64,000 bases of DNA from Anaerolineae bacterium (GTDB taxonomy: Bacteria > Chloroflexota > Anaerolineae > Aggregatilineales > UBA3940), in contig JAFGLD010000096.1 in assembly GCA_016928235.1 (NCBI GenBank), forward strand, positions 3,006-67,005, written 5' to 3'. Made by a program: the position numbers and the translations under genes. This document shows, piece by piece, positions 1 through 64,000 of the stretch. Positions within the stretch are counted from its first letter, which is position 1. The number at the start of each line of letters is the position of its first letter. The notes beneath the pieces are model-generated. The model saw only the letters and a program-made list of their open reading frames with translations. It was not told the origin of the DNA and did not search any database.

Positions 1-618
1 TGTACATTTGGCCAGGCATCGGATCACCCGGCCCGTTTCCTGATCGAGCAGGTAGGCGCCCAGGCATGACAATGGCGCGTAGATGCTTAAGCGGTTGCGA
101 GAATGGTGAGCCGGGGTCAGCAAGTTGACCGCTGTATGGCCGGTGAGCAGTCTGATATTGGTGTGATCGCTCAGCCGCTGGAGGAGAGCCATCTCGATTG
201 CCCGTCCGGTGGCATCGGTGGCGTGAAGGACACGTGGAACAGAGTGTCCACCTTCGAGCGCCAGCGAAAACGATTGATCGGCGGCGCGATCGAAGGCCAC
301 ACCCACCTTGTCGATCAGAATCTCGCGGACCAGGCTGGGCCCGCGCTCTGCCAGCAGCTTCACGGCGCGGGCGTCACACAGCCCTGCCCCCGCCCGCGTA
401 ATATCCTCCGCCAGCAATTCGGGCGAGTCATCTTCGCCCTGATAGACGATCCCGCCCTGGGCCTGATAGGTATTGGTGTCGTTAGACTCTTTAGCGCGGG
501 TGACGAGTGTGACCCCAACCCCGGCTTCGGCGAGCTGAAGCGCCGCCGTACCGCCCGCAATACCACACCCGATGATCAGGACATCGGTTTCGATGCATTC
601 TTGAGTTGGATATTCCAC
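1..618 (-). CDS. nadB: L-aspartate oxidase, N-terminal part; the gene runs off the left edge of the window
   Basis: It is absent from the ORF track because it has no stop codon in the window. Reverse-strand translation from GTG (618-616) gives MEYPTQECIETDVLIIGCGIAGGTAALQLAEAG...AQGGIVYQ...LEGGHSVPRVLHATDATGRAIE. This contains an FAD GxGxxG fold and matches the NadB / flavoprotein-subunit family. The start lies 2 nt after the nadA stop. Confidence 0.8.
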   Translation of the reverse strand, partial: MEYPTQECIETDVLIIGCGIAGGTAALQLAEAGVGVTLVTRAKESNDTNTYQAQGGIVYQGEDDSPELLAEDITRAGAGLCDARAVKLLAERGPSLVREILIDKVGVAFDRAADQSFSLALEGGHSVPRVLHATDATGRAIEMALLQRLSDHTNIRLLTGHTAVNLLTPAHHSRNRLSIYAPLSCLGAYLLDQETGRVIRCLAKCT

Positions 619-620
619 AG

Positions 621-1661
621 TTAAGCTCCAGATGCGCCGATCGCGATCATACGCTCGACGGCCTGCGCCGCTCGCATCCGAATCTCTTCGGGAACTTCGA
701 TCACGTATTGAGTGTGAAGAAGGGAGTCGCGGACACCCTCCAGGGTGATTTGATTCATGTGCGGACAACGCACGCTGCACAGTTGAAGGATCTCTTTGTC
801 CGGGTTAGCGGCAGCGACGTTCTCTCCCATCGCGCATTCGGTCAGCAGCAGGTAGCGAGGCGCCTGGGTCTGTTCGATGTATCGAATCATCGCTGTTGTG
901 CTGCCGGAGAAATCGGAAGCGTCCACGACTTCAGGGCTGCACTCCGGGTGGGTCAGTATCACAACATCGGGGAACTGTTGGCGAATGCGCGCGATGTCTT
1001 GCACAGTGAACTTCTCGTGTACTTCGCAGCGACCGTGCCACCCCACGAGCTGGAAATCGACTTCTGTATCGATCCGGGAAGACAGACCGGGGAATATGAT
1101 ATGCTTCCCGGTTTCTCCGGCTACGTTGCGCGCCATGTATTCATCGGGCAGGAAGATGATCGTGTCATCCGGCAGTGATTCGACCACAGCTTTGGCGTTC
1201 GAAGATGTGCAGCAGATGTCGCTCTCAGCTTTGACATCGGCATAGGTGTTGACATAAGTGACGACCGGCACACCAGGGAAGCGCGCTTTGAGCCGGCGGA
1301 CATCATCGGCGGTGATGCTGGTAGCTAACGAGCAGCCGGCTTCCTTTGCCGGCAGCAGCACGGTCTTAGACGGGCTCAGAATCTTGGCCGTCTCGGCCAT
1401 AAAACGCACGCCGCAGAAGATGATGATGTCTTTGTCGGTCTGGGCGGCCTTACGGCTCAGTTCCAACGAGTCTCCCCGGTAATCGGGGATGGAATGATAG
1501 AGGGTCGGCTCCATGTAGCTGTGTCCCAGGATGACGGCATTCTTCTCCTTCTTGAGCCGGTTGACTTCAACGGCCAGTTCAGCCTTATAACGCAGCTCGA
1601 CATCGGGTACGACATCGTGCAATTTGGCTTTCAGAGCCTGATACATGGCATCTACCGGCAT
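621..1661 (-). CDS. nadA: quinolinate synthase
   Basis: 346-aa ORF. Motifs ILGHSYM, FCGVRFMAETAKIL, VTYVNTYADVKA, ILTHPECSPEV and CPHMNQITL are typical of NadA. A GGGAGG RBS precedes the ATG. The gene overlaps the nadC stop by 10 nt. Confidence 0.9.
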   Translation of the reverse strand: MPVDAMYQALKAKLHDVVPDVELRYKAELAVEVNRLKKEKNAVILGHSYMEPTLYHSIPDYRGDSLELSRKAAQTDKDIIIFCGVRFMAETAKILSPSKTVLLPAKEAGCSLATSITADDVRRLKARFPGVPVVTYVNTYADVKAESDICCTSSNAKAVVESLPDDTIIFLPDEYMARNVAGETGKHIIFPGLSSRIDTEVDFQLVGWHGRCEVHEKFTVQDIARIRQQFPDVVILTHPECSPEVVDASDFSGSTTAMIRYIEQTQAPRYLLLTECAMGENVAAANPDKEILQLCSVRCPHMNQITLEGVRDSLLHTQYVIEVPEEIRMRAAQAVERMIAIGASGA

Positions 1662-2533
1662 GGTTGTCCTCCCACATACGGCGCATTGAGCAGCAACGTG
1701 AAATCCAGCGCCCGTATCGAGTGTGTCAGCGCCCCTACAGAGATGTAATCGACGCCGGTGGAAGCGACCTCGGCGACGTCCTCCAGGGTGATATTGCCGG
1801 AAGCTTCCAGGGGAATGCGACCGTCGGTGACCTGTACGGCTTCCCGCATCTCGTCGACGGTCATATTGTCCAAAAGAATACGGTCGACGTTCAACCCCAG
1901 CGCCTCTTGAAGCTCGGTCAGATTTTTAACTTCGACCTCGATGGCGAGTCGGCATTGGTTGTTGGCCTGAACGCGCTCTATGGCCCTGGTGATGCTGCCC
2001 CCTGCCGCGGTGATATGATTCTCTTTGATGAGCACCATGTCGTACAGGCCAAAACGATGATTCTGGCCGCCGCCTATCCGTACTGCCCACTTATCGAGCA
2101 CGCGCAAGCCCGGCACCGTCTTGCGGGTGTCAAGGATGACCGCCGATGTGCCCTTGATGGCCTCGACGAAGCGCCGCGTCAGCGTAGCAATGCCGGACAT
2201 CCGCTGAAGGAGGTTGAGCGCGACCCGCTCGCCGCTAAGCAAGGCCCGGCCCGGCCCGCATACCTCCGCGACAACCTGCCCGTCAGCCACTGAATCGCCG
2301 TCGATAGTCTTGGGGATGAACCGCACGCGCTCGTCGACCAGCTCCAGAGTGCGTCGAGCAACTTCGAGCCCGGCTACTACCCCCAACTGTTTAGCGATCA
2401 GTTGGCCGTCAAGCATCACTTCGGGAGCCACCGTCCACAACGTGGTGACATCGCCATCGCCCACGTCCTCTTCGAGCGCCCGCCGGATAACCATTTCAAC
2501 CTGTGAAGTTAATACATCGATCTGCGTCAACAA
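1652..2533 (-). CDS. nadC: nicotinate-nucleotide (quinolinate) pyrophosphorylase
   Basis: Core motifs DVTT, ILDTRKTVPGLR, HRFGLYDMVLIKENHI and LLDNM. The track ORF (to 2707) has a non-protein-like N-terminal extension. I place the start at TTG 2533-2531, which sits 6 nt downstream of GGAGG (2544-2540). An ATG at 2494 is the alternative. Confidence 0.85.
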   Translation of the reverse strand: MLTQIDVLTSQVEMVIRRALEEDVGDGDVTTLWTVAPEVMLDGQLIAKQLGVVAGLEVARRTLELVDERVRFIPKTIDGDSVADGQVVAEVCGPGRALLSGERVALNLLQRMSGIATLTRRFVEAIKGTSAVILDTRKTVPGLRVLDKWAVRIGGGQNHRFGLYDMVLIKENHITAAGGSITRAIERVQANNQCRLAIEVEVKNLTELQEALGLNVDRILLDNMTVDEMREAVQVTDGRIPLEASGNITLEDVAEVASTGVDYISVGALTHSIRALDFTLLLNAPYVGGQPCR

Positions 2534-2986
2534 CGATAGCCTCCAACTCAAAAGTAATGTCAGTATACCGCAATTAGGCAACAGGTGGGATGAATTGGTT
2601 GCCCAACAGCGATCTGTGACCGTGATGGTTACCGGCCAATCGCTGAGAGCTGTTCGCCGAAAACCGCGGCGCGGACAAACGAGTGTATTGGACACGCATC
2701 GACACAAAACAACCGCTGGAGACTTCTTTCTATAGCTTTTCAGAAAACGTTCCGGACAACTTTGTGCTTACGAGAAACGTGACTTTGTTCAGCGCATTAT
2801 CTGAAAAGCTATATCTCACACCCGCTCTATCCCCTGATAATCAAGCCTGTCAGCCGGGCTTGTATCCTCATATAAGCGTCGATGGGCGTTGTACCGGTCT
2901 GACTGGACCGATCATAGACAGAGGAGCAAGCTCATTGCAGACGGTAGGAACGACGTTGCAAAGGGTCGGCATTTTACGAGGCCGCT

Positions 2987-3660
2987 GTGAGCGCCGTCAA
3001 TGCCCAGCATGCCTCTGCCGGCACCCAGCGAGACGCCTCACGCCGGCACGACGAGACCAGGCAGACGGCCTGGGATGCCTACCAGGCGCTGGCAAAGCTG
3101 GCTCGGGCCAACTTTAAGCCCAACTGGCATCGCTGGGACTCAGCGGCTCGATGCCACGCACCACGGTCGGGTTCATCGCCGCCGCCACGACGCTGTTCGA
3201 AAATGCCGGAGGCATTCCACATCTGGCCCATTACGGCTACGACGCGGCCAGGCTGGCCTCCAAGCGCACCAGGATCACAGCCTACATCGAAGCAGATAAT
3301 CGACAGGAAGCTGCCAAAGGCGCGACCCAACAGTCGACGCGCGAACAGGAGGCGGCGCTGCGGGCATTGAATGAGTGGATCGCCCAGTACATCAAAGTCG
3401 CCAGGATCGCGCTGCGGAAGAAGGCGCAACTGCTGGAGAAGATCGGCATCAGGGCGCGAGCGAGCAGGTCGCAACGCGAAGCGGTCGGGCAGAAGACATG
3501 GGACAGCCGGAGGAGACGATCGCGTCAGGGTAAGAGGCGACTCTGGCAGTATGTCGATTTGCGGCAACGATGGGCGCGAGTACAATGGGAGTGCGACGTG
3601 AACGGCAGGGCGTCTGTCAAGGCAATCCATTTTTCTTCGATTTATCGGGAACAAACATGA
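2987..3660 (+). pseudogene. hypothetical helical-repeat protein, apparently split by a 1-nt frameshift near 3116-3124
   Basis: Frame 2 (2987..) reads ...TRQTAWDAYQALAKLARANFKPN. Frame 1 opens right after a TAA at 3115-3117 and reads AQLASLGLSG...REQEAALRALNEWIAQYIKVARIALRKKAQLLEKIGI. The two halves repeat the same pattern (W..Y...AR.A......L..(L/I)G(L/I)), and the pattern is completed only if the frames are joined. The frame-1 stop overlaps the ECF sigma start (ATGA at 3657-3660). Confidence 0.35.
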
Positions 3661-4316
3661 CCGACCGGACAAATGAAGAGTGGCTGGCCGATTTATCATC
3701 GACGGGACAGCAACGCGCCCAGGCAATTGAGGATTTGCGCAAGCGCCTTGAGCGTGGCCTGTTCTTTTACCTGTCCCATGAACGCAGCGATCTGGGCGGG
3801 CGTTCGACCGAGGATCTTCAGCACATGGCTCAGGACTTCGTTCAGGACGCGCTGATCAAGGTCCTGGATAACCTGGGCTCGTTCCGGGCTGAAAGCTTGT
3901 TCACAACCTGGGCGACAAAGATCGCCACCCGCGTGGCTATCAGCGAACTGCGCCGCGCGCGGTGGAAAGATTACTCGCTGGAGACTATCACCAGCGATGG
4001 TGAAGTCATGCCAACCGTTACGTCGCTCGATGCCTCACCCACTGATATGCCTCAACCGGAAGATCATACCGAGAGACAGGAGATCCTCGATCTGCTGGAT
4101 GATGCCATCAACACGGCACTCACCGATCGACAGCGTACGGCGCTGCTGGCCCACGCCGTCGAAGGCATGCCCGTTGAGGAGATCGCGCGGCGGATGGATA
4201 CCAATCGTAATGCCCTGTATAAGCTGATCCACGATGCCCGGATCAAGCTGAAGCACTATCTGGAGCAGCAGGAGATCACTCTCGATTACCTGGCCGATCT
4301 GTTCGAAACGACATGA
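3657..4316 (+). CDS. ECF-type RNA polymerase sigma factor (sigma-70 family, regions 2 and 4)
   Basis: Region 2-like AQDFVQDALIKVL...FTTWATKIATRVAISELRR and region 4 HTH LTDRQRTALLAHAVEGMPVEEIARRMDTNRNALYKLIHDARIKLK. The start is taken at the internal ATG 3657 (MTDRTNEEW). The upstream part of the track ORF is not protein-like. Confidence 0.85.
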   Translation: MTDRTNEEWLADLSSTGQQRAQAIEDLRKRLERGLFFYLSHERSDLGGRSTEDLQHMAQDFVQDALIKVLDNLGSFRAESLFTTWATKIATRVAISELRRARWKDYSLETITSDGEVMPTVTSLDASPTDMPQPEDHTERQEILDLLDDAINTALTDRQRTALLAHAVEGMPVEEIARRMDTNRNALYKLIHDARIKLKHYLEQQEITLDYLADLFETT

Positions 4317-4390
4317 GAAGGAGCCCTTCCCTGCCCATCGGACTGCCGTATGGGTTGTAAGATCACATGCGCAGGAGACGTCCTGATTAT

Positions 4391-4687
4391 ATGAATGACA
4401 CTTCAAAATCCGAGCCACCCAAGAGACACCACTGCGGACATCAAGACATTGCGGGCCTGATGAGGACGATCTTTTCCGCCGAGGATGACGACATTACATG
4501 CGGTGAATGCTACGATCACATCGATGAGTACGTCGACATGCTGCGGGCCGGGGAAGATGCTGCCACTGTGTTACCCAAAGTCAAGACCCATCTGGCGCAA
4601 TGCAAATGCTGCGAGATGGAGTTTAAGGCCTTCATAGCCATCCTCGAAGCCGAAGCCGATCGGGATCGAGACACGCCGGTTGGGTAG
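4391..4687 (+). CDS. soluble zinc-binding (ZAS-type) anti-sigma factor, RsrA-like
   Basis: About 98 aa with no TM segment. It has an Hx3Cx2C motif (THLAQCKCC) plus N-terminal CGEC/HHCGH cysteines, and it lies directly downstream of the ECF sigma gene. The start could instead be 4367. Confidence 0.65.
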   Translation: MNDTSKSEPPKRHHCGHQDIAGLMRTIFSAEDDDITCGECYDHIDEYVDMLRAGEDAATVLPKVKTHLAQCKCCEMEFKAFIAILEAEADRDRDTPVG

Positions 4688-4723
4688 GAATGGATTTACG
4701 TTCACCATAGACAGATTATGATG

Positions 4724-4782
4724 AACAACTATCGGCTACTGACTGCCAACTATCAGCCAACAACCCACAATCAACAACCAAG
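4724..4782 (+). repeat. C/A-rich heptamer-like tandem repeat in the trxB leader
   Basis: CAACTAT CGGCTAC TGACTGC CAACTAT CAGCCAA CAACCCA CAATCAA CAACCAA, read directly from the sequence. It ends about 15 nt before the trxB ATG. Confidence 0.6.
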
Positions 4783-4797
4783 AAGGAAATCAAGAAC

Positions 4798-5727
4798 ATG
4801 CAGGAAGAGAAGATTGTCGTGATCGGATCCGGACCGGCTGGTTTGACAGCCGCCTTGTACGCAGCCCGAGCCGGCTTGAACCCAATCGTCATCACCGGCA
4901 ACGCGATAGGCGGACAGGTGGCGATCACATACGAGGTTGAGAACTACCCCGGCTTCCCCGAAGGCGTGAGCGGGCCTGACCTGGTCGAGAGCTTCCGGAA
5001 GCAGGCGGAGCGATTTGGTGCTCGTGTTGTCCAGGATGTGGTCACCGAGGTCGATTTCACGCACGGGTCGCCTTTCACAGTCAAGACGCAGCAGCAGACT
5101 TACCTGTCCCAGTCTGTGATCATCGCCACAGGGGCATCGCCTCGACGTCTTGGCGTTCCCGGAGAGGACGCCTTCATCGGGCGCGGCGTCAGCTACTGCG
5201 CGACCTGCGACGGCTTCTTCTTCCGCGGCAAAGATGTCGTCGTGGTGGGCGGCGGCGACAGCGCGTTGGAGGAGGGCATCTTTCTAACCCGCTTTGCCGA
5301 CAGTGTGCGGATCATCCATCGCCGTGATGAACTCCGCGCCGGGCAACTCTTGCAGGATCGAGCAATGCGCAACGAGAAGATATCTTTTGTCTGGGATACC
5401 GTCGTCGATGAGATCGGCGGCGGTAACACCGTCGAGAATGTCACCTTGCGCAACATCAAGACCGGGGAGACACAGCCGCTGACAACCGACGGCGTGTTTG
5501 TCTTCATCGGGCACCTCCCCAACAACAGCCTGTTCCAGGGCCAGATCGACATGGACAATCAGGGCTATATCATCACCGATCAGCACAAACAAACCAATGT
5601 GACAGGGATCTTCGCCGCAGGCGAAATCCAGGATTCTATTTTTCGGCAGGTTGCCACATCAGTCGGGCAGGGATGCTCGGCGGGCATGGCAGCCATTCGT
5701 TGGCTGGAAGACCAGGAGGAAGACTGA
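4798..5727 (+). CDS. trxB: thioredoxin-disulfide reductase
   Basis: GSGPAG FAD motif, redox-active CATC (YCATCDG), and [14 protein letters not shown] motif. 309 aa. Confidence 0.92.
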
Positions 5728-5728
5728 G

Positions 5729-6409
5729 ATGAAATATCGGATCGCGGGTACCACTATGCAGTCGCTGGGCGTTCTCCTCTCCCAGGGAGAGGCCATGGTT
5801 ACCGAAGCCGGCGGTATGTCATGGATGAAAGGCAGTATCGATATGAAGACCGATATGCCGGGCGGTCTTCTGGGCGGGCTGTCACGGGCCGCGATGGGCG
5901 AGTCAGTTTTCTTGACGACCTATACCTGCCGGAGTCCACAAGGGGAAATTACCTTTACCCCTGAGGCACCCGGCTCGATTGTGCCGATCGAGCTGGCAGA
6001 AGGACAGTCGATTCTTGCCCAGCGCGATGCCTTTATGTGTGCTCAACAAAGCGTGACTCTGTCTATCCACTTCCGGAAGAAGTTGGGGGTCGCGTTGTTT
6101 GGTGGTGAAGGGTTCATTTTGCAGCGGGTCACCGGGCCGGGCATGGCTTTCTTCGAGATCGACGGTGAGGTTGTTGAGATCGATCTACCGGCCAATGAAA
6201 CCATGCGTGTTGACCCTGGCCATATCGCGCTCCTGGAGCCATCGGTCAACTGCAATATTGAGAGGATCAAGGGTGTTTCCAACATCCTGTTCGGTGGTGA
6301 AGGATTGTTCCTGGCAACCCTATCCGGTCCCGGTAAGATCTGGTTGCAAACAATGCCGATCAACAATTTGATCGCCAAAATTGTTGCCAAGATACCCAGT
6401 AAAGGGTAA
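5729..6409 (+). CDS. AIM24/TIGR00266 (DUF124) family protein
   Basis: MKYRIAGTTMQSLGVLLSQGEAMVTEAGGMSWM...GEGFILQRVTGPGMAFFEIDGEVVEIDL...GEGLFLATLSGPGKIWLQTMP matches the family pattern. The ATG at 5729 is 1 nt after the trxB stop. Confidence 0.7.
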   Translation: MKYRIAGTTMQSLGVLLSQGEAMVTEAGGMSWMKGSIDMKTDMPGGLLGGLSRAAMGESVFLTTYTCRSPQGEITFTPEAPGSIVPIELAEGQSILAQRDAFMCAQQSVTLSIHFRKKLGVALFGGEGFILQRVTGPGMAFFEIDGEVVEIDLPANETMRVDPGHIALLEPSVNCNIERIKGVSNILFGGEGLFLATLSGPGKIWLQTMPINNLIAKIVAKIPSKG

Positions 6410-6475
6410 GCAGTATCTTCTCGCGAATCAAAAACCGCGCATGGCCTGGCCATGCGCGGTCTCTTGTGTTCCCAA

Positions 6476-7687
6476 TCAGGAGAGGTAATCTCTCAGGTTA
6501 TGTGCCAGGCGCGGATGACGCAACCGGCGCAGAGCTTCTTTCTCGAGCTGGCGAATACGCTCACGCGAGAGCCCAAACTTATTGGCGATCTCCTCCAGGG
6601 TGTGCTGTTCGCCGCCCCCCAGGCCAAACCGCAGCCGGAGAATATGTGCCTGGCGCGGAGTCAGCTCAGAGAGCACTTCCTCAATTGTTTCTTGCAACAG
6701 GTGATGGGCAGCTGCTTCGCCTGGTTCCGGCGTGTCTTGATCTTCGATAAAATCACCGAATTCGCTATCGCCGTCATCACCAACCGGACGCTCCAAGGCA
6801 ATGGCATGTTGGCTGGCATCCATCATTCCCCGTACATTCTCGGCCGGGATATCCATCTCCTCGGCGATCTCCTCAGGGGTGGGCCGGCGACCAAGCTCCT
6901 GTTCCAGGATTTGCGCCGTACGATACATCTGGCGGATGCGCTCGGTCATGTGCAATGGAATACGAATGGTGCGTGTCTTCTGAGCCAGAGCCCGGGTGAT
7001 AGCCTGGCGAATCCACCATGTGGCATAGGTGCTGAAGCGATTACCACGGGTGTAGTCATACTTGTCTACCGCGCGCATCAGGCCAACGTTGCCTTCCTGG
7101 ATAAGATCGGGGAAGGGCAGCCCTTGACCCATATAACGTTTGGCAATGCTCACAACCAGACGTGTATTGGCGCGACCCAGGTGCTCGCGAGCTTCTTGGG
7201 AGTTCTCAATAATCGAGATCGCGTCAGCGCGTTGTGACTTGTCAAGATCAGCAGAACCGCGCTCCAGTGATCGGCGCACTTTCCGGCCACACTCAATCCG
7301 CTTGGCAAGATCGATCTCTTCGTTTGCCGTTAGGAGCGGTTCCTGCGCCATTTGACGGAAGTACAGGCCAACGGGATCGTCTGCTGATACCGCGCTGATA
7401 TCTGCCAACTCCTCCTCTTCCTTGGCCACGTCATCATCTTCGACCCCCATGGCCTTGAGTTCAGCATATAATTCCTCATCGGCCCGATGTCGAACTTCGA
7501 TGCCAAGTTCCTGAAGCTCCAGCAGAAGGGCCTCGACAGTCTCCTCGTCGAGATCTTCGGCGATTACTTCGACCAGGTCATCGTAGGTCACATAGCCCTG
7601 CAAGTCAGCGCGTGTAACAAGCTCTTGCATCACATCACCACGCGGATCGTTGAAGGTGTGAATCACTGGGTGAACCCTATCTATCAT
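6476..7687 (-). CDS. rpoD: primary RNA polymerase sigma factor (group 1 sigma-70)
   Basis: Regions 1.2 to 4.2 are all recognisable: YFRQMAQEPLLTANEEIDLAKRIE, DLIQEGNVGLMRAVDKYDYTRGNRFSTYATWWIRQAITRA, IRIPLHM, TLEEIANKFGLSRERIRQLEKEALRRLRHP. The start could be 7687 or the ATG at 7630. Confidence 0.92.
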   Translation of the reverse strand: MIDRVHPVIHTFNDPRGDVMQELVTRADLQGYVTYDDLVEVIAEDLDEETVEALLLELQELGIEVRHRADEELYAELKAMGVEDDDVAKEEEELADISAVSADDPVGLYFRQMAQEPLLTANEEIDLAKRIECGRKVRRSLERGSADLDKSQRADAISIIENSQEAREHLGRANTRLVVSIAKRYMGQGLPFPDLIQEGNVGLMRAVDKYDYTRGNRFSTYATWWIRQAITRALAQKTRTIRIPLHMTERIRQMYRTAQILEQELGRRPTPEEIAEEMDIPAENVRGMMDASQHAIALERPVGDDGDSEFGDFIEDQDTPEPGEAAAHHLLQETIEEVLSELTPRQAHILRLRFGLGGGEQHTLEEIANKFGLSRERIRQLEKEALRRLRHPRLAHNLRDYLS

Positions 7688-8154
7688 ATGTCTATTTAAC
7701 GTCCATTTTTTGTGAGTTTTGCTCCATAGGCAAGCCTTGCTATTTTATCACAGAAAAGATGCAATTTCAATACGTTTGTGTCAACCCAAAGTAGAAATGT
7801 CCCCTTTTGGAGTAGAAAGCGGGTAATATGAGAGCACTTGCGCAGAGGGTAAGGCAACACTAGAGATCGCCCCGATCTCCGGCGTGAGGGTGAGGGTTGG
7901 GCAGAAAGGCTCTGCCCATTGATTCTGCCTGGGATCGCCCGGAAAGCACTAAACTCAAAGGGCACATGGATCACTAAGAGTGCAGCTAGTGAAGCAGATG
8001 GCAAAGGGAAGGGGCCAGGAGGCCGATGTCGAAACGGCGAGGATAACCAGGCAATAATCAGATGGGTGGCAAGCAATTTGATCGGCTAAGGGCCCTGCTC
8101 CACTCACAGGATCGGGCATTGCTTTGTGGGGATGCCCCCCTTCTTGGTTGCCGT

Positions 8155-8844
8155 TTATCCTGTTTCAGGTAGTGATGGCTCATCACCGTCGCTATTTTTG
8201 CTTGCCGGAACAGACAACGGCTCTATCTGTTCCGCGATCTCCGGGCTGACTGCTTTGGTCGCCTCATCCTCTTTGCGTTGCTTTTCCTTCCGATCGTTTC
8301 GCCATTGGTCAATGAGCAGGAACGCCACTCCCAACGTAATGGCGTGATCGGCAAAGTTGGAGATATTGGAGAGCGTCGGTGTGAGCTGTACGTGAACATA
8401 GTCGATGACATGGCCCAGCCGGACACGGTCGATGGCATTGCTGAGCGCGCCGCCACTGATCAGAGCAATGCTCAAACGTGACAGCCAGGCATGGGAGGGC
8501 AGTCTGGGGTAACTGATGATAAAGGCAATGATGGTGACAATCGCCAACAGCAGGAAGATGTCGGCAGCCTGGGGCAGCATACCGAAAGCCGCGCCTTCGT
8601 TATAGCTGTGGGTGACACGAATGAGCCACCCAATTTGCGGAATGGGAACCCACGACTGCCCCAACAGCAGACGCTCAGTTACCATCATCTTCGCGATCTG
8701 ATCGAGGCCAAGGACAGCCCCAACCACGATGATGAAAAGTCCCCACTGCCGGACAAAAGAGCGCCACAAGCTCTCCTGCTGAATGACAGAATTGGCAACG
8801 GACGTATCCGTTATGATTGGTTCTTGTGAAATAGTATCGGACAT
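8155..8844 (-). CDS. lspA: lipoprotein signal peptidase (signal peptidase II)
   Basis: Four TM segments. Motifs THSYNEGAAFGML and GGALSNAIDRVRLGHVIDYV, NFADHAI. The start is taken at ATG 8844 (MSDTISQ). The hydrophilic C-terminal tail is lysine/glutamate-rich. Confidence 0.85.
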   Translation of the reverse strand: MSDTISQEPIITDTSVANSVIQQESLWRSFVRQWGLFIIVVGAVLGLDQIAKMMVTERLLLGQSWVPIPQIGWLIRVTHSYNEGAAFGMLPQAADIFLLLAIVTIIAFIISYPRLPSHAWLSRLSIALISGGALSNAIDRVRLGHVIDYVHVQLTPTLSNISNFADHAITLGVAFLLIDQWRNDRKEKQRKEDEATKAVSPEIAEQIEPLSVPASKNSDGDEPSLPETG

Positions 8845-9125
8845 GATGTATAGAATAGCCCGCCCTGGCCCGATTTGCCACAAGAGAGTCCGGCATCTGC
8901 CGGATACATAGATTCACCTCATAGATCGCGGAGATTTTTATCTGATGTTTCTCGATGAGACATAACCATTCAGTTGTTAGCTGTAAACTACAACTTGTCA
9001 CGCATCACTCAAAACTGTCAAGCAGCCGGCACCAATAACTGAACAGGTGTGGTTCTCACCATTCCCTCATTTGGCCCTACTCTTTGAAGGCAGCAAAACA
9101 ATCAACTGTTGCAATGGTTGCTTTT

Positions 9126-9153
9126 CAATTGTCAATCAGGCAATTGTCAATCA
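9126..9153. repeat. direct 14-nt repeat CAATTGTCAATCA(G/C), two copies
   Basis: caattgtcaatcag g caattgtcaatcac, read directly. It is embedded in a wider CAA/TTG-rich stretch at 9095-9172. Confidence 0.6.
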
Positions 9154-9175
9154 CACAGCAACTTGAGCAATCACC

Positions 9176-10342
9176 TTAGCTATCAGGCTGATCGGGCTGG
9201 TAAGCCTGCCATGTTCCTTCTTTGTAGCCCGAAGCACCGGTCTCCATATAGATTTTATCATAGGTCAGTTGGTAGATCGTGTTATCCGGGCCAAGGATAT
9301 AGCAGGGTTGGAGGGTTGGCCCTGGTGGATTGACCTCACATTGGCCAACGACCATATAGGACGTCGCCGGACCTGTTGCCCAACCCAACTGATCCTTGAG
9401 ATCCTCGGTTCCCTGATATTCACCCAGCCACGCAGCTGCCAGCGCCGGATCAGGCAGATAAAGCCCATCAGGTGGCACAATGCTCGATGTGTCGCCAATA
9501 CCACCCGATTTGCCCCAGATGCTACGGTAGAGAGACTGGTTGGAGGCAAGGATAGTGATGTCGCCGAACTGGTTGATGATCATCACTCCCTCCTGAAAAG
9601 TTTGGGCAACAGCATTCAAGTAGCTGGCCGTCTGGCTTGGACAGGCAAAAGGCGTCGCCGGGTCCGTAAAGAACCAATCCTGAGGACAGGTCACATGGAC
9701 AAGCAATACCGGCCACTGTTCCGATGAGAGGCCGCCGACCTGAAGCTGGTATTCCACCCAGAATGTCTGTGGCATGACAAATGTGGCTGTCCCGCTTTGA
9801 GGAAGTTCGGCCCGGCACTCTATCTCCCAGAGGTTGTGATCGCGAGCACAGATCGTTACCATCTCTCCACCCTCAGTCTCCCACGCCAATGTCACCTGAT
9901 CGCCTGGTGCCCTCCTGCTAAAAGGCTCAACGTTAGCTTCGAAGCTGAGAATGGTGACAGAGACGGTTGGAGATTCCTCTGGCGTCTGTGAAGATGGAGG
10001 CTGGGTCAACGTGATGTCCGGCGTGAAAGAAGCAGGTATGGTTGTTTGGGACGCAGCCGGTAAAGGGGTAATGGTGGATAGTATTGTTGGTGTTTTTTTG
10101 AGAGTCGATTCTGTTGGACCTGGTTGAAGTGTGCATTCTGTTGGGCTGGCTTCTTCGACCGGTCGAGATGTCGATTCCTCTTCAGTTGCCGGTTGGCTTG
10201 TCACCGTTTGGCCGGTCACCATGATCGTCGGCAGAAGAGATGCGTCGAAATCTGCCGTTGTATCACAGCCCGCCAGGAGTACCAACTGTCCAACTGCCAA
10301 CAAAAACAATAAGTTGATGTTTGGGCAGGGTTTACGGTTCAT
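9176..10342 (-). CDS. hypothetical secreted lipoprotein
   Basis: From ATG 10342 the protein begins MNRKPCPNINLLFLLAVGQLVLLAGCDTT, a signal peptide with an LAGC lipobox. A T/S/P-rich linker follows, then a Cys-containing globular region. I recognise no family. Confidence 0.6.
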   Translation of the reverse strand: MNRKPCPNINLLFLLAVGQLVLLAGCDTTADFDASLLPTIMVTGQTVTSQPATEEESTSRPVEEASPTECTLQPGPTESTLKKTPTILSTITPLPAASQTTIPASFTPDITLTQPPSSQTPEESPTVSVTILSFEANVEPFSRRAPGDQVTLAWETEGGEMVTICARDHNLWEIECRAELPQSGTATFVMPQTFWVEYQLQVGGLSSEQWPVLLVHVTCPQDWFFTDPATPFACPSQTASYLNAVAQTFQEGVMIINQFGDITILASNQSLYRSIWGKSGGIGDTSSIVPPDGLYLPDPALAAAWLGEYQGTEDLKDQLGWATGPATSYMVVGQCEVNPPGPTLQPCYILGPDNTIYQLTYDKIYMETGASGYKEGTWQAYQPDQPDS

Positions 10343-10498
10343 CAGACACCCCCCAAATAACTTGCCTGTCAAAACACGCAAACACAACAATACCCCAAAG
10401 AGACGATCAAAACAATCCCCCAATGGTCATGACAGAGAGTTTTCGCCAACGGCGACCGGCCGCCCGTCCCCATAAGCGGTAACTGAAGCGGGATAGTA

Positions 10499-10560
10499 AG
10501 CTGTTAGCTGTTAGCTCTTAGCCGTGAACTGTGAACTGCAAACTGTGAGTTCTCAGTCTC
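10499..10560. repeat. heptamer tandem repeats (STRR-like)
   Basis: AGCTGTT AGCTGTT AGCTCTT AGCC GTGAACT GTGAACT GCAAACT GTGAGTT CTCAGTC, read directly. The site is intergenic. Confidence 0.7.
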
Positions 10561-10656
10561 TATCCAAAATGGGGTTAGCCAATCACGGCGAACAAAAAAC
10601 TGATCACCAGCCACAACCGGTAATGCCCAATCAATCCCTTCAGCTACCATCTATGC

Positions 10657-10710
10657 CACCATCCCCTATCCCCTAATCCCCATCCCCCATCCCCCGCCGC
10701 AGCCGCAGCC
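10657..10710. repeat. C-rich heptamer repeat (CCCCTAT CCCCTAA TCCCCAT CCCCCAT CCCCC) followed by GCCGCA GCCGCA
   Basis: Read directly. It spans the stop codon and the last ~12 codons of the phosphorylase ORF. Confidence 0.7.
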
Positions 10711-12412
10711 AACTGACCTGGTAAGCCCCCAACTCGATATCCTGCCCACCGGCCCATCTCTGTCCGTTGAACAGATCGATCCACCCGTTTCCCGCTTTCG
10801 GCAGCCGGGCGATCTGCTCCCGGTCGCTGACGTTGTGCAGACACAGCACCTGCTCATCCTCAGTGGGTGAGCGCCGCAGCAGCGCAAAGACGGCCTCGCC
10901 GCAATCGAAGATGCTCTGTAATCCATACGGGTTGAAAGCGGGCGATGACGCGCGCGCCCTGAGTAATCCGGCGTACCGATCAAACACCAGCCGGCGCAGC
11001 GAGCCTGTTCGACCCAGCTCATGCTCTAACTCAGCCCGCTCCAGCTTCTGCCGGTTGACGGTTCGAGCTCGCCCGGTGATCTCGACGCCTTCCGGCCACC
11101 CGCGCGACCCAAACAGGCTGTGGAAGTAAATCCCCGGCACACCGATTACCGCCAGCATGATGGCCTGCGATACCATGAAGCGATCGACCTGCACGGAGAG
11201 CGGCTCCTCGCTGTGAGGATCGGACAGCGCATCGAAGGCGCTGATGTTGATCTCGTAAGGGCTTTGGGAGCCGTCAGGGTTTGTCTTGCGAGAGACCAGC
11301 CCACCATGAGAGATACATCGCGCTACCAGCGCCTCGATCTCGCTCTCGGGCAGGATGCCCCGCGCCGGGTTGAGGCCGATGCCATCGTGCGAGGCCAGGA
11401 AGTTGAAGAAAGTGACCTGTTCCGACGGCAAAGACAGCTCGCCGGCCCACTCGGTGAGGACGCGCGCCGTCCCCTGGTGGATAGCGTGCAGCACCAGCGG
11501 GGGCAGCGCGAAGTTGTAAACCAACTGCGCCTCGTTCCGGCCATCGCCGAAGTACGAGATGTTGTCCTGGTGCGGTACATTAGTTTCGGTGATCAGCTTG
11601 ACGCACGGCGCCACCTTATCGAGGATGCTGCGCAGTAATTGGACAACCCGGTGGGTTTGCGGCAGGTGGATGCAGGGCGTGCCGATCTCCTTCCACAGGT
11701 AGGCGATGGCATCCAGGCGGATGAAATCGGCGCCCTGGGCGACGTAGAACAGCAGCAGGTCGATGATCGCCAGCAGCACATCGGGGTTGCTGTAGTTGAG
11801 GTCGATCTGGTCGTCGCTGAAGGTGGTCCAGACAGCTTTCTCGCCCGATGGCGTGTCGAAGTGGGACAGCAGCGGCAGCGACCGAGGCCGCGCCACCTGC
11901 GAGAGATCGGGCGAACCGTCGACGGTGATAAACCAACCGGCAAAAGCCGGGTCATCGCGCAGGAAGCCCTGGAACCACCCACTCTGCGCCGAGATGTGAT
12001 TGATCACCCCATCGACCATCAGGTGAAAGCGGTGCTTGAAGCGCCTGATGTCTTCCCACGAACCCAGATGTGGATCGACCTGGCGGGTGTCGACGACAGA
12101 AAAGCCGTCGTCGGAAGAATAGGGATAGAAGGGCAGAAGGTGCACGCTGCTGATGATGCCCTCGACGCGCGCGGACAGGAAATCGGCCAGCGCGTGAAGG
12201 GGTGGTTGACCGACCTGGCTGACCATGTCGCCATAGGTGATCAGCATGGCATCGCGTTCGGTGAGGGCGATTTGCTTCTCCGCGAGACCGGGGTGGCGGG
12301 CTGAGAAGTCCTCCAGCATATCCGCCAACCGTCGCTCGATGCCTTCGGCACGCCCGGCGCCGTACAGAAATGTGAGTGCCTCGCCAATGTCGTTCTCGTA
12401 CTGTTTGATCAT
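10673..12412 (-). CDS. GH13 subfamily-18 (sucrose-phosphorylase family) glycoside phosphorylase; substrate unknown
   Basis: GH13 catalytic signature: VDGVINH, ADFIRLDAIAYLWKE (nucleophile Asp), ITETNVPH (acid/base Glu), FLASHDGIGL. The LPFYPYSSDDGFSV motif is typical of the sucrose-phosphorylase clade. The start is ATG 12412, preceded by GGGAGGAGG. Confidence 0.8.
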   Translation of the reverse strand: MIKQYENDIGEALTFLYGAGRAEGIERRLADMLEDFSARHPGLAEKQIALTERDAMLITYGDMVSQVGQPPLHALADFLSARVEGIISSVHLLPFYPYSSDDGFSVVDTRQVDPHLGSWEDIRRFKHRFHLMVDGVINHISAQSGWFQGFLRDDPAFAGWFITVDGSPDLSQVARPRSLPLLSHFDTPSGEKAVWTTFSDDQIDLNYSNPDVLLAIIDLLLFYVAQGADFIRLDAIAYLWKEIGTPCIHLPQTHRVVQLLRSILDKVAPCVKLITETNVPHQDNISYFGDGRNEAQLVYNFALPPLVLHAIHQGTARVLTEWAGELSLPSEQVTFFNFLASHDGIGLNPARGILPESEIEALVARCISHGGLVSRKTNPDGSQSPYEINISAFDALSDPHSEEPLSVQVDRFMVSQAIMLAVIGVPGIYFHSLFGSRGWPEGVEITGRARTVNRQKLERAELEHELGRTGSLRRLVFDRYAGLLRARASSPAFNPYGLQSIFDCGEAVFALLRRSPTEDEQVLCLHNVSDREQIARLPKAGNGWIDLFNGQRWAGGQDIELGAYQVSWLRLRRGMGDGD

Positions 12413-12434
12413 CGCTTTTGCCTCCTCCCTGGAT

Positions 12435-12488
12435 GGTCGCTTCAACAACTGAAGCGGTCGCTTCAGCAACTGAAGCGGTTGCTTCAGG
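12435..12488. repeat. 2.5 copies of a 21-nt palindrome-containing tandem repeat (GGTCGCTTCA(A/G)CAACTGAAGC)
   Basis: Read directly. It lies in the 99-nt gap between the GT4 stop (12512) and the phosphorylase start (12412), and it can form alternative hairpins. Confidence 0.75.
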
Positions 12489-12511
12489 CCATCGAATGCT
12501 TCTTCACGCTT

Positions 12512-13882
12512 TCAGACCGAGAAATTATTCCGCTCACCGAAGCACTCGCCGATCAGCGTTGCCAGTTGGCGTTCAAGAACGCGATAAGAGAAATATCGCT
12601 TGCCTAATCGATAGTTGTGCTCAACCATCTCCTCGACCTGATGAGGCTCTTCCAGCAGCGTCCTGGTCTGCGCGACCGTCTCGTCGGAAATAAAGCCGTC
12701 AAACTCGATGGCGCGGAAGCCCTTGGGCTTGATGTCGATGGCATAGATGGAATAATTGTTGACCACCAGAGGTCGACGGTAGTAAGCGGCTTCGAGGAAG
12801 GCGTTGCCAAATCCTTCGATGGTCGACGGGTACGTCACCAGATCAGACTGGGAGTAGGCATCGGCCAGGTTGTAGATCTTGCGCCCGTCGGCGGTCTGGT
12901 CGCGCTGCGGCCCGAAGATGTCGGCGGACAGGCAGATCTTCACCCCCAGCAGGTCGGCAAATTCGACCACCCGCTTTTCGTAAGCATCGCCCTCATCGAG
13001 CCCGCCGTGCGAGATCACCAAACGGGCATCGATGCCCAGCCGCTTGACCAACTCGATGGCGTGCTCGATCCCCTTGCGCTGCACAATGCGGGTGGGCTGC
13101 AAGAAAAATTGCTCGCCCGGGGCCAGGCCGAGATCGCCGCGCAGCTCAAGCGCGTAGGCATCGGGCGGCAGCGGTGGGTGGTCGAAATCCATCACATTGG
13201 GAATGACGGTGGCCGAAGCGCCCGTCCGCAGGCTCAGTTCGTTGGCCGCCCATGAGTTGATCACGACGTGGTGGATGGAAGGGAGCACCGGCGGGAAGCT
13301 CATCCGCAGGTAATCGTTAACTGAGTTGACCAGGAAACGCTGGCGCTCCCAGTAGAAATCGTGGTGGTGGGCAATGGTCGGGATGCCGGTCTCGGCGATG
13401 AACTCGGTCAGCGCCAGGCCGAGCGGAATGTTCATCGGGATGGTCAGCGCGTTCTCCGGGATGAGCAGATGGATCTCGTATTTCTCTACGAAGGCATGGA
13501 TGTTCTTCTTGAGAAGCTCCTTAACATCCAGGATAGCGCGGGTGGTCTGCGGCGGCCGAGCTGGTGTGGGAATATCCAGCATTTTCCGGGAACCCCGACC
13601 AAACTGGAGCGATTCGATCAGGTCGGTCAGCAGCCAGGGCTGGTTAAAAACGATTGTGCTGACGGCAGCGACGGTCGGGTGGCTGAACAATGCCTCCGGG
13701 ACAACATAGCTGCGTTCGGGTGGCCGGTCAGACGAGCCCGCGAAGTAGAAGCATTGGTGGCCCAGCCCTTCGAGGACTTCGGCCCACTTCTCTGCTTCGA
13801 GCGAAACGCCGTCTGTCCCACTGAAGCGGGTTGATACGAAACCGATATGGAGGGGGGATTTTGTAGATTGCATAGGGTTCAT
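12512..13882 (-). CDS. GT4-family (GT-B) glycosyltransferase
   Basis: N-terminal IGFVSTRFSGTDGVSLEAEKW and C-terminal YPSTIEGFGNAFLEAAYYRRPLVV (the E-x7-E region of retaining GT4 enzymes). The start is taken at ATG 13882, which avoids overlap with the upstream gene. Confidence 0.75.
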   Translation of the reverse strand: MNPMQSTKSPLHIGFVSTRFSGTDGVSLEAEKWAEVLEGLGHQCFYFAGSSDRPPERSYVVPEALFSHPTVAAVSTIVFNQPWLLTDLIESLQFGRGSRKMLDIPTPARPPQTTRAILDVKELLKKNIHAFVEKYEIHLLIPENALTIPMNIPLGLALTEFIAETGIPTIAHHHDFYWERQRFLVNSVNDYLRMSFPPVLPSIHHVVINSWAANELSLRTGASATVIPNVMDFDHPPLPPDAYALELRGDLGLAPGEQFFLQPTRIVQRKGIEHAIELVKRLGIDARLVISHGGLDEGDAYEKRVVEFADLLGVKICLSADIFGPQRDQTADGRKIYNLADAYSQSDLVTYPSTIEGFGNAFLEAAYYRRPLVVNNYSIYAIDIKPKGFRAIEFDGFISDETVAQTRTLLEEPHQVEEMVEHNYRLGKRYFSYRVLERQLATLIGECFGERNNFSV

Positions 13883-13945
13883 TGTGTGATTGAGTGATTG
13901 TGTGGGTGACGATTGATAGCTGACAGCTAAAAACTGATCACCGTA
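13881..13945. repeat. heptamer-like G/T-rich repeat tract (C/A-rich on the coding strand)
   Basis: attgtgtgattgagtgattgtgtgggtgacgattgatagctgacagctaaaaactgatcacc, read directly. It fills the DUF402-GT4 intergenic gap. Confidence 0.55.
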
Positions 13946-14375
13946 GTTTCCCAAGCGCATCGAGCACCGCAGACCGCTCAACCGGATCAATCGGCAGCGC
14001 GTCGAACTCGTCTTGGTCCAGGATCAGCTTGTGCCCGTCGGGAGCGATCCACAAATCGAGCGCCAGGTCGTCGGAGCGGACTTCGCCATCGATGATATGG
14101 GCAGGGCGAGCAAAATTGACGTACCACCCTTTAATGTGATCATCGGCTTTGTCGCGAACCTCAAACAGATTGTACCAGCGATCATCATAAAAAGTCTCGA
14201 CGAAGCGGTCACCGCGGCGGAGGGTGACATAGTCCAGGGTAAGATCATCGCGGTTGAAGCGGGCCTCCAGTTTGACATGGTGAGGGCCGCGCTCCAGGAT
14301 AACACCCTGGTATCTCCACACTTCGCGCCCGGCGTGATCGGTCTTGATGACAATGATGGGGTCGGTTGGGTTCAT
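13938..14375 (-). CDS. DUF402 domain protein (FomD / nucleoside di-/triphosphatase-like fold)
   Basis: WYNLFEVRDKADDHIKGWYVNFARP...DLALDLWIAPDG matches the DUF402 pattern. The start is ATG 14375 (MNPTDPI). Confidence 0.65.
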   Translation of the reverse strand: MNPTDPIIVIKTDHAGREVWRYQGVILERGPHHVKLEARFNRDDLTLDYVTLRRGDRFVETFYDDRWYNLFEVRDKADDHIKGWYVNFARPAHIIDGEVRSDDLALDLWIAPDGHKLILDQDEFDALPIDPVERSAVLDALGKLR

Positions 14376-14526
14376 TGGGTATCCTGTTGTATCGATATGC
14401 TCCTTGCTTTTGCTATCTGCGAAGTGTACTGATGAACCCATTCTTGTCAAACCACATCATTTCCGGGAGCTACCGAGGGTTGGGAAATGCAACTTTCAGG
14501 GTGTGGAGCGGCCCGCTCGGAGCCGT

Positions 14527-15372
14527 TTAGTGTCTTCCTGTCCACTCCGGATTGGCATATTTGACTGCTCGAAGCTCAATAGCGCGTTCCTGCTCCTGTG
14601 GACTGAGCTGAGACGCCTCGAATGTGAGGTTGAGCGATTGTGAAAATCCTCTAGCCAGTGCCTCGGCCACCAGAGCAAAATCCGGACGATCACCGAGCAC
14701 GTCTTCCAGGGTAATGGCTCGCCTGCGCACCCGTTTTTGAGCCTCCTCGCGTTCGATCTGGTCGGCAAAAGTGAGTACTTCGCAAATACGTGTGACATCG
14801 CCATGCAGGGGCAGCGCCCCATGCTGCAACACTGTCCCAAACCGGCGGGTCTGCGCGCTGCCCAGCAGCTTTCTCCCCTGGGCTGTGATCTCATAATCTG
14901 ATGGGACCTCGAAACAGACTGGCCCATGAGCCCTTGGAGCATTTTCCGCAGCACGCTCCGCGCGGACAAGCGCCCCGAGATTTTGCAGTCCGGCCAACAA
15001 CCCTTCACTCAATCGTCGATAACTCTCGATGACTCCTCCCTTCACGCGCGGCTCATCGAGCAGTGCTGAAACCGAATAAGTGATCTCATCCACATGCAGG
15101 ATAGCCCGACCACCGGTCAGCCGGCGGACGATATCCCATCCTCGCTGATGCAGCCGATCATGATCGACGTCAGCAATAGACTGAGCATATCCTAGCGAGA
15201 GGCAAGCAGGCTCCCAGGCATAAAGGCGCAGTGTTGGCAGCACATAGCCGGCCCCAACATGCCCGGCAATAGCTTCATCGATGGCCATGTTGGTCGCGCC
15301 GTCTTGGGCCTCCTGAACGATCAATCGCCAGTGTGTATGGGAGTAGGAAGTGGACAGCTCCGGTGTGCTCAT
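14527..15372 (-). CDS. lipoate-protein ligase / octanoyltransferase family protein (BPL_LplA_LipB domain)
   Basis: LRLYAWEPACLSLGYAQ, RRLTGGRAILHVDEITYS, CFEVPSDYEITAQGRKLLGSAQTRR, LQHGALPL. Confidence 0.75.
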   Translation of the reverse strand: MSTPELSTSYSHTHWRLIVQEAQDGATNMAIDEAIAGHVGAGYVLPTLRLYAWEPACLSLGYAQSIADVDHDRLHQRGWDIVRRLTGGRAILHVDEITYSVSALLDEPRVKGGVIESYRRLSEGLLAGLQNLGALVRAERAAENAPRAHGPVCFEVPSDYEITAQGRKLLGSAQTRRFGTVLQHGALPLHGDVTRICEVLTFADQIEREEAQKRVRRRAITLEDVLGDRPDFALVAEALARGFSQSLNLTFEASQLSPQEQERAIELRAVKYANPEWTGRH

Positions 15373-15845
15373 CAGGTTCTCCTGAAAGGATCGATTGCCA
15401 GGTTATGAGGTCACTGCTGTATATCCAGGGTGCGGCTTTTGGGCACAAGTGTCAACAGAATCTGGATACCTCTGAGTGGACTATTCTAGCATCGATGTAG
15501 CTGGGAGTGTAGGCGGCGGGTGTCGGCTTCACGGGGACACGCCAAAATATGCATGAATCAAGGAGGATGAAAGGAGTACCCCGGGAGGATGCCCGGAGGA
15601 TGCTAAGACACACTGCCGGCAGATGACACACCACCTTGTGTCGATCCCGGTTGGGTGAGATCGACGCGAGATGGGCTTACTCGACGCGGAGCATCACCAG
15701 TTGTCTTCCCACGCTCTGTGTGAGGTAATCCGGTTGTGCGCAAAGTATGTTCGTGGCGGCCACGCCATTGCGGTCTACCGATAACACCGTGTCGGCAGAT
15801 TGTATGGGGCGTTATTTGACGAATGCTCGCCAGGACAGCATGTGC

Positions 15846-16868
15846 CTACTCTGCGCGCGGCTTACGCCGGTAGAGCCTGGTGACAACGGAGAAACGGTTG
15901 GGGATAATGGGGTCGTTAATACCTATTGGCAGCCCACCAAGTGGACTGGGCATAGGGATGGGATGGTAGACATAGTCGCGGATGCCACTATCCCAGCGCG
16001 ACAGCAAGACACTGAGCACCAGAACAAACACACCCACCCACTGGACGATCTCCATCCGTTCGCCCAGCCAGGTAAAAGCGACCAATAGCGTTACTCCCAT
16101 CTCTGCGACATTCAACAAAATCGTCTGAAGGCTGCCCAGATTTCTGACTCCCATAAACAGTGTCACTCGCGATAGCGCCGTAACAGCTGTGATACCCAGA
16201 ATATAGTACCAGCCTATCGAAGCAGTAGGCCCCCACTGCAAAACAAAGAAATTGCCATAAACCAGACGGGCAACAAGCACCGTTGCTCCCATCCAGGTCA
16301 ACGCATAAAGTGACATGGTGGGGGCGGGCATTTCATACATAACACGCTGGCTAATAACGATATGCAAAGCATAAGAAAAAGCAGATCCGACCATCAAGCC
16401 AACGCCTATCCAATGTATCGCTGACTGGTGGTAACCACCGGTCAGCAGATAGACAGCGACGAGTGCCAACAAAGCGCGGACGATGCTGAGCCCGGATATG
16501 CGTTGTCCATACATACGCACCAACAACATGGCGAAGATCACATACAACATGTTGAGGAGCTGTACCAGCGAGGCGTTATCCAGCAAGAGCAAGCCGTTGT
16601 AGTAAAGAAGCGAGCCTAATCCGTTAATCCCCCCAACAGCTAACGTTCCTAAGAGCCCTGCCGGGAAAATATAGATGTACTTCCGGAAGAACAACCCGTA
16701 CACTACCCACAATATCAGCGCGGCCAGACAAGTTCGTAACGTAACCAGCGTAAACGGATCGATGCCTGTGTGGAGGGCCAGTTTGCCAAAGATCGGCGCA
16801 AAACCCATGACAAGAGGCGTCATGAAGGCTGCAATTGCACCATCAATCCGATGCCTGGATTGGCTCAC
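15846..16868 (-). CDS. DMT-superfamily (EamA-like) transporter
   Basis: About 10 predicted TM helices in two EamA-like halves, followed by a ~50-aa hydrophilic tail. Confidence 0.7.
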   Translation of the reverse strand: MSQSRHRIDGAIAAFMTPLVMGFAPIFGKLALHTGIDPFTLVTLRTCLAALILWVVYGLFFRKYIYIFPAGLLGTLAVGGINGLGSLLYYNGLLLLDNASLVQLLNMLYVIFAMLLVRMYGQRISGLSIVRALLALVAVYLLTGGYHQSAIHWIGVGLMVGSAFSYALHIVISQRVMYEMPAPTMSLYALTWMGATVLVARLVYGNFFVLQWGPTASIGWYYILGITAVTALSRVTLFMGVRNLGSLQTILLNVAEMGVTLLVAFTWLGERMEIVQWVGVFVLVLSVLLSRWDSGIRDYVYHPIPMPSPLGGLPIGINDPIIPNRFSVVTRLYRRKPRAE

Positions 16869-16919
16869 AGAGATATACCCTTATCTGAGATGTAAAAAAC
16901 GATTACCAGTCCACATGGT

Positions 16920-18581
16920 CTATCCCAATGTCTTGTCGATCAATTCCTGTAATACACCATCTTCGATCAATGAGCCTTTTTGTAATAAGCCCTGCACCTG
17001 ACCGGCCAGCCGGGCACGTTCATCGGCTGTCAGGTCCTTGGCCGTCACAATCACAACCGGCACGTCACGCAGCGACTCATCTGCTTTGAGACGATCCAGG
17101 ACGCCAAAGCCATCCATACCGGGCATCATCAGATCAAGCACAATAATATCGGGCCGGACACTCTGCACCATCTCGATACCTGCTTCGCCATCCGGAGCCA
17201 GATAGACATCCTGGACGCCATGCGCGCGCAAAATGCGCGCCATGAGCTTCGATGCGCCTGGGTCATCCTCAATAACCACCACCCGTCCCACGCGCCGATC
17301 GACCGTTTCTAACGCAGTCAGAAGTCCCTCGTGGGGAATAGCAGGCTGTGTCACAGACGCCACGTCCAGATCGCGAATCAGCTCATCACCCAGGATGTGC
17401 TTCTCGACAGGGAATGTATGGCCAGAACAATTCAACACGACCACTTCATCGGGGTCGATCATCTTCTGACGCACCATCTTAAATAAGCCGGCAAAAGCCA
17501 ATGCGGTAGCTGGTTCTACCGAGAGACCTTCAAGTTGAGCAACAGTTTTGAGCGCCTGGAAGGCTTCATCATCGTGAACCGACTCAAAGATACCCCCATG
17601 CTCCAACACTTCGTGACGCAAAACGCTATAGGCGATACCGGGAACATCGGTGGCTACAGTGGCAATACGTGTACTGGGCTTCAGAAAAGGAGGCGCTTCT
17701 TCCTGCCCGGCTTTGAAAGCCCGTACCATGGGGTCACAACCGGACGATTGGATATTAGCCAGCTTAGGAAACCCTTGAGCCAGGCCATATTGCTCCATCT
17801 CACGGAAGCCCTTCATCAGACCTATTGGGCCAAGACCACCGCTGACCGATTGAATATACCAGTCAGGCGTACGCCAAGGAATATCATTGGATGTAGGCCC
17901 ATATATCTCAGCCAGTTGCGCTGCCATCTCAAAGGCCATCGTCTTCATCGACTCTTTAGCGGCCAGGCTCTTGATGCCACGGTCAAGAAACAGCCCTTTG
18001 CTATCAGCAAAACGGGAGGCAACCTGCTTGGCCTGATCGTATGTGCCGGTGACCTTCACAAGCTCAGCGCCATAGATCGTCACCTCACGCATCTTCTCTA
18101 CCGGAACGCTGCTGATAGTAAAAACCCACATCTTGATCTTGGCTCGAGCTGCATAGGCTGCATAAGCAATCGCAACGTTACCGGTACTGGCAACAACAGC
18201 CTCTTTGACACCGATCTCGCGCATTGTAGAGATGGCTAAGGCAGCTTGCCGATCTTTGAAAGAGCCGGTTGGCCCCTGGCGCTCATCCTTGATGTAGAGA
18301 TGGCGCAGCCCTAACATAGCCGCCAAATTTTCAGAACGAAGGAGTGGTGTACCGCCCTCACCCATCGATAAGATGTTGGCATCATCGCGGATTGGCAAAA
18401 GCTCGCGGTAACGCCACATTGTGTCGGGGCGATTTCTCAACACAGCAGGCCACGGTAGAGGCGTATCAAGCTCGTACTCTGCTTCCAGATAGGTACCTCC
18501 ACATACAGGGCATGCTACCAATGGGTAGGTATATTCTTCGCTATGATGGCAGTTGGCACATCGTGTAATGATTCGTTTCAT
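16920..18581 (-). CDS. threonine-synthase-like PLP enzyme with an N-terminal zinc ribbon and a C-terminal receiver (REC) domain
   Basis: Zinc ribbon CANCHH...CPVCGG. PLP-lysine motif PTGSFKDRQA and a tryptophan-synthase-beta-like fold (ASTGNVAIAYAAYAA, SGGLGPIG). The C-terminal 120 aa (16920-17282) are a complete REC domain: VVVIEDD...IIVLDLMMPGMDG...VVIVTAK. Confidence 0.8.
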   Translation of the reverse strand: MKRIITRCANCHHSEEYTYPLVACPVCGGTYLEAEYELDTPLPWPAVLRNRPDTMWRYRELLPIRDDANILSMGEGGTPLLRSENLAAMLGLRHLYIKDERQGPTGSFKDRQAALAISTMREIGVKEAVVASTGNVAIAYAAYAARAKIKMWVFTISSVPVEKMREVTIYGAELVKVTGTYDQAKQVASRFADSKGLFLDRGIKSLAAKESMKTMAFEMAAQLAEIYGPTSNDIPWRTPDWYIQSVSGGLGPIGLMKGFREMEQYGLAQGFPKLANIQSSGCDPMVRAFKAGQEEAPPFLKPSTRIATVATDVPGIAYSVLRHEVLEHGGIFESVHDDEAFQALKTVAQLEGLSVEPATALAFAGLFKMVRQKMIDPDEVVVLNCSGHTFPVEKHILGDELIRDLDVASVTQPAIPHEGLLTALETVDRRVGRVVVIEDDPGASKLMARILRAHGVQDVYLAPDGEAGIEMVQSVRPDIIVLDLMMPGMDGFGVLDRLKADESLRDVPVVIVTAKDLTADERARLAGQVQGLLQKGSLIEDGVLQELIDKTLG

Positions 18582-18879
18582 TGGCTTGGACCTATCTAAG
18601 TTACATTCGATATGCAAGTTTTTGATACTGAGGGCAAATCGATGTGAATCCCGCAATATGTAAGCAAGTCATCCATTATCATTTCTTGCCGCATGCCCGA
18701 GATCGGGTCGGCGATCCCTCGTAGGGATGGGGCCGAGCCTATTCGTCGACAGCATCATGACCAGTCGTACAAGACATCGCACATCATTTTGTTACATCAA
18801 TACCAACCGGCTCATCAGGAAAGGGTGCAGGGCTTTATCCGCTCCGCACCCCTGATAACACCGTCATACAATCCCTATT

Positions 18880-21800
18880 TTATTTAGGAACTTTTTCCCA
18901 GGTAGTCGCCAATGCTGCCAGAAGCTGTTCCGGAGTAGCTTCGTTCTTGTTTAAATAAGCCGTTAACGATTCTCCCAATCGTTCCATAGCATCCCCGGGA
19001 AGCTCGCGGGATGAAACGATCAAGATAGGTAAATTTCGCGTCTGCTCCTGCGTCCGCAGTGAAGCCAGAAGACCATAGCCATCCATATCAGGCAGGTCCA
19101 GATCGACAATGAGTATGTCGGGCTTTTGTTCATGGAGCGTTTGTAGCCCTTCGTGTCCAAGCCCAACAACATTGGCATTATATCGCTGAGTGAGCAAGAG
19201 AGTCTCTTGCATGGTTCGAGCATATTGTTCATTACCATCGAGTATCAAGACAGATAATGCCTTCTCAACCATACCTCCCAATGCCCGGTTCAATGCCTCC
19301 AGCAGATCTTCCTCGATGATCGGTTTGACGAGATATTCCGTTACACCGACATTATTGGCTCGTTGGCGCGCATCTTCGATGCTACAGATGACGATGGGAA
19401 TATCGCGCGTGTCCTCTGCCTGTTTGAGTTGGTCGATGGCCACCCAGCCATCCACGTTCGGCATGTTGAGATCGAGCAGAATAGCGACCGGCTGAAACTC
19501 ACGCACCCTGTTGAGCAGATCGCCGGCGTTGCTTAAACCGACAATGGCATAACCCTGCTTTTCCAGATAGCGGCTGTATAAATCGAGAACGCCAGGCTCA
19601 TCGTCCACCGCCAACACCACTGGACGACCATCATCATTCTTTGGCAGGAACACAATATCAGAGCTCTCCTGCTGTTGTGCATGAAGCGGAACAGTAAAAC
19701 TGAATATTGAGCCGACACCTTTCTCGCTCTCGACCCACATCCGTCCGCCATGCATCTCGATGAACTGCCGGGAGATTGCCAAACCCAGACCCGTACCACC
19801 GACCTGTCGCGTTGTCGAGCCATCGACCTGACTGAAAGCCTGAAAGAGCTTGCCGATATCCTCTTGAGAAATACCGATGCCTGTATCGACAACATCGACC
19901 TGAACACGGGACGGCTCACCTGTCTCCGGGTCGTAATCCTTATGTGAAGCTCGAATAGTAATGCTACCTTCATGGGTAAATTTTGCGGCGTTAGCCACCA
20001 GGTTAAGCAAGACGCCCCGTACACGGACCGGGTCACCATACACATTGGGTAGATCGGCCTCTATCTCCTTGAAGATCTGGATCGGCTTATCACTGATCAA
20101 GCCCTGTCCGGTAGCCATCACGCCATCAACGATCTCAGGCAAGGAGATGTAATCCGGCTGAATCTCCATCTTGCCGGCTTCAATCTTGGAGATGTCGAGA
20201 ATATCGTTGATAAGCCCTAAAAGATGCTGGCCACTTTGATAGATGGTGTTCAGGTCCTGGGATTGCAGATCGCTGAGCGGGCCGTCGATCCCTTTCAACA
20301 TCACGCGGGAGAAACCAATGATCGAATTCAGCGGTGTACGGAGCTCATGGCTCATGTTGGCCAGGAACTGGCCCTTGAGCTTATCAAGCTCACGTAGCTG
20401 ATCGTTGGCTCGTGTGATCTGGTCGAGCAATCGGGCATTCTGGATAATGGCTGTCAGCGTGCTGGATGCCGCCTCCAAAAGACGCAGCTCCCGATCCCCA
20501 AAGACATTCACTTCCGAGCTGGCGAGCATCAGCACACCGATCGATTCGGCGCCTGCGCGGAGTGGAACGATCAGAGCTGCCTGAATGCGATCATCGAACT
20601 CACCATAGCGAGGATCTGTTTGTGTGTTAGGCGTGACCAGGGGAATACCATCCTCGGCTACCATACCAATGACAGTCTCTCCCAATTTGATCCGTGGATA
20701 GCGCACAGCAATGTCACGACCAAAGCCAACCGCAGCATGTGGCTCGAGTGTGTTGTCATCAGGACTAACCAGGTGGATGATGGCTGCCTCTGCCCCAGGT
20801 ATCTCGGTGAGGAGGATATTGGTTACGTTGGAGAGAGCTTCATCCAGTTCAGTCGTTGCGACAGCGGCTCTGGTGATATTGAACAGGAAACCAAGCTCAG
20901 ATGCGCGCCGCTGCGCTTCATCGAGCAGTTCAGCGTTACGGATCTTAACAGAGATATAGGCGGCCAGTGTGGTCAGTTGCCGGACATGTGTCTCGTTATA
21001 AGCGAATTCTCTATCCGGATCCTGGATGCTGATAACACCGATGATCTCATCACCTAGCAGGAGTGGAACAGCCAACAAGCTCTTAGGTATTGTTCCACTG
21101 ATTTGCGCGTCCAGTTTTTGAGCATTTTCTTGGACATTCTCATTAATCAGGAGAACCTCTCTGGTCTTCAGAACATAATTGGTCAGACCTTGTCCAATCG
21201 GGATAGCACCAATGGGAGGTATACGCTGACCGTTCTCCATGAAGATGGGAAGCTGGATCATGTCTTTTTCGGCAGACACAGCCAGGAAACCGTGCTGCGC
21301 GCCAAAAGTATGCTGCAATTGCGTAGCAACAACATCGTAGAGATCGCTTAAAGTCTCAGCGCGGGAAACGGCCTGAGAGATCAAGTTGACAGTGGTTAGC
21401 TCTGCCACACGATCCTGAATTTCCCGGAAGAGTTGGGCGTTTTCAAGCGTCACAGAAATCTGGTCAGCCAGCGACTGCAGGATAACCTGAGCCTCGGTAT
21501 CGAAAGCCTTGACTTGTGTACTCTGCACATCCAAAGCGCCAATAATCCGGTCACCCGTTCTGAGCGGTACGGCCATCTCGGCCCGCGTATTAGGTAATAG
21601 CTCATTGCGCTGGTGAATGGGATCTGTGTCGGTATCATGGATGATCACAGGTTCTCCTTGAGCCGTAACCTGCCCAATTACCGATTGCGACCCGACAGCC
21701 AATCTATGTTCACGCTGCAACAACTCCTGACCGATATCACCGGTGCTGGCATGCAGCATCGCCCATTCATTTGTATCATCGATCAAGAAAATCTGAGCAT

Positions 21801-24486
21801 GGTAATACCCAAACACTTCACTGATCTTATCCACCGTGAGAGGCAACAAGATATCCGGGTTGAGGATCGATGATGCAGCATGAGAGACTTCGTTGACCGC
21901 TTGCAAGCGACGGACACGCACCTGCGATTCGGAGAAGAGACGTAATCCTTCCAAAGCCGTAGCTGCCTGGTCGGCGATAGCTTCAAAAAAGCGCTGATCA
22001 GACTCCGCAAAGACATTAGTGTTATGCTGGCTATGTAGTAGCAACCAACCAAGAATACGCCCACCGGTAATCACAGGAAACTGGGCCATCGACTTAACAT
22101 TAAACCGCCTCAGAGTATCTCTGACATGATCTTCAAGAATGGCTGTTTCTGTGTTGTTGACAACCAGGCCGCTGCCTATCTCGTCCAGATCATATTCCAG
22201 CAATAATGGAAACTGCTCTACAAGCATACGCTCAGGCAGCGCCATCACCTGATCATTGGGATCTCCGGACCAGCGACCCAACAATTGCAACCATCGTCCT
22301 CCCTCTGTCATGCCGGATTCGTCGACCAGAACCACCATGGCACGGTCGATCGTACTACCGCGCATGGCGCCCAGCAGGACATTCGTGAGATTAGGTATGG
22401 AGTCAGCTGCCGCAATCTGCTGGCTTGCTTCGTAGAGTCGGTTGGACTCCATCAGAGAGGCCTGTGTCTGTTCAAAAAGACGCGCATTTTCGATGGCAAG
22501 CGCGACACGATCCAGCACCTGTCCAACCAATAGTCTGTCATCCTCAGAGATAACCTGGCCTGGTTGCAATCGTGTAGCCAATTCGCCGATAACCTCGCCA
22601 CGTAGCGCAATCGGCATATTCACGCGCTGTCCCCTGCCGCCATCTTCGTCATCAACCGGTGACAGTGGACGAACATCGCTCAAGTCATATTTGAAACCGA
22701 CTATTTCAGGCGATTGTTTGCGCCGTGAGACATAGGAGTCCCAGCTCTCGCGGGTAAGCGCCTGAGTCAGTTGGAGTGATGCGGCAAGCAAACTTTCTTT
22801 CTCTTGGAACAGATGAACATTACGAAACGCTGACGCAAGCTGATCTGCAATTGTCTTAAACGCCACAATCGTCTCGTCGTCAAAAGAATCAGGATGGACC
22901 GATTGTATATCCAATGCCCCGATAATCTCATCTCCTACACGCAGAGGAACAGCCAGCTCAGCACGTGTATCCGGTAACAGATCGTTGCGTCGATGGATAG
23001 GGCTATCCTCTGTATCAAGAACAAGAATGGGATCTCCATGCATCGTTGCCTGGCCAATAACTGACTGAGAGCCCACCTGAAGCTTATGGCCACGAGAAAG
23101 CAGCTCCCGGCCAACCGCGCCTGTACTCGCTCGCAGAACAGCATATTGATGCAGGTCATCTGTCATAAAAATCTGGACATGATAGTAATCCAGACGGTCA
23201 CGAATGGTATTAATGGTTGCAGTGAGCAGGCGGTCTAGATCAGTCTCGGTCGCCAGAACACGACTGATCTGGGATGTGATCTCAAGCTGTTGGTTGCGCT
23301 CAGTAATGGTTTTCTGGTGTTTTTCAAGCATTGAACGGGTGCGGCCAAGCATACGATTGAACGCATCTGCCAGCCGACTAAACTCAAGCGCATCGGTCAG
23401 GGGAGCCTCGATATCCATCTCGCCCCCGGCTGCCTGCATGGCAACTGCATATAGACGTTCGACAGGAGAAATAATGCGCCGCGCAAAGAAAACGGCCAAA
23501 ATGATCGCCAACAGGGCGATTATGGCGCCCAAAATTAACTGAGATCCCAGAATACTCTCTACTTCGCCGAGAACCGTTCCAGTATTTGTCGCAACGATGA
23601 GCGACATGTGCAGTGGCGCAATCCAACGATAAACGCCATAGACATGCTGCCCCCGATAGTCGACCCATTCACCTGAACCATCTTGTCCTGACAGCGCCGT
23701 GGCAACGATCTCTTCTTTGGCGAGATCGCCTGCAGCTTGCGGTGGCGGCATCACATAACGTCTTCCCTCCTCTACCAGATAATAATAGCTGGTCTCCGTC
23801 TGAGGAAGATCAAGCAAAATGACCAGAAGGTTTGAGAGCGTGACACGCCCACATAAGACACCAGTGGGAGAAGATGAGCCCTCCGGCTGCACAGCCACAG
23901 CAAAGTATAGACTTGGAACATCCTTCTCATAAGGATCTGCGATTGGCCCAACTGTTACCACTGTATCCGGATTCTGCAAGGCCGCTTGCAACCAAGGCTC
24001 TCCACTAAGATCCGGGTTGGCGAGGTTAAAAACAGGATCGTTGCCACCCAACAGCACTCCGTCAAGATCGACAAGAAACACACGGTCGTAAAGCCCTTGC
24101 ACGCTGGCAAGATAAGGGGTAGCAAGCGCGCTAATTCGTTCTGTAAAGGCTCGTTGCACCTCGGCCTTAGTGGTCGGATCTGCGTCTGGAGGCAAAGTAG
24201 TCAGCTGCTCGATCATAGGAGAAAGAGAAGGGTTGTCTCGGATTTTCAACAACTCAGTTTGACGTTCGGATGCCCATTTTTCTAGTACCGCCGTCTGGAT
24301 ATCCGCCATAGTGTCTAACTGGGTTATAGCCTTTGCTCGCTCGCGAGTCAGGTGGGTTATATTGCTAATTGCAATAAGCCCGGCTATCGGCAGCAAGATC
24401 AGAACAAGAAACACGATCAACAATTGTGTTCTTAAACGTCCCTGTCGTGGTATGAATCGGTTCTGCAATCGTCTTGTGCTACTCAT
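18880..24486 (-). CDS. multi-GAF hybrid sensor histidine kinase (TM - extracytoplasmic domain - TM - HAMP - about 7 GAF - HisKA - HATPase_c - REC - REC)
   Basis: 1868 aa. H-box FLANMSHELRTPLNSI (about 20341-20385). G-boxes DTGIGI / GGTGLGLAISR. REC1 about 19276-19623 (LAVDDE...LLDLNMPNVDG). REC2 about 18976-19257 (ILIVDLDLPDMDG). Repeated GAF cores include YYH(V/A)QIF...VGSQSVIGQ...LLP(D/N)TRAE(L/M)AVPL...IIGALD(I/V)QS. The start overlaps the upstream stop (ATGAGTAG). Confidence 0.9.
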   Translation of the reverse strand: MSSTRRLQNRFIPRQGRLRTQLLIVFLVLILLPIAGLIAISNITHLTRERAKAITQLDTMADIQTAVLEKWASERQTELLKIRDNPSLSPMIEQLTTLPPDADPTTKAEVQRAFTERISALATPYLASVQGLYDRVFLVDLDGVLLGGNDPVFNLANPDLSGEPWLQAALQNPDTVVTVGPIADPYEKDVPSLYFAVAVQPEGSSSPTGVLCGRVTLSNLLVILLDLPQTETSYYYLVEEGRRYVMPPPQAAGDLAKEEIVATALSGQDGSGEWVDYRGQHVYGVYRWIAPLHMSLIVATNTGTVLGEVESILGSQLILGAIIALLAIILAVFFARRIISPVERLYAVAMQAAGGEMDIEAPLTDALEFSRLADAFNRMLGRTRSMLEKHQKTITERNQQLEITSQISRVLATETDLDRLLTATINTIRDRLDYYHVQIFMTDDLHQYAVLRASTGAVGRELLSRGHKLQVGSQSVIGQATMHGDPILVLDTEDSPIHRRNDLLPDTRAELAVPLRVGDEIIGALDIQSVHPDSFDDETIVAFKTIADQLASAFRNVHLFQEKESLLAASLQLTQALTRESWDSYVSRRKQSPEIVGFKYDLSDVRPLSPVDDEDGGRGQRVNMPIALRGEVIGELATRLQPGQVISEDDRLLVGQVLDRVALAIENARLFEQTQASLMESNRLYEASQQIAAADSIPNLTNVLLGAMRGSTIDRAMVVLVDESGMTEGGRWLQLLGRWSGDPNDQVMALPERMLVEQFPLLLEYDLDEIGSGLVVNNTETAILEDHVRDTLRRFNVKSMAQFPVITGGRILGWLLLHSQHNTNVFAESDQRFFEAIADQAATALEGLRLFSESQVRVRRLQAVNEVSHAASSILNPDILLPLTVDKISEVFGYYHAQIFLIDDTNEWAMLHASTGDIGQELLQREHRLAVGSQSVIGQVTAQGEPVIIHDTDTDPIHQRNELLPNTRAEMAVPLRTGDRIIGALDVQSTQVKAFDTEAQVILQSLADQISVTLENAQLFREIQDRVAELTTVNLISQAVSRAETLSDLYDVVATQLQHTFGAQHGFLAVSAEKDMIQLPIFMENGQRIPPIGAIPIGQGLTNYVLKTREVLLINENVQENAQKLDAQISGTIPKSLLAVPLLLGDEIIGVISIQDPDREFAYNETHVRQLTTLAAYISVKIRNAELLDEAQRRASELGFLFNITRAAVATTELDEALSNVTNILLTEIPGAEAAIIHLVSPDDNTLEPHAAVGFGRDIAVRYPRIKLGETVIGMVAEDGIPLVTPNTQTDPRYGEFDDRIQAALIVPLRAGAESIGVLMLASSEVNVFGDRELRLLEAASSTLTAIIQNARLLDQITRANDQLRELDKLKGQFLANMSHELRTPLNSIIGFSRVMLKGIDGPLSDLQSQDLNTIYQSGQHLLGLINDILDISKIEAGKMEIQPDYISLPEIVDGVMATGQGLISDKPIQIFKEIEADLPNVYGDPVRVRGVLLNLVANAAKFTHEGSITIRASHKDYDPETGEPSRVQVDVVDTGIGISQEDIGKLFQAFSQVDGSTTRQVGGTGLGLAISRQFIEMHGGRMWVESEKGVGSIFSFTVPLHAQQQESSDIVFLPKNDDGRPVVLAVDDEPGVLDLYSRYLEKQGYAIVGLSNAGDLLNRVREFQPVAILLDLNMPNVDGWVAIDQLKQAEDTRDIPIVICSIEDARQRANNVGVTEYLVKPIIEEDLLEALNRALGGMVEKALSVLILDGNEQYARTMQETLLLTQRYNANVVGLGHEGLQTLHEQKPDILIVDLDLPDMDGYGLLASLRTQEQTRNLPILIVSSRELPGDAMERLGESLTAYLNKNEATPEQLLAALATTWEKVPK

Positions 24487-26680
24487 AGCTGTCGTCCAGT
24501 TTCTCTCGCCGCAACTGTACGCTGGTTTGAGGAGCGCGTAACACGCGGCCTAATTCCTTCACGGTTGTTTGTAAAATTTGATTCACATCAGTAGTGCCGA
24601 CGATCTTTGCTGTGATGGCATTGATAATCTGCTCATGCTCGGCCCGGCGAGCAGTCTGCTCCATCAAACGCAGGTTCTCGAGTGCCAGCCCCACACGGTC
24701 GATCACTGCCTCAACCAGGGCAACATCGTCACCCGTTAACTTTCTAACCGTCTCGCCACCAAAACCAAAAGCTCCAATAACTTCACCGCGCACCTTGATT
24801 GGCACAGCCAGACTAATACCGTCTTCACCATCATCAAGTGACACCAACTGCCCACTCCGAACAGCTTGTCCCATCGGAGACGGGGATCGATTGGTGAATG
24901 GCTCGATCCTCTCATCCTCAAACTCATAGGCAAGCGGTACATCCGCATCGTGCGACTGACGATAGGCGTTCCAGGCTTCAGCTGTGATGCGGCGTTCCAG
25001 CATCTCTATGTTATCCAGAGCGTCCTTTAGCTCTCCGTGTAAACGAGCATTCTCCAGTGCAATAGCAAGCTGGTCAGCCATAATTTGAAAAACAGCCACA
25101 TCGTCCTGGTCGAAAGCATTAGGCGCGACACTCTGCAAATCCAGTGCTCCAATGACCTCATCACCAATGCGCATGGGTAGAGCCATTTCAGAGCGCGTAT
25201 CCGGCAACAGCTCATTGCGCCTATGGACCGCACTACTATCTGTATCGGAGGCAATGACTGGCTCACCGCGCGATGTCACCTGTCCAATGACTGACTGTGA
25301 GCCAACTGATAGTGCATGTCTGCGAGCCAGCAGTTCACGCCCGGCAGTACCCGTGCTGGCTGTCAATACAGCATTTTCTTTTTTGTTGTCAACCAGGAAT
25401 ATCTGAGCATGATAAAAGCCAAAGCGATGCCGAATCAACTCTACAATTTCATTCATCAAATCGCGAGGGTCACGCAATGTCACCACAGCTCGCCCAATAT
25501 CACCTGTGATGCTCAGCTCTCTCGTGCGCTCTGCTACCCGCTGTTCCAATCCGGTGATCAACCCATCAAGTTGGGTTACCAGCACATTGAAACTGTCGCC
25601 CAATTGACTAAACTCATCCTTGCCTTCAACACTTATCCGTGTCTGTAGATTGCCTGCCGAGATACGCCTGGACGCGTCGAGTATCCCCCATAGATTTCGA
25701 GAGATATCACGGCCAAACACCATGGGGATAAACCCACTCGCTACAATCCCCACAGCCATCACAATCATCAAGAAGATACGCTGACTATTGAGTGTAGCCA
25801 TCATGATATCAAGCGGAGAACCAACTCTATCTTCTACAACATTGTTGAGACGTGAAGTTTCGTTACGTAAGTCCGACAATGCGTTTTGAGCAGTATTGCC
25901 GATAACATCAATTTGCTCAACCTGGACAACGATGGATGACGCATTCTCTCGATACACCTGCAATAACTCGGCTTCATTACGTCTTCGATCCTCTGGGATT
26001 TGAGATTCGTAAATCTCCTGATATTTGACAATGGCTTGCTGGAAGACTATATAATCTTCCGACGCTTCTGATTGAATCACCACAGTCTCTAATGTACGCA
26101 AGGTATCTGCCTGACTGTTTAGAGATGCATCGTTTAATCTGGCCGTTGCAGTTCGTAATTGTTCCCCGGACTGCCGGAAACGGGTAATTGTACCGGAATC
26201 TGATGATGACAACTGTTGAACCAAGGCAATAATATTCAGGAAACTGACCCTTGAGGTGTTAGCCTTAGATTTAATGACATCTACTTGTGCCTGGAGCGCC
26301 CCGTGAGTTGCGTTGTCCGGAAGCCTTGCGCTGAGTTCCAGGAGTTGCTCTGTGTGTCCATTGAGGCTTTCGCTGATGTCAATATAGTTCGGAGGCAACG
26401 ATAGGATCAGCGGATCGAGGCCCGGCTGTCGATATTCATTGAGCAGCCTGTTCTGTAGACTCTGAAGACTCTCGACCTCTAACTGAATGTCTTGCGCCAG
26501 CGAACGCATCTCAATAGTCAACGCCATCGTGTTGTCCATTTGACGCCGGACAGCATTCAAAGCCAATAGACTTGACGACATCATCAAGGCAGTGAGTATC
26601 ATGAGCGAGACAGAAAGCAAAGCTGACTTTACTTGAATGGACAAGTTACGCCAGACAAAGAATTTATAGAAATGCTGCAC
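24479..26680 (-). CDS. output-less sensor: TM - ~270-aa helical extracytoplasmic domain - TM - HAMP - GAF - GAF - truncated GAF stub
   Basis: 733 aa with a GTG start after GGGAGG. GAF core FGFYHAQIFLVDN...VGSQSVIGQVT...HRRNELLPDTRSEMALPM...VIGALDLQS. I saw no kinase, cyclase or HTH motif. Confidence 0.85.
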   Translation of the reverse strand: MQHFYKFFVWRNLSIQVKSALLSVSLMILTALMMSSSLLALNAVRRQMDNTMALTIEMRSLAQDIQLEVESLQSLQNRLLNEYRQPGLDPLILSLPPNYIDISESLNGHTEQLLELSARLPDNATHGALQAQVDVIKSKANTSRVSFLNIIALVQQLSSSDSGTITRFRQSGEQLRTATARLNDASLNSQADTLRTLETVVIQSEASEDYIVFQQAIVKYQEIYESQIPEDRRRNEAELLQVYRENASSIVVQVEQIDVIGNTAQNALSDLRNETSRLNNVVEDRVGSPLDIMMATLNSQRIFLMIVMAVGIVASGFIPMVFGRDISRNLWGILDASRRISAGNLQTRISVEGKDEFSQLGDSFNVLVTQLDGLITGLEQRVAERTRELSITGDIGRAVVTLRDPRDLMNEIVELIRHRFGFYHAQIFLVDNKKENAVLTASTGTAGRELLARRHALSVGSQSVIGQVTSRGEPVIASDTDSSAVHRRNELLPDTRSEMALPMRIGDEVIGALDLQSVAPNAFDQDDVAVFQIMADQLAIALENARLHGELKDALDNIEMLERRITAEAWNAYRQSHDADVPLAYEFEDERIEPFTNRSPSPMGQAVRSGQLVSLDDGEDGISLAVPIKVRGEVIGAFGFGGETVRKLTGDDVALVEAVIDRVGLALENLRLMEQTARRAEHEQIINAITAKIVGTTDVNQILQTTVKELGRVLRAPQTSVQLRREKLDDSYE

Positions 26681-26825
26681 TACGCAACCTCCCAGTATAC
26701 CTAACGAGACATCTCACTCATATTTCACGAGGACAAAGGCCTGATGACAATTCCTTAGGTTCTGTTGACATTCGTGCTCAAAATCCGCGCCCTGGATATA
26801 CAGAAATGTCAACAAAACCTAGAAA

Positions 26826-28607
26826 CTAAACTTCCGGAAGTCCTCCTGCTGTAGCAGCAGGCATTGGGCCAGTAGTATCTGGAATATCTACATTGAGTGC
26901 TTCTACTTCCTTGGGGCTAATCTGTACAATACCTCGTGAGGCGCCAAGAACAGAACTCAACTCTGTCAATGCAGATTGTAGGATCTCATCGATACTCTCT
27001 GCCTCTTGCACATCCTGAGCGATCCGGTTGACAACGTGCTCGCGCTCAGCAGCCAGGGTTGCCTGTTCGTAAAGACGCGCGTTTTCTACAGCCAGCCCCA
27101 GACGGTCAACCATCGTCTCAACCATCTCGATCTCCATGTCTGTCCAGGGGCGGCTACCTTCACGCTCTATCTCTAAAACGCCGACGACTTCGCCGCGAAT
27201 GCGTAACGGTATAGCAGCAATATGCGCCTGTTGATCCTGACGGATAACGACACTTCGCTCTCCACTAAAAGCCTGACGCATCGGAGCTGTCCAACTCGTA
27301 TCTGCTTGAACACGCTTACCCTGCAAAGTGTAGCCCATTGTACCTGGTGCGCGGTGCGAACGTAGATATTCCGTCCAGCCCTCGCGGGTCAACTGGCGAT
27401 TCAACACCTCGATCTGACGCAGGTTGGTCTGGGCATCTTCGAGAAGCGTCTGATGTTCTGCCGCACGTCTCTGCAATTCTGTTACCAGCCGGTTTCTTTC
27501 GATAAAGCCCGCCAACTGGTTAGCAATGACCTGGAGTGCATTAATATCTTCCGGGAAGAAGGAATTTTGCGCGACACTTTGGACATCCAGTGCTCCGATG
27601 ACATTTTCGCCGATCATGAGCGGTAAGGCTACCTCTGCGCGTGTATCCGGCAGTAGCTCGTTGGCATGGTATATGGAGCTGGTCTGGACATCATTGACAA
27701 TAACAGGTTGTCCATAATATGTTGCCTGCCCAACGATGGAGCGGGAGCCAACCATTAATGCATGTCCATTTGTCAAAAGCATCGCTCCAGCATGACCGGT
27801 ACTGGACTCAAGACGCGCCATACTGAGACGGGGGTTCTCACGACTACGCTGCTGATCAAGGAGAAAAACCTGAACATGGTAGAAACCGAAAACTTCACGA
27901 ACACGTTCGACAGCCATGCTCAACAAGCCTGAAACGCCGGTTGCTGTGGTAACAGCCTGATTGATCAGCGCGGCTGCTTCCAGCTGGCTGGCCTTACGCT
28001 GAGTGGTCTGCCCCCAGTCTAGCAACGCTCTGATCAAGAAAATGGTCACGCCATATAAAATTAGCAGAACCACTCCCGATATAACAGCTGAGCCAATTGA
28101 GGTCTCCGCATCAGCCCCGATCTGGATGTAAAGATAAGCGATTGCTGCTGTGCTTACCCCTGCAACCAGGGTAAAGAAGAAACCCCAGACTGCATCCAGC
28201 AGCATACAGGCGATCAAAATCGGAAGAGCAAAAGCCCCTATAGCCACATTGGAAAAGCCATAAGGAGAGCTGGCCCAGAATACCACCGCAATAAGAGCCA
28301 ATACAAATCCTATGCTGGCCCATCGTAGCGCGCCCGTATTCACCAACCAATACAAGCCTGCACACACCAAACCTAAAATGAAACCGATTGTAGCCGTCCG
28401 TTCGGGCGCGCCGGGCACAAACCACGTTGTAACAGCGCCCAACAAACTCAAAATACCAATAACGATGCATAGCCCTGCCAGCATCCTGGCCCGCTGGTAC
28501 ACCAGGGTATCTGCATAGGTATGATGAAAGTCAAACAACCTCTCAACAGGCCCTATGTGTGAACGAGGCGGTACAACAGGCTGTGGCAGTGGTGCTCTAC
28601 TAGACAT
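26826..28607 (-). CDS. output-less sensor: about 6 TM helices - GAF - GAF - truncated GAF stub
   Basis: 593 aa. GAF core FGFYHVQVFLLDQ...VGSRSIVGQAT...NELLPDTRAEVALPL...VIGALDVQS. The start overlaps the upstream stop (ATGTCTAG). Confidence 0.85.
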   Translation of the reverse strand: MSSRAPLPQPVVPPRSHIGPVERLFDFHHTYADTLVYQRARMLAGLCIVIGILSLLGAVTTWFVPGAPERTATIGFILGLVCAGLYWLVNTGALRWASIGFVLALIAVVFWASSPYGFSNVAIGAFALPILIACMLLDAVWGFFFTLVAGVSTAAIAYLYIQIGADAETSIGSAVISGVVLLILYGVTIFLIRALLDWGQTTQRKASQLEAAALINQAVTTATGVSGLLSMAVERVREVFGFYHVQVFLLDQQRSRENPRLSMARLESSTGHAGAMLLTNGHALMVGSRSIVGQATYYGQPVIVNDVQTSSIYHANELLPDTRAEVALPLMIGENVIGALDVQSVAQNSFFPEDINALQVIANQLAGFIERNRLVTELQRRAAEHQTLLEDAQTNLRQIEVLNRQLTREGWTEYLRSHRAPGTMGYTLQGKRVQADTSWTAPMRQAFSGERSVVIRQDQQAHIAAIPLRIRGEVVGVLEIEREGSRPWTDMEIEMVETMVDRLGLAVENARLYEQATLAAEREHVVNRIAQDVQEAESIDEILQSALTELSSVLGASRGIVQISPKEVEALNVDIPDTTGPMPAATAGGLPEV

Positions 28608-30867
28608 TGGTTATTCCTCCATCGCCGCCTCTGCCCAGGGAACCCGGCACATCGGAAACATCCTCTGCGTCGGCCCCCCCATCTGCAAAACCGGACGATA
28701 TCTGGCGACCATCCCGGGCCGGGAGCCCACCGATCCGCAATGATACACGATCAGAGCCAAGGGCTGCGCTAAGCTCGTTTAGCGCACTACGCAGCACAGT
28801 GTCGACGCTACTAGCACGTTGTAACAGGTTAGCGGAAACTTCATTAACGCGTTGTTCACGCTCCACACGTTGGGTTGATTCTTCAACCAGGCGAATACCC
28901 TCAGCAATGATACCCATACGAGCCGCAATAGATTCCAAGAGCAGCACTTCATCCCGTGTCCAGATTTCACCTGACGGGCGTGTGACAGCTAATGTTCCTA
29001 CGGTTTCACCGCGTGAGACCAGTGGCGCGGCCAATACAGAGCGTCCATCAGCATCAGTGTACACATCAGCCTTGATATCACGACTCTGGCGAGCCTCCTC
29101 CAGCACTTGAGGCCAGTGTTCTTCAGGATCAAGAGTACGTCGCAGCGCCCCTCCCTCCCCCATAAACTCTTCCCAGGCCTGTCGTGTAAGGCGCCGGTTC
29201 AACGCCTCAATCTCCGCCAGATTGGCAGCACTTTGCTCAAATAGACGGGCATTCTGTATAGCTGCGCTTAGCTGATCTGTAATCAGCCGTAAAACATTCA
29301 TGTCTTCGCGGCTGAAATCCCGCATACGATTAGAAATCAAGTGGACAGAACCCGCTGCCTCGCCGCCTATCTGAATGGGGAGGGTCATTTCCGAGTATTT
29401 GGCATTTGGGCCAGGCTCACGAATTTCCTCTTTACCGGCGCTAATCAGCGCTTCATTCAGCAATATTGAACGTCCTACCAGGGTCGCATCATCTATCTCA
29501 ACACGAAAGCCCGTTTGTAACAAACGCTCACTCTCCTCGCCTGCTGCCGCCTGCAACCGAGCACGCTTTCCTGACGAATCAACAAGGAAGATACGAACAT
29601 CCTGGTAATGGAAGTACCTGCTGAGCGAGAGAACTACCTCCTCCAGCATCTTATCGATTTCAAGTGTTATCATGGTAGTGTGCGACACTTGAAGCGCCGC
29701 GCGCAGTTGCTCTATCCGGTTCAGTAATCCGGCTATTGCATCACTTAGTATCTGAGATAATCGGCCAATCTCATCAGGAGGGAACTGTGGGAAAGGTGTG
29801 CTCAATTCCCCTTGTCTTATTTCCTCAACAACATCCACCAAACGACCCAAGGGCAACATCAGGGAACGCGCAAAGAAAAACATGAGCACCGCAACCAGGA
29901 TCGCGCCAATGACAGTCATCCAACGCAGCACCTCTGCCACTCGTGTAACGCCAGACAAAGATGTGTCAGCAGATTGACGTATTGCGAAAATCCAGGGCAA
30001 GTTACTAAGAGTGGGATCGCCACTTTCAATGTCTGCCATACTGATATGACTATAAAGCCAGTTATCTTTGGAAAGAAAAGCTCCTGATGGTAAGTTCCCA
30101 GTCAACTCTACCGGAATATCGACGCCGTCCATTCCACTCTGGGCAGACACAACTGTGCCATTCTGCTCGATGATCAGCATCTGCGTCCGATCCGTTGTTA
30201 CTGGCGGTTGCACATTCCACACAGCATAGATGACACCTATGGCAACCCTCGATGCTTCTGAGCTGTAAATAGGGACAGCAATATGTACACCTGTTTTTTC
30301 CGTGAATGGGTCATCCACATGCCCGGCAACATATGTTGCTCCCCTTCCATTATTCCAGGCATAGGTGTACCAATCCCAAAGCATCGCCGGCATTTCACGG
30401 CTATCGAAACCTTCCGGAAGCCCGCCAATCCCCATCGATAAGACATGCCCACTACTGTCGAGCACAACAATAGCCTCAAATTCCTTGTGGTCTTCCATAA
30501 AGCCAGTGATCACCGGATCAAGCGTCGGAGAAGATACCAATACTGGTCCCGTCGCAGCCTCTGAGTCGACATCCTGCCGTCGCCCTACTACGCGCTCAAT
30601 GCGTGCATCGGCACCCAATTGCTCTAGAACAAGGATATCGTGCTGCAAGGCCTTTATGACATAAAGAGCCTGGCTGTGGTTGACATCTTGCAAATCACCC
30701 AGAGCCAGGTCGATCTGGGCATTGCGCAATGCCTGTTGGACCACGAAATTGATGATCAACCCACCGATTAGCAAACCAAGCGCCAAACCAAGCACGAGCT
30801 TGAATGCAATAGGATACCCTCGTGGGTGCAAACGACTTGCCAGTGTACTCTCTTTCATAGCCATCAT
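28600..30867 (-). CDS. output-less sensor: TM - ~280-aa extracytoplasmic (Cache-like) domain - TM - HAMP - divergent GAF - GAF - truncated GAF stub
   Basis: 755 aa. The HAMP-like segment follows the second TM (MTVIGAILVAVLMFFFA). GAF cores YQDVRIFLVDS and RGETVGTLAV. The start overlaps the upstream stop by 1 nt (TGATG). Confidence 0.8.
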   Translation of the reverse strand: MMAMKESTLASRLHPRGYPIAFKLVLGLALGLLIGGLIINFVVQQALRNAQIDLALGDLQDVNHSQALYVIKALQHDILVLEQLGADARIERVVGRRQDVDSEAATGPVLVSSPTLDPVITGFMEDHKEFEAIVVLDSSGHVLSMGIGGLPEGFDSREMPAMLWDWYTYAWNNGRGATYVAGHVDDPFTEKTGVHIAVPIYSSEASRVAIGVIYAVWNVQPPVTTDRTQMLIIEQNGTVVSAQSGMDGVDIPVELTGNLPSGAFLSKDNWLYSHISMADIESGDPTLSNLPWIFAIRQSADTSLSGVTRVAEVLRWMTVIGAILVAVLMFFFARSLMLPLGRLVDVVEEIRQGELSTPFPQFPPDEIGRLSQILSDAIAGLLNRIEQLRAALQVSHTTMITLEIDKMLEEVVLSLSRYFHYQDVRIFLVDSSGKRARLQAAAGEESERLLQTGFRVEIDDATLVGRSILLNEALISAGKEEIREPGPNAKYSEMTLPIQIGGEAAGSVHLISNRMRDFSREDMNVLRLITDQLSAAIQNARLFEQSAANLAEIEALNRRLTRQAWEEFMGEGGALRRTLDPEEHWPQVLEEARQSRDIKADVYTDADGRSVLAAPLVSRGETVGTLAVTRPSGEIWTRDEVLLLESIAARMGIIAEGIRLVEESTQRVEREQRVNEVSANLLQRASSVDTVLRSALNELSAALGSDRVSLRIGGLPARDGRQISSGFADGGADAEDVSDVPGSLGRGGDGGITNV

Positions 30868-32726
30868 CAGGCTCTCACTTCCTCAGACTTGCCAGATATC
30901 GGCCTCTCATCCGTAGGACCCTTTTCTTCTCTGGCTGTCTCAGCATCTTTGTTGCTATCGGATACATTTTTACCGCTTTGTGAAATGGGGTGATCCATGC
31001 TGATCTCTGCATACACATTATCGGTGCCCAGTGCTTGCGACAGTTCCCTGGTAGCACTTTCCAGCAATAACGCCAGGCTGGGGGCACGCTGTAATCGCGA
31101 GGCAATGGTATTGATCAGATATTCTCGGTTAGCAGCACGTTGAGCCTGCAGATAGAGACGAGCATTTTCGACTGCCAGCGCCGCTCTTTCTGCTATCCCC
31201 TGGATCAGAAGCAAGTCATCCTGAGACCATTCCCGTGTATCGTCCGGCTCGACGCCGATCACACCAACTACTTCATTGCGTACGACAATCGGAGCTGCCA
31301 GGAATGCCTTCCTTCCATCGGCTCCAGAAGAGACAATAACCGAGCCGGAGCCAAGCACACGCTCGACGACACGGCTGCGGTGTATTTCCATTGCCTTCGA
31401 TTCCACCCCATGGACCTGCCGACGCTCTTCCTGCCGAGTCTCCGACAGGAAATCAATCCAGGACCGATGTGTTGTCGTACGGCTGAGCTCGCTTAGCTCG
31501 CGCAGGTTCTCTTCGGCCATCTCAAATAACTGTGCATTCTTGATCGCAACAGCAAGCTGATCGGCCAGGGCCCGAAATGTGGGGAACATCTCCTCTTCGA
31601 AGGCATCCGGCTCGACACTTTGCAGATCAAGAGCGCCAATGACCTGGTTGCCAACGATCAGGGGAATTGCCATCTCGGAGCGAGTCAGCGGCAACAATTC
31701 GTTGCGACGATGTATAAAGTCCGTGTCTGTATCCCTGGCAATTACAGGTCTGCTACTGGCTGTTACCTGCCCGATGACACTCAAACTACCCACCGGGAGA
31801 CGATGTCCACGAGCCAACAGAGCTTTCCCGACGTCGCCGGTACTCTGTCGCAAGACCGCATATGACTCTTCCGCGTCGACCAGAAAAACTTGAACATGAT
31901 AATATCCAAACGTCTCACGAATGAGACGCACAATATCTTCCATAAGCTGGTCAAGGTTGCGTGCCCCGGCCACGGTACGAGCTACCGATGTCGTTGCCTG
32001 AAGCTGGCGTGTCTGTGTTTGAAGGCGAGCCTCCATCTCGTGGCGCTGTTCGACAATCGCCAAATTCAATTTAGAACTTTCCTGAAATGCCTGTCGCATA
32101 GTACGCGAGAACAGCCAGGAAATGACTGCCACAAAGAATAGATTGACATAAACCAGGAGTGTCTGTGATGATGCGCCGCCAGCAAAAATGGTGTGTGTGT
32201 ACTCAGGCTCAATCCGAAGATTGAGGACAAAGTAGGCAGTTCCGGCCAGAATAGCCACCACTACAGCCGAGAAAGGCGGACCAAAGAAACCCGCAACAAT
32301 AACAGGGACTGTAATCGAGAGAGCTGTTGCCGTCATCGGCCCGGTTTGTTCAACCAATGCAATGGAAAGGCTCAGGAGCGCCACCGACAATAGCATACCG
32401 GCGGCAGTGGTCAGTCCTCGTCGGTTAAGGATATAGAGGAATACCCACACAACAGTCAATACAATGCCATAAGAGATCGTTATACCAGAAATACGTACTG
32501 CCAGATCGATCGAGTTGACATTATGCGCCACAATTGCCGCAATCAACGTCAACAACTCGGTAAGAATCAGAACGACAGCCAACAAACGTCCCTGGCGTGC
32601 CTGACCCGATGCAGGGGACTGAGATCGCAGCAACCAATCGATTGCATTTTTCCAGAAAGATGGGTTAGGAGAGGTTTTGTTATCAGTCATAGGTTCCCTG
32701 TGAAGGTCATCCCTTGAATGTGTCAT
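30867..32726 (-). CDS. output-less sensor: about 6-7 TM helices - GAF - GAF - truncated GAF stub
   Basis: 619 aa. GAF core FGYYHVQVFLVDA...VGSLSVIGQVT...HRRNELLPLTRSEMAIPL...VIGALDLQS. The start may instead be the ATG at 32690. Confidence 0.85.
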   Translation of the reverse strand: MTHSRDDLHREPMTDNKTSPNPSFWKNAIDWLLRSQSPASGQARQGRLLAVVLILTELLTLIAAIVAHNVNSIDLAVRISGITISYGIVLTVVWVFLYILNRRGLTTAAGMLLSVALLSLSIALVEQTGPMTATALSITVPVIVAGFFGPPFSAVVVAILAGTAYFVLNLRIEPEYTHTIFAGGASSQTLLVYVNLFFVAVISWLFSRTMRQAFQESSKLNLAIVEQRHEMEARLQTQTRQLQATTSVARTVAGARNLDQLMEDIVRLIRETFGYYHVQVFLVDAEESYAVLRQSTGDVGKALLARGHRLPVGSLSVIGQVTASSRPVIARDTDTDFIHRRNELLPLTRSEMAIPLIVGNQVIGALDLQSVEPDAFEEEMFPTFRALADQLAVAIKNAQLFEMAEENLRELSELSRTTTHRSWIDFLSETRQEERRQVHGVESKAMEIHRSRVVERVLGSGSVIVSSGADGRKAFLAAPIVVRNEVVGVIGVEPDDTREWSQDDLLLIQGIAERAALAVENARLYLQAQRAANREYLINTIASRLQRAPSLALLLESATRELSQALGTDNVYAEISMDHPISQSGKNVSDSNKDAETAREEKGPTDERPISGKSEEVRA

Positions 32727-32989
32727 TCAAGAGCCCGCAAAAAAATTCTTATTATGCCACCGAGACGAGCCTGCATTCAACGATAATCTTTACCCTGGTT
32801 CATGATGTTAATCCCCCTGTTAGGGCATGAACGGGCAGTGATGAGATTGTGTTGTTTGTATTTTGCTCAAAAAGCGCACTTTCTCTAACAAGCATACACC
32901 AGTTTTAATACCTGTTGAATCGCGGGCCTTTTGCCACCATTTCCACATAAGCAAACGTGCTGTGAACAGAGCCACGCCTTCTAAATGGG

Positions 32990-34648
32990 TTACTTTTCGT
33001 CTTTCTTCTTTTCCGTGTCGTACTCCATAACCAGATGAACAAAACTCGTCGGCGTTTCCAGCGCATGGCTAGCCGTTCTGGCAACAATACGAAGAAGCGT
33101 GTTCAAGTCAGTGGTAGACTGAAGCTCCGCAGAGAGGCGGCTCATCACCTCCTCACGCTCGGCATGATGCTGAGCTTGCTCACCCAGGCGTGTGCTGTCC
33201 AGCGCCATCGCGACACGCTCCGCTACCGCTTCAAGCATGTTCTTAGTTTCTTCATCGGGCTCACGGTCACCCCGCGGTGTCAGATCCAACATCCCGATCG
33301 TCTCACCTCGAACCGTTAAGGGGAGCGTCACTGTCCCGCCACCAGGCTGTCCGCCCTCGGAACCCTCAGAGGCTTCGATTTGCGGTTTGGCCTCACCCAC
33401 ATCATCGACTTTGAGCGGCCTGACCCCTTGCTGACTGGCTTCATAACCCAGAGGCGATTCGCCGGGACGGTCTGATAGAAATTTACGCCATGATTGCCCG
33501 GTAAGCTGCCGATTCAGGGACTCGATATCTTGCAGGTCGCGCTGGGCACGCTCAAACAAATGCACATTCTCAATTGCAATAGCGATCTGATCTGCCATGG
33601 CCTGGAAACCGGAGATATCCGATGCCGCAAAAGCTTCGACGCTGGTGCTGTGAATATCGACCACACCAATTACCTGATTTTCCACTCGCAGCGGCAAGGC
33701 TATCTCAGAGCGGGTACCGGACAGCAAATCGTTGTGTTGATACGCCGGATAAACACTGGTATTGGGGATGATAACTGTCTCGCCGCTTTGGATAACCTGA
33801 CCAATCACTGATTGGGATTTGATGGGTATCTGGTATAAGCGCGAGACCAGTTCCTGCCCTATTGAGCCTGTGCCGGCCTTAATGACCGCGCTCCTCTTTC
33901 CTTCATCGATCAGAAGGATTTGTGCATAGTAAACATCGAATCGCTCAGAGATCAGATCGACAGCTTGTTTGAGCAAATGATCCAGGTTGCGAGTGCCTGT
34001 AATCGTACGCCCAATCTCGGCCACAGCCATGATTTTTCGAGCATCACCATCTGGAGCTTGATCCGTCTGATGCAAATCAGATATTTGCTGCTGGATCAAT
34101 CGCAAATCACGTTCCCTCAAAAGCGATGTTCCTACCGCCATGGCAGACACAATAACCGTGATCAGGAGTGAGAAATAGTACTGTCCTATGTTGGATTGTG
34201 GAATGAGCACAAGACCAAGCCCGACTCCCAAATTGGCGATCACAACGGACACGATTGTTGTTCGCGCGGGTAAAAGGAGCATGGCAAACAAGATCGGGAC
34301 CAAGACAAAAAGCGAAGCCTGAGATAGATTAACATGGTCGCGAAGGATATACAGATTGGCCAGCACCAGAGCCAGTTCCCCAAACACCAGTAAACCGGCT
34401 CCCAGTTTTGCCTGGCGTATACGACTTAACAGGTAGACAAGTAGGAAGAGAATGGGATGTGGTAAGGCTAAAACAGCCAGCGAGGTGAAGGCCAAACCAA
34501 TGGCAACCAACACACTTACAAGAAACAACACCAGTGACAATCGGGATAACAGGCGTGCCCGCTGTCTTTGTATGGGTTCCGTTACACTGGAATGTGGCTC
34601 TGTTAGCCGTTGCCACAGGGTTTGAGTGGTAAATTCTTGCATGCTCAT
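32990..34648 (-). CDS. output-less sensor: about 6 TM helices - GAF - GAF - truncated GAF stub
   Basis: 552 aa. GAF core FDVYYAQILLIDE...KSQSVIGQVI...HNDLLSGTRSEIALPL...VIGVVDIHS. Confidence 0.85.
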   Translation of the reverse strand: MSMQEFTTQTLWQRLTEPHSSVTEPIQRQRARLLSRLSLVLFLVSVLVAIGLAFTSLAVLALPHPILFLLVYLLSRIRQAKLGAGLLVFGELALVLANLYILRDHVNLSQASLFVLVPILFAMLLLPARTTIVSVVIANLGVGLGLVLIPQSNIGQYYFSLLITVIVSAMAVGTSLLRERDLRLIQQQISDLHQTDQAPDGDARKIMAVAEIGRTITGTRNLDHLLKQAVDLISERFDVYYAQILLIDEGKRSAVIKAGTGSIGQELVSRLYQIPIKSQSVIGQVIQSGETVIIPNTSVYPAYQHNDLLSGTRSEIALPLRVENQVIGVVDIHSTSVEAFAASDISGFQAMADQIAIAIENVHLFERAQRDLQDIESLNRQLTGQSWRKFLSDRPGESPLGYEASQQGVRPLKVDDVGEAKPQIEASEGSEGGQPGGGTVTLPLTVRGETIGMLDLTPRGDREPDEETKNMLEAVAERVAMALDSTRLGEQAQHHAEREEVMSRLSAELQSTTDLNTLLRIVARTASHALETPTSFVHLVMEYDTEKKKDEK

Positions 34649-34682
34649 ATTGTCAATCCCTGGTGAATCTTGTTATGACATC

Positions 34683-36698
34683 TCATAGCTCGCTCGTATC
34701 CTTGCCGGCCGATGATAAGCTACCAGCATCTCCTGATGCCGACTTATCGGAGGGAAATAAGCGAACTTTGATATCATACTCGTCCAATGCCGAGATCAGA
34801 GTACGTACCGTTGTCTCCAACACGTCATTGATATCTGTTGCTCGCTGGAGCTGTGCCGTCATATTGCTGACTATCTGTTCACGTGCCGCCGACTTTTTGA
34901 TTTGCTCCAGCAATTTTAGATTCTCAGAAGCACTTGAGACCTGTACGGCAACATTCTCGAACAGTTCTCGCTGTTCACGCGTCAGATCAGGATACAGATC
35001 GGCCTTGAGACCTTTTTCCGCCAGTTGATCACGGGAGAGCCCCAACACAGCGGCCAACTCGGCAATTGCCACATTGTTAATCTCATCGGTTGTCTCCGCA
35101 CTGTGAAGGCGATTAGAAATATTGAGCAAAATCTGCTCATAACCAACCACCTGCTGAGTACGGGCCAACAACAGTTGGGCATTGAGCCCTAGAGCCGTCT
35201 GATCGGCCAGACTGCGACATAGACGTGCCTGATCGCCCGAGAAAGTTTGTCCCTGCCTGCCCTCGAAGAGAATAGTCCCTAACCAGGTAGCACTAGAGCT
35301 AAGTGGAATCAGCATTAAGGCATGTACATTTTCACGGACATAAATAGTTCGCAGATCGACACTCAAGCGCGGATCGGTTTGAAGATCGTTGAATACGAGG
35401 TTGGATCGAGATTGGGGAAATTGCATCAGTATGGGTATCTGAGATGGCAAATAACGTATCGGCGGCGATTGGATTATCAATTGGCCATGTTGCCATACTG
35501 CAGTAGTCTCGATGTATTCCATGTCCCTAAGCGGATCAGGGCCTATAAGATAAATGGTGATGTGCTCGGATCCGCTTACATCTGCCATCTTCTCAAGAAC
35601 AGTTGCATAAATCTCGTCCACGTGTTGGGCAGCGCTGATTGCCAATGAGACGCTATAGAGCATCGTGGTTTCATCAAGAGACGATTCTAAATGCTTGATG
35701 GTACGCATGGCTTGCAGTGCCGCTGCCATTTGCACCGCTGCCTGTTCACAGATAGGGATATCATCTGGTAAAAGGGTGATATCGGTATGCCCTCCCACAT
35801 TCAACGTCCCTAAAATCTGGTCTCCAACGACCAGCGGTGCCACAATTAGCTTATATACGTCAATCGACTGCCAAAGTGAGCTATCAGCCCAACCGCCTAG
35901 TTCTTCGAAAAGGATTGCTGCGTCACGTGATATCGCCTGTTTGATCCGCGAGCCCGCTAATGGTATACGAGCAGGCATTTGTTCACCCTTGATGAGTATC
36001 AACTCGGCATCCGGGTGATCAGAGGTAATCAATGCTATGCTGATGTGGCTAGCTGGAAGAAACTCGTTTAGCCTGGTAGCTACTATTTCTCCCAGATTCT
36101 CGAAGTCAGATACATCCGACAGATCATGTGCCAGGTCGGCGGCTAAGGTAGCCTGTGCAGTTCGCCGATTGAGAATGTTGTCCAGTTCTCGATTTTCTAA
36201 AACAGTCCCAATATGGCAAGCCAGTATTTCCAGATGGCGTATCTGATCAATGTTATATTGATGCGGCTTATGCATGCCAAGTACCAGATAGCCCGTAATA
36301 TGCTGACGCCTGTTTAATGGAAGAATGATCAGGCTGGCGGCCTGAAGCACACTTTCCGCATAAGGCTTGACTGATAAGAGGGAATTATCAATCTGATCGA
36401 TGTCAGATATCACAACCGGGTGATCATCAACCAGCCGCCTGATGGTATCAGGCAGAGGTTCAGCATGTGTCAACCCATCACGATCCCAGTCTACGATAAC
36501 TCTAGCAGTAATCAAACCATCTTGACTGATGTTTTCCCCGATCAAGATGATGCAGTCAGCATCCGGCATGACATGCTGGCGGATAATTGCTACGATCTCT
36601 TCTGGGCTGTTGATGCTGGTAATAGCACGCATCGCCTGAAAGATCGATGCACAACGATCTAATAGAGCATCTTCGGAGGTAGAGATAGTACCACTCAT
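34683..36698 (-). CDS. soluble multi-GAF protein (3-4 divergent GAF domains) ending in the same truncated GAF stub
   Basis: 671 aa with no TM segment. GAF-like cores ITGYLVLGMHKP, ILGTLNVGGH and WLGTILFEGRQG. The C-terminal stub is shared with the five downstream paralogues. Confidence 0.75.
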   Translation of the reverse strand: MSGTISTSEDALLDRCASIFQAMRAITSINSPEEIVAIIRQHVMPDADCIILIGENISQDGLITARVIVDWDRDGLTHAEPLPDTIRRLVDDHPVVISDIDQIDNSLLSVKPYAESVLQAASLIILPLNRRQHITGYLVLGMHKPHQYNIDQIRHLEILACHIGTVLENRELDNILNRRTAQATLAADLAHDLSDVSDFENLGEIVATRLNEFLPASHISIALITSDHPDAELILIKGEQMPARIPLAGSRIKQAISRDAAILFEELGGWADSSLWQSIDVYKLIVAPLVVGDQILGTLNVGGHTDITLLPDDIPICEQAAVQMAAALQAMRTIKHLESSLDETTMLYSVSLAISAAQHVDEIYATVLEKMADVSGSEHITIYLIGPDPLRDMEYIETTAVWQHGQLIIQSPPIRYLPSQIPILMQFPQSRSNLVFNDLQTDPRLSVDLRTIYVRENVHALMLIPLSSSATWLGTILFEGRQGQTFSGDQARLCRSLADQTALGLNAQLLLARTQQVVGYEQILLNISNRLHSAETTDEINNVAIAELAAVLGLSRDQLAEKGLKADLYPDLTREQRELFENVAVQVSSASENLKLLEQIKKSAAREQIVSNMTAQLQRATDINDVLETTVRTLISALDEYDIKVRLFPSDKSASGDAGSLSSAGKDTSEL

Positions 36699-36859
36699 AA
36701 TTCCTCCAAAACAGGCGTCTTACAGCCCATATAATGGCGGTAATCTCCTGTCATAACAGGCACACATGATTATAGTCAAAACGGGCATTCGTGCTTGAAT
36801 GTTGCACAATGCTCGGCAAGCTGGTCGGGGGCAAGACTGTTGGTAGACCCGATTCAAAG

Positions 36860-38038
36860 CTACCGTATTTCCCAGACAGGCTCACCATTCAAGACTCGCC
36901 TGATCTGATCGGGAAAACGATCGGGATCGAGAGGCTTACCCAAGAAGCCGTCAAATCCGGATTCTTTGGCTCGTTGCATCTGTTCAACACTGGCTTCAGC
37001 AGTAACCGCAACCACCAATGTGTCTTTGAGACGGCTGTTGCCTCGGACTTTTTCAAGCGCCTGGAATCCATCTTCGTACGGCAAGCGGATGTCCATCAAG
37101 ATGAGGTCGATTCGCGGAAGGGTATCGGCAAATTCGACAACTTGCCAGCCGGAGGTCTTCCACTCGCAACGCTGGACACCCATATACGCCAGCATACGCG
37201 CGATCAACACGAAATTGGGCACATTATCCTCAACCACTAGCACATGAGCCTGCGTTGGATCGATCGGAGTGTGTGGTGGTTTCTCTGTTGGTACATCCTG
37301 TTTGGGTTGCTCTACCGGCCTGGCTTCCTCCGCCGGTTTAGCCTCGACAACCGGTTTTGATCCCGCCTCTGCCGGCCTGGCATCCCCTGTCGGTTTAGCC
37401 TCAACGTCTGGTTTTGATCCCGCCTCTGCCGGCCTGGATTCCTCCGTCGACTTAGCCTCAACCGCTGGTTTTGATCCCGCCTCTGCCGGCCTGGATTCCT
37501 CCGTCGACTTAGCCTCAACCGCTGGTTTTGATCCCGTCTCTGCCGGCCTGGATTCCCCTGTCGGTTTAGCCTCAACTGCTGGTTTTGATCCTGCTTCTGC
37601 CGGCCTGGCCTCCTCCGTCGGTTTGGATTCTTCTACTGCCGGTTTTACTTCATCTGCCGGCTTAGCATCAGCAGATGACTGGGATTCCTCCACGGGCTTG
37701 GCATCAGCCGATTTAGAAGACTCAGCTGGCTTAGACGCTTCGGCCTCAGGCTGCTGGGGCGGTGAGGGCGTATCCGTTGCCCCCTTTTGGCCAGTTGACG
37801 GGGTAGTCGATTTTGAAGCTTCCTTTGCCTCCGAGTCTGGCTGTGTGGCAGGATCGGACACCTTCTCTGTTTTCCCCTGCTCGATTGACTCGGCTTTCTC
37901 AACCGACTGGGCCTGTTCAGTCTTCGGCTCCGTTTGTCCAGTCTCTACGGCTGGATTGGCCTGTTTTTCTGGTGGAGACTGGCCAATATCAGTTGATGAT
38001 TCGTTTGAGTTTGTCGGCTTATCTGAGATCATAATCAT
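36860..38038 (-). CDS. single-domain response regulator: ~260-aa low-complexity tandem-repeat N-terminus plus a C-terminal REC domain
   Basis: REC: VLVVEDNVPNF...DLILMDIRLPYEDG...VVAVTAEA...GFLGKP. The N-terminus is P/A/E/K/S-rich and contains about five 19-aa repeats (AEAGSKPAVEAKSTEESRP). Confidence 0.8.
   Translation of the reverse strand: MIMISDKPTNSNESSTDIGQSPPEKQANPAVETGQTEPKTEQAQSVEKAESIEQGKTEKVSDPATQPDSEAKEASKSTTPSTGQKGATDTPSPPQQPEAEASKPAESSKSADAKPVEESQSSADAKPADEVKPAVEESKPTEEARPAEAGSKPAVEAKPTGESRPAETGSKPAVEAKSTEESRPAEAGSKPAVEAKSTEESRPAEAGSKPDVEAKPTGDARPAEAGSKPVVEAKPAEEARPVEQPKQDVPTEKPPHTPIDPTQAHVLVVEDNVPNFVLIARMLAYMGVQRCEWKTSGWQVVEFADTLPRIDLILMDIRLPYEDGFQALEKVRGNSRLKDTLVVAVTAEASVEQMQRAKESGFDGFLGKPLDPDRFPDQIRRVLNGEPVWEIR
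37315..37640. repeat. 57-nt tandem repeat, about 5.5 copies, inside the coding sequence
   Basis: The GGTTTTGATCC anchor recurs at 37353, 37410, 37467, 37524 and 37581, an exact 57-nt period. The two central copies are nearly identical. Confidence 0.9.
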
Positions 38039-38131
38039 CTGACCCTTGGTGCAGTTACTTCTTTGATCGGCGTTTTGTGGTTAAACAGGAAGTTACTCTG
38101 GCCTTCTATTTCGGACATCAAGCATCCCTTC

Positions 38132-38911
38132 TCAATTCTTAGTGCTCTCAGGATTTTGTGTCTGAGAGCCTTGATTATGGGTAGGCGACACTTGAGAGCC
38201 CTGCGATTGAGCATCTTGAGGTTGAGAGCTTTTTTCTTGCGTTTCGGTTGGCTGCAAGCCTGGAGTTGGTGGGTCAGCAGGTCGACCAGGCACGTTCGGT
38301 GCCTGGATAGGCTGAACGATCGGGCTTGGCGATCCGGCTGATTGGATACCAGATTCGGGCGGACTGGCAGGTTGGGCACCCGGGGTTGGCGAGCCGGCAG
38401 GTTGGACACCAGAACCTGGCGGACTGGCAGGTTGAGCACCCGGGGTTGGCGGACTGGCAGGTTGAGCAATTGGGCTCTGCGGACCGGCAGGTTGGGTATC
38501 CAGACTTGTTGATGAGCTTGCCGGCTGAGGAGTCTGACCATCTTTCCTCAAATGCTTCTCGATCTGTTTTGGAAGGTTATCCACATCTATCGGCTTAGGT
38601 ATGTAACCATTACACCCGGCATCCATAGCCTTTTTAATATCACCTTCCATAGCATTGGCCGTCAGTGCCACTATAGGGACATGTGCCCCACCGGTCGCCT
38701 TGCGCAATCGATCGGTACATTCGTACCCATCAATGTCGGGCAGATTGATATCCATCAAGACAAGATCGGGATGGGTACTCAATGCTAACTCCAGCCCCTT
38801 GGTTCCATTTTCCGCCTCGATGACAGTGAAGCCTTCTGCCTCTAACACACGCTTGATCAAGATGCGGTTATCAAAGTTGTCCTCAATGTAGAGAATGCGT
38901 TTCCCACTCAT
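38132..38911 (-). CDS. single-domain response regulator: N-terminal REC plus a P/Q/A/S-rich decapeptide-repeat tail
   Basis: REC: KRILYIEDNFDN...DLVLMDINLPDIDG...IVALTANA...GYIPKP. The tail is AQPASPPTPG / AQPASPPGSG / VQPAGSPTPG / AQPASPPESG and so on. There is no DNA-binding or enzymatic domain. Confidence 0.85.
   Translation of the reverse strand: MSGKRILYIEDNFDNRILIKRVLEAEGFTVIEAENGTKGLELALSTHPDLVLMDINLPDIDGYECTDRLRKATGGAHVPIVALTANAMEGDIKKAMDAGCNGYIPKPIDVDNLPKQIEKHLRKDGQTPQPASSSTSLDTQPAGPQSPIAQPASPPTPGAQPASPPGSGVQPAGSPTPGAQPASPPESGIQSAGSPSPIVQPIQAPNVPGRPADPPTPGLQPTETQEKSSQPQDAQSQGSQVSPTHNQGSQTQNPESTKN
38328..38500. repeat. 30-nt tandem repeat, about 5-6 copies, inside the coding sequence
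   Basis: GGCGGACTGGCAGGTTG(G/A)GCACCCGGGGTT-type units, read directly at a 30-nt period. Confidence 0.85.
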
Positions 38912-39559
38912 ATGTGTCTCCGCTACCTCCTTGTGAACTCAGGAGTAGCCTGTTTAGGAATGAGGATTTTATACCTTTCCCAGGTATAAGCCTGAAGAGT
39001 GGCTCACAGGAGATAGTATTTCATCCTTGTTCCTTAATAAAGTACGCTTCACTTCTAAGTTTAACTCAAGTGTCAAGACGCGAATGTTACGATAGTGTTC
39101 CAAATTATCTTGGCGTCTCACGATACGAGAGCACCAATATCCACAGAGAACTACGAACTATCGAGTTCAGTATAGCACAGAGAGCACATCTTGCGACAGA
39201 ATCACCACGCTTGTCTCTGCCGACATATGGAACATGGCACAGGCAACAGGACATCTGTAGTAAAACAACTCTATTGGTCACTAACATCAAGCTTTGTTTG
39301 AAAAAGGGACTACATTAGGAGTTACCCTCAAGACATAGCCGCGATTACCTGCCCTTAAGTCCACCTTTCACGCCTTCTCGAACCACTAAACTGTTCTCGT
39401 TTTTACGATTTGTACTACCTGTAATGAAGTACCAAGCGCAACTCCACAGGCACAAAGCGTGAAATGTAGACCGCAGTATATGTCTGACAGAGGCACCCAT
39501 CTGATTGTGATTTAGGAAGTGACCTTTGCCAAGCTACCCACACGCTATTATATCCTAAG

Positions 39560-39785
39560 CTCGACTTTGCACATACCCGGCTGAAGGTTGACGAAGGATG
39601 ATATAGAAAACACATCATGGTCAAGCAGCGACATTCAAAAAGTCTCGTTCATCTCAATGCTGTCATTCCCGCGAAAGCGAGAATGACAGCATTGGCGAAG
39701 GGATTAGACTTTATCAGCAATAGGCGTGCTATGCGTAAAATCCAGCTGATTTTATGCGTAACTCAGTTATTTCCGATAAAGTCTA
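39560..39785 (+). repeat. composite intergenic repeat element, copy A (left module 39560-39694 plus right module 39705-39785)
   Basis: The left module is about 85% identical by eye to 52066-52202. The right module is about 80% identical to the reverse complement of 58438-58517. It contains an 18-bp-stem hairpin (39655-39694), and the right module is bounded by the inverted repeat TAGACTTTATC ... GATAAAGTCTA. Confidence 0.7.
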
Positions 39786-39866
39786 TTGTTAGTTGGCAAT
39801 TCCCCGATTATTGAGAAGATACGGAAAAAAGACATGAAAGCACCTTCGAGTTTTGAGCATAGGGCT

Positions 39867-42437
39867 TTATGCCCAGGTGACCAAACCCAGCCGCAGCGTG
39901 CGCTGGAGATCCGGATGGGCTGGAATAACACGAACTGTATAACCGTGCCGGCCAGTAGCCTCCGCGACGAACTCGACAGTATATTGATGCCAGCCTTTTC
40001 CTCGACCCTCACCATTGGGCTTCATGCCGTGGACATGCCCTCGGCTGATAGTCCCATCTCGATCCAGGATACCCTCATAAAGTTGGACTGATACATATTC
40101 AAGATCGATGCCACCCAGATAGATATCAGCCGTCACAACCAGGGCATCGCCAACACGCACCTCAGTATTGAGAGTGGTAATGTTATCGACATCGACCACA
40201 TGCCAGTTATTCTGTAGATTGGCTAGCCAGGCTGCAACAGCCCGCCCACGCTCATAATCGCTTTCGGCAAACTGCCGGGCGTGCTGAAGCGCCGGTATAT
40301 AGAAGCGGCGTGTATATTCCTGGACCATGCGCGCCGTATTGTAGACTGGACACAAATCCATCATGCTGGTCTTCATCCGCATAATCCAGTTTCGGGGCAA
40401 TCCATCCGAACCTCGCTCGTAGAATGTCGGCACCAAGTCCTTTTCGAGCAAATCGTAGATCGCGTTGGACTCAACATAGTCCTGCAATCCCTCGTCCTGG
40501 TATTCTTCGCCATGGCCGATGGCCCAGCCAATATCCCGGCGATAAGCTTCGTCCCACCAACCATCCAGCACGCTCATATTCAAAACGCCATTCATGGCAG
40601 CTTTCATGCCACTGGTTCCGCTTGCCTCCAGGGGACGGCGAGGTGTATTCAGCCAAACATCGACACCCTGAACCAGATACCGGGCAACAACCATATCATA
40701 GTCTTCGAGAAAAACGATGCGATTGCGGCTATGCGATGTCCGAGCAAAGTGAACAAGCTCCCGAATAAATTCCTTTCCTTCATTGTCACGTGGATGTGCC
40801 TTGCCTGCAAAGATGAACTGAACCGGACGAGCTCCACACAACAGATTGGTAAAACGATCCAGGTCACGCAGCAGGAGTGTGGCGCGCTTATATGTTGCAA
40901 AACGGCGCGCAAAACCGATTGTCAGCACTTCCGGATCGAGTACTTCGTGAGCTTCATCGATCTCGATCGGCGGAGCTCCGCGACGTTCGAGCTGGGCAAC
41001 CATTCTCTTGCGAGCAAAGGCAACCATGCGCTCCCGTCGACGCTCGTGAGTACGCCACAACTCCTCGCCAGGAATGCTGGTGATGCCCTGGTTCCATACT
41101 TGCAGATCGGTTGGATCTTCGCGCCAACGCGGACCAAGGTAACGATCCAACAGCTCGGTCATTTCATGCGATACCCAGGAATAGATGTGAACACCATTGG
41201 TAATTGACCCGATCGGCACCTCTGACAGTGGTATCTGCGGATAAATGTCTCGCCACATGCGGCGAGCAACTTCTCCATGTAGACGACTAACACCATTGAC
41301 ATAGGCCGACATACGCAATGCCAGGATAGTCATGCAGAAATCCTCGTGCGGATTGACAGGATCCTGCCGTCCAAGTCCCAGAAACTCCTCACGGGACAAG
41401 TTCAGCGCAACGCGATAATCCTGAAAATACTGTTCTACCAGATCCGGTTCAAAGTAATCATTACCCGCAGGCACAGGTGTGTGCGTTGTGAAGACATTAC
41501 TGGCTGCCGTGATCGCAGCTGCCTCTCCAAAGCTCATGCTGTAACGTTCCATTAATATACGGGCACGTTCGAGCGCCATAAAAGCTGAGTGTCCTTCGTT
41601 CATGTGGCACACTGCCGGTTCAATACCCATAGCATATAACGCCCGCAGTCCACCAACCCCTAACAGGATTTCTTGCCTGATCCGCGTCTCCCGATCACCC
41701 CCATAGAGTTGATCGGTCAAATCCTGATCCTCGCGCTCGATATTTTGTGTGATATTGGTATCCAGCAGATAGAGCATGAGCCGTCCCACCCGAACATACC
41801 AGATCTGGGCAAATACCGGGCGATTAAGGAGCTCAATGCTGATACGGATTGGCTGTCCGCTCTCGTCCCTCACCGGCCTGACCGGCATGGTATAAAAATC
41901 GTTTTCAGGATAAAGCTCCTGCTGCCAGCCATCGACATTCAAGTATTGATGAAAATAGCCCTGTTGGTAGAGCAGCCCAACACCAACTAACGGCACATTC
42001 AGGTCGCTGGACGCCTTGAGATGATCTCCCGCCAGGATCCCCAGGCCGCCCGAATAGTTGGGGATCGATTCGGTCAAGCCAAACTCAAATGAGAAATAGG
42101 CAATTTGCGGCTGGGCCTCCAGATTATATTCCTGGGCATACCAGGTCTTGCTCTTGCTCTCAGCCCGCATGTAGTCATCATAGTTCCGCGTGACACGATC
42201 CAGGTGAGCCAGGAAACTATCTTCTCGTGCCAGGGCGTTGAGCTTATTCTGGCTCAGCATTCCCAGCATCTTGACCGGGTTATGGTTGGTGCTTTCCCAC
42301 AGATCACGATCCATACGGCGGAACAGATCGATGGTTTCGTGGTCCCAGCTCCAGCGAACATTGTAAGCCAACTCGTACAAACGGCGAAGCGATTCAGGAA
42401 TAGACGAGACGACGGTATACGTGGCAACGGGCTGCAT
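39867..42437 (-). CDS. glgP: alpha-glucan (glycogen/maltodextrin) phosphorylase, GT35
   Basis: 856 aa. GGLGILAGDHLKASSDL, NEGHSAF, EASGTSGMKAAMNGVLN (PLP-lysine region), and the N-terminal DUF3417-type segment. Confidence 0.9.
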   Translation of the reverse strand: MQPVATYTVVSSIPESLRRLYELAYNVRWSWDHETIDLFRRMDRDLWESTNHNPVKMLGMLSQNKLNALAREDSFLAHLDRVTRNYDDYMRAESKSKTWYAQEYNLEAQPQIAYFSFEFGLTESIPNYSGGLGILAGDHLKASSDLNVPLVGVGLLYQQGYFHQYLNVDGWQQELYPENDFYTMPVRPVRDESGQPIRISIELLNRPVFAQIWYVRVGRLMLYLLDTNITQNIEREDQDLTDQLYGGDRETRIRQEILLGVGGLRALYAMGIEPAVCHMNEGHSAFMALERARILMERYSMSFGEAAAITAASNVFTTHTPVPAGNDYFEPDLVEQYFQDYRVALNLSREEFLGLGRQDPVNPHEDFCMTILALRMSAYVNGVSRLHGEVARRMWRDIYPQIPLSEVPIGSITNGVHIYSWVSHEMTELLDRYLGPRWREDPTDLQVWNQGITSIPGEELWRTHERRRERMVAFARKRMVAQLERRGAPPIEIDEAHEVLDPEVLTIGFARRFATYKRATLLLRDLDRFTNLLCGARPVQFIFAGKAHPRDNEGKEFIRELVHFARTSHSRNRIVFLEDYDMVVARYLVQGVDVWLNTPRRPLEASGTSGMKAAMNGVLNMSVLDGWWDEAYRRDIGWAIGHGEEYQDEGLQDYVESNAIYDLLEKDLVPTFYERGSDGLPRNWIMRMKTSMMDLCPVYNTARMVQEYTRRFYIPALQHARQFAESDYERGRAVAAWLANLQNNWHVVDVDNITTLNTEVRVGDALVVTADIYLGGIDLEYVSVQLYEGILDRDGTISRGHVHGMKPNGEGRGKGWHQYTVEFVAEATGRHGYTVRVIPAHPDLQRTLRLGLVTWA

Positions 42438-42929
42438 AAAAGCCTCCTCGGCGTATACGAACAGTTGACAATCAGGATCAATATAGTATTTGGATGGGCA
42501 GTCCTCACCCTATGAAATGAAGTATAGGCAATTTGGGTCGAGACGCAAAAGCAAGGAGATTGGGTGATTGATGATTGGGAATTGTTCGCTAACGGTTGAA
42601 TAGTGCCAGGCAAGCCAGGGAAACATTCAGTGCCTCACCCGGAAAGCAAAATCCCCCGCCGAGAGAATTATTTTTCTCACCTAGAAAAATAAGTTTCCAG
42701 GCGAGAAACTCCCATCCCCAGGGCTCGATGCAAGAAAGAGGCGGCAGGAATAACAGAACCGTGGCCTGCCAATCGAGAGGGGATGCAGCAGATGTTTGTA
42801 TCCCCCAATGTGCCCTTCGGTAGATTTCAGCACGTTCCGGATGTCGTACAGTGGTATTCAGGTGAACAGTGGCTCCACGAGCTGCTCGTCAGCGTTTATT
42901 GATCATCGATGCACTTTGGGAGATTCGCA

Positions 42930-44435
42930 ATGAATAACACAGAAAGACATCCGGACACTCTCAGCTTCTTGTGGCTCATCCTCGGCTGCGTAGCCCTGCT
43001 GTTCATGGGCGGCAAATGGAACATCCTGATCGCCACCTGGGTTGGGTCGATCTTCTTTGTGAGATACTTCCGGGCTCAGCGCAGCATATGGGGCATCCTA
43101 CTGGCTCTGCCACTCATCCTGGCGGCGTCCCACATCTTCTTCATCGGTCTTGCCGAACAGGTGGATGTAGCGTTCAAGATACTCATCGCAGTGAGCTATA
43201 CGCTGTACGTGGTCATCCCCTGTCTGGTCGATCGGCTCCTGTACAAGAAGGTGGGTAACCCGTTATTGTCTACTCTGGTTTACCCTGCCTCGCTGATCGT
43301 TATCCAGTTCCTGCTCTCGTACATCGAAGAGCTGGGCACTGTGCTCCACTGGACAGCTTCAATGTTCTCGATGAAGCCCCTCATCCAGCTGGTATCGATC
43401 ACAGGCATATGGGGGCCTTCCTTCCTGGTCGGCTGGCTCGCCGCGATCGTTGCCACGCTGTGGGAGGAACAGCTCGACCTGAAGAAGATCAGGCTGCCGG
43501 CAGCAGCCTTCAGCGGCGTGTTTGTGGCTGCGATGCTGTGGGGAGGCATCCGGATGACATTCCTGCCCCCTGCTCCAGGAACCGTCAAAGTCGGATCGGT
43601 GGTGGTTGGCCTGCCGGAGGATAACCTGTTCTATGCTTATCTCGATCTGCCGGAGGCTGCACAGATCGAGCAGAAGGAGAAATACCGGCAGTGGTCGCTG
43701 GAGGTACAGGACGAGCTGTTCAGCACATCGGAGACGCTCATCACATCGGGTATCAAGATCTTATCCTGGGCCAGCGGCAACGCGGTTGTATTTGCGGAGG
43801 ATGAGGCCCAGCTCACCCAGCGCCTGCAGGATTTCGCCAAAGAGCACCAGATATACTTCTTCCCCAGCCTGCTGGTGCTCGGCGATTACGATGGGCCTGA
43901 CCGCAACCGGATACTGGCCATCCGGCCGGATGGCCAGATTGAGTATGTCCATTATAAAGGAAGAAACCCCAATGCCGGTTTCTACCAGGGCAACACCATA
44001 GAAGTGATCGATACGCCCTACGGCAGGATCGCTTCCCCCATCTGCTTCGAGATGGAGTTCCACCGCTTCATCCGCCAGGTGGGCCAAAAAGACATCGATA
44101 TCCTCATCGTCCCGGGTGACGAGCCGTCAAAGGATAATGCCATCGTCCATACCGAGATCTCCATGTTCCGCTGCATCGAAAACGGCTGCTCGATGCTGAG
44201 GACCACGCTGGAAGGGCTGACCATGGGCATGGACTACCAGGGACGCGAGCTTTCCCGGATGAACTACTATCTCACACAGGAAAACCGGACCATCATCACC
44301 GAGATGCCGACGAAGGGTACGAGAACTCTCTACACACAGTGGGGTGACTGGTTTGCCTACGGCTGTGTGCTGCTCTTGATGGCCGAAATGGTGCTGGGGG
44401 CGTGGAACACTCTCAAGAAGCCGGGGAGTGGATAG
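42930..44435 (+). CDS. apolipoprotein N-acyltransferase-like protein (polytopic N-domain plus carbon-nitrogen hydrolase domain)
   Basis: About 7 TM helices followed by a CN-hydrolase fold with a candidate catalytic Cys in SPICFEMEF. The architecture matches Lnt, but several Lnt signature residues are not obvious. The start is 42930 or 42909. Confidence 0.55.
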   Translation: MNNTERHPDTLSFLWLILGCVALLFMGGKWNILIATWVGSIFFVRYFRAQRSIWGILLALPLILAASHIFFIGLAEQVDVAFKILIAVSYTLYVVIPCLVDRLLYKKVGNPLLSTLVYPASLIVIQFLLSYIEELGTVLHWTASMFSMKPLIQLVSITGIWGPSFLVGWLAAIVATLWEEQLDLKKIRLPAAAFSGVFVAAMLWGGIRMTFLPPAPGTVKVGSVVVGLPEDNLFYAYLDLPEAAQIEQKEKYRQWSLEVQDELFSTSETLITSGIKILSWASGNAVVFAEDEAQLTQRLQDFAKEHQIYFFPSLLVLGDYDGPDRNRILAIRPDGQIEYVHYKGRNPNAGFYQGNTIEVIDTPYGRIASPICFEMEFHRFIRQVGQKDIDILIVPGDEPSKDNAIVHTEISMFRCIENGCSMLRTTLEGLTMGMDYQGRELSRMNYYLTQENRTIITEMPTKGTRTLYTQWGDWFAYGCVLLLMAEMVLGAWNTLKKPGSG

Positions 44436-44481
44436 TAGAGGCCGCTTTGATTTTCACTGATCCTGTCCGTCCCCCGGCGCC

Positions 44482-44544
44482 GGTCGGATTGAAATCCGAC
44501 CTACATCGGGCGGCAGGTAACGTAGGTCGGGTTTTAACCCGACC
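44482..44544. repeat. REPIN-like doublet: two related 20-nt hairpin units in inverted orientation
   Basis: GGTCGGATTGAAATCCGACC-TAC ... GTA-GGTCGGGTTTTAACCCGACC, read directly. It lies between convergent genes. Confidence 0.7.
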
Positions 44545-44601
44545 GTGCGACACCCAAACCAGCGGTGAATGCTCTGCGATAAACCTAAAAAGAGCCTCGA
44601 T

Positions 44602-44634
44602 GCTTCTCCCAGAATATGACGTCCCGGGAGAAGC
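44602..44634 (-). terminator. hairpin downstream of the VWA gene (9-bp stem GCTTCTCCC/GGGAGAAGC)
   Basis: On the minus strand the stem starts 5 nt after the stop codon. It is followed 8 nt later by TCTTTTT. The loop is 15 nt, so the hairpin is atypical for an intrinsic terminator. Confidence 0.4.
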
Positions 44635-44639
44635 AATCA

Positions 44640-46466
44640 TCAATTCATCTTGAACACCGGCCCGCGCGGCGGGAAGGGCAGGCGGCTGCCATCGGGGATC
44701 AGGAAAGCGTGCTGGCGGTGGATACGTATCCGGTCGCACTCCCCGTCAGTGATGACCAGGATCGGCCCATCGTTGGGGAAGTCGCTCGATTTCTCCAACA
44801 GGTCGATGCCCGGTTGGAGGATCGTGCCACCCCTACCCCGAACGCATACTCTCCCGGCAATATCCTCCGGCGGCATATAGCCCTGATCGTAGGCGGCTGC
44901 GTCGCAGAATACCACCCGCACCGCTGGGACATCGTGAGTGATGCTGTAGCTGGCAATCGCACCTAGCGCCTTGGCCAGCAATTGCCGATCCATCGAACCG
45001 GAGGTATCGAGCACCACGCCGAATGTCCGGCCATCTTCGTCTTCGGGGCGCGTCACCCAGCGCGGGCGCGGGATATCGGGCGTCGCCGACTGTCTACGGC
45101 TGAGCTGGGCGTAGCTGCGGACCTTCTCGAGCGGCGCGAACATGGCATCGAACCAGCGGGCCAGTTCGACATCCCAAGGGACAGGCGGCTGGCTGAGTGC
45201 CCGGATCTCCTCGATCAGCCCGGCAGGGAGATAACCGCGGCCATACTGCTCCTGATAGACCAGCCCCTGCCCCAGGCACCGACGGTAGAAATCATCCAAC
45301 GCCACGCCGTCACGGGTTCTCCACCACTCATCCGAGGACCCCAGTATATCGCCCAGCCCCTTGCCGCGTAGCGTTGCCAACCGGCTCATCCGGCGCATGT
45401 CGCCCACGATCCGGTCGTAGATAGCCTCGGCAGAGAGATCCTTCAGGGCGGGGTCCAGCAGCGCGCCCAGCGGCGGCATCTGCCCGATCCCCATCTCGAT
45501 CAGCCAGCCGTTGATGACATAGTCGCAGGCCACATTCCACAGGTAAGGATCACGTCCCTCCTGGCGAGCCTGGTGACACAAGCCAACGTGCAGCAGCTCA
45601 TGAGCCATCACGAAGCGATACTGCTCCTCGTCCAGGCCGGCAGCCGGGTTGAAGTAGATGGTCTGCAAATGCGCATCGACCGCCGCTACTGAGATATGCA
45701 TCCGCTGGCAAACCTCGGTATCCTCAACCACCTCGAAGGCCGAAGCCAGCGCGCCCAGCAATGGCAGATGATTGATAACCCAGGTCTTGGCCTCTCTGGC
45801 CGCGCTGTTGTTGGAGTATCTTCCACTGGAGATCGTCTCAATTTGACCACCCGCTACATCAAGAGCAGCAGCTACTGCATGCTTCAAACCGATCCCAAAC
45901 AGCCGTGACCAGTCTGGCTCGTCACCATACCATGGACGTCTCTTCTCTTCCCAGATCATGTCCATCCGGCCAATCGCGCCGGTGCCATACTGGTAATAGT
46001 GCTCCGGGATACCATCGCGGCAGAAACGCTCGTACAGCATCTCCTCGCTCTGTCCTGCCCCAATATCCGGAGCAGGTAATCCAAGCGGCTGCTTACCGAA
46101 CTTAAACTCGGCCAGGAAACGCGCCACGATGAGATCGCAGGCCACATTCCAGGCCAGCGGGTTTTCCTTCTTTTGGAAATGTCCCATCCCCAGATGCAGA
46201 ACCCCATGAGCCAGGGCATAAGCCCATTCGGCAGGCGCAGCTTCCGCGTTTGGATTAGCATATAAAGCACCCTGATCGCTAACCACCACCAGCCCATTAT
46301 GTGGGCAAGGGCTGGGGTGCTCATTGATGATGTAGGCATAGTTGTAAACCTGGTAGAACATCGGGTGTGGCCATACCATCCGATAGCCCAGGTTGAAGTT
46401 CTTCTCGCGAGCCTCTGTCTTGGTCATGTGTTTGTTGGTTGGCTTGCTTTTATGTCTTCTTGCCAT
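44640..46466 (-). CDS. VWA-domain protein with two tandem DUF2201_N-type metallopeptidase-like domains (first degenerate, second HExxH-intact)
   Basis: Copy 1: ALYANPNAEAAPAEWAYALAHGVLHLGMGH...WNVACDLIV. Copy 2: IYFNPAAGLDEEQYRFVMAHELLHVGLCH...WNVACDYVING (HELLH at about 45588-45602). The C-terminal VWA domain has the MIDAS motif VVLDTSGSM. Confidence 0.8.
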   Translation of the reverse strand: MARRHKSKPTNKHMTKTEAREKNFNLGYRMVWPHPMFYQVYNYAYIINEHPSPCPHNGLVVVSDQGALYANPNAEAAPAEWAYALAHGVLHLGMGHFQKKENPLAWNVACDLIVARFLAEFKFGKQPLGLPAPDIGAGQSEEMLYERFCRDGIPEHYYQYGTGAIGRMDMIWEEKRRPWYGDEPDWSRLFGIGLKHAVAAALDVAGGQIETISSGRYSNNSAAREAKTWVINHLPLLGALASAFEVVEDTEVCQRMHISVAAVDAHLQTIYFNPAAGLDEEQYRFVMAHELLHVGLCHQARQEGRDPYLWNVACDYVINGWLIEMGIGQMPPLGALLDPALKDLSAEAIYDRIVGDMRRMSRLATLRGKGLGDILGSSDEWWRTRDGVALDDFYRRCLGQGLVYQEQYGRGYLPAGLIEEIRALSQPPVPWDVELARWFDAMFAPLEKVRSYAQLSRRQSATPDIPRPRWVTRPEDEDGRTFGVVLDTSGSMDRQLLAKALGAIASYSITHDVPAVRVVFCDAAAYDQGYMPPEDIAGRVCVRGRGGTILQPGIDLLEKSSDFPNDGPILVITDGECDRIRIHRQHAFLIPDGSRLPFPPRGPVFKMN

Positions 46467-47526
46467 TGCCGTTCTCTCCTCTTGCCAGACGTGGCAGGTC
46501 GCGAATCACCTCGACCACGAACCAGTTGGGCAGCGTCACCCCATCATCCTGATCTGCCACCACCATCTGGGCCAGCTCCAGGTTAATGCGGGTCAGCTGC
46601 TTGAGCAGCGCCTTGGCGCGGAAGATCAGCTCGTTCTGGGAGCGGCTGACCTTCTTGTGCTCCTGGGGTAGTTCCTTGATCAAATGGGCCCGAAAAGACT
46701 GAGCCAGGAAGTACAGGACATCCCGATCCTCCGGCTTCTCCGGCCAGCCCTGATCGCCGCTCAGGATGGCAATCAAGCTGTGATCGCCGTGCACCTGGCG
46801 GTAGAACGCCTTGAACTGTGTGGCATGAGCCGGCGTCAGGCAGCCATAAGCCAGCACCTCGATTGTGTTCTCGCTCAACATACCACCATACTCATACATG
46901 GCATCACTCAGCATGTGCCACGAGCGCGGTGAGGAAAATGGTTCCTCATGCTTAGGTGGCTGCGACCACAGGTGATCGGGACGGTTCTGGATGTAATCGA
47001 TGATCAACTGGTGGATCTGGTTTTCGTAAGCCCACTCCAGCCAATCCCGATGAGCTACCTTAAGATGAACGTGAATCATGCGGTTAAGCAGCGCCGATGA
47101 CATCGGACGGACAATCGCACTGTCCTGGGCGCGGTTACCCGCGCCGACCACGATCGAGCCTTCAGGTAGATAGTATTCGCCGATGCGTCGCTCGTGGATC
47201 AGACTGTAGAATGCCTTCTGCACCTCGTGCGAGCAGGCATTCAGCTCATCGAGAAAAAGGCAGTAAGCCTCTTGCCGGGCAATAGCCCTCGGCGGGCAAA
47301 AGCGGCTGGTGCCGTCCAGGATCTGCGGCACACCGATCAAGTCTTCCGGCGCCAGCTGGCTGCCAAGCAGCGATACACAGGCCAATCCAACTTGCTCGGC
47401 AAAGGTCTGAACGATGGCCGACTTGCCGATTCCCGGCGCGCCCCAGATGAACACCGGGCGCACCACGGCAACATTCAGCAGAAAATCCATTAATTGTTTT
47501 TGTGTGACTGTAGCAACTGTATTCAT
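46450..47526 (-). CDS. MoxR/AAA_5-type AAA+ ATPase
   Basis: Walker A GAPGIGKS, Walker B CLFLDELN, sensor/arginine region VVGAGNR. A ~150-aa C-terminal helical extension follows. The stop overlaps the VWA gene start by 17 nt. Confidence 0.85.
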   Translation of the reverse strand: MNTVATVTQKQLMDFLLNVAVVRPVFIWGAPGIGKSAIVQTFAEQVGLACVSLLGSQLAPEDLIGVPQILDGTSRFCPPRAIARQEAYCLFLDELNACSHEVQKAFYSLIHERRIGEYYLPEGSIVVGAGNRAQDSAIVRPMSSALLNRMIHVHLKVAHRDWLEWAYENQIHQLIIDYIQNRPDHLWSQPPKHEEPFSSPRSWHMLSDAMYEYGGMLSENTIEVLAYGCLTPAHATQFKAFYRQVHGDHSLIAILSGDQGWPEKPEDRDVLYFLAQSFRAHLIKELPQEHKKVSRSQNELIFRAKALLKQLTRINLELAQMVVADQDDGVTLPNWFVVEVIRDLPRLARGENGNGKKT

Positions 47527-47660
47527 GACTGCTTTCTTTCAATTTCAAAAAGCCTAAACCGGCCCGGCTGAGCAGCACGGGATATCGGTATTCCTTCTCT
47601 TACTTACCCGGTAGTCTTTCACACATTTCCCTTTTGAGATGCGTCCCGGTGATCAGCCCA

Positions 47661-47696
47661 TACAACAAAAAGCCGTGAGCATGTGTGCCCACGGCT
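47661..47696 (-). terminator. canonical intrinsic terminator on the minus strand
   Basis: Minus-strand reading is AGCCGTG-GGCACACATGCT-CACGGCT followed by TTTTTGTTGT. It lies 135 nt upstream of the MoxR start codon. Confidence 0.6.
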
Positions 47697-47749
47697 TCGA
47701 TGGCTGTCAACAGAACGCGGGCGATCATGCCCGCAGTTAATTCAGGAAA

Positions 47750-47854
47750 CTACACAATTGCTCCTGTCGATCTGAAGGCATGATAGAAGACCAACCCTCC
47801 ACTACGCCGGAAGGTGGCATCGATGATCATGTTAGGTTCGTACTTTCTGAGCAT
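47750..47854 (-). CDS. candidate 34-aa small protein (MLRKYEPNMIIDATFRRSGGLVFYHAFRSTGAIV)
   Basis: It is below the ORF-track size cutoff. GGAGG (47869-47865) lies 10 nt upstream of the ATG. The ORF is followed by a GCGGGC/GCCCGC hairpin and the terminator at 47661-47696. No homology evidence is available. Confidence 0.25.
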   Translation of the reverse strand: MLRKYEPNMIIDATFRRSGGLVFYHAFRSTGAIV

Positions 47855-47994
47855 CACTTTTATGCCTCCAGATTTAAGATGGAGCGAGTATAACAATAGC
47901 TCTTCAAATGCGCAACGCAGATTTGTAATACTTTCACATTGGGAATGTATCTATAGATATAGCTTTTCGATGTCAGGTTTAGGAGAACAATGGA

Positions 47995-48144
47995 ATGAGG
48001 CTCAAGAGCAAATTTACATCCGTATGTCTGGCTTCGCTGCTGATATCTTGCCAAAACACAATAGGACCGTCTCCTGGCAGTTCAGAGGATGGGGAGACAA
48101 TTGCCAATCTTATCGAGCACAAAGCCGGCAGTCATATAGAATAA
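47995..48144 (+). CDS. 49-aa lipoprotein precursor (MRLKSKFTSVCLASLLISCQNT...)
   Basis: Not in the ORF track (<60 aa). AGGAG (47981-47985) lies 9 nt upstream of the ATG. The sequence has a basic n-region, a hydrophobic core and an LISC lipobox. Its stop overlaps the next start (TAATG at 48142-48146). Confidence 0.55.
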   Translation: MRLKSKFTSVCLASLLISCQNTIGPSPGSSEDGETIANLIEHKAGSHIE

Positions 48145-49280
48145 TGGAGAAACCGATGAGATCAAATGGATTGTTCGTCACTGGATTGATGATGACAATA
48201 ATACTGTCATCGTGTCAACACTCAATAGTATCGTCTCCAGGAGAGCCAATTGCCGACTTCATGGATACGCAGGCAAAGAGCAGCCTTAGTGGGCTCAGCG
48301 GCACGCTTTCTGTCAGCGTTGAAACTGCAACTCCGCCGGATGGTAGCACCACTCCTGACGATGGGACGCAAGAAGGCCCGACATCAACTGCTACGCCGAT
48401 GCCCTCAGCGACCTTTATGCCTACCGATATCGCAACACCAACACCATCAGCCGTTCCCGCCCCCCTGGTAACCGTTTCCTATGCCGAGATATTTCCGGGT
48501 GGCTCGGAAATGAGCCGCAATCGTCCGCTCGATTTTGCCGTCAAGGCTGATTTTAGCAGTACGGTTGGCACAATGTCGCTGTTGAGCGGATTTCTTACTT
48601 ATCAGGGACAGAATCCCCCCATCGAGGCGACCTGCGGGCAGATTCCAGCAGAGAGCCAGGCGAGATTGACCTGGGGGCCAGAACCCTCGCTGCGTGAGCA
48701 AGGAGGCTACAGCATCGCCGACTGGGGACATCTTCATGCGGAGTATATTCCAACTGATGCCACACACTTCACGGCCATGTTCACCATCAGCAGACAGGCA
48801 GACGCCATCGTGGAATACTGCATCCAGAAAACCTATGTGCTCATCGATGAGCCCGGTATACCCACGCCTGCTGACGATCCCTCAGCTATCAAAGTGATAG
48901 GCATCACTTTCTGGCCCGATGCCTCAACAGTGGATCGATCGAGCGACTTCAACTTCGGCGCCCGGCTGGACTTCGAGAGCATCATCATGACCCAGGTACG
49001 AATGTTGGTCTTCTACATCAAGCAAGGCCAAGAGATTCCCGGCGAATCGACTTGCATGAGTGGCCTGGTACCAGAACAAAGCGAAGGAACTCACTTCAAC
49101 ACAGGATCGGCTACCAGAATGTGGACGGGAATCAGCCGTTTCGAACGAGCGTACACCTACAGCGCATCAGCCCCCGACGACGCTACACATCTGGTGATGT
49201 GGCTGCTGCTCGAAGGCATGTCTGGTCAACCTATCCTTTGCCGGCAAAAGGTCATCGAGTTGTTTCCAACCGGCCAATAA
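48144..49280 (+). CDS. hypothetical lipoprotein with two tandem ~120-aa Cys-containing repeat domains
   Basis: From ATG 48144 the protein begins MEKPMRSNGLFVTGLMMTIILSSCQHS, a signal peptide with an LSSC lipobox. A T/P-rich linker follows, then two similar domains (...DFAVKADFSSTVGTMSLLSGFLTYQGQ...C... and ...DFNFGARLDFESIIMTQVRMLVFYIKQGQ...C...). The part of the track ORF upstream of 48144 is rejected. Confidence 0.65.
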   Translation: MEKPMRSNGLFVTGLMMTIILSSCQHSIVSSPGEPIADFMDTQAKSSLSGLSGTLSVSVETATPPDGSTTPDDGTQEGPTSTATPMPSATFMPTDIATPTPSAVPAPLVTVSYAEIFPGGSEMSRNRPLDFAVKADFSSTVGTMSLLSGFLTYQGQNPPIEATCGQIPAESQARLTWGPEPSLREQGGYSIADWGHLHAEYIPTDATHFTAMFTISRQADAIVEYCIQKTYVLIDEPGIPTPADDPSAIKVIGITFWPDASTVDRSSDFNFGARLDFESIIMTQVRMLVFYIKQGQEIPGESTCMSGLVPEQSEGTHFNTGSATRMWTGISRFERAYTYSASAPDDATHLVMWLLLEGMSGQPILCRQKVIELFPTGQ

Positions 49281-49288
49281 TTACAAGG

Positions 49289-51958
49289 TCACAAAATGTC
49301 TAGTATTCTCGCCCTGGCAAGGGCCTGGGTACGGCTGTTGACACCCAGCTTGCCATAGAGATTGCGTATATGGACTTTCACCGTCCCCGGGGAAAGGACA
49401 AGCCGGCCGGCGATCTCCTGGTTAGACAGCCCCTCAGCGATCAGGCTCAGCACTTCCATCTCGCGCCGGCTGAGTGCTTCGAACATCCCCTTGGATGATT
49501 GGCACGGTGCCGGGTCGGTCCCCGAGAGCGTAAAGGCAGCCAACAGTCTGTTGGTATAGTTTGGCATGATGCCGCGCGTAGACATGTAGGAGAGGAGTGA
49601 TGCCATCGGTAGCCCCTCATCGACAAAAGTACGCACATACCCCTCCGGCTCAGCAAGCCGGAGGGCCTGCTGTAAGATGTCAACGGCTCGAGGCATATCA
49701 TCCAGGAGGTGCAAGGCCAGCGCTTCAAGTACCTGTATTTGGAGAAGCATATCGATGCGCTGTAGACGTTCCATCTCCGGGCGCCAGGCCTCCAGCAAAG
49801 CAAGCGCATCAGTGGGCCGCTCCTGAGCCATCCACAAACGCGCCAGCACCAGGTGCTCATATTTGCGCATGTGTAAATTGGTAAAATCACCGCTTCGCCG
49901 GACATCAGTTGGGCCATGGTCTGTATCAACACCACGCTCTTTGACCCATCGAACAACCGCGCCCAGATTGCCCTGTGCGATCCAGAGTTGAGCCTGTGCT
50001 AGAGTAACAGCAATATCATCGATTTCAGTGTAGCGTGATAGTTTGGCTACCTGTTGGGCTTCCTTGAGCGCGGCATGGGCGCCTTCGATGTCGCCCTGGG
50101 CTTGTCTGATGTACGACAAGGAGATATATCCCTCAACACTCTTGACCTCGGTCCACTGTTGGGTCAACTCGATGCCCTTTCGCAGATGTTCTTCTGCGGC
50201 AGCCAGGTCATCCCATTCGCGCCGGATCGCCCCCATGCCGATCAGTGCCACCCCCCCAATCGGCATCAACTGCCCATTCTGATCGGTTGCCAGCCTCACC
50301 CCTTCCTCACAGAATGCCAGGGCCCGATGGAGTCGGCCCTGCCGGATCGACAATCTCGCCAGGTTAACAAGCGCGAGAACAGTAATGATCGTATTGCCGG
50401 TCTCTTCGCCCTTTCTAACAACCTCGGTGAGAGCTGCTATGCCTGTGTCCATATCGCCTTCGGCAAGATAGGCGGCACCCAGAATCAGCGCAGCGATGCT
50501 TCTAAAAAACACACTGTCATCATGCAAGTTTGTGAGGGCCTCGCGCGATAACCTCGCGGCAAGCTCCCTGTCTTCCCGATAATAGGCTACAAGCGCATGC
50601 ACAGCTGCCACTTTGGCGGCGATTGTTTTGCCTGGGTTGAGCTGCTCGATGACTTGCAGACGCGTCTCAATCTCCCCCAACGAAGAGCCGCCCAGAAAGA
50701 GTGCCCAAACATAGTAAACAGCCAATCCGGGATGAACATCGACGATCTCGCTGGGAAGTTGCTCAGCCCAATGCTTGAATGTCATGATCTCGCTGCGCAT
50801 GATAGTCGCCTCAGCCACCTGCTCGATGAGATGAGCGGCTCGCCTGTGATCTCCCGCGTCCAGGGCATGCTCGATGGCCTCCTCGGCCAGTTGGTGCTGC
50901 TCGTACCAGATGCTGGCCCGGCAATGCAGCTCCGGTATGCTGTCAGGATATTGTTGCCGCAGACGCTGGCGCAGCAAATTGGCAAACAGGTGGTGATACC
51001 TGTACCACTGATGGGAACTATCAAGCGATGAGATAAAGAGGTTAAGACGCTCCAATCGATCAAGTGTGTCCTGCCCGCCCTGGCCACCGGTGATGGCGTC
51101 GCACAAAGAACCGGTCAAACGGTCAAGAATCGACGTTTGCAACAGAAACGTCTGCACATCCTCCGTTTGACGCTGTAAGACCTCCTCCACCAGGTAATCG
51201 AGAATGAAGCGATTGCTACTGGCTAGATCCTGTACAAATCCAGCCTGATCTTCCTGCCCCTGCATCGATACTGCTGCCATCTGAAGCCCCGCTACCCAGC
51301 CCTCGGCCCGCTCGGTCAGTTTAGCAACTGCAGAGGGCGGTAGATCGAGCTGCATGGTCTGACAGAGAAAAAGCGCCGCTTCTTCCAGCGTAAAGCACAG
51401 ATCGGCTTGATGAAGCTCTGTCAATTCACCGCGTCCTCGCAAACGCGCGAGGGGCAGCGGCGGATCGGCGCGAGTTGCGATCACCAGGTGAGCCTGGGAT
51501 GGCAGGTGGCTCAACAAGCCAATCAGGACATCGTGCACAGACTGCGCCTCGATCAGGTGGTAATCGTCCAAAACAAGAACCACCTGTCCAGAGAGATTTG
51601 CCAGATCGTTGAGCAAGACGGTCACCGTAGCATCGACGGATTGTTGGGGAGATTGGAGCATCCCCAGAGACATTTCACTTGTATCTGGTGCAACCATCTG
51701 CAAAGCAGCGATCAGATATCCCAGAAAACGTGTTATATCGTTGTCATTCTCATCCAGTGACAGCCACGCTACAGGCCTATCGAGCTGCTCGATCCATGCT
51801 CCAAGCAGGGTGGTCTTGCCAAATCCGGGAGGCGCGGAGATGAGCGTCAGCTTGCGCACCAGGCCGCCATTCAACCGATTGATCAAGCGCGGTCGCGGCA
51901 CCAGCCTGAGTTGTGACGGAGGAATGTAGAGCTTGGTTGTTAACAGTAGATCTGACAT
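49289..51958 (-). CDS. MalT-like STAND NTPase - TPR/superhelical sensor - LuxR-type HTH transcriptional regulator
   Basis: TKLYIPP...VPRPRL leader, Walker [11 protein letters not shown], Walker B VLVLDDYH, long helical repeats, and a C-terminal Lux[49 protein letters not shown]. The start is taken at ATG 51958. Confidence 0.85.
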
Positions 51959-52065
51959 GGCCAACTTTCTGTGTAACAAGCTAAAAACTGTCCCTATTAT
52001 AGCCGTCTGGAGAAGTTCTTTCAGAATGGAGCACAATATGACCAGTGTTGGCGTCACAACACATC

Positions 52066-52202
52066 ATTACCATATCTCGACTTTGCACATATTCGGCTGA
52101 ATGGTTACGAAGGATGACGTGAAAAGACAGTATTTTTCTAAATGGTCAAGCAGCGACATTCAGAAAGTCTCGTTCATCTCAACGCTGTCATTCCCGCGAA
52201 AG
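52066..52202 (+). repeat. intergenic repeat element, copy B (left module only)
   Basis: It aligns with 39560-39680 (CTCGACTTTGCACATA...ATGGTCAAGCAGCGACATTCA.AAAGTCTCGTTCATCTCAA.GCTGTCATTCCCGCGAAAG), then diverges. Confidence 0.7.
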
Positions 52203-52472
52203 TGTGGGGCTGGAATCCACTCCGCGTGCCACTCTGTCTTTTCCACACCCCGCCTGCCACACATAGGGTTGTCAATGAGCAAAGTCGAGCTTGGCACCCA
52301 TCATTATTATGTATCAAGATGGTTACAATCCCGTTGCGTTATTACGCTTCTCTGCTATGATAAACTTGAGTTACCATGGTCATCTCAATTGTTTGTGTTC
52401 TGCTTGTGCTTGGTCATAACAAGTCATCGCAGTCGGCTTCAGACTCAACAACCTAACTCGTGACATCCAACG

Positions 52473-55400
52473 GTGTTCACCATGAGCATTTCTGTGCGCG
52501 CTATAGACAGCATCAAGCTTGCCGCGGCTTTTGAACGAGTCGCCGCGCATGAGCACCTGTGTCTGCCTTACGAGACAGATGAGGAACGGATCGATGTAGT
52601 ATCGCCTCTTGTTCGTCTTGGCCTGGAGCGTAACGAGAAATGCCTTTATATTACCAATGAACCCCACGGCATCCTGACGGCATTACAGGCACGAGAGATC
52701 GATACTGAGGCAGCGATTCAATCTGGAGCCTTGTGCATCACAGCCTGGGAAGATGTCTTTCCCGGCCAAACGTGTTTCAGCCCGGATACAGCAGGTAGCT
52801 TTGTGATCGATATGGCTCAGCGGGCAAAGGATGAGGGATTTCCCGTGCTTCGAGTCATGCTGGAGATTACCCAACTCTGGGAAGATGGGCCGGACACCGC
52901 GCACCTGATGACTTACGAAGCACAGCTGGCCAAGGCAGCCGCGGCATCAGACACCCTCATCGTGTGTCTATATGACCGTCGACGCTGCAAACCAGCCATC
53001 ATGCTGAATGCCATTCGTGCCCATCCTGTGATCATGATTCGAGGTGCTGTCTGTCAGAACTTTCAGTACCTTCCTCCTGATGAGTTCCTGCTCCCTGACT
53101 GGGAAGCATCAGAGGTCGACCGGCTGGTTGCAGCTATCTGGGAGCAATCACAAAGCAAAAACGCATTCCAACAAATCGAGAATCGTTTCCGCCGGCTGAC
53201 TGAAGATATTGGCGGACACGATGAGATGCAGCGGTTTCACGAGGTGTTCGAGAAGAGTCGCTTGCTTGCTGTCGGATTGGACATGCAAGGCAACATTATG
53301 TTGTGCAACGACCATTTGCTCGATCTTACCGGCTGGCAGCGAGGAGAAATTCTGGGAAAAGATTGGGTTGAGCTTTTCCTTCCTGCTGACGCCCGTGATA
53401 CGACCCGGCAATTATTTACCTATGCCATCCAATCAGATGAGATAGAGACCCCCCGGGAAACCACGATTCTGACAAAAGATGGGGAAAGCCGCCTGATCCG
53501 CTGGAACAACGCGATCCTGCATGATTATCAGGGAGAGATTATGGGGACGGCCAGCATCGGGGAGGATGTGACCGAATACAGGCAGACAGAAGAAGCCCTT
53601 CACGAGTCCGAAAGACGCTACCGAACCCTGTTTGAAAGTGCCAGTGATGCTATTTTCGTCCACAATATGGAGGGGCACTTCCTGGATGCCAACCATATTG
53701 CATGTGAGCGTTTGGGCTACAGCCGGGAAGAACTGCTGGCATTGTCGGCTATGGACATCAACGCTCCTCACTATGCAACCTTGGTACCGGCGCGCATCCG
53801 CGGACTGCAAAAGTGCGGGAGCGGCCTCTTTGAGACAGTACACACACGACGAGACGGCACCCAGATACCGACTGAGCTTAATTGTCAGGTTGTCCAGTAT
53901 AACGATCAATCGGTTATTCTATGCCATGCGCGCGATATTACTGCACGCAAGCAAGCCGAGATCGAGAGCGAAGCCGTCAGTGTCATTTCACAAATGTTTC
54001 TGTCATTCGAAACACTGGAGGATGTTTACCGCGATCTCCCCGTCATGCTCTCGGCCTATTTCCAGTTCCCAGTTGCCACGATTTCCCTTCTCGATCAGTC
54101 AGCCGAGGAAATGGTACTGGTAGGCGTTTCCGGAGTTCCCCAGACTGATGCAAAACCAACCCGTGTACCGATTTCTCAGACGGTTTGCGGAGTTGTTATC
54201 TCGACGGGGAAAGCCGTCGTAGAGCTGGATGTCGGCCAACGCACAGAGCAGCACTTTCAGTGGCTGAAAGAGATCGGCTTGTCTTTTTTCCTGTGCGTGC
54301 CGATGCAGGTTGGTGGGCGAATCATTGGGACATTGGGGCTGGGAGATCGGCGGCCCCCGCAAGGCATCATCCCCCGTATCGAGACCTTCAAGGTGATCGG
54401 CAATCATCTGGCTCAAGAGATCGAGCGAAAGAACGCTGAGGAGGCACTTCGGGAAAGCGAGGAACGTTACCGTCTCATCGCCGAGAACATGAATGATCTG
54501 GTATGGCTAATGGATGCCAATCTGGTAACGACCTTTATCAGCCCATCCGCCACACGCATGCGTGGTTATACCGAGGAAGAGCTGAAATCCATGCCGCTGG
54601 AAAAACATCTCAAATCTTCCTCGCTCGATAGTGTGATCAAAATGTTGGCAGAGGAGTGGCAATCAGAAAACCCGATCTATAATACCCTGCCGACATCCCG
54701 GACGATGGAGCTTGAATTTTATTGCCAAGACGGCTCGACCCTCTGGAGTGAAGTAACCCTTAGCCTGATCCGTGATAACGAAGGTAAGCCGTCCAGGGTG
54801 CTGGGCGTCGGGCGCGATATTACCGACCGGAAACAGGCCGAAGATGCATTGCGGGCCGGCGAGCGCAAATATCGTCAGCTGGTCGAGAATCTCAATGAAG
54901 GGATCTGGGCAGTCGATCAAGAGGCTATCACCACCTTCGTCAATCCGCGCATGGCAGAGATGTTAGGGTACCAGCCGGACGAGATGATCGGTAGAAACCT
55001 ATTCGACTTCACAACAGAGCAGGGTTCAGAGAACAACAGGAAAGACCTGGAACGCCGTAAGCAAGGCATCAGAGATGAAGCTGATTCAGAGTTCGTTCAC
55101 AAAGACGGCAGCACCATCTATGCGCGCGTTCTTGGAGCGCCAATTATCGACGAGACAGGAAGCTACTGCGGCGTTATTGCCGGCGTTATGGATATCACCG
55201 CGCGCAGACGGGCCGAGGAAGCCGAGCGTGAGCAGCGCACCCTGGCCGAGGCCCTCCGAGACACGGCCATCGCGCTTAACAGCACATTGTCACTGGACGA
55301 GGTGTTCGATCGCATTCTGGCCAACGTTGGGCAGGTGGTGCCCCACGATACGGCCAGCATCATGTTGATCGAAGAGGGGACGGGCCGGGTTGTCAAGACA

Positions 55401-56966
55401 AGAGGCTTTGTTGAACGTGGACTACAAGATTGGCTGCTCATGCAACAGTTCCCGGTAGCTGAGATACCCTCCATGAAGCGGATGGTCGAGACAAAGCAGC
55501 CGGTCTTGATACCCAGCACACAGATCGAACCTACATGGATCATCTATCCGGAAAACGACTGGATACGTTCCTACATCGGCGCGCCTATAGTTATTGAAGA
55601 GCAAGCAATTGGATTCATCCACCTGGATAATGCCATCCCGGATGCATTTTCGGCCAATCACGCCGAGCGACTGGGCGCTTTTGCCGAACATGCCGCTGTC
55701 GCCATTCATAATGCTCAGCACTACGAAGCCGAACACTATGAGCGTGTCCTGGCCGAGACGCTTCATGAGATCGCAGAATCGCTGGCCAGCTCTGCCCCCC
55801 TGGAACGAACACTGGATTTAATCATCACCAGGTTGGAGCAGATTCTTCGATGTGACTGGGCAACCATCATGCTTGTGCAGGCTGATTTCTTACATGTGAT
55901 GGTCGCGCGTGGCTTCCCTGAGCAGGCCAATATTCTCGAACAGACCTATCTATACCCAACCATCCCCCTATTCTACGAATCGATGACACTGGGCCAACCT
56001 ATCGCCATTTCCAATGCACAAGAAGACCCCCGTTGGATGGCCGTACCCGGTTTCGAAATGCCGGCAGGCGGCTGGATTGGCGTGCCGATCGTGATCAGGG
56101 ATGTCGTCATTGGGATCCTGACTGCCGGCGCTACCCGGCCACGTCAATATACTGAACGAGACATGAAGACGGTTGCGGCTTTTGCGCAACATGCCGCGCT
56201 GGCTTTCGAAAGTACCCAGGTTTATTCAGAGCTCGAGTCCAGTCTCTCCGATGTTCGCAACCTGAAGGCTCATATGCTGCGGACAGCCCAGTTGCACGTC
56301 GCAGGTGAAATTGCAACAGGAGTAGCTCACCAGGTCAATAATCCACTGACCACCATCATCGCGGAAAGCCACCTGCTACTCAAGCAGCTTCCACCTAACA
56401 GTACCTACTATGAATCGGCTGATTCGATCAGAGAAGCAGCCTACCGGGCCGGCACAGTCGTGCAGCGACTGCTCGATTTCGCCCGCTCAAAACCTTATTC
56501 GCTGCAGCCTTTGGATATCAACTTTTCAATCGAGCACGCCATATCGCTGGTCAGAGCACAAATCGAGCCTCATATTGCCCGTGTCGTCGTTAACCTGGCT
56601 CCGGATCTTCCACTGGTCGAAGCCAGCGAGGAGCATCTTGAGGATGTCTGGATCAATCTCTTGCTGAATGCCCGTGATGCAGTACATAAGCCGGGTTCCG
56701 GTCTCATCACGATCACAACCAAATGCAACGCGCGCGATGAGACCGTTGAAGTTACTGTACAAGATAATGGCATGGGTATCCCCGAGGATCAGGTCGAGCG
56801 CATTTTCACCCCTTTTCATACAACCAAAGAGCACGGCACCGGGCTAGGACTACCCATTTGTCGCGAAGTTGTGGCCAGACATGGTGGCACCATACATGTC
56901 AACAGCCAAACAGGTAAAGGCGCAAAGTTTATAGTAAGCTTACCGTCAAGCAAGAATCGAATCTGA
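52473..56966 (+). CDS. MEDS - 4x PAS - 3x GAF - HisKA - HATPase_c sensor histidine kinase
   Basis: 1497 aa. The N-terminal MEDS-like segment is HLCLPYETDEERIDVVSPLVRLGLERNEKCLYI. PAS repeats end in GRDITxRKQAE-type boxes. H-box GVAHQVNNPLT. G-boxes DNGMGI / GTGLGLPICRE. The start is GTG 52473 or ATG 52482. Confidence 0.85.
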   Translation: MFTMSISVRAIDSIKLAAAFERVAAHEHLCLPYETDEERIDVVSPLVRLGLERNEKCLYITNEPHGILTALQAREIDTEAAIQSGALCITAWEDVFPGQTCFSPDTAGSFVIDMAQRAKDEGFPVLRVMLEITQLWEDGPDTAHLMTYEAQLAKAAAASDTLIVCLYDRRRCKPAIMLNAIRAHPVIMIRGAVCQNFQYLPPDEFLLPDWEASEVDRLVAAIWEQSQSKNAFQQIENRFRRLTEDIGGHDEMQRFHEVFEKSRLLAVGLDMQGNIMLCNDHLLDLTGWQRGEILGKDWVELFLPADARDTTRQLFTYAIQSDEIETPRETTILTKDGESRLIRWNNAILHDYQGEIMGTASIGEDVTEYRQTEEALHESERRYRTLFESASDAIFVHNMEGHFLDANHIACERLGYSREELLALSAMDINAPHYATLVPARIRGLQKCGSGLFETVHTRRDGTQIPTELNCQVVQYNDQSVILCHARDITARKQAEIESEAVSVISQMFLSFETLEDVYRDLPVMLSAYFQFPVATISLLDQSAEEMVLVGVSGVPQTDAKPTRVPISQTVCGVVISTGKAVVELDVGQRTEQHFQWLKEIGLSFFLCVPMQVGGRIIGTLGLGDRRPPQGIIPRIETFKVIGNHLAQEIERKNAEEALRESEERYRLIAENMNDLVWLMDANLVTTFISPSATRMRGYTEEELKSMPLEKHLKSSSLDSVIKMLAEEWQSENPIYNTLPTSRTMELEFYCQDGSTLWSEVTLSLIRDNEGKPSRVLGVGRDITDRKQAEDALRAGERKYRQLVENLNEGIWAVDQEAITTFVNPRMAEMLGYQPDEMIGRNLFDFTTEQGSENNRKDLERRKQGIRDEADSEFVHKDGSTIYARVLGAPIIDETGSYCGVIAGVMDITARRRAEEAEREQRTLAEALRDTAIALNSTLSLDEVFDRILANVGQVVPHDTASIMLIEEGTGRVVKTRGFVERGLQDWLLMQQFPVAEIPSMKRMVETKQPVLIPSTQIEPTWIIYPENDWIRSYIGAPIVIEEQAIGFIHLDNAIPDAFSANHAERLGAFAEHAAVAIHNAQHYEAEHYERVLAETLHEIAESLASSAPLERTLDLIITRLEQILRCDWATIMLVQADFLHVMVARGFPEQANILEQTYLYPTIPLFYESMTLGQPIAISNAQEDPRWMAVPGFEMPAGGWIGVPIVIRDVVIGILTAGATRPRQYTERDMKTVAAFAQHAALAFESTQVYSELESSLSDVRNLKAHMLRTAQLHVAGEIATGVAHQVNNPLTTIIAESHLLLKQLPPNSTYYESADSIREAAYRAGTVVQRLLDFARSKPYSLQPLDINFSIEHAISLVRAQIEPHIARVVVNLAPDLPLVEASEEHLEDVWINLLLNARDAVHKPGSGLITITTKCNARDETVEVTVQDNGMGIPEDQVERIFTPFHTTKEHGTGLGLPICREVVARHGGTIHVNSQTGKGAKFIVSLPSSKNRI

Positions 56967-56996
56967 TGTTGCTTCAAGAGTGGCATAGGGATACTT

Positions 56997-57692
56997 ATGG
57001 CGAATATTCTCGCGGTGGACGATGAGGCCCAGGTATTACGTTCCATAGGCCGGATACTCGAAGATGCCGGGCACACTGTCGAACTGGCTTCCAACGGCGA
57101 ACAAGCCTTGGAGCTTATCAAGCAACAGCGGCCTGATCTGGTTGTCCTCGATATCGTCATGCCGGAAATAGACGGTGTTGAAGTCTGCAGACGCATCAGG
57201 GCCGATCCCTTTCTGGCCAAGCTACCCGTCATATTCCTGACCGCCAAGGGTCGTCCCAATGATATTGCTCATGGTCTCGATGCAGGGGGCGATGATTACC
57301 TGACCAAGCCCTTCGAGATACTTGAGCTGCCGGCGCGGATCCGAGCATTACTGCGCCGTGCCCCTGGTGGCGTGCTAGACCCCGATGCGGAATATCTCGA
57401 AATCAGGAAGCTAAAACTGCACGCTTCCCGCTTCGAAGTATGGGTGGATGGGCAGTTGTTCCAGTTGACCCCTATCGAGCATCGCCTGCTCCATTGCTTG
57501 ATGATTCATGCCGGGCAACCGGTAGCCACCGATCAGCTCCTGATGAGCGTCTGGGAGTATCCTGCCGGTGTTGGAGATCCCAAGCTCGTACAAGTACACA
57601 TCGCCAACCTCCGCGCAAAAATCGAGCCCAACACGAGCGCCCCTCAATACATTCGGAATGTCCGGGGCCATGGTTATATTGTTGATGTCTAG
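56997..57692 (+). CDS. OmpR-family response regulator (REC plus winged-helix DNA-binding domain)
   Basis: ILAVDDE...LVVLDIVMPEIDG...IFLTAKG...DYLTKPF. The C-terminal wHTH is LTPIEHRLLHCL...VHIANLRAKIE...IRNVRGHGY. Confidence 0.9.
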   Translation: MANILAVDDEAQVLRSIGRILEDAGHTVELASNGEQALELIKQQRPDLVVLDIVMPEIDGVEVCRRIRADPFLAKLPVIFLTAKGRPNDIAHGLDAGGDDYLTKPFEILELPARIRALLRRAPGGVLDPDAEYLEIRKLKLHASRFEVWVDGQLFQLTPIEHRLLHCLMIHAGQPVATDQLLMSVWEYPAGVGDPKLVQVHIANLRAKIEPNTSAPQYIRNVRGHGYIVDV

Positions 57693-57860
57693 GGACTGTT
57701 GACATTTTCGGGTATTGACGGCGCGGGTTTTGAGTAAATCGAACACGTTTGGGAATGGCAAACCGGAGCATTGGGTCAATACACAGAAAATAAACGCTTC
57801 CTACCCGTCGACCACCGCTTCCTACCTTAGAAAATGGATGTCACCGGCTGTGAGTAAACC

Positions 57861-58253
57861 TCAACCAGGTTGTATCACATGACCACATGCTGATAACACC
57901 GATATTGCCGTTTCAAGTTGTGTTTCTTTGACAAGCACATAGTCAGTGTCATAAGTTGATAGCGCGAATATGCTTACCTGAGCCTTCGCCAACGGGGCTG
58001 TCACCGAGTGAAGAATACCTACCAGACTAAACTCAAAAGGCCCTTCGAACTTCAACACTCTCCATCCGGTCTCGCATCTTGTGCCTGTGGGCACGCAATC
58101 TTGCGGACAAATAATCGAGAGCTCATCACAGGTGCGCGTCACGGAGTAAAATTGGGCCGCCAACACCTCCCCCGGCAGTGGCTCATCCCGATGAAACCTG
58201 CATATTGCGAATAGTTCAGGGATAAGTGTGAGCTTCAATTTTGGTTTCATCAT
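57861..58253 (-). CDS. ACT-domain protein (ACT_7/CASTOR-like)
   Basis: LTLIPELFAICRF...SVTRTCDELSIICP...GWRVLKFEGPFEFSLVGILHSVTAPLA...VSIFALSTYDTDYVLV. The start is taken at ATG 58253. Confidence 0.6.
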   Translation of the reverse strand: MMKPKLKLTLIPELFAICRFHRDEPLPGEVLAAQFYSVTRTCDELSIICPQDCVPTGTRCETGWRVLKFEGPFEFSLVGILHSVTAPLAKAQVSIFALSTYDTDYVLVKETQLETAISVLSACGHVIQPG

Positions 58254-58437
58254 CAACACCTCAGCAGACCCATTGTCTGCTCGATAATTGGCTTGATCGA
58301 GCGTCGTGGACTTCACGCCAATCGCTACAGAACATCGATGCACATCTCCAACCATGGGCCCATGCTCGAAGCCTTTGTGTGGCAAGCCGTTTCCGGCTAA
58401 AATCGTCGCCTTACCGTTTCAGAAGCATTTTTTCCAG

Positions 58438-58517
58438 TAGACTTTATCGGAAACAACCGGGTTACGCATAAAATAGCGCAGATTCTACGCATGGCACGCC
58501 TGTTGTCGATCAAGTCC
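58438..58517 (-). repeat. intergenic repeat element, copy C (right module only, inverted relative to copy A)
   Basis: Its reverse complement aligns with 39705-39785 (..ACAGGCGTGCCATGCGTAGAATC...TTTTATGCGTAAC...TTTCCGATAAAGTCTA). It ends 24 nt before the HIT gene start. Confidence 0.7.
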
Positions 58518-58540
58518 AATATCCTTGTGAAGGTATCTCT

Positions 58541-59026
58541 ATGAATCATCTTTGGACACCCTGGCGTATGTCTTATCTTAAACGTGGCCCCCAACCCGAC
58601 GCTACATGCGTTTTTTGTCGGAAGGCCCAGGAAAATAACGATGTCAAAAATCACATTCTACACCGGGGTGAGCACTGTTTCGTCATCCTCAACTTATATC
58701 CTTATAACAACGGCCACCTGATGGTTATACCCTACCAACATACCGGAAGGCTGGATGAACTGAACGATGCGACTCTTTTGGAATTGCTGACGCTCACCCA
58801 AAAAGCTGTACAGATTATTGAGACTGTTTATAACCCTCACGGCTTCAACATCGGCATCAACCTGGGCGCGGCAGCCGGAGCAGGAATAGTCGATCATATC
58901 CATCAGCATGTTGTGCCGCGATGGGGAGGTGATACCAACTACCTGTCTACCGTCGGCCAAACACGCACCATCCCCGAATGGATAGACGAAACGTACGTGC
59001 GACTGCATGAGCAATGGAAAGATTAG
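58541..59026 (+). CDS. HIT-family nucleotide hydrolase/transferase (Ap4A-phosphorylase/GalT-like branch)
   Basis: Histidine triad HIHQHVVPRW, with the preceding CVFC and NLYPYNNGHLMV motifs. Confidence 0.8.
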   Translation: MNHLWTPWRMSYLKRGPQPDATCVFCRKAQENNDVKNHILHRGEHCFVILNLYPYNNGHLMVIPYQHTGRLDELNDATLLELLTLTQKAVQIIETVYNPHGFNIGINLGAAAGAGIVDHIHQHVVPRWGGDTNYLSTVGQTRTIPEWIDETYVRLHEQWKD

Positions 59027-59074
59027 CCATCGGGTAACTATTCAGTGATTAGCGCGGTCTGCTTGGCAGTTTTG

Positions 59075-59125
59075 GGTGACGAGTGATGCGTGACAGGTGA
59101 TGGGCAGGTGATGAGACCAGTTAGG
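59075..59125. repeat. heptamer-like GTGATGN repeat tract
   Basis: gggtgacgagtgatgcgtgacaggtgatgggcaggtgatgag, read directly. The site is intergenic. Confidence 0.55.
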
Positions 59126-59205
59126 TAGTTACTGTAGCTGAATAGTCATGTCCATTCTTCGCTGCCTGATCTCCACTCTCCATCCGCTGGTGTTATAATC
59201 GGCCT

Positions 59206-60195
59206 ATGACCATCTCACTCATCACAACCGTACTCAACGAGGGACAATCACTGATTCCCCTGCTCGATTCCATCGCCGCGCAGACACAGAAGCCTGACGA
59301 GATCGTCGTCTGTGATGGCGGCTCGACCGATGACACACTGGATATCCTCAAGCGTTATACACAATCGCTGCCCCTTACCGTGTTTCAGCGGCCCGGCGCG
59401 AACATCTCGCAGGGCCGCAATGCTGCCATCGAGGCCGCCGCGCATGAAATCATCGCTGTTACGGATGCCGGGGTTTGTCTTGAGCCGGCCTGGCTGGAGA
59501 CTATCGTGGCGCCGCTGGAGGATAACCCCACCATCCAGACTGTGGCAGGCTTCTTTCACTCCGATCCGCAGACCCCCTTCGAAGTTGCTCTAGGCGCAAC
59601 CACACTGCCGGAGCTTCGCGACATCGACCCGGCAACATTCATGCCCTCCAGCCGCTCAGTGGCCTTTCGTCGAGCCGCCTGGAAGACTGTCGGCGGATAC
59701 CCGGAGTGGCTCGATTTCTGCGAAGACCTGATCTTCGATTTCCGTCTGGCGGAGCGCGTCGGGTCGTTCGCTTTCGCGCCACAGGCTATTGCCCGTTTTC
59801 GACCACGACGCTCGCTGAGGGCGTTTTATCGACAATACAGGTATTACGCGCGGGGCGATGGGAAAGCGAACCTCTTCTTCCGGCGCCACCTCATCCGTTA
59901 CCTGACCTATTTTGGAGCACTTCCCTTCGCGCTGCTGGCTGGGATATGCATCAGCCGTTGGTGGTGGTCGGCATTGCTGGCCGGTGGCATGTACATGATC
60001 GCTGTGCCGTATCGCAGGCTCTTTAACCAATGGGGCGATCTCACACCGGGCGGCAAACTGATCGCCGCGCTGTGGGTGCCGATCATCCGCGTGGTGGGCG
60101 ATATCGCCAAGATGGTCGGGTATCCGGCCGGGCTGGCCTGGCGCGCCCACCATCACCCACCCGATTGGAGAAAGATGGACAGTGCCCATGGTTAG
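59206..60195 (+). CDS. GT2-family glycosyltransferase with a C-terminal membrane region
   Basis: ISLITTVLNE...DEIVVCDGGSTDDT...AVTDAG (DxD-type region). C-terminal hydrophobic helices are present. Confidence 0.8.
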   Translation: MTISLITTVLNEGQSLIPLLDSIAAQTQKPDEIVVCDGGSTDDTLDILKRYTQSLPLTVFQRPGANISQGRNAAIEAAAHEIIAVTDAGVCLEPAWLETIVAPLEDNPTIQTVAGFFHSDPQTPFEVALGATTLPELRDIDPATFMPSSRSVAFRRAAWKTVGGYPEWLDFCEDLIFDFRLAERVGSFAFAPQAIARFRPRRSLRAFYRQYRYYARGDGKANLFFRRHLIRYLTYFGALPFALLAGICISRWWWSALLAGGMYMIAVPYRRLFNQWGDLTPGGKLIAALWVPIIRVVGDIAKMVGYPAGLAWRAHHHPPDWRKMDSAHG

Positions 60196-61195
60196 AACAT
60201 CGAAGGGTCTTGTATGGCGGATGTGGTACGCTGTTGTTATGTCGATCTGGCTGGTGGCCGGCTGCACTGGTGAGACATTGGCGCCATCACTATCCCCCCG
60301 CGCTCCAGGCAGCTCACTGGCCGAGATAGACAGCTGGGTCTACCAGCTACAGAACATCAGCATCGATGATCTATCCGCGCTGGATGTCGATCTGATCGTC
60401 ATGGACTATGCCAAAAACGATGGGACACCGTTCACTCAGGCGGAAATCGACCGGATTAAGTCCGGCGGCAAGATTGTGCTCAGCTATTGGAGCATCGGCG
60501 AGGCGGAAAGCTATCGACCCTACTGGCGTGAGGAATGGGGTGCCTCGGCAGACGATTGCCTGGCGCCGCTCTCGGCTCAAGCCCCAGATTGGATCGAGCC
60601 AATGAACCCGGAGTGGTGCGGGAACTATCCGGTGCAGTTTTGGCAGGTCGCATGGCAGACCATTGTGATGGAGTACCTGGATGCCATCTTGCTGGCCGGT
60701 TTCGATGGTGTATACCTGGACAAGGTCGATGTCTTCTATTACTGGCTCGATGAGGAGGATATGGGGCAGACTTTCTCGAACCCTGATGCCCCCCGACAGA
60801 TGGTCGAGCTTGTTGGCCTGATCGCTGAGCATGGACGGGAGCGGCACCCCGGTTTCATCCTGGTGCCGCAGAACGCCGCGGAGATCGTCGCGTATTTGAG
60901 CGTCGAGCAGCAGGATGAGTACCTGAAATTGATCGATGGGATTGGCGTCGAGGACACCTTCTTCTATCCACGCAACGGCGCGGAAGCCGGCGAAGATGCT
61001 CCTTACAATCCACAAGAGTACATCCTTGATCTGCTCTCCCAATATCAAGCAGCCGGACTCCCAGTCCTGGCTATCGATTACGTCACCGAGATCAAGAAGA
61101 TCGAGCGTTTCTTCGACGCAGCCAACACGCGCGGCTTCATACCCTACACCTCCAACCGGGAGCTTGACCGGATCGGAACGACGGAGAAGCCATGA
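60182..61195 (+). CDS. GH114 / TM1410-family putative endo-alpha-1,4-polygalactosaminidase-like lipoprotein
   Basis: N-terminal VVMSIWLVAGCTGE (lipobox). DVDLIVMDY, VLSYWSIGEAESYRPYW and GFDGVYLDKVD are typical of the family. It overlaps the GT2 gene by 14 nt. The start is GTG 60182 or ATG 60188. Confidence 0.7.
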   Translation: MPMVRTSKGLVWRMWYAVVMSIWLVAGCTGETLAPSLSPRAPGSSLAEIDSWVYQLQNISIDDLSALDVDLIVMDYAKNDGTPFTQAEIDRIKSGGKIVLSYWSIGEAESYRPYWREEWGASADDCLAPLSAQAPDWIEPMNPEWCGNYPVQFWQVAWQTIVMEYLDAILLAGFDGVYLDKVDVFYYWLDEEDMGQTFSNPDAPRQMVELVGLIAEHGRERHPGFILVPQNAAEIVAYLSVEQQDEYLKLIDGIGVEDTFFYPRNGAEAGEDAPYNPQEYILDLLSQYQAAGLPVLAIDYVTEIKKIERFFDAANTRGFIPYTSNRELDRIGTTEKP

Positions 61196-61354
61196 GCGCA
61201 ACCCGGCACGATTGAGTTATTGGTTGCTCAGATGTACTCGCAGCCCACTTTCAGTCGCATTCAAAGCCACCTTTCTCACCAGAAGACCTTCCCGCAACTG
61301 TCGTTCCTCGGCCCGACTTAGAAACCAAGACCAACCTTTTCCCGTAAATAATAA

Positions 61355-61378
61355 CAGGGTGACCGTTGGGTCACCCTG
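61355..61378. terminator. 10-bp perfect stem-loop CAGGGTGACC-GTTG-GGTCACCCTG
   Basis: Read directly. It is flanked by TAAATAATAA upstream (a T-rich tail if read on the minus strand) and TCTATGG downstream. It sits between the GH114-like and crtB-like genes. Confidence 0.4.
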
Positions 61379-61450
61379 TCTATGGTATCGCTATGATTTC
61401 TATCAGGTTTATTTGTTTCATTCACCAGACCAAAACGTATTGAGGCAACG

Positions 61451-62374
61451 ATGCAAACAAACAGCAAGACCGGTCAGGTTTTGGCCGCCGCGATCACCAA
61501 AGCCGCCAGCCAACAAACCTACTATACCATCCGTTTTCTTGTCGATCGCGACCTGATCGCCGAGGCTTTCCGGGCCTACGCTTACTTTCGCTGGGTAGAC
61601 GATTGGCTCGATCTGGAGAGCCGGACAAGGAGAGAGCGCATTGCCTTTGTCGAGCGCCAACAATCGCTGATCAATAGTTGCTACCGCGGCAATCTGCCGG
61701 TCACCGTGACGGATGAAGAGACCTTGCTGCTCGATCTCATCAAGGGAGATCGAGGAGAAAACAGCGGCTTGCAGGTTTACATCCGCAACATGATGGCTGT
61801 GATGACCTTCGATGCCGATCGCCGGGGACGCATGATCTCCCGGAAGGCACTGGACGAGTACACCTATCTCCTGGCATCGGCCGTGACAGAGGCGCTGCAT
61901 TACTTCATTGGCCATTACTGCGCGTCGCCTCGCGGCGATTGGCGTTACCGGGCCGTCACAGGCGCGCACATCGCGCATATGCTGCGCGATACGCTGGAAG
62001 ACATCGAGGCCGGTTACTACAATATCCCCCGCGAGATCATCGACGCAAGCGGCATCGCGCCCTGGGATGTGGCAAGCAAGCCCTACCGGAGCTGGATCGA
62101 GAGCCAGGTCCGGCTGGCCCGCTCTCACTTCAAAATCGGCAAGGACTACCTGGCTCAGGTCGAAAATACTCGCTGTCGTATTGCCGGTTATGCTTACATG
62201 AATCGCTTCGAAACCGTGCTGGACTCAATCGAGCAGGATAGCTACTGCCTGCGAACCCACTACCCGGAATGCAAGAGCCTGCCGGCCGGCATCGAGATGA
62301 TCGGTTCGGCGTTCTCACTGGCTCTCCATCATGACTTCAACGGTGCTATGCATCGAGTCTCGCTGGTCAGATAG
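61451..62374 (+). CDS. squalene/phytoene synthase family protein
   Basis: First aspartate-rich motif YFRWVDDWLD and second MLRDTLEDIEAGYYNIP. It lies adjacent to crtI. Confidence 0.75.
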   Translation: MQTNSKTGQVLAAAITKAASQQTYYTIRFLVDRDLIAEAFRAYAYFRWVDDWLDLESRTRRERIAFVERQQSLINSCYRGNLPVTVTDEETLLLDLIKGDRGENSGLQVYIRNMMAVMTFDADRRGRMISRKALDEYTYLLASAVTEALHYFIGHYCASPRGDWRYRAVTGAHIAHMLRDTLEDIEAGYYNIPREIIDASGIAPWDVASKPYRSWIESQVRLARSHFKIGKDYLAQVENTRCRIAGYAYMNRFETVLDSIEQDSYCLRTHYPECKSLPAGIEMIGSAFSLALHHDFNGAMHRVSLVR

Positions 62375-62392
62375 AATGGATATCGAAAACAC

Positions 62393-63886
62393 ATGAAAAC
62401 ATCCTCTACCACACCGCGTTCAGTCATCGTCGTCGGCGCCGGGCTGGGCGGCATTGCAGCCGCGGCACATCTGGCCCGGCATGGCATGACCGTAACCGTG
62501 ATCGAAAAGAATCCCCGCCCCGGCGGCCGCTGCGACCGCATCAGCCGTGACGGTCACCACTTCGATACCGGTCCGACACTGTTCGTCATGCCCTTGCTGT
62601 ACGAGCAGGAATTCACGGCATTGGGCGCCAATATGTACGAGGCGCTGGATCTGCAGCGCGTCGATCCCACCTATCACCTGGTTTTCGATGACGGCAGCCG
62701 GCTTAACCTGACCTCCGATATGAAGAGAATGCATGAACAGCTCGAAGCCATCGAGCCGGGCAGTTTTCAGGGCTTCCTGCGCTACATGGATGAGGGCCAC
62801 CGGCACTATCATGTCTCGATGGAGAAACTGGTTAATCGGGAGTTCAGGACCGCGACCGAGTTCTTCTCTTTGCGCAACCTGCCGCTGCTGTTTCAACTGA
62901 AACCGCTCGTCAAACATTATCACAATGCGGGATCTTATTTCCGAACCCCGCGTCTGAAGGCTTCTTTCACTTTCCAGGATATGTACATGGGGCTGAGCCC
63001 CTTCGAGGCACTGGCGACCTTCTCTCTGATGCCCTACACCGAGCTCGCTCACGGTGTGTGGTACCCACGCGGGGGAATGTATCGCGTGACAGAGGCGCTC
63101 GTGGAGATTGCTCGTCAGGCGGGGGTTGAATTCGTCTTCGACACGGCAGTCCGGCAGATCGATGTCAATGGCGCGTCTGCTCGCGGTGTTATCCTCTCGG
63201 ATGGGCAGAAGCTGGCGGCGGATATCGTCCTGGCAAACGCCGATTTGCCATACGTGTACCAGTCGCTGCTGCCGGACCAGAATCTGGCTTCACGCCTGTC
63301 TCGTAAACGCTTCTCATGCTCGGTCATCAGCTTCTTCTGGGGTGTCGATAAATCCTACCCGGATCTCGGCCCGCACACCCTGTTCCTGGGAGATAATTAT
63401 CGAGAGAACTTCGAGAGCATCGTCCAAAATATGCCCTTGTCTGAGCATCCCAGCCTCTATCTTCATGCGCCCACACGCATCGATCCTTCGATGGCACCGC
63501 CGGGCCAGGACACACTGATCGCCATTGTTCCTGTTGGCCACATGGGTGAGGACAATCAACAGGATTGGGGAGATATTCGGGATCGCGCTCGGCAGGAAGT
63601 CTTCCAACGACTGGCGCTTCTGGGGATCACCGATCTCGAAGCGCATCTGAAGTTCGAGACGGTCTACACCCCTCACTCGTGGCACAAGCTCTATAACCTG
63701 TTGAAAGGCTCGACCCATGGGCTGTGCCATAATCTGACCCAGCTGGGCTATTTCCGTCCGGCCAACCGGCATCCTCACTATCACAATCTGTATTTTGTGG
63801 GAGCCAGCACCCATCCCGGCACCGGGATGCCGACAGCCATGGTCTCCGCTCGGATGGTTGCCCAACGCATTATGGAGAGCGCCTGA
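62393..63886 (+). CDS. crtI: phytoene desaturase family protein (CrtI-type)
   Basis: N-terminal FAD fold VIVVGAGLGGIAAAAHLARHG..V.V.EKN..PGGR and C-terminal FVGASTHPGTGMP signature. 497 aa. Confidence 0.85.
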   Translation: MKTSSTTPRSVIVVGAGLGGIAAAAHLARHGMTVTVIEKNPRPGGRCDRISRDGHHFDTGPTLFVMPLLYEQEFTALGANMYEALDLQRVDPTYHLVFDDGSRLNLTSDMKRMHEQLEAIEPGSFQGFLRYMDEGHRHYHVSMEKLVNREFRTATEFFSLRNLPLLFQLKPLVKHYHNAGSYFRTPRLKASFTFQDMYMGLSPFEALATFSLMPYTELAHGVWYPRGGMYRVTEALVEIARQAGVEFVFDTAVRQIDVNGASARGVILSDGQKLAADIVLANADLPYVYQSLLPDQNLASRLSRKRFSCSVISFFWGVDKSYPDLGPHTLFLGDNYRENFESIVQNMPLSEHPSLYLHAPTRIDPSMAPPGQDTLIAIVPVGHMGEDNQQDWGDIRDRARQEVFQRLALLGITDLEAHLKFETVYTPHSWHKLYNLLKGSTHGLCHNLTQLGYFRPANRHPHYHNLYFVGASTHPGTGMPTAMVSARMVAQRIMESA

Positions 63887-64000
63887 CAGTAGCATCGAGT
63901 GTTATAGATGATTAACCCCTTGGCAGTCTGACTGTCGTAAGATACAAAACCATCATTCAAGATTGTCTGCGCCCGGCACAAGATGGTTGATGATCGTAAA

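What the first reader, a model, noticed from the sequence alone, without database searches (positions are those of the whole stretch)
16920..38911. 22-kb same-strand signalling array with many GAF sensors but only one transmitter and one enzymatic output
Seen in the sequence: eleven consecutive minus-strand genes with no intervening gene on the other strand.
- The order is REC + repeat tail, repeat head + REC, six paralogous multi-GAF proteins, an 1868-aa multi-GAF hybrid kinase (HisKA-HATPase-REC-REC), and a ThrC-like PLP enzyme fused to REC.
- Three junctions overlap: ATGAGTAG at 24479-24486, ATGTCTAG at 28600-28607, and TGATG at 30865-30869. One gap is only 34 nt (34649-34682).
- The six paralogues share the same GAF core but have different input modules. 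Two have TM / ~270-280-aa extracytoplasmic domain / TM / HAMP, three are polytopic with 6-7 TM helices, and one is soluble.
- None of the six has a kinase, cyclase, phosphodiesterase or DNA-binding motif that I can see. There is no HPt domain and no HTH regulator anywhere in the array.
Inference: the output-less sensors may feed one kinase by GAF or coiled-coil hetero-oligomerisation, giving a many-inputs-to-one-transmitter assembly. The read-out may be the REC-controlled PLP enzyme rather than transcription. I do not know of a described system with this organisation.
Basis: partly seen in the sequence, partly recalled or inferred. Interest (0 to 1): 0.85.

Follow-up and report, generated by a model that had tools for sequence, protein, structure and literature searches.

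The report
Many-sensor, one-kinase signalling operon of Anaerolineae
This is a large gene cluster conserved across the Anaerolineae in which several membrane sensor proteins with no output of their own sit next to one kinase, a phosphorylation-controlled amino-acid-type enzyme and a transporter; I found no description of it in the literature I could search.

Summary
From 38911 down to 16920, all on the minus strand, lie two single-domain receivers, six GAF proteins with no transmitter or other output domain, one 1868-aa hybrid histidine kinase, and a ThrC-like PLP enzyme fused to a receiver. That is ten genes, not eleven. An EamA transporter at 15846-16868 belongs to the unit and makes eleven. 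The three overlaps and the 34-nt gap are exact.

New findings:
- The source is an Anaerolineae MAG. The same layout recurs in 79 species-representative Chloroflexota genomes: REC, REC, 3 to 9 or more GAF sensors, kinase, ThrC-REC, EamA.
- All six sensors end in a conserved ~65-aa helical tail, a truncated start of another GAF. I found 432 such tails in relatives.
- ThrC-REC belongs to a separate clade that lacks the threonine-synthase motif NSxNPxRxEGQKT. Even in relatives without a GAF array nearby it sits beside a kinase.

Most likely the sensors are accessory co-sensors of the one kinase, which phosphorylates the PLP enzyme. Synteny supports linkage; physical coupling and the enzyme's reaction are untested. 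I found no published description. Novelty: new variant of a known kind. Interest 0.7.

The parts
38132..38911 (-). RECa: single-domain receiver (aa 6-117) with a P/Q-rich low-complexity tail that contains a 30-nt x 4.6 tandem repeat
   Evidence: Pfam Response_reg 7.7e-28. Phospho-acceptor Asp, Thr and Lys are kept. Repeat found by TRF. Orthologues of 121-210 aa head the cluster in at least 20 loci.
36860..38038 (-). RECb: 57-nt x 5.5 repeat head (19-aa units) followed by a receiver domain (aa 266-379)
   Evidence: Pfam 9.5e-18. TRF. Orthologues are 54-90% identical and always a separate gene after RECa, with a median gap of -4 nt.
34683..36698 (-). G1: soluble multi-GAF protein with the conserved tail and no output domain
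   Evidence: Pfam finds GAF only. No TM segment. Tail HMM scores 103 bits at aa 586-655. It holds the first position after the two RECs in relatives, where it is 590-1600 aa.
32990..34648 (-). G2: polytopic membrane domain, GAF1, mini-GAF2, tail
   Evidence: Tail at aa 478-545.
30867..32726 (-). G3: six-TM membrane domain, GAF1, mini-GAF2, tail. Its stop overlaps the G4 start (TGATG).
   Evidence: Tail at aa 514-590.
28600..30867 (-). G4: TM, dCache-like periplasmic domain, TM, HAMP, GAF, mini-GAF2, tail. Its stop overlaps the G5 start (ATGTCTAG).
   Evidence: Pfam HAMP 8.5e-9 and a weak dCache_1 hit. The orthologue in L001 has dCache_1 on record. Tail at aa 652-716.
26826..28607 (-). G5: polytopic membrane domain (weak MASE6 hit), GAF1, mini-GAF2, tail
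   Evidence: Tail at aa 502-570.
24479..26680 (-). G6: TM, all-helical ~250-aa periplasmic domain, TM, HAMP, GAF1, mini-GAF2, tail. Its stop overlaps the HK start (ATGAGTAG).
   Evidence: Pfam. AlphaFold models. 36 full-length orthologues at 38-77% identity support the GTG start. Tail at aa 662-731.
24488..24697 (-). Example of the conserved C-terminal tail, here in G6. The equivalent tails are G5 26898-27104, G4 28720-28914, G3 30957-31187, G2 33014-33217 and G1 34734-34943.
   Evidence: Alignment of the six paralogues. 432 C-terminal tails in 79 loci, ending a median of 10 aa before the stop, with consensus ALENARLlEEsQrrAeRE..i.eIsakI..s.d.d.ILqTAv.ELgraLGa..v.vql. Modelled as two helices with pLDDT about 90. 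The HMM scores 82-104 bits at these tails against 18 bits or less at the HK's inter-GAF junctions.
18880..24486 (-). Hybrid histidine kinase: TM, dCache, TM, HAMP, five GAF, HisKA (H-box SHELRTPL), HATPase, REC, REC. Its front end (aa 332-709) is homologous to G6 and G3.
   Evidence: Pfam. BLAST gives G6 38.6% identity over 360 aa, and 50.8% for a second GAF1 copy. The cluster-specific GAF1 motif occurs twice. REC1 is intact; REC2 has DG in place of DD.
16920..18581 (-). ThrC-like PLP enzyme: Zn-ribbon, then PALP fold with the Lys of SFKDRQ, fused to a C-terminal receiver domain (553 aa from Met26)
   Evidence: Pfam PALP 3.7e-60 plus REC 2.2e-19. Solved threonine synthases match at 1e-40, but their NSxNPxRxEGQKT and GNAGN motifs are replaced. 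All 120 best homologues are PALP plus REC. It follows a kinase in L083-L085 and L087.
15846..16868 (-). EamA/DMT-family transporter (8-10 TM) directly downstream.
   Evidence: Pfam EamA 1.4e-16. Weak TIGR00950 'carboxylate/amino acid/amine transporter' hit. Present within two genes after ThrC-REC in 17 of 17 informative loci, and in L083 and L084 even when inverted.

Best explanation
This is one copy of a signalling operon conserved across the class Anaerolineae. Its order is two stand-alone receivers, a variable battery of transmitter-less sensor proteins (six here), one hybrid histidine kinase, a receiver-fused ThrC-like PLP enzyme, and an EamA-type transporter.

Shown:
- The sensors are duplicates of the kinase's own sensory front end. 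Each has a variable membrane or periplasmic input, sometimes a HAMP, a cluster-specific GAF1, a reduced GAF2, and the first helices of a third GAF kept as a conserved tail.
- The genes are tightly packed or overlapping.
- The kinase has an intact H-box, and all five receiver domains keep the phospho-acceptor Asp.
- There is no HPt domain and no DNA-binding domain in the cluster.

Inferred:
- The sensors act as accessory co-sensors. Each reads a different signal and modulates the single kinase by direct contact. The contact could be mixed dimers or a higher-order array along the HAMP/GAF coiled-coil spine, or docking through the tail.
- The kinase then phosphorylates the receiver of the PLP enzyme and switches its activity. 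The output is therefore metabolic: making or removing an amino-acid-like compound that the EamA protein moves across the membrane.
- The two small receivers and the kinase's own receivers act as phosphate sinks or connectors.
For: Paralogy of G2-G6 with each other and with HK aa 332-709 and 843-1241 comes.

Synteny:
- L002 keeps the same nine genes in the same order (G1-G6, HK, ThrC-REC, EamA) at 34-68% identity.
- In 80 loci, 71 have at least 3 consecutive tail-bearing sensors, with a median of 6.
- Gaps between the sensors have a median of 5 nt, and 145 of 343 overlap.
- The next labelled gene after the array is a kinase in 31 loci; the other 47 arrays end at the locus edge (28) or in an unclassified GAF ORF (19).
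- ThrC-REC follows the kinase in 23 of 24 informative cases.
- EamA follows ThrC-REC in 17 of 17 informative cases.
- REC-REC comes first in at least 20 loci.

Reverse test: four ThrC-REC relatives chosen without reference to the sensors all sit beside a kinase.

Tail: 432 copies with a signature of their own, modelled confidently as helices.

Receiver catalytic residues are kept. The ThrC-REC family is 57-93% identical with an invariant PLP lysine.

Precedents exist for stand-alone GAF proteins that control a kinase encoded in the same operon: NreA with NreB (PMC8199190) and CvnF8 with CvnA8 (PMC13343842).
Against: - No result here shows contact between any sensor and the kinase, or phosphotransfer to any receiver.
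- Promoter and terminator scans were at background level, so the operon structure is inferred only from spacing. Gaps of 145-298 nt in this window allow internal promoters.
- In L084 and L085, ThrC-REC pairs with a small REC-HisKA-HATPase protein and has no GAF array nearby. The array is therefore not required for the enzyme module.
- A hybrid kinase without an HPt is unusual for transfer to separate receivers.
- The enzyme's reaction is unknown.
Confidence: 0.5

Rival explanations
1. The sensors do not act through the kinase. They signal on their own, for example by binding the two stand-alone receivers or a partner encoded elsewhere through the conserved tail, or by buffering a common GAF1 ligand. 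On this view they sit next to the kinase only because they arose from it by tandem duplication.
For: The tail is a conserved module of its own, scoring 82-104 bits against 18 or less at the HK junctions. It could bind something other than the kinase. REC-REC always heads the array. ThrC-REC works with a different small kinase, without an array, in L084 and L085.
Against: Order, orientation and overlapping stop/start codons with the kinase are kept across orders of Anaerolineae at 30-50% protein identity. That is far longer than passive tandem duplicates normally stay together.
Confidence: 0.2
2. The sensors are negative regulators. They are truncated copies of the kinase front end that form mixed dimers with it and leave the DHp/CA half unpaired, so each stimulated sensor titrates kinase activity down. 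This is a sub-form of the main model with the opposite sign.
For: G6 and G4 have the same TM, sensor, TM, HAMP, GAF1, GAF2 layout as HK residues 1 to about 760, and stop inside what is the next GAF in the HK. Histidine kinases of this type need a dimeric DHp; this rests on established knowledge and was not tested here.
Against: G2, G3 and G5 have polytopic inputs without a HAMP, and G1 is soluble. They cannot mirror the kinase's membrane part. No interaction data exist.
Confidence: 0.15
3. ThrC-REC is simply the cell's threonine synthase. The system tunes threonine supply to environmental inputs, with EamA as a threonine/homoserine-type exporter, rather than making a special product.
For: The best matches are threonine synthases: PDB 1UIM at 1e-40 and NCBIfam PRK08197 at 260 bits. 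Its 57-93% conservation is typical of a core enzyme. JGI names it threonine synthase. From my own knowledge, plant threonine synthase is allosterically regulated through an extra domain, and RhtA, an EamA-family protein, exports threonine.
Against: It scores below both NCBIfam cut-offs: 260 against 303, and 155.9 against 167.1. The motif NSxNPxRxEGQKT, present in the four bacterial solved threonine synthases (NSLNSLRLEGQKT in the Arabidopsis enzyme), is RGIKSLAAKESMKT here, and GNAGN is SGGLGP. These changes are fixed across the whole fused clade. From memory of the Thermus structure, these positions bind the substrate phosphate.
Confidence: 0.25
4. The six genes are decaying remnants of kinases, or silent cassettes for recombination into the kinase gene, and have no function as proteins.
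For: They resemble the 5' part of the kinase gene and lie directly upstream of it.
Against: Each has one-to-one full-length orthologues in many genomes at 30-80% identity, all ending at the same conserved tail. The paralogues are only 26-41% identical to each other, which is too diverged for recombination.
Confidence: 0.02

Closest known systems
NreA-NreB-NreC of Staphylococcus, a stand-alone GAF nitrate receptor that regulates an operon-encoded kinase (PMC8199190)
   Same: A GAF protein with no output domain, encoded with the kinase, is the sensory input.
   Different: NreA is a single soluble 1-GAF protein. Here there are 3 to 9 or more proteins, mostly membrane-bound and multi-domain, each with a signature tail. 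NCBIfam NreA scores are 15-17 bits against a cut-off of 175. The output in NreABC is a DNA-binding regulator, not an enzyme.
CvnF8-CvnA8 of Streptomyces conservons (PMC13343842)
   Same: A GAF accessory protein forms a complex with its cognate kinase and stimulates its autophosphorylation. Such accessory proteins supply sensing.
   Different: There it is one single-GAF protein per system, it occurs only when the kinase lacks its own sensor, and the downstream partner is a small GTPase module. Here the kinase keeps its own dCache sensor and the sensors are its paralogues.
Stressosome (RsbR paralogues, RsbS, RsbT kinase) and chemoreceptor arrays (many MCPs with CheA). Comparison from my own knowledge.
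   Same: The logic is the same: several paralogous sensors with variable input ends and one conserved C-terminal module converge on a single kinase.
   Different: No STAS, MCP-signal, CheW or CheA domains are present. The conserved module is a mini-GAF plus a helical tail.
Multikinase networks such as GacS with RetS, LadS and PA1611. From my own knowledge.
   Same: Sensor proteins modulate one central kinase by direct heteromeric contact.
   Different: Those partners are themselves complete kinases and are scattered in the genome. Here the partners have no transmitter and lie in one array.
Receiver-fused enzymes (CheB, PleD, RpfG) and class I threonine synthases (1UIM, 2ZSJ, 2D1F, 6CGQ, 1E5X)
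   Same: A REC domain controls a fused catalytic domain. The catalytic fold and the PLP lysine match threonine synthase.
   Different: I found no description of a REC-fused fold-type-II PLP enzyme in the literature searched. The REC is C-terminal, and the threonine-synthase signature motifs are replaced.

Membership tests
Two-component system (histidine kinase plus response regulator) | HisKA with the phospho-accepting His, plus an HATPase_c catalytic domain | tested here: met
   Pfam HisKA 5.3e-22 and HATPase_c 1.9e-28 in the 1868-aa protein. The H-box SHELRTPL is visible in the translation.
Two-component system (histidine kinase plus response regulator) | Receiver domains with the acidic pocket, phospho-acceptor Asp, Thr/Ser and Lys | tested here: met
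   Alignment with CheY shows all five REC domains keep Asp57, Thr/Ser87 and Lys109 equivalents. HK REC2 has DG in place of DD.
Two-component system (histidine kinase plus response regulator) | Phosphotransfer from this kinase to these receivers | not testable with these tools
   Needs in vitro phosphotransfer profiling.
Multi-step phosphorelay (hybrid kinase, HPt, response regulator) | An HPt domain or protein | tested here: not met
   No HPt model hit in any of the 11 proteins at E<=0.01. An HPt encoded elsewhere in the genome cannot be excluded.
Threonine synthase (EC 4.2.3.1) | Fold-type-II PLP domain with the Schiff-base lysine | tested here: met
   PALP 3.7e-60. SFKDRQ aligns with the GSFKDR of five solved threonine synthases.
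Threonine synthase (EC 4.2.3.1) | Score above the curated family cut-offs | tested here: not met
   PRK08197 260 bits against a cut-off of 303, and TIGR00260 155.9 against 167.1. NCBI names it only 'pyridoxal-phosphate dependent enzyme'.
Threonine synthase (EC 4.2.3.1) | Signature NSxNPxRxEGQKT and GNAGN loops. By my recollection of the Thermus structure these bind the substrate phosphate. | tested here: not met
   Replaced by RGIKSLAAKESMKT and SGGLGP in the HMMER alignments to 1UIM, 2ZSJ, 2D1F, 6CGQ and 1E5X. The replacement is conserved in 110 fused homologues and in the nearest 50%-identity clusters. The canonical motifs appear only in hits at 35-38% identity.
Threonine synthase (EC 4.2.3.1) | Conversion of O-phosphohomoserine to threonine | not testable with these tools
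   Needs an enzyme assay or thrC complementation.
Accessory GAF sensor of a kinase (NreA or CvnF type) | GAF protein without an output domain, encoded in the kinase's operon | tested here: met
   for domain content. for adjacency, overlap and conservation.
Accessory GAF sensor of a kinase (NreA or CvnF type) | Sequence membership in the NreA family | tested here: not met
   NF038250 scores 15.8-17.3 bits against a cut-off of 175.
Accessory GAF sensor of a kinase (NreA or CvnF type) | Physical complex with the kinase that alters its activity | not testable with these tools
Needs pull-down and kinase assays.
Chemoreceptor array or stressosome | MCP-signal domain with CheA/CheW, or STAS domains with RsbT | tested here: not met
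   None of these Pfam families hit any protein in the cluster.

The most novel reading that the evidence does not exclude
The cluster is a self-contained chemical communication circuit of filamentous Anaerolineae.
- The receiver-gated ThrC-like enzyme makes a non-proteinogenic amino acid.
- EamA exports it.
- The cluster-specific GAF1 domain (motif N-E-L-L-P-D-T-R-S-E) reads the same compound back. This domain is present in four of the six sensors and twice in the kinase, and nowhere else in the window.

Many environmental inputs would then be integrated with a shared self-made signal. The truncated-GAF tail would be a new assembly module that ties the sensors and the kinase into one array.
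Probability: 0.1. Interest if true: 0.9.

Novelty: new variant of a known kind. Interest (0 to 1): 0.7.

Why it matters
Anaerolineae are abundant in sediments, digesters and wastewater, but they are hard to culture and their signalling is almost unstudied. This cluster takes up 20 kb or more in many of their genomes and is kept across orders, so it probably controls something central.

It offers three testable things:
- A natural case of many transmitter-less sensors converging on one histidine kinase.
- A conserved ~65-aa tail that may be a new coupling module.
- A response regulator whose output is a PLP enzyme of an uncharacterised ThrC-like clade, paired with a transporter. The read-out would be a metabolite rather than transcription.

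If the enzyme's product is a signal, this would be a new route to cell-cell or intra-filament communication.

Tried and rejected
- Exact look-ups of the window's ThrC-REC ORF and of P0001 found no record. P0121 gave only a 4.6-kb Logan contig.
- Promoter and terminator scans were no better than shuffled sequence, so they say nothing about operon structure.
- Seven full-text literature searches found no description of the cluster or of a PALP-REC fusion. Galperin's response-regulator censuses are not held in the library.
- Foldseek on the mini-GAF plus tail model gave only weak GAF hits (E 0.02, TM 0.3-0.4), so no hidden output fold was found.
- Cluster-member names for ThrC-like relatives were only automatic 'threonine synthase' labels.
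- The context of an unfused relative in a cyanobacterial contig was uninformative.
- I considered and rejected RECa and RECb being one gene split inside the repeats. Orthologues are always two genes.
- I considered and rejected pseudogene or recombination-cassette readings, because full-length orthologues are conserved.
- I rejected the 168-aa ORF at 38035-38541 as a repeat-driven artefact inside RECa.
- I did not use the third homologue search, the metagenome scan or two fold searches. They would not have tested the open points, which are physical contact and enzyme chemistry.


Full report
**1. What is in the window.**
ORF listing and Pfam/NCBIfam scans give an uninterrupted minus-strand series:
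- RECa (38132-38911): REC plus a P/Q-rich tail.
- RECb (36860-38038): low-complexity head plus REC.
- G1-G6: six GAF proteins of 671, 552, 619, 755, 593 and 733 aa.
- A 1868-aa hybrid kinase (18880-24486): dCache, HAMP, five GAF, HisKA, HATPase, REC, REC.
- A ThrC-like PALP enzyme with a C-terminal REC (ORF 16920-18656).
- An EamA transporter (15846-16868).

The strings ATGAGTAG, ATGTCTAG and TGATG and the 34-nt gap are exact. The other gaps are 93, 161, 263, 145 and 223 nt; the last becomes 298 nt from the likely Met26 start of ThrC-REC.

A crude hydropathy scan finds no TM segment in G1, two each in G4, G6 and the HK, and four to six in G2, G3 and G5. No kinase, cyclase, phosphodiesterase, HTH or HPt model hits any G protein. 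All five receiver domains keep the phospho-acceptor Asp, Thr/Ser and Lys. The repeats in RECa and RECb are real tandem repeats, 30 nt x 4.6 and 57 nt x 5.5. Orthologues of RECa and RECb are two short separate genes, so this is not one gene split by a frameshift.

**2. Paralogy.**
- G2-G6 are 26-41% identical over about 340 aa.
- They match the kinase twice, at aa 332-709 and aa 843-1241. G6 reaches 38.6% and 50.8% identity with these two regions.
- G1 shares only the last ~70 aa and generic GAF similarity.
- The aligned core is a full GAF1, a long helix, a short second domain and a conserved C-terminal stretch.
- GAF1 carries a motif, N[ED]LL[PS]xT[RK][SA]E, found only in G2, G3, G5, G6 and twice in the kinase. 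It is absent from the unrelated GAF kinase at 52473-56966.

**3. Structure of the core.**
AlphaFold2 on full-length G6 (36 sequences, pLDDT 78.8) gives:
- a TM helix,
- an all-helical periplasmic domain,
- a second TM helix and a HAMP,
- GAF1,
- a 50-residue helix,
- a four-strand, one-helix mini-GAF,
- two terminal helices.

Modelling residues 520-733 with 72 sequences raises the confidence to pLDDT 87 and pTM 0.67. The tail helices then reach about 90, and only the last ~19 residues are coil. Foldseek against the PDB returns only weak GAF matches (E 0.02, TM 0.3-0.4). No hidden output fold was found. In sequence, the tail is the start of a further GAF that stops after its first elements. In the kinase the same position continues into a complete GAF.

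**4. Source and conservation.**
G6 is 100% identical to a protein of an Anaerolineae MAG. It has full-length HAMP-plus-GAF-only orthologues at 38-77% identity. A JGI contig of 1.3 Mb (L002, 47% identity) has the same genes in the same order, from G1 to EamA.

A scan of 185,579 species-representative genomes gave 79 loci. Nearly all are labelled Anaerolineae, Anaerolineales, Aggregatilineales, Anaerolinea, Villigracilis or Chloroflexota. A few are labelled only 'bacterium', and one 5.5-kb contig (L066) is filed under Candidatus Peribacteraceae.

My ORF calling with BLAST and HMM labelling gave these results:
- L003-L021 keep one-to-one orthologues of most or all of G1-G6 in the same order. L009 and L010 lack G2 and G3.
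- More distant genomes have other sets of up to nine or more sensors within the 10-kb flank.
- 71 of 80 loci have at least three consecutive sensors, with a median of six.
- 432 proteins end in the tail, a median of 10 residues before the stop.
- Gaps between sensors have a median of 5 nt, and 145 of 343 overlap.
- The next labelled gene after the array is a kinase in 31 loci. The other 47 arrays end at the locus edge (28) or in an unclassified GAF ORF (19).
- ThrC-REC follows the kinase in 23 of 24 informative cases.
- EamA is within two genes in 17 of 17 informative cases.
- REC-REC heads the cluster in at least 20 loci.
- The flanking genes of the window (a GlgP-like gene upstream, LplA downstream) are not conserved, so the unit runs from RECa to EamA.

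The tail HMM scores 82-104 bits at the six C-termini and 18 bits or less at the kinase's inter-GAF junctions. It is therefore a subtype of its own and not a generic GAF start.

**5. The enzyme.**
The PALP domain matches solved threonine synthases at 1e-40 and keeps the Schiff-base lysine and the STGN motif. Three points argue against a canonical threonine synthase:
- It falls below both NCBIfam threonine-synthase cut-offs.
- The motif NSxNPxRxEGQKT, present in the four bacterial solved enzymes (NSLNSLRLEGQKT in the Arabidopsis one), is RGIKSLAAKESMKT here.
- GNAGN is replaced by SGGLGP.

In Thermus numbering taken from the alignment, these changes are N154R, S155G, N157K, R160A and N188G. By my recollection these residues hold the substrate phosphate; I did not check this against the paper.

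The replacements are fixed in 110 fused homologues. A search of 1.84 billion cluster representatives shows that the nearest clusters share them. These clusters are at 45% identity or more and include PALP-REC, PALP-REC-REC and unfused 374-435-aa forms. Canonical motifs appear only at 35-38% identity. All 120 best homologues are PALP plus REC.

Relatives chosen through the enzyme alone give the same picture:
- One follows a GAF array plus a PAS kinase, with EamA next (L083).
- Two are followed by a small REC-HisKA-HATPase protein, one of them also by EamA (L084, L085).
- One PALP-REC-REC overlaps the end of a 2753-aa HAMP-GAF-PAS kinase and precedes a lone REC (L087).

The invariant pair is therefore kinase plus PLP-REC. 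The GAF array is the usual elaboration. An unfused relative lies in a cyanobacterial contig with uninformative neighbours.

**6. Mechanism.**
Shown:
- one intact kinase,
- five intact receivers,
- no HPt and no DNA-binding domain,
- sensors that are truncated copies of the kinase's sensory half,
- tight, conserved linkage across the whole unit.

Inferred:
- The sensors modulate the kinase by contact, either as mixed dimers or arrays along the HAMP/GAF spine or by docking through the tail.
- The kinase phosphorylates the enzyme's receiver.
- The enzyme's product or substrate is carried by EamA.
- The other receivers act as sinks or connectors.

Stand-alone GAF proteins that control an operon-encoded kinase are known: NreA with NreB (PMC8199190) and CvnF8 with CvnA8 (PMC13343842). 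Stressosomes and chemoreceptor arrays, which I cite from my own knowledge, show the same many-sensors-to-one-kinase logic with different domains.

The rivals are:
- sensors acting independently of the kinase,
- sensors acting as dominant-negative partners,
- the enzyme being the housekeeping threonine synthase,
- non-functional remnants, which conservation rules out.

**7. Novelty and verdict.**
Seven literature searches found nothing on this cluster, on tail-bearing GAF sensors or on a PALP-REC fusion. The library lacks many subscription papers, so this is not proof of absence.

All the parts are known domains and the frame is a two-component system. I therefore rate it a new variant of a known kind, though an unusually large, widespread and uncharacterised one.

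Interest 0.7.

Noticed in passing
window 37310-37624 and 38321-38496: The RECb head carries a 57-nt x 5.5 tandem repeat (19-aa units rich in K, P, A and E). The RECa tail carries 30/60-nt repeats (P/Q-rich). Orthologues vary from about 120 to 290 aa, so these are lineage-specific low-complexity expansions on otherwise conserved single-domain receivers.
   Followed up: partly
window 16000-42000 versus the flanks: GC content is 0.48-0.52 across the array and the GlgP-like gene, against 0.53-0.60 on both sides. The cause is unknown. The cluster itself looks vertically inherited in Anaerolineae.
   Followed up: no
window 52473-57692 (+): A separate, conventional two-component pair: a 1497-aa MEDS, PAS x4, GAF x3, HisKA, HATPase kinase followed by an OmpR-type regulator. 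Its GAFs lack the cluster-specific GAF1 motif.
   Followed up: partly
window 44640-47526 (-) and 49289-52057 (-): A MoxR-like AAA ATPase with a DUF2201 metallopeptidase/VWA protein, and a 922-aa MalT-like STAND regulator (AAA, TPR, LuxR HTH).
   Followed up: no
window 9176-10423 (-), 47814-49280 (+), 3079-3726 (-): Three sizeable ORFs (415, 488 and 215 aa) with no Pfam family at E<=0.001.
   Followed up: no
window 26585-26680 and 18582-18656: Start-codon issues. The NCBI model of G6 (701 aa) starts 32 codons downstream of the GTG start. That GTG start is supported by a GGGAGG Shine-Dalgarno sequence and by conserved N-terminal residues in 36 orthologues. Conversely, the longest ThrC-REC ORF (TTG, 578 aa) is probably 25 codons too long.
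   Followed up: yes
L084 10001-13826, L085 3032-5957, L087 1747-12532: Variant contexts of the PLP-REC enzyme. It can be followed by a 414-aa REC-HisKA-HATPase protein, with or without EamA. It can also occur as PALP-REC-REC overlapping a 2753-aa multi-sensor kinase and followed by a lone REC.
   Followed up: partly
L086 5239-6507: A 422-aa unfused member of the same ThrC-like clade (representative P0242 53% identical; P0401 in its 90% cluster) lies in a contig that also encodes a phycobilisome linker, so it is presumably cyanobacterial. The clade is therefore not confined to Chloroflexota.
   Followed up: partly
L023, L054, L074 (first gene after REC-REC): In a few relatives the position held by the soluble G1-type protein is taken by a kinase-bearing protein of about 800 aa. 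Those clusters therefore have two kinases.
   Followed up: no
window 10673-13990 and 39867-42437 (-): Glycogen or alpha-glucan genes flank the cluster on both sides: alpha-amylase family, a GT4 glycosyltransferase and a DUF3417 phosphorylase. They are not conserved next to it in relatives.
   Followed up: partly

What the first reader, a model, noticed from the sequence alone, without database searches (positions are those of the whole stretch)
16920..18581. Threonine-synthase-like PLP enzyme covalently fused to a receiver domain
Seen in the sequence: one ORF combines three parts.
- An N-terminal Cys4 ribbon (CANCHH...CPVCGG).
- A ThrC / tryptophan-synthase-beta-fold PLP domain with the lysine motif PTGSFKDRQA.
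- A complete C-terminal REC (VVVIEDD, DLMMPGMDG, VTAK, 16920-17282) in which the phospho-acceptor Asp, Thr and Lys positions are intact.
It sits immediately downstream of the hybrid kinase on the same strand, with a gap of about 300 nt.
Established knowledge: REC domains usually control DNA-binding, c-di-GMP, methylesterase or kinase outputs. A fold-type II PLP amino-acid enzyme as the output is uncommon.
Inference: phosphorylation may gate an amino-acid beta/gamma-replacement or elimination reaction. This may be the metabolic output of the GAF array.
Basis: partly seen in the sequence, partly recalled or inferred. Interest (0 to 1): 0.65.

Follow-up and report, generated by a model that had tools for sequence, protein, structure and literature searches.

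The report
Threonine-synthase-like enzyme fused to receiver domain
A real, strongly conserved gene in Anaerolineae (Chloroflexota) joins a threonine-synthase-family vitamin-B6 enzyme to a phosphorylatable receiver domain and almost always sits beside giant multi-GAF sensor kinases and a small-metabolite transporter, so an amino-acid enzyme seems to be the direct output of a two-component signalling pathway.

Summary
Window 16920-18581(-) encodes one 553-aa protein with three parts:
- a Cys4 ribbon;
- a threonine-synthase-family PLP domain (Pfam PALP, E 3e-60, Schiff-base Lys109);
- a complete C-terminal receiver (E 2e-19).

It is not an artefact. The same single ORF occurs in more than 200 protein clusters and in 80 of 80 inspected species genomes, almost all of them Anaerolineae-type Chloroflexota. 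dN/dS is about 0.02 in both domains.

It belongs to a conserved cassette: multi-GAF hybrid kinase, then ThrC-REC, then a REC-kinase of about 420 aa (absent in this window), then an EamA transporter. A kinase is adjacent in 67 of 69 loci, and the genes often overlap.

The receiver keeps the acidic pair, Asp483, Thr513 and Lys535 in 70 of 70 sequences. The aromatic switch position is an invariant Leu.

The enzyme is closest to Zn-ribbon-class threonine synthases. It falls just below NCBIfam's ThrC cut-offs, while a sister sub-branch and nested unfused relatives pass them.

Best reading: a response regulator whose output is an active ThrC-family enzyme, most likely converting O-phosphohomoserine to threonine.

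Three things remain untested: the reaction itself, the direction of control, and whether these genomes hold a second ThrC. I found no published description. I class it as a new variant of a known kind, of moderate to high interest.

The parts
16920..18581 (-). Whole ThrC-like/REC fusion gene (553 aa plus stop codon)
   Evidence: P0001 is a 100% identical NCBI MAG protein named 'pyridoxal-phosphate dependent enzyme [Anaerolineae bacterium]'.
18501..18560 (-). N-terminal Cys4 zinc ribbon (C8, C11, C24, C27)
   Evidence: Present in 69 of 70 sequences and invariant in A1 and A3. Modelled as a beta ribbon with pLDDT 85-89.
17424..18368 (-). Fold-type II PLP domain of the threonine-synthase family (residues 72-386). 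The Schiff-base Lys109 codon is at 18255-18257.
   Evidence: Pfam PALP E 3.2e-60. Best NCBIfam model is PRK08197 threonine synthase, 260 bits against a cut-off of 303. PDB threonine synthases: phmmer E 1e-40, Foldseek TM 0.81-0.83.
17283..17423 (-). Inter-domain linker (residues 387-433). It has a conserved SGHTFPVEK start, a variable middle, and a conserved PxEGLLxALE helix just before the REC.
   Evidence: Invariant residues G387, H388, V392 and E393; P416, E418, G419, L421 and L424 invariant among the 70 sequences of A2 and at least 90% conserved in A3. pLDDT is about 30-40 for 389-418, and 418-426 is helical. dN/dS 0.003.
16923..17282 (-). Receiver (REC) domain, residues 434-553. The phospho-acceptor Asp483 codon is at 17133-17135.
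   Evidence: Pfam Response_reg E 2e-19. E438, D439, D483, T513 and K535 are each 70 of 70, and L532 occupies the Y/F switch position in 70 of 70. The full beta1-alpha5 topology is modelled.
18582..18879 (-). 298-nt spacer between the kinase and the fusion gene, with a GC-rich hairpin just after the kinase stop codon
   Evidence: folding z-score -2.0. No Rfam family matches. Relatives have a median gap of 49 nt, and 7 of 57 overlap.
18880..24486 (-). Presumed cognate hybrid histidine kinase (1868 aa): dCache, HAMP, five GAF, HisKA, HATPase_c and two REC domains
   Evidence: An equivalent gene lies upstream of the fusion in 54 of 75 loci.
15846..16868 (-). EamA-family (DMT) transporter, 52 nt downstream on the same strand
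   Evidence: Pfam EamA. Only a weak match to TIGR00950, carboxylate/amino acid/amine transporter. An EamA gene lies within 2 kb downstream in 54 of 70 loci.
24479..36698 (-). Array of six GAF or HAMP-GAF proteins without a kinase core, upstream of the hybrid kinase on the same strand
   Evidence: The same kind of array is seen in L001, L003, L092 and L094.

Best explanation
The gene encodes a response regulator whose effector module is a catalytically competent, Zn-ribbon-class threonine-synthase-family PLP enzyme.

Proposed mechanism:
1. The adjacent multi-GAF hybrid kinase phosphorylates Asp483 of the C-terminal receiver. In most relatives a second REC-HisKA-HATPase kinase may also do so.
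2. The receiver's state is passed to the dimeric PLP domain, and this sets enzyme activity. The route would be the conserved PxEGLLxALE helix on a flexible tether, most plausibly by changing how two subunits pair.
3. The most likely reaction is the threonine-synthase one: O-phospho-L-homoserine to L-threonine plus phosphate.
4. The co-encoded EamA transporter moves the product or a related amino acid across the membrane.

Shown: the architecture, the conserved catalytic and phospho-acceptor residues, purifying selection on both halves, and the conserved kinase/transporter cassette.

Inferred: phosphotransfer, the direction of control, the substrate, and the transporter's cargo.
For: Domains and active site:
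- Domain hits.
- The closest sequences and folds are solved threonine synthases.
- K109, S132-T133-G134-N135, the SGGxGP PLP-phosphate loop and E356-P-A are invariant.

Receiver:
- E438, D439, D483, T513 and K535 are each present in 70 of 70 sequences.
- The canonical (beta-alpha)5 receiver is modelled.
- dN/dS is 0.018 for PALP, 0.019 for REC and 0.003 for the linker, against a 93%-identical orthologue.

Distribution:
- It is a single ORF in every one of the 120 listed clusters of the first search and in most of the second.
- It is a single ORF in 80 of 80 species-representative genomes, each from a different assembly.

Cassette statistics:
- A kinase is adjacent in 67 of 69 loci.
- An upstream GAF kinase is present in 54 of 75.
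- A downstream REC-kinase is present in 58 of 77.
- EamA is present in 54 of 70.
- Gaps of 10 nt or less occur in 20 of 57 and 20 of 59 gene pairs, including 4- or 8-nt overlaps.
- The linkage persists at 43% identity (L006).

Enzyme identity:
- Unfused proteins nested inside the fusion clade (B+U 98 of 100) pass both ThrC cut-offs and lie away from kinases. The enzyme half therefore works on its own.
- Type-B fusions pass the TIGR00260 thrC cut-off, and NCBI names them threonine synthase.
Against: - The window's own protein is below both ThrC cut-offs: 156.1 against 167.1, and 260.1 against 303.
- The column that is Arg in solved ThrCs and in most cut-off-passing ones (T. thermophilus Arg160) is A, S, V or G in every fusion. 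Type A has K/R one residue later and type B has none. The phosphate-binding role of Arg160 is from my memory of Omi et al. 2003.
- No hom, thrB or other threonine gene lies in the window or in about 85 loci.
- The receiver is C-terminal.
- Its Y/F switch residue is an invariant Leu. Bruderlin et al. 2023 (PMC9981736) link loss of that aromatic residue to non-allosteric, phosphoryl-shuttling receivers.
- PDB receivers mostly align only as far as alpha4.
- AlphaFold2 gives no confident inter-domain packing: linker pLDDT about 30-40, pTM 0.70-0.72.
- The hybrid kinase has two receivers of its own, and no Hpt domain was found nearby.
Confidence: 0.55

Rival explanations
1. A specialised, non-threonine chemistry. 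The enzyme would carry out a different beta/gamma-replacement or elimination, for example MetM-like homocysteine formation from O-phosphohomoserine, cysteate-synthase-like chemistry, or deamination. The cassette would then make and export a dedicated amino-acid product.
For: - The protein is below the ThrC cut-offs, and the Arg160 column is changed.
- Type A has a family-specific insert of 11-12 aa.
- The whole 'SGGxGP' clade is separate from solved ThrCs.
- More distant unfused clade members sit beside radical-SAM/SPASM + TauE + Fe-ADH genes, or epimerase + methyltransferase genes.
- An EamA exporter-type gene is conserved next to the fusion.
- MetM is a ThrC homologue often misannotated as ThrC (GapMind preprint 10.1101/2024.10.14.618325).
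- A divergent cyanobacterial ThrC lineage shows deaminase activity (PMC12172450).
Against: - A plausible ThiS/MoaD-like (MetO-type) gene lies within 4 kb in only 1 of 85 loci.
- There is no SAM or other riboswitch upstream.
- The cysteate-synthase model scores 114 against a cut-off of 325.
- The nearest unfused relatives and the type-B fusions pass ThrC cut-offs.
Confidence: 0.2
2. The PLP domain is a ligand sensor, not an output. It would bind an amino acid through PLP, as the aminotransferase-like domain of GabR/MocR regulators does. This binding would modulate how the attached receiver takes or gives phosphoryl groups between the two flanking kinases, making the protein a metabolite-gated phosphorelay node or phosphate sink.
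For: - The receiver is C-terminal.
- The Y/F switch is Leu in 70 of 70 sequences, as in shuttling receivers (PMC9981736).
- Most loci place the gene between two kinases, the second of which has its own N-terminal receiver.
- No REC-enzyme interface is predicted.
Against: - The full catalytic apparatus is invariant, not just the PLP-binding Lys.
- Nested unfused relatives exist as stand-alone enzymes away from any kinase.
- There is no Hpt domain to carry phosphoryl groups onward.
- A conserved transporter gene fits a metabolic role better.
Confidence: 0.15
3. The receiver is a non-signalling appendage, for instance a dimerisation or stability module, and the neighbouring kinases act on other regulators.
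For: - The beta5-alpha5 region is atypical and of low confidence.
- The window's cassette has other REC proteins nearby, at 36860-38911.
Against: - The acidic pair, Asp, Thr and Lys are all 70 of 70, which degenerate receivers usually lose.
- Translational coupling to kinases is seen in many genomes.
- dN/dS is 0.019.
Confidence: 0.05
4. The fusion is an assembly or frameshift artefact that joins two genes.
For: None. One relative (P0125) is itself frameshifted, which shows that such errors do occur.
Against: The same single reading frame occurs in hundreds of independent assemblies from NCBI, ENA, JGI and Logan, including contigs of 1.3-6.2 Mb.
Confidence: 0.01

Closest known systems
Bacterial class-I threonine synthases with solved structures (T. 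thermophilus 1UIM/1V7C, A. aeolicus 2ZSJ, M. tuberculosis 2D1F, B. subtilis 6CGQ)
   Same: - Fold-type II PLP fold, with TM 0.79-0.83 over the whole target.
- About 30% identity.
- PTGSFKDR lysine motif, S-T-G-N loop and E-P-A motif.
   Different: - They have no Zn ribbon and no receiver.
- Their GNAGN PLP-phosphate loop is SGGLGP here.
- Their Arg160 column is Ala here.
- This protein has an extra insert of 11-12 aa.
Zn-ribbon-class 'threonine synthase' (NCBIfam PRK08197), which appears to include the MetM / divergent cyanobacterial ThrC lineage
   Same: - PRK08197 is the best-scoring curated model and matches end to end, including the N-terminal ribbon.
- Nested unfused relatives pass its cut-off.
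   Different: - The window protein scores 260 against a cut-off of 303.
- A receiver is added.
- There is no MetO gene and no SAM riboswitch.
- That PRK08197 corresponds to the MetM lineage is my inference. No MetM sequence was available to compare.
Plant threonine synthase (Arabidopsis 1E5X/2C2B) and biosynthetic threonine deaminase IlvA
   Same: Both are enzymes of the same fold family that carry an extra regulatory module: a SAM-activated N-terminal domain in one, and C-terminal ACT-like domains in the other. This is established knowledge, and both appear among the fold hits.
   Different: Their regulation works by small-molecule binding, not by a phosphorylatable receiver.
Response regulators with enzymatic outputs (CheB methylesterase, PleD/WspR diguanylate cyclases, RpfG HD-GYP, RssB PP2C-like)
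   Same: They have a receiver with a complete phospho-acceptor pocket, they are encoded next to their kinases, and an enzyme is the effector.
   Different: - The receiver is C-terminal here.
- The output is a PLP amino-acid enzyme.
- The aromatic switch residue is Leu.
CheV (CheW-REC) and other proteins with a C-terminal receiver
   Same: The domain order is functional module first, receiver last.
   Different: The partner module there is a scaffold protein, not an enzyme.
ThrC-like + LeuA allosteric-domain fusions found here (P0201, P0250, P0254, P0260)
   Same: They are ThrC-family enzymes with a C-terminal regulatory domain.
   Different: The regulatory domain binds an amino acid instead of accepting a phosphoryl group, and they sit on a different branch of the tree.

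Membership tests
Threonine synthase (ThrC; TIGR00260 / PRK08197) | Fold-type II PLP fold with the Schiff-base lysine and PLP-binding loops | tested here: met
   K109 is present in 70 of 70 sequences.
Threonine synthase (ThrC; TIGR00260 / PRK08197) | Score at or above the curated equivalog cut-off | tested here: not met
   The window protein scores 156.1 against 167.1 (TIGR00260) and 260.1 against 303 (PRK08197). Type-B fusions pass TIGR00260 with 170-186, and the unfused P0127, P0317 and P0338 pass both models.
Threonine synthase (ThrC; TIGR00260 / PRK08197) | Arg that binds the substrate phosphate (T. thermophilus Arg160; role recalled from Omi et al. 2003, not checked with a tool) | tested here: not met
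   The aligned column is A, S, V or G in all fusions. K/R follows one residue later in type A only. The unfused relatives that pass the cut-offs also lack this Arg, so its weight is limited.
Threonine synthase (ThrC; TIGR00260 / PRK08197) | Catalyses O-phosphohomoserine to threonine and is the cell's threonine synthase | not testable with these tools
Three attempts to find a second ThrC in the same genomes failed.
Two-component response regulator | Receiver fold with acidic pair, phospho-acceptor Asp, Thr/Ser and Lys | tested here: met
   E438, D439, D483, T513 and K535 are each 70 of 70. The (beta-alpha)5 fold is modelled.
Two-component response regulator | Aromatic (Y/F) switch residue on beta5 for T-Y coupling | tested here: not met
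   L532 is present in 70 of 70 sequences. See PMC9981736.
Two-component response regulator | Encoded with a cognate histidine kinase | tested here: met
   A kinase is adjacent in 67 of 69 loci, and overlaps are common.
Two-component response regulator | Accepts a phosphoryl group, and this changes the output | not testable with these tools
   This needs biochemistry.
MetM (MetO-thiocarboxylate-dependent homocysteine synthase) | A partner sulfur-carrier gene (MetO, ThiS/MoaD-like, C-terminal Gly-Gly) nearby | tested here: not met
   Only 1 of 85 loci has a plausible candidate within 4 kb.
MetM (MetO-thiocarboxylate-dependent homocysteine synthase) | Upstream SAM riboswitch (reported for S. albulus metM in PMC12172450) | tested here: not met
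   No Rfam hit in 15500-19500.
MetM (MetO-thiocarboxylate-dependent homocysteine synthase) | Close sequence similarity to characterised MetM | not tested
   No MetM sequence or model was available in the tools.
Cysteate synthase (TIGR03844) | Score at or above the curated cut-off | tested here: not met
   113.9 against 324.9. Foldseek TM to 9K3C is 0.73, lower than to ThrCs.

The most novel reading that the evidence does not exclude
In a large clade of Chloroflexota, a step of threonine synthesis would be switched directly by two-component phosphorylation from GAF-array sensor kinases, possibly as the only threonine synthase. Alternatively, the four-gene cassette would be a signal-controlled factory and exporter for an amino-acid-type metabolite, for example a signal or shared nutrient between cells of these filamentous bacteria. 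Either case would be the first receiver-controlled PLP enzyme, and a new class of response-regulator output.
Probability: 0.3. Interest if true: 0.8.

Novelty: new variant of a known kind. Interest (0 to 1): 0.6.

Why it matters
Response regulators are known to control transcription, second-messenger turnover, chemotaxis enzymes and proteolysis adaptors. Direct phospho-control of a PLP-dependent amino-acid enzyme has not been described in any paper I could find.

If it holds, sensory input would be linked to amino-acid metabolism without transcription. It would also give a concrete, assayable output for the enigmatic multi-GAF kinase arrays of Anaerolineae, which are abundant in wastewater sludge and sediments but hard to culture. 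Finally, it would provide a natural, modular switch for a biosynthetic enzyme.

There is also a practical annotation point. Part of the family is labelled only 'pyridoxal-phosphate dependent enzyme' and part 'threonine synthase', with no mention of the receiver in either label. Metabolic reconstructions of these MAGs may therefore mis-score threonine biosynthesis.

Tried and rejected
1. **Second ThrC in the same genomes.** I looked up cluster names for 20 unfused relatives. I also ran a homologue search from the nearest canonical-clade hit, P0188, hoping to match contig-length fingerprints of fusion-bearing contigs. P0188 turned out to be a Thermoplasmata archaeal ThrC and nothing matched. The question stays open.
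2. **AFDB search for named organisms.** The library was not available.
3. **Galperin 2006 response-regulator census.** The paper is not held. Six full-text searches found no description of a ThrC/PALP-receiver fusion.
4. **Riboswitch or leader upstream.** No Rfam match; there is only a modestly stable fold.
5. **Promoter and terminator scan.** Nothing above background.
6. **AlphaFold2 with 70 and then 110 sequences.** Both domains are confident, but the tether (389-418) and the relative placement are undefined. No docking mechanism could be read out.
7. **Using loss of Arg160 to exclude ThrC function.** I weakened this argument after finding that nested unfused relatives which pass the ThrC cut-offs also lack the Arg.
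8. **My earlier statement that the fusions are strictly monophyletic (92 of 100).** I revised it. Once the unfused group is added, that group nests inside, and 'fusions only' is monophyletic in 0 of 100 replicates.
9. **MetM identity.** Rejected as the leading reading, because no MetO-like gene accompanies the fusion.
Full report
**1. What is there**

Window 16920-18581 on the minus strand is one open reading frame of 553 aa.
- Pfam finds a PLP-dependent enzyme domain (PALP, residues 72-386, E 3.2e-60) and a receiver domain (Response_reg, 434-536, E 2e-19).
- In front of the PLP domain lies a Cys4 ribbon (C8, C11, C24, C27).
- The ATG at 18581 is the likely start. Homologues of 553-557 aa begin a few residues before the first Cys.
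The one exception is the conserved receiver lysine, which is K535 in LLQKG and not the lysine of VTAK.
- The upstream same-strand gene (18880-24486) is an 1868-aa hybrid kinase with dCache, HAMP, five GAF, HisKA, HATPase and two REC domains, 298 nt away.
- An EamA-family transporter gene (15846-16868) follows 52 nt downstream on the same strand.

**2. Not an artefact, and not rare in its lineage**

- An identical protein is in NCBI as 'pyridoxal-phosphate dependent enzyme [Anaerolineae bacterium]'.
- All 120 listed clusters of the first search have PALP+REC at 57-93% identity.
- A second search, started from an unfused relative, listed about 100 further PALP+REC clusters. NCBI names many of them 'threonine synthase', and some lie on contigs of 1.7-3.7 Mb.
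- An exhaustive search of 50%-identity representatives found more distant fusions at 41-50% identity, including PALP-REC-REC proteins of 708-715 aa.
- All 80 best loci carry the single-ORF fusion, each from a different assembly. They come from Anaerolineales, Aggregatilineales, Promineifilaceae, Ardenticatenaceae, Caldilineaceae, Thermoflexia and related groups.
- Against a 93%-identical orthologue, dN/dS is 0.018 for the enzyme half, 0.019 for the receiver and 0.003 for the linker. dS is saturated, so these ratios are approximate.

**3. The conserved neighbourhood**

I built profiles from the window's own domains and annotated 84 non-redundant loci. The typical order, on one strand, is:
1. 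a multi-GAF hybrid kinase (median 1794 aa, up to 12 GAF domains);
2. the ThrC-REC fusion;
3. a REC-HisKA-HATPase kinase of about 420 aa;
4. an EamA transporter.

| Feature | Loci with the feature / loci with room to see it |
|---|---|
| Upstream kinase | 55 of 75 (54 with GAF domains) |
| Downstream REC-kinase | 58 of 77 |
| EamA within 2 kb | 54 of 70 |
| At least one adjacent kinase | 67 of 69 |
| Both kinases | 35 of 69 |

- Gaps are short, with medians of 49 and 24 nt. In 20 of 57 and 20 of 59 gene pairs the gap is 10 nt or less, and many pairs overlap by 4-8 nt.
- The window has the shorter version without the second kinase, as do L001, L003, L008, L010, L034, L065, L092 and L094.
- Even at 43% identity, the PALP-REC-REC gene overlaps a 2753-aa GAF/PAS kinase by 8 nt.
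- In the window the 298-nt spacer carries a hairpin after the kinase stop codon. It matches no known RNA family.
- No Hpt domain and no hom, thrB or other threonine gene lies in the window.

**4. The enzyme half**

- The best curated model is PRK08197 threonine synthase, matched end to end including the ribbon. The score of 260 is below its cut-off of 303. TIGR00260 thrC scores 156 against 167, and cysteate synthase only 114 against 325.
- Solved threonine synthases are the best sequence matches (E 1e-40) and the best fold matches (TM 0.81-0.83).
- I aligned against T. thermophilus ThrC and checked the numbering on K61 and S84-T88.
  - The lysine motif, the S-T-G-N loop and the E-P-A motif are invariant.
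  - The PLP-phosphate loop GNAGN is SGGLGP here.
  - The Arg160 column is A, S, V or G in every fusion. From memory of Omi et al. 2003, this Arg binds the substrate phosphate.

The family splits into two sub-branches:

| | Type A (the window's kind) | Type B |
|---|---|---|
| Insert | 11-12 aa | none |
| Motif at this site | AA[KR]ES | AAVES |
| TIGR00260 cut-off | not reached | passed (170-186) |

- In NJ trees the whole clade is separate from the solved ThrCs.
- A group of unfused 395-426-aa proteins nests inside the fusion clade as sister to type B, at 98 of 100 bootstraps. 'Fusions only' is monophyletic in 0 of 100 replicates.
- Those unfused proteins pass both ThrC cut-offs and are not next to kinases.
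- So the receiver was gained once near the base of the clade and later lost at least once, and the enzyme can function alone.
- More distant unfused relatives sit in varied, non-threonine contexts.

**5. The receiver half**

- E438, D439, D483, T513 and K535 are each present in 70 of 70 sequences. The beta5 position that is Tyr/Phe in classical regulators is Leu in 70 of 70.
- Bruderlin et al. (PMC9981736) list these five positions as the functional quintet. They relate loss of the aromatic residue to receivers that shuttle phosphoryl groups without allosteric change.
- PDB receivers mostly align only up to alpha4.
- With 110 sequences AlphaFold2 models the full beta1-alpha5 receiver. Residues 389-418 remain a low-confidence tether, and a short conserved helix (PxEGLLxALE, 418-426) leads into beta1. 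There is no confident placement of the receiver on the enzyme.

**6. Interpretation**

The best-supported reading (0.55) is a response regulator whose effector is an active ThrC-family enzyme. It would be phosphorylated by the flanking kinases, and it most probably makes threonine from O-phosphohomoserine. EamA would move the product or a related amino acid. The control step is inferred, and its direction is unknown.

Rivals:
- a different replacement or elimination chemistry with a dedicated exported product (0.2);
- the PLP domain as a metabolite sensor that gates a phosphorelay node (0.15);
- an inert receiver (0.05);
- an artefact (0.01).

MetM is a ThrC homologue that makes homocysteine with a MetO thiocarboxylate and is often misannotated as ThrC. 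It is a relevant comparator, but only 1 of 85 loci has a possible MetO-like gene, and there is no SAM riboswitch.

**7. What could not be settled**

I could not test whether these genomes hold a second, canonical ThrC. That single fact would separate 'phospho-controlled housekeeping threonine synthase' from 'specialised paralogue'.

**8. Novelty**

Six full-text searches found no paper describing this architecture. The proteins are in public databases under generic names. I rate it a new variant of a known kind: a response regulator with an enzymatic output, but with a new class of output domain and a conserved cassette. Interest is 0.6.

Noticed in passing
window 24479-36698 (-), 36860-38038 (-), 38132-38911 (-): Six consecutive GAF or HAMP-GAF proteins without a kinase core, followed by two receiver-containing proteins, all on the fusion's strand. 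The same GAF-only array precedes the kinase in L001, L003, L092 and L094. How kinase-less GAF proteins feed into the hybrid kinase is unexplained.
   Followed up: partly
L004 11662-12906 (+), and 58 of 77 loci: Most relatives carry a REC-HisKA-HATPase kinase of about 420 aa between the fusion and EamA, often overlapping the fusion's stop codon. The window's cassette lacks it.
   Followed up: partly
P0201, P0250, P0254, P0260: These are ThrC-family enzymes of about 615 aa fused at the C-terminus to the LeuA allosteric (LeuA_dimer) domain. They are another, apparently undescribed, fusion of this enzyme family to a regulatory domain.
   Followed up: no
P0121 and P0122; L006 8001-10148: A PALP-REC-REC variant (708-715 aa) at 43-45% identity. 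It overlaps a 2753-aa GAF/PAS kinase and is followed by a single-domain receiver. No EamA gene is present there.
   Followed up: partly
P0127, P0312, P0317, P0338; L091, L093: Unfused proteins nested inside the fusion clade, which points to secondary loss of the receiver. L091 has LptC/LptD neighbours and L093 has DUF2301/DUF561 neighbours, so these may come from other phyla and could indicate horizontal transfer.
   Followed up: partly
window 18582-18879 (-): An unusually long 298-nt spacer with a GC-rich hairpin directly after the kinase stop codon. Relatives have a median gap of 49 nt, and the 93%-identical relative L094 has 130 nt.
   Followed up: partly
L078 (JAPUDW010000137.1): A MAG labelled 'Bacteroidetes bacterium' carries a typical Anaerolineae-type fusion at 55% identity. 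The contig is probably mis-binned.
   Followed up: no
P0125: A 74%-identical copy whose C-terminal third is out of frame, reading as Arg/Gly/Pro-rich nonsense in place of the linker and receiver. It is either a sequencing frameshift or a pseudogene.
   Followed up: no
window 52473-56966 (+), 49289-52057 (-), 44640-47526 (-): Three further signalling or regulatory genes lie in the window: a 1497-aa MEDS-PAS-GAF histidine kinase, a MalT-like TPR/LuxR regulator, and a MoxR-AAA plus VWA/metallopeptidase-like pair.
   Followed up: no
L088 2091-4989: A more distant unfused clade member (P0135) sits in an apparent operon with a radical-SAM/SPASM enzyme, a TauE-family exporter and an Fe-alcohol dehydrogenase. 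This suggests a specialised-metabolite role for that branch.
   Followed up: no

What the first reader, a model, noticed from the sequence alone, without database searches (positions are those of the whole stretch)
20400..34000. One GAF subtype recurs about seven times with a near-invariant pocket-like motif
Seen in the sequence: the blocks (F/Y)YH(A/V)Q(I/V)F(L/M).D, VGS(Q/R/L)S(V/I)(I/V)GQ(V/A)T..G.P(V/I) and H(R/Q)RN(E/D)LLP(D/N/L)TR(A/S)E(M/L/V)A(V/L/I)PL..G...IGALD(V/L/I)QS recur across the array.
- They occur twice in the kinase.
- They occur once each in the 733-, 593-, 619- and 552-aa paralogues (the 552-aa copy is more diverged).
- They occur in degenerate form in the 755-aa protein.
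- The second GAF of each pair (consensus around P(I/L).(V/I)RGE(V/T)(I/V)G.L) is much less conserved.
Inference: the invariant residues may line a common ligand pocket, so all members may read the same small molecule while their N-terminal modules differ. Alternatively they may form a shared dimer interface. The paralogy also creates repeated DNA segments that could support gene conversion or recombination.
Basis: partly seen in the sequence, partly recalled or inferred. Interest (0 to 1): 0.55.

Follow-up and report, generated by a model that had tools for sequence, protein, structure and literature searches.

The report
Shared pocket-type GAF sensor domain array
Seven copies of one uncharacterised GAF sensor-domain subtype, with a cysteine-free version of the methionine-sulfoxide-reductase pocket, sit in an ancient ten-gene signalling cluster conserved in Anaerolineae, where they probably give differently wired receptors one shared intracellular metabolite input.

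Summary
One GAF subtype ("GAF-A") occurs twice in the 1868-aa hybrid kinase, once each in the 733-, 593-, 619- and 552-aa proteins, and in degenerate form in the 755-aa protein. A profile of it scores 234-260 bits on the six intact copies, 72 on the degenerate one and 11-35 on the other GAFs of the same proteins.

The motif is not private to this array. It is the signature of a large, unstudied family centred on Chloroflexota: 11,738 50%-identity clusters at E<=1e-30.

The closest solved structures are free methionine-R-sulfoxide reductase (fRMsr) and PtsP GAF domains. The conserved residues align one-to-one with fRMsr active-site positions, but the catalytic Cys is Asn and the resolving Cys residues are gone. 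A non-catalytic ligand pocket, possibly for an amino-acid-like metabolite, is therefore the best reading. It rests on homology only, because no model coordinates were available.

The gene-conversion idea is refuted:
- DNA identity between copies is at most 73% over 128 bp or less.
- The longest shared exact word is 14 nt.
- Every copy is closest to its positional orthologue in another genome.

The whole array is syntenic in distant Anaerolineae. It comprises six output-less GAF proteins, the kinase, a ThrC-like-REC fusion and an EamA exporter. All six accessory proteins end in a conserved, undescribed 47-aa module.

The parts
18880..24486 (-). 1868-aa hybrid histidine kinase: dCache, HAMP, GAF-A1, GAF-B, GAF, GAF-A2, GAF, GAF, HisKA, HATPase_c, two REC domains
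22810..23280 (-). GAF-A copy 1 of the kinase (aa 403-559), full signature
   Evidence: 254 bits; coordinates
21430..21900 (-). GAF-A copy 2 of the kinase (aa 863-1019), full signature
   Evidence: 252 bits
24479..26680 (-). p733: TM, helical ectodomain, TM, HAMP, GAF-A, coil, GAF-B, C-terminal module; no enzymatic output
25040..25510 (-). GAF-A of p733 (aa 391-547). Signature residues: Y423 H424 Q426 F428 S461 S463 G466 Q467 H486 N489 L491 L492 P493 T495 R496 E498 D514 Q516 S517
   Evidence: 260 bits; domain-only AF2 model pLDDT 90; Foldseek
24665..24931 (-). GAF-B of p733 (aa ~584-672): compact GAF-like domain carrying the P(I/L)x(V/I)RGE(V/T)(I/V)G block. Pfam GAF profiles match only its C-terminal half
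26826..28607 (-). p593: multi-TM N-terminus (weak MASE6), GAF-A, GAF-B, C-terminal module
27486..27977 (-). GAF-A of p593 (aa 211-374), with a 7-aa insertion after beta1
   Evidence: 234 bits
28600..30867 (-). p755: dCache-like, HAMP, degenerate GAF-A, GAF-B, C-terminal module
29242..29694 (-). Degenerate GAF-A of p755 (aa 392-542). Pocket signature lost except the Glu; the same is true of both orthologues
   Evidence: 72 bits
30867..32726 (-). p619: multi-TM N-terminus, GAF-A, GAF-B, C-terminal module
31527..31997 (-). GAF-A of p619 (aa 244-400)
   Evidence: 255 bits
32990..34648 (-). p552: multi-TM N-terminus, GAF-A, GAF-B, C-terminal module
33557..34027 (-). GAF-A of p552 (aa 208-364), more diverged (H34->Y, Q126->H, P103->S)
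   Evidence: 240 bits
34683..36698 (-). p671: soluble multi-GAF protein without GAF-A but with the same C-terminal module; first gene of the accessory array
24509..24649 (-). Conserved C-terminal 47-aa module of p733 (aa 678-724). The same module lies at 26916-27053 (p593), 28732-28872 (p755), 30999-31139 (p619), 33032-33169 (p552) and 34758-34892 (p671)
   Evidence: 65-74 bits each; alignment; coordinates
16920..18656 (-). Threonine-synthase-like PLP enzyme fused to a C-terminal receiver domain; directly downstream of the kinase and syntenic with it
15846..16868 (-). EamA-family transporter; syntenic
36860..38038 (-). Receiver-domain protein with a P/A/E/K-rich repeat N-terminus, upstream of the array
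38132..38911 (-). Receiver-domain protein with a QPASPP-type repeat tail

Best explanation
GAF-A is a cytoplasmic, non-catalytic small-molecule-binding GAF domain of the fRMsr/PtsP structural clade. Its conserved residues form the pocket face of the beta-sheet (H424, Q426, F428, E498, D514, Q516 in p733) and the lid over it (S461, S463, G466-Q467, H486, N489, LLP, T495-R496).

The pocket is a cysteine-free derivative of the free-methionine-sulfoxide-reductase active site. It keeps the acidic residues that recognise the free amino acid, so the ligand is most likely a small polar metabolite such as an amino acid or a related acid.

In this cluster the kinase and four accessory receptors each combine a different membrane or periplasmic sensor with the same intact GAF-A. 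Each would therefore gate or integrate its own external signal with one common intracellular cue. The p755 lineage has lost the pocket.

The signal would pass along the coiled-coil helices to GAF-B. In the accessory proteins it would then reach a shared 47-aa C-terminal module that presumably docks on a common partner. In the kinase it would reach HisKA/HATPase and from there the receiver proteins, including the ThrC-like-REC enzyme.

Shown: the recurrence, the family membership, the fold neighbours, the residue equivalences, the absence of Cys, the synteny and the ancient age. Inferred: that a cavity exists, that a ligand binds, the ligand class, and the wiring.
For: - GAF-A is a distinct subtype: 234-260 bits on the intact window copies against 10-56 bits for the other GAFs in the same proteins. 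The signature residues are absent from those other GAFs.
- The AF2 domain model has pLDDT 90 and pTM 0.86. Its best Foldseek PDB hit is N. meningitidis fRMsr with substrate bound (3mmh: E 3.5e-11, TM 0.81, rmsd 2.0). PtsP GAFs follow (3trc TM 0.87; 3ci6), then more fRMsr entries (4mmn, 3rfb, 1f5m, 3ksf, 1vhm) and the NifA GAF (8jrc). Sequence-profile searches give the same neighbours.
- Alignment to 3mmh places GAF-A H34 on the fRMsr Trp, F/Y38 on the Tyr, G76-Q77 on G-Q, H96 on the His of the H[I/V]xC motif, N99 on the catalytic Cys, R106-S107-E108 on R-S-E, and D124 and Q126 on the D-x-D pair. [quoted passage not shown]
- The PtsP GAF binds glutamine (PMC4848567).
- The signature residues are invariant across 82 p733 orthologues that share 38-77% overall identity.
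- In 651 family copies the six signature residues are kept or lost together: 240 copies have all six and 95 have one or none, against 3.7 expected if independent.
- Most invariant columns lie on beta1, alpha3, the lid loop and the last two strands, not on the terminal helices.
- Stand-alone 220-250-aa proteins made only of GAF-A plus the C-terminal module exist on long contigs. This fits a sensor-plus-output unit.
- The neighbourhood has an amino-acid theme: ThrC-like-REC, EamA, and LysE in L003.
Against: - No coordinates could be examined, so neither a cavity nor burial of the conserved residues was measured. The mapping is by alignment at 14-22% identity.
- No family member has a known ligand or a solved structure; the best PDB sequence E-value is only about 1e-10 to 3e-12.
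- The lid loop is predicted with fairly high confidence without any ligand, which would also fit a permanently closed, purely structural lid.
- Family-wide, the most conserved positions are P112, G121 and F133 and the alpha5 helix, not the pocket residues.
- The kept-or-lost-together pattern is confounded by overall divergence.
- Proteins carrying 2-9 strong copies in tandem are hard to explain as repeated sensing of a single ligand.
Confidence: 0.5

Rival explanations
1. GAF-A is a ligand-free transmitter. Like the GAF-like domain between the S-helix and DHp of NarX/NarQ, it only relays conformational change from HAMP or the TM helices along the coiled coil. The conserved lid and sheet residues would form an internal hydrogen-bond and salt-bridge network (for example R496 with E498 or D514) that sets its two signalling states.
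For: - GAF-A always sits directly after HAMP or the TM segment and is flanked by long helices.
- NarX/NarQ GAF-like domains are thought to act as transmitters with no evidence of independent sensing (PMC8199190).
- The alpha5 helix is the most conserved element family-wide.
- Tandem arrays of 2-9 copies look more like relay or scaffold units.
- The lid is modelled confidently without ligand.
Against: - The conserved set is rich in buried-type polar and charged residues and coincides position by position with a real substrate-binding site.
- In NarX-type kinases the GAF-like region is less conserved than the protein overall, the opposite of what is seen here.
- The p755 lineage has lost the signature but keeps the fold and the alpha5 helix, so the signature is not needed for folding or relay.
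- Stand-alone GAF-A-plus-module proteins have nothing upstream to relay.
Confidence: 0.28
2. GAF-A senses a metal ion or another inorganic or redox cue through its His, Glu and Asp residues (H424, H455, H486, E498, D514), in the manner of the non-haem iron site proposed for the NorR GAF.
For: Three His and two acidic residues are conserved in the window copies. Weak NCBIfam matches to NorR and FhlA GAF regions occur.
Against: - Position 96 is mostly Phe family-wide (His in only about 16% of copies) and His65 is present in only 60%, so a His triad is not a family feature.
- There are no Cys residues.
- The nearest structures are amino-acid or oxo-acid binders, not metal sites.
Confidence: 0.08
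3. The listed blocks form a shared protein-protein interface that lets the accessory proteins heterodimerise with the kinase through GAF-A.
For: The kinase carries the same GAF-A/GAF-B cassette as the accessory proteins. Hetero-oligomerisation would explain output-less receptors sitting next to a kinase.
Against: GAF dimers use the N- and C-terminal helices (PMC8199190). The listed blocks lie on strands, alpha3 and the lid on the opposite face. Heterodimerisation through alpha1 and alpha5 remains possible, but it would not explain these blocks.
Confidence: 0.1
4. The similarity reflects recent duplication or gene conversion among tandem paralogues rather than selection on function.
For: Tandem arrangement of paralogues on one strand.
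Against: - The best DNA matches are 67% over 317 bp, 73% over 128 bp and 72% over 121 bp. The longest shared exact word is 14 nt.
- Each copy is more similar to its positional orthologue in L001 than to any window paralogue (7 of 7), and the best L003 match is the positional orthologue for the six copies that could be tested.
- The array is syntenic in genomes whose p733 orthologues are only 41-47% identical.
Confidence: 0.02

Closest known systems
Free methionine-R-sulfoxide reductase (fRMsr/MsrC; PDB 3mmh, 1vhm, 1f5m, 3ksf, 4mmn)
   Same: Top structural neighbour (TM 0.81, rmsd 2.0) and among the top sequence hits. Shared pocket layout: an aromatic or His position on beta1, G-Q on alpha3, the His of the HxxC motif, R-S-E on the next-to-last strand and IGxLDx(D/Q)S on the last strand.
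   Different: The catalytic Cys is replaced by Asn and the resolving Cys residues by Ile and Lys. No window copy contains any Cys. The second Asp is Gln and the Trp is His. GAF-A is embedded in large membrane signalling proteins and is not a ~165-aa enzyme. It therefore cannot use the thiol-based reductase mechanism.
GAF domain of PtsP / EI-Ntr (PDB 3trc, 3ci6), a glutamine sensor
   Same: Highest TM-score (0.87) and full-length sequence alignment. It is a regulatory, non-catalytic GAF that binds a free amino acid (PMC4848567).
   Different: PtsP lacks the TRSE, D.QS and H.RN signature (alignment) and is fused to PEP-utilising domains.
GAF domains of sigma-54 activators (NifA 8jrc, Nlh2 4g3v, 3k2n)
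   Same: Similar fold (TM 0.76-0.78). NCBIfam NifA matches of 36-49 bits for p593, p619 and p552, 22 for p755 and 134 for the kinase; p733 had no NifA match. They are metabolite-responsive regulatory GAFs; 2-oxoglutarate binding by NifA is from my own knowledge.
   Different: All matches are far below the family cut-off of 529 bits. There is no AAA+ or DNA-binding output, and the signature residues are not shared.
GAF-like transmitter domain of NarX/NarQ-type kinases
   Same: The same position in the architecture: sensor, TM, HAMP, helix, GAF, helix (PMC8199190).
   Different: NarX/NarQ GAF-like regions are reduced, poorly conserved and not recognised by Pfam. GAF-A is a full GAF and the best-conserved part of these proteins.
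Tandem-GAF sensor proteins of cyanobacteria (cyanobacteriochromes, e.g. 8w26, 6oap)
   Same: Many GAFs in tandem joined by helical linkers. The C-terminal module resembles the linker plus first helix of such GAFs.
   Different: No bilin-binding Cys. The match is limited to the generic C-terminal half and the linker.

Membership tests
GAF domain superfamily (Pfam GAF_2 PF13185 / GAF PF01590) | Significant match to the Pfam models above the gathering score | tested here: met
   GAF_2 scores 60.6-98.5 bits for the five accessory proteins that carry GAF-A and 257 bits for the kinase (cut-off 28.6)
GAF domain superfamily (Pfam GAF_2 PF13185 / GAF PF01590) | GAF fold: antiparallel sheet flanked by N- and C-terminal helices on one side and a lid on the other | tested here: met
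   AF2 pLDDT 90 with helix, two strands, helix, strand, helix, strand, loop, two strands, helix; 431 PDB matches at E<=0.001, the listed top 50 all GAF-type entries
fRMsr (free methionine-R-sulfoxide reductase) | Catalytic Cys in the H[I/V]xCD motif | tested here: not met
   The aligned position is Asn in all intact copies (H-R-R-N)
fRMsr (free methionine-R-sulfoxide reductase) | Resolving Cys residues (yeast Cys91/Cys101) | tested here: not met
   No Cys in any window GAF-A; the aligned positions are Lys/Arg and Ile
fRMsr (free methionine-R-sulfoxide reductase) | Substrate-binding Trp66, Tyr70, Glu132, Asp149, Asp151 (yeast numbering) | tested here: inconclusive
   Glu and the first Asp are kept. 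Tyr is Phe here and Tyr in most of the family. Trp is His and the second Asp is Gln
PtsP/EI-Ntr GAF | N-terminal GAF fused to PEP-utilising enzyme domains | tested here: not met
   No PEP-utiliser domains in any protein of the array
PtsP/EI-Ntr GAF | Glutamine binding | not testable with these tools
   Needs biochemistry
cNMP-binding GAF (PDE2/5/6/10, CyaB, Lcd1) | NKFDE signature and close similarity to cNMP-bound GAFs | tested here: inconclusive
   After the last strand the sequence reads S-V-A-P-N-A-F-D-Q-D-D. N, F and D/E-like positions are present but there is no Lys. cNMP GAFs rank lower: 5w10 at rank 11, 2zmf at rank 48, 1mc0 at E 7e-3
Bilin-binding GAF (phytochrome/cyanobacteriochrome) | Conserved chromophore-binding Cys in the GAF | tested here: not met
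   No Cys in the window copies. Matches to 8w26, 2lb5 and 6oap cover only the generic C-terminal half and the linker
Haem-binding GAF (DosS/DosT/DevS) | Proximal His and overall similarity | tested here: inconclusive
   Only weak matches (E 6e-4 to 1e-3) over the C-terminal half. The proximal His position was not mapped
Nitrate-binding GAF (NreA) | Match to NF038250 above the cut-off of 175 bits | tested here: not met
   Only p552 (17 bits) and p671 (16 bits)
Chloroflexota GAF-A subfamily (defined here) | Signature YH.(Q/H).(F/Y)L.D ... S.(V/I) ... N.LLP.TRSE.A.PL..G..IG.LD.QS ... F ... A.Q.A.A..NA.L | tested here: met
   Six window copies carry it. The family consensus comes from 651 copies in 149 representatives. 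11,738 representative proteins match at E<=1e-30

The most novel reading that the evidence does not exclude
The cluster is an undescribed Chloroflexota signalling machine. Six output-less receptors and one giant hybrid kinase all read one intracellular amino-acid-type metabolite through a cysteine-free, fRMsr-derived pocket. The receptors converge on a common partner through a new 47-aa C-terminal module. The output is phospho-control of a threonine-synthase-like enzyme and export of its product by EamA. This would be a feedback or cell-to-cell metabolite signalling loop in filamentous Anaerolineae.
Probability: 0.1. Interest if true: 0.8.

Novelty: new variant of a known kind. Interest (0 to 1): 0.45.

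Why it matters
GAF domains are among the commonest bacterial sensor modules, yet few have known ligands.

This work defines a very large subfamily that is annotated only as 'GAF domain-containing protein'. It contains about 11,700 clusters at 50% identity and is centred on Chloroflexota. The work also gives a concrete, testable hypothesis for its pocket: an enzyme active site (fRMsr) recycled into a binding site, with Cys replaced by Asn.

Anaerolineae are abundant in wastewater, sediments and anammox communities. Their signalling appears to be essentially unstudied: nothing on this domain subtype or gene cluster turned up in the literature searches.

A conserved ten-gene cluster with six enzyme-less receptors, a shared C-terminal module and a PLP-enzyme response regulator would be a good entry point. 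One ligand screen on a 160-aa domain could annotate thousands of proteins.

Tried and rejected
- Gene conversion or recent duplication: rejected. BLASTN self-comparison, longest shared word and orthologue-versus-paralogue identities all argue against it.
- fRMsr enzyme activity: rejected, because there are no Cys residues.
- Bilin-, nitrate- (NreA) and PtsP-type membership: rejected on defining features.
- Haem- and cNMP-type pockets: weak evidence only, left inconclusive.
- The idea that the C-terminal module folds back to complete GAF-B (circular permutation or split GAF): the full-length AF2 monomer shows it as a continuation of the alpha5 helix plus a short helix, at low confidence (pLDDT about 50-65). 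It is neither supported nor excluded.
- Promoter and terminator scan of the array: at chance level.
- Literature searches for this GAF subtype, for MadS, and for ThrC-REC fusions found nothing relevant.
- The primary fRMsr structure papers (PMC2915739, PMC1887594, PMC2915740) are not held. Detailed roles of the individual fRMsr residues therefore rest and on my own knowledge.
- Model coordinates are not exposed, so no cavity or burial calculation could be done.

Full report
**What is there.** The region holds a co-directional, tightly packed gene array on the minus strand:
- a 671-aa soluble multi-GAF protein (34683-36698);
- proteins of 552, 619, 755, 593 and 733 aa;
- an 1868-aa hybrid histidine kinase (18880-24486).

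Neighbouring genes overlap by 1-8 bases at three junctions, which suggests one operon. Pfam finds only sensor and transmitter domains in the six smaller proteins: dCache, HAMP, weak MASE6 and GAF. It finds no enzymatic output. The kinase has dCache, HAMP, several GAFs, HisKA, HATPase_c and two receiver domains.

**Checking the observation.**
- An alignment of the seven segments reproduces the consensus. Excluding the 755-aa copy, 29 columns are invariant.
- A profile of the subtype, here called GAF-A, separates cleanly. It scores 234-260 bits on the six intact window copies and 192-237 on their orthologues. It scores 72-80 bits on the 755-aa lineage and 10-56 bits on all other GAFs of the same proteins.
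- Those other GAFs share only generic GAF positions and none of the signature residues.
- GAF-A is more conserved between paralogues than the following linker plus second GAF: 46% against 30% mean identity.

The only quibble is that the last copy ends at 34027.

**Age and origin of the copies.**
- DNA similarity between copies is low. The best matches are 67% over 317 bp, 73% over 128 bp and 72% over 121 bp, and the longest shared exact word is 14 nt.
- The window matches a contig of an Anaerolineae MAG; P0104 is 100% identical to p733 over 96% of its length.
- p733 has more than 80 full-length orthologue clusters at 38-77% identity.
- In two distant genomes, whose p733 orthologues are 47% and 41% identical, the whole array is syntenic gene for gene. 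The order is REC protein, multi-GAF protein, 537/550 aa, 607/626 aa, 745/778 aa (dCache-HAMP), 550/578 aa, 727/738 aa, 1858/1873-aa kinase, PALP-REC, EamA.
- Every window GAF-A is closest to its positional orthologue, not to a window paralogue.

The duplications are therefore ancient, the copies are individually maintained, and there is no sign of concerted evolution.

**How general the motif is.** An exhaustive HMMER search of 1.84 billion representative proteins with the six-copy profile found 68,565 proteins at E<=1e-3, 31,675 at 1e-10 and 11,738 at 1e-30. The top hits are 1,200-3,500-aa proteins carrying 2-9 strong copies each.

The consensus of 651 copies from those proteins is F.lYHahIYLlD ... 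SlV ... DV ... flpNPLLPdTRSElAvPL.vGd.vIGVLDVQS ... naFteeD ... TLAdQiAvAiqNARL.

Named members are all Chloroflexota, mostly Anaerolineae, and are annotated only as 'GAF domain-containing protein'. No member has a solved structure; the best PDB sequence E-values are only 3e-12 to 1e-10. I found no literature on the family.

**What kind of GAF it is.** A domain-only AlphaFold2 model is confident (pLDDT 90, pTM 0.86). Its best Foldseek match in the PDB is N. meningitidis free methionine-R-sulfoxide reductase with substrate bound (3mmh, TM 0.81, rmsd 2.0). The glutamine-sensing PtsP GAFs follow (3trc TM 0.87; 3ci6), then further fRMsr entries and sigma-54-activator GAFs including NifA. cNMP, bilin and haem GAFs rank lower. 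Sequence profiles agree.

Aligning 3mmh to the family profile gives a one-to-one correspondence:

| fRMsr | GAF-A |
|---|---|
| F-G-W-F-W-V-G-F-Y-L-V-D | F-G-F-Y-H-A-Q-I-F-L-V-D |
| G-V-C-G-Q | S-V-I-G-Q |
| H-I-A-C | H-R-R-N |
| S-R-S-E | T-R-S-E |
| I-G-V-L-D-A-D-S | I-G-A-L-D-L-Q-S |

In yeast numbering, Trp66, Tyr70, Glu132, Asp149 and Asp151, together with catalytic Cys125 in H[I/V]xCD and resolving Cys91/Cys101, are the residues reported for substrate binding and catalysis. In GAF-A they correspond to His, Phe/Tyr, Glu, Asp, Gln, Asn, and Lys/Ile.

The pocket architecture is therefore retained while every cysteine is gone. GAF-A cannot be a thiol reductase, but it keeps the features of a small, polar, closed binding site. 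From my own knowledge, the Glu and Asp residues of fRMsr hold the alpha-amino group of free Met-SO. PtsP's GAF binds glutamine (PMC4848567). An amino-acid-like ligand is thus the most economical guess.

**Pocket or interface.** Twenty of the 29 invariant columns lie on beta1, alpha3, the lid loop and the last two strands or just after them. Five more lie in the beta2-alpha2 region. Only four lie in the terminal helices, and GAF domains dimerise through their N- and C-terminal helices (PMC8199190). The listed blocks therefore fit a pocket better than a dimer interface.

The alpha5 helix (A.Q.A.A..NA.L) is separately, and even more strongly, conserved family-wide. It is the likely signalling or dimerisation helix.

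The signature residues are invariant in 82 p733 orthologues. In the wider family they are kept or lost together: 240 of 651 copies have all six and 95 have one or none, against 3.7 expected if independent. That pattern is confounded by overall divergence.

The 755-aa lineage lost nearly the whole signature in all three genomes while keeping the fold and alpha5. The signature is therefore not needed for folding, which argues for a specific function.

**Limits.** I could not obtain model coordinates, so no cavity was measured. The residue mapping rests on alignments at 14-22% identity, and no ligand is known. A ligand-free transmitter role, as proposed for NarX/NarQ GAF-like domains, remains a serious rival. 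Tandem arrays of many copies also fit it.

**System context.**
- All six accessory proteins, including the 671-aa one that lacks GAF-A, end in a conserved 47-aa module: (A)ERExx(I/V)NxI..., LQ, D..L..A..EL..ALG.....V.L. The kinase lacks it.
- In the fetched proteins, 224 of 236 matches to this module lie within 70 aa of the C-terminus. It also ends giant multi-GAF-A proteins and stand-alone 220-250-aa 'GAF-A plus module' proteins.
- The module resembles the linker and first helix of a cyanobacteriochrome-type GAF, cut off after the first strand. It has no Pfam match.
- Downstream of the kinase, and syntenic with it, are a threonine-synthase-like PLP enzyme fused to a receiver domain and an EamA transporter. 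A LysE transporter follows in one genome. The PLP enzyme scores 260 bits against a cut-off of 303, matches PDB 1uim at 1e-40, and has the SFKDR lysine.
- Upstream are two receiver proteins with low-complexity repeat tails.

This suggests, as inference only, that the cluster integrates several external inputs with one intracellular metabolite and controls an amino-acid-related enzyme and exporter.

**Verdict.** The pocket reading is favoured by homology. The 'same ligand' idea is plausible but untested. Gene conversion is refuted. The motif is generic to a large uncharacterised family.

I rate this a new variant of a known kind: a GAF sensor with a cysteine-free fRMsr-type pocket, in a conserved multi-receptor cluster. 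Interest is moderate.

Noticed in passing
window 24509-24649, 26916-27053, 28732-28872, 30999-31139, 33032-33169, 34758-34892 (minus strand): All six output-less GAF proteins end in a conserved ~47-aa module with no Pfam match. It looks like the first helix to first strand of a cyanobacteriochrome-type GAF, cut short. It is almost always C-terminal (224 of 236 matches). It also ends giant multi-GAF proteins and stand-alone 220-250-aa 'GAF-A + module' proteins such as P0411. The kinase lacks it. It may be a docking or output element.
   Followed up: partly
window 16920-18656 (-); L001 17917-19587; L003 17854-19527: A threonine-synthase-like PLP enzyme with an N-terminal Cys-rich ribbon, the SFKDR lysine and a C-terminal receiver domain. 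It scores below the ThrC equivalog cut-off (260 against 303 bits). It always lies directly after the kinase and before an EamA exporter (plus LysE in L003). No literature on such a fusion was found.
   Followed up: partly
window 36860-38038 (-) and 38132-38911 (-): Two receiver-domain proteins with long low-complexity repeat regions. One has a P/A/E/K-rich N-terminus with near-exact 'ESRPAEAGSKPAVEAK' repeats. The other has a QPASPP(T/E)xG repeat tail. No output domain was recognised in either.
   Followed up: no
window 29242-29694 (-); L001_745 aa 391-542; L003_778 aa 409-560: The dCache-HAMP paralogue (755 aa) carries a GAF-A that has lost nearly all pocket-signature residues, including a deletion of the H.RN segment. 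The same degenerate state is conserved in both orthologues. It looks like a long-maintained 'blind' copy.
   Followed up: yes
proteins P0224-P0372: The GAF-A family is dominated by giant 1,200-3,500-aa Chloroflexota proteins with 2-9 strong GAF-A copies in tandem (up to 15 GAF-like stretches). Some end in the 47-aa module instead of an enzymatic output.
   Followed up: partly
window 24479-24486, 28600-28607, 30867: Start and stop codons of adjacent genes overlap (kinase/p733, p593/p755, p755/p619). This is consistent with translational coupling in one operon. Promoter and terminator consensus scans inside the array were at chance level.
   Followed up: partly
window 24665-24931 (-) and equivalents in the other paralogues: The 'second GAF' is a compact GAF-like domain of about 90-100 aa that follows a conserved coiled-coil segment with a W..(Y/F) motif. 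Pfam GAF profiles match only its C-terminal half. It is well conserved among orthologues (invariant W, P-I-x-V-R-G...G) but only about 30% identical between paralogues.
   Followed up: partly
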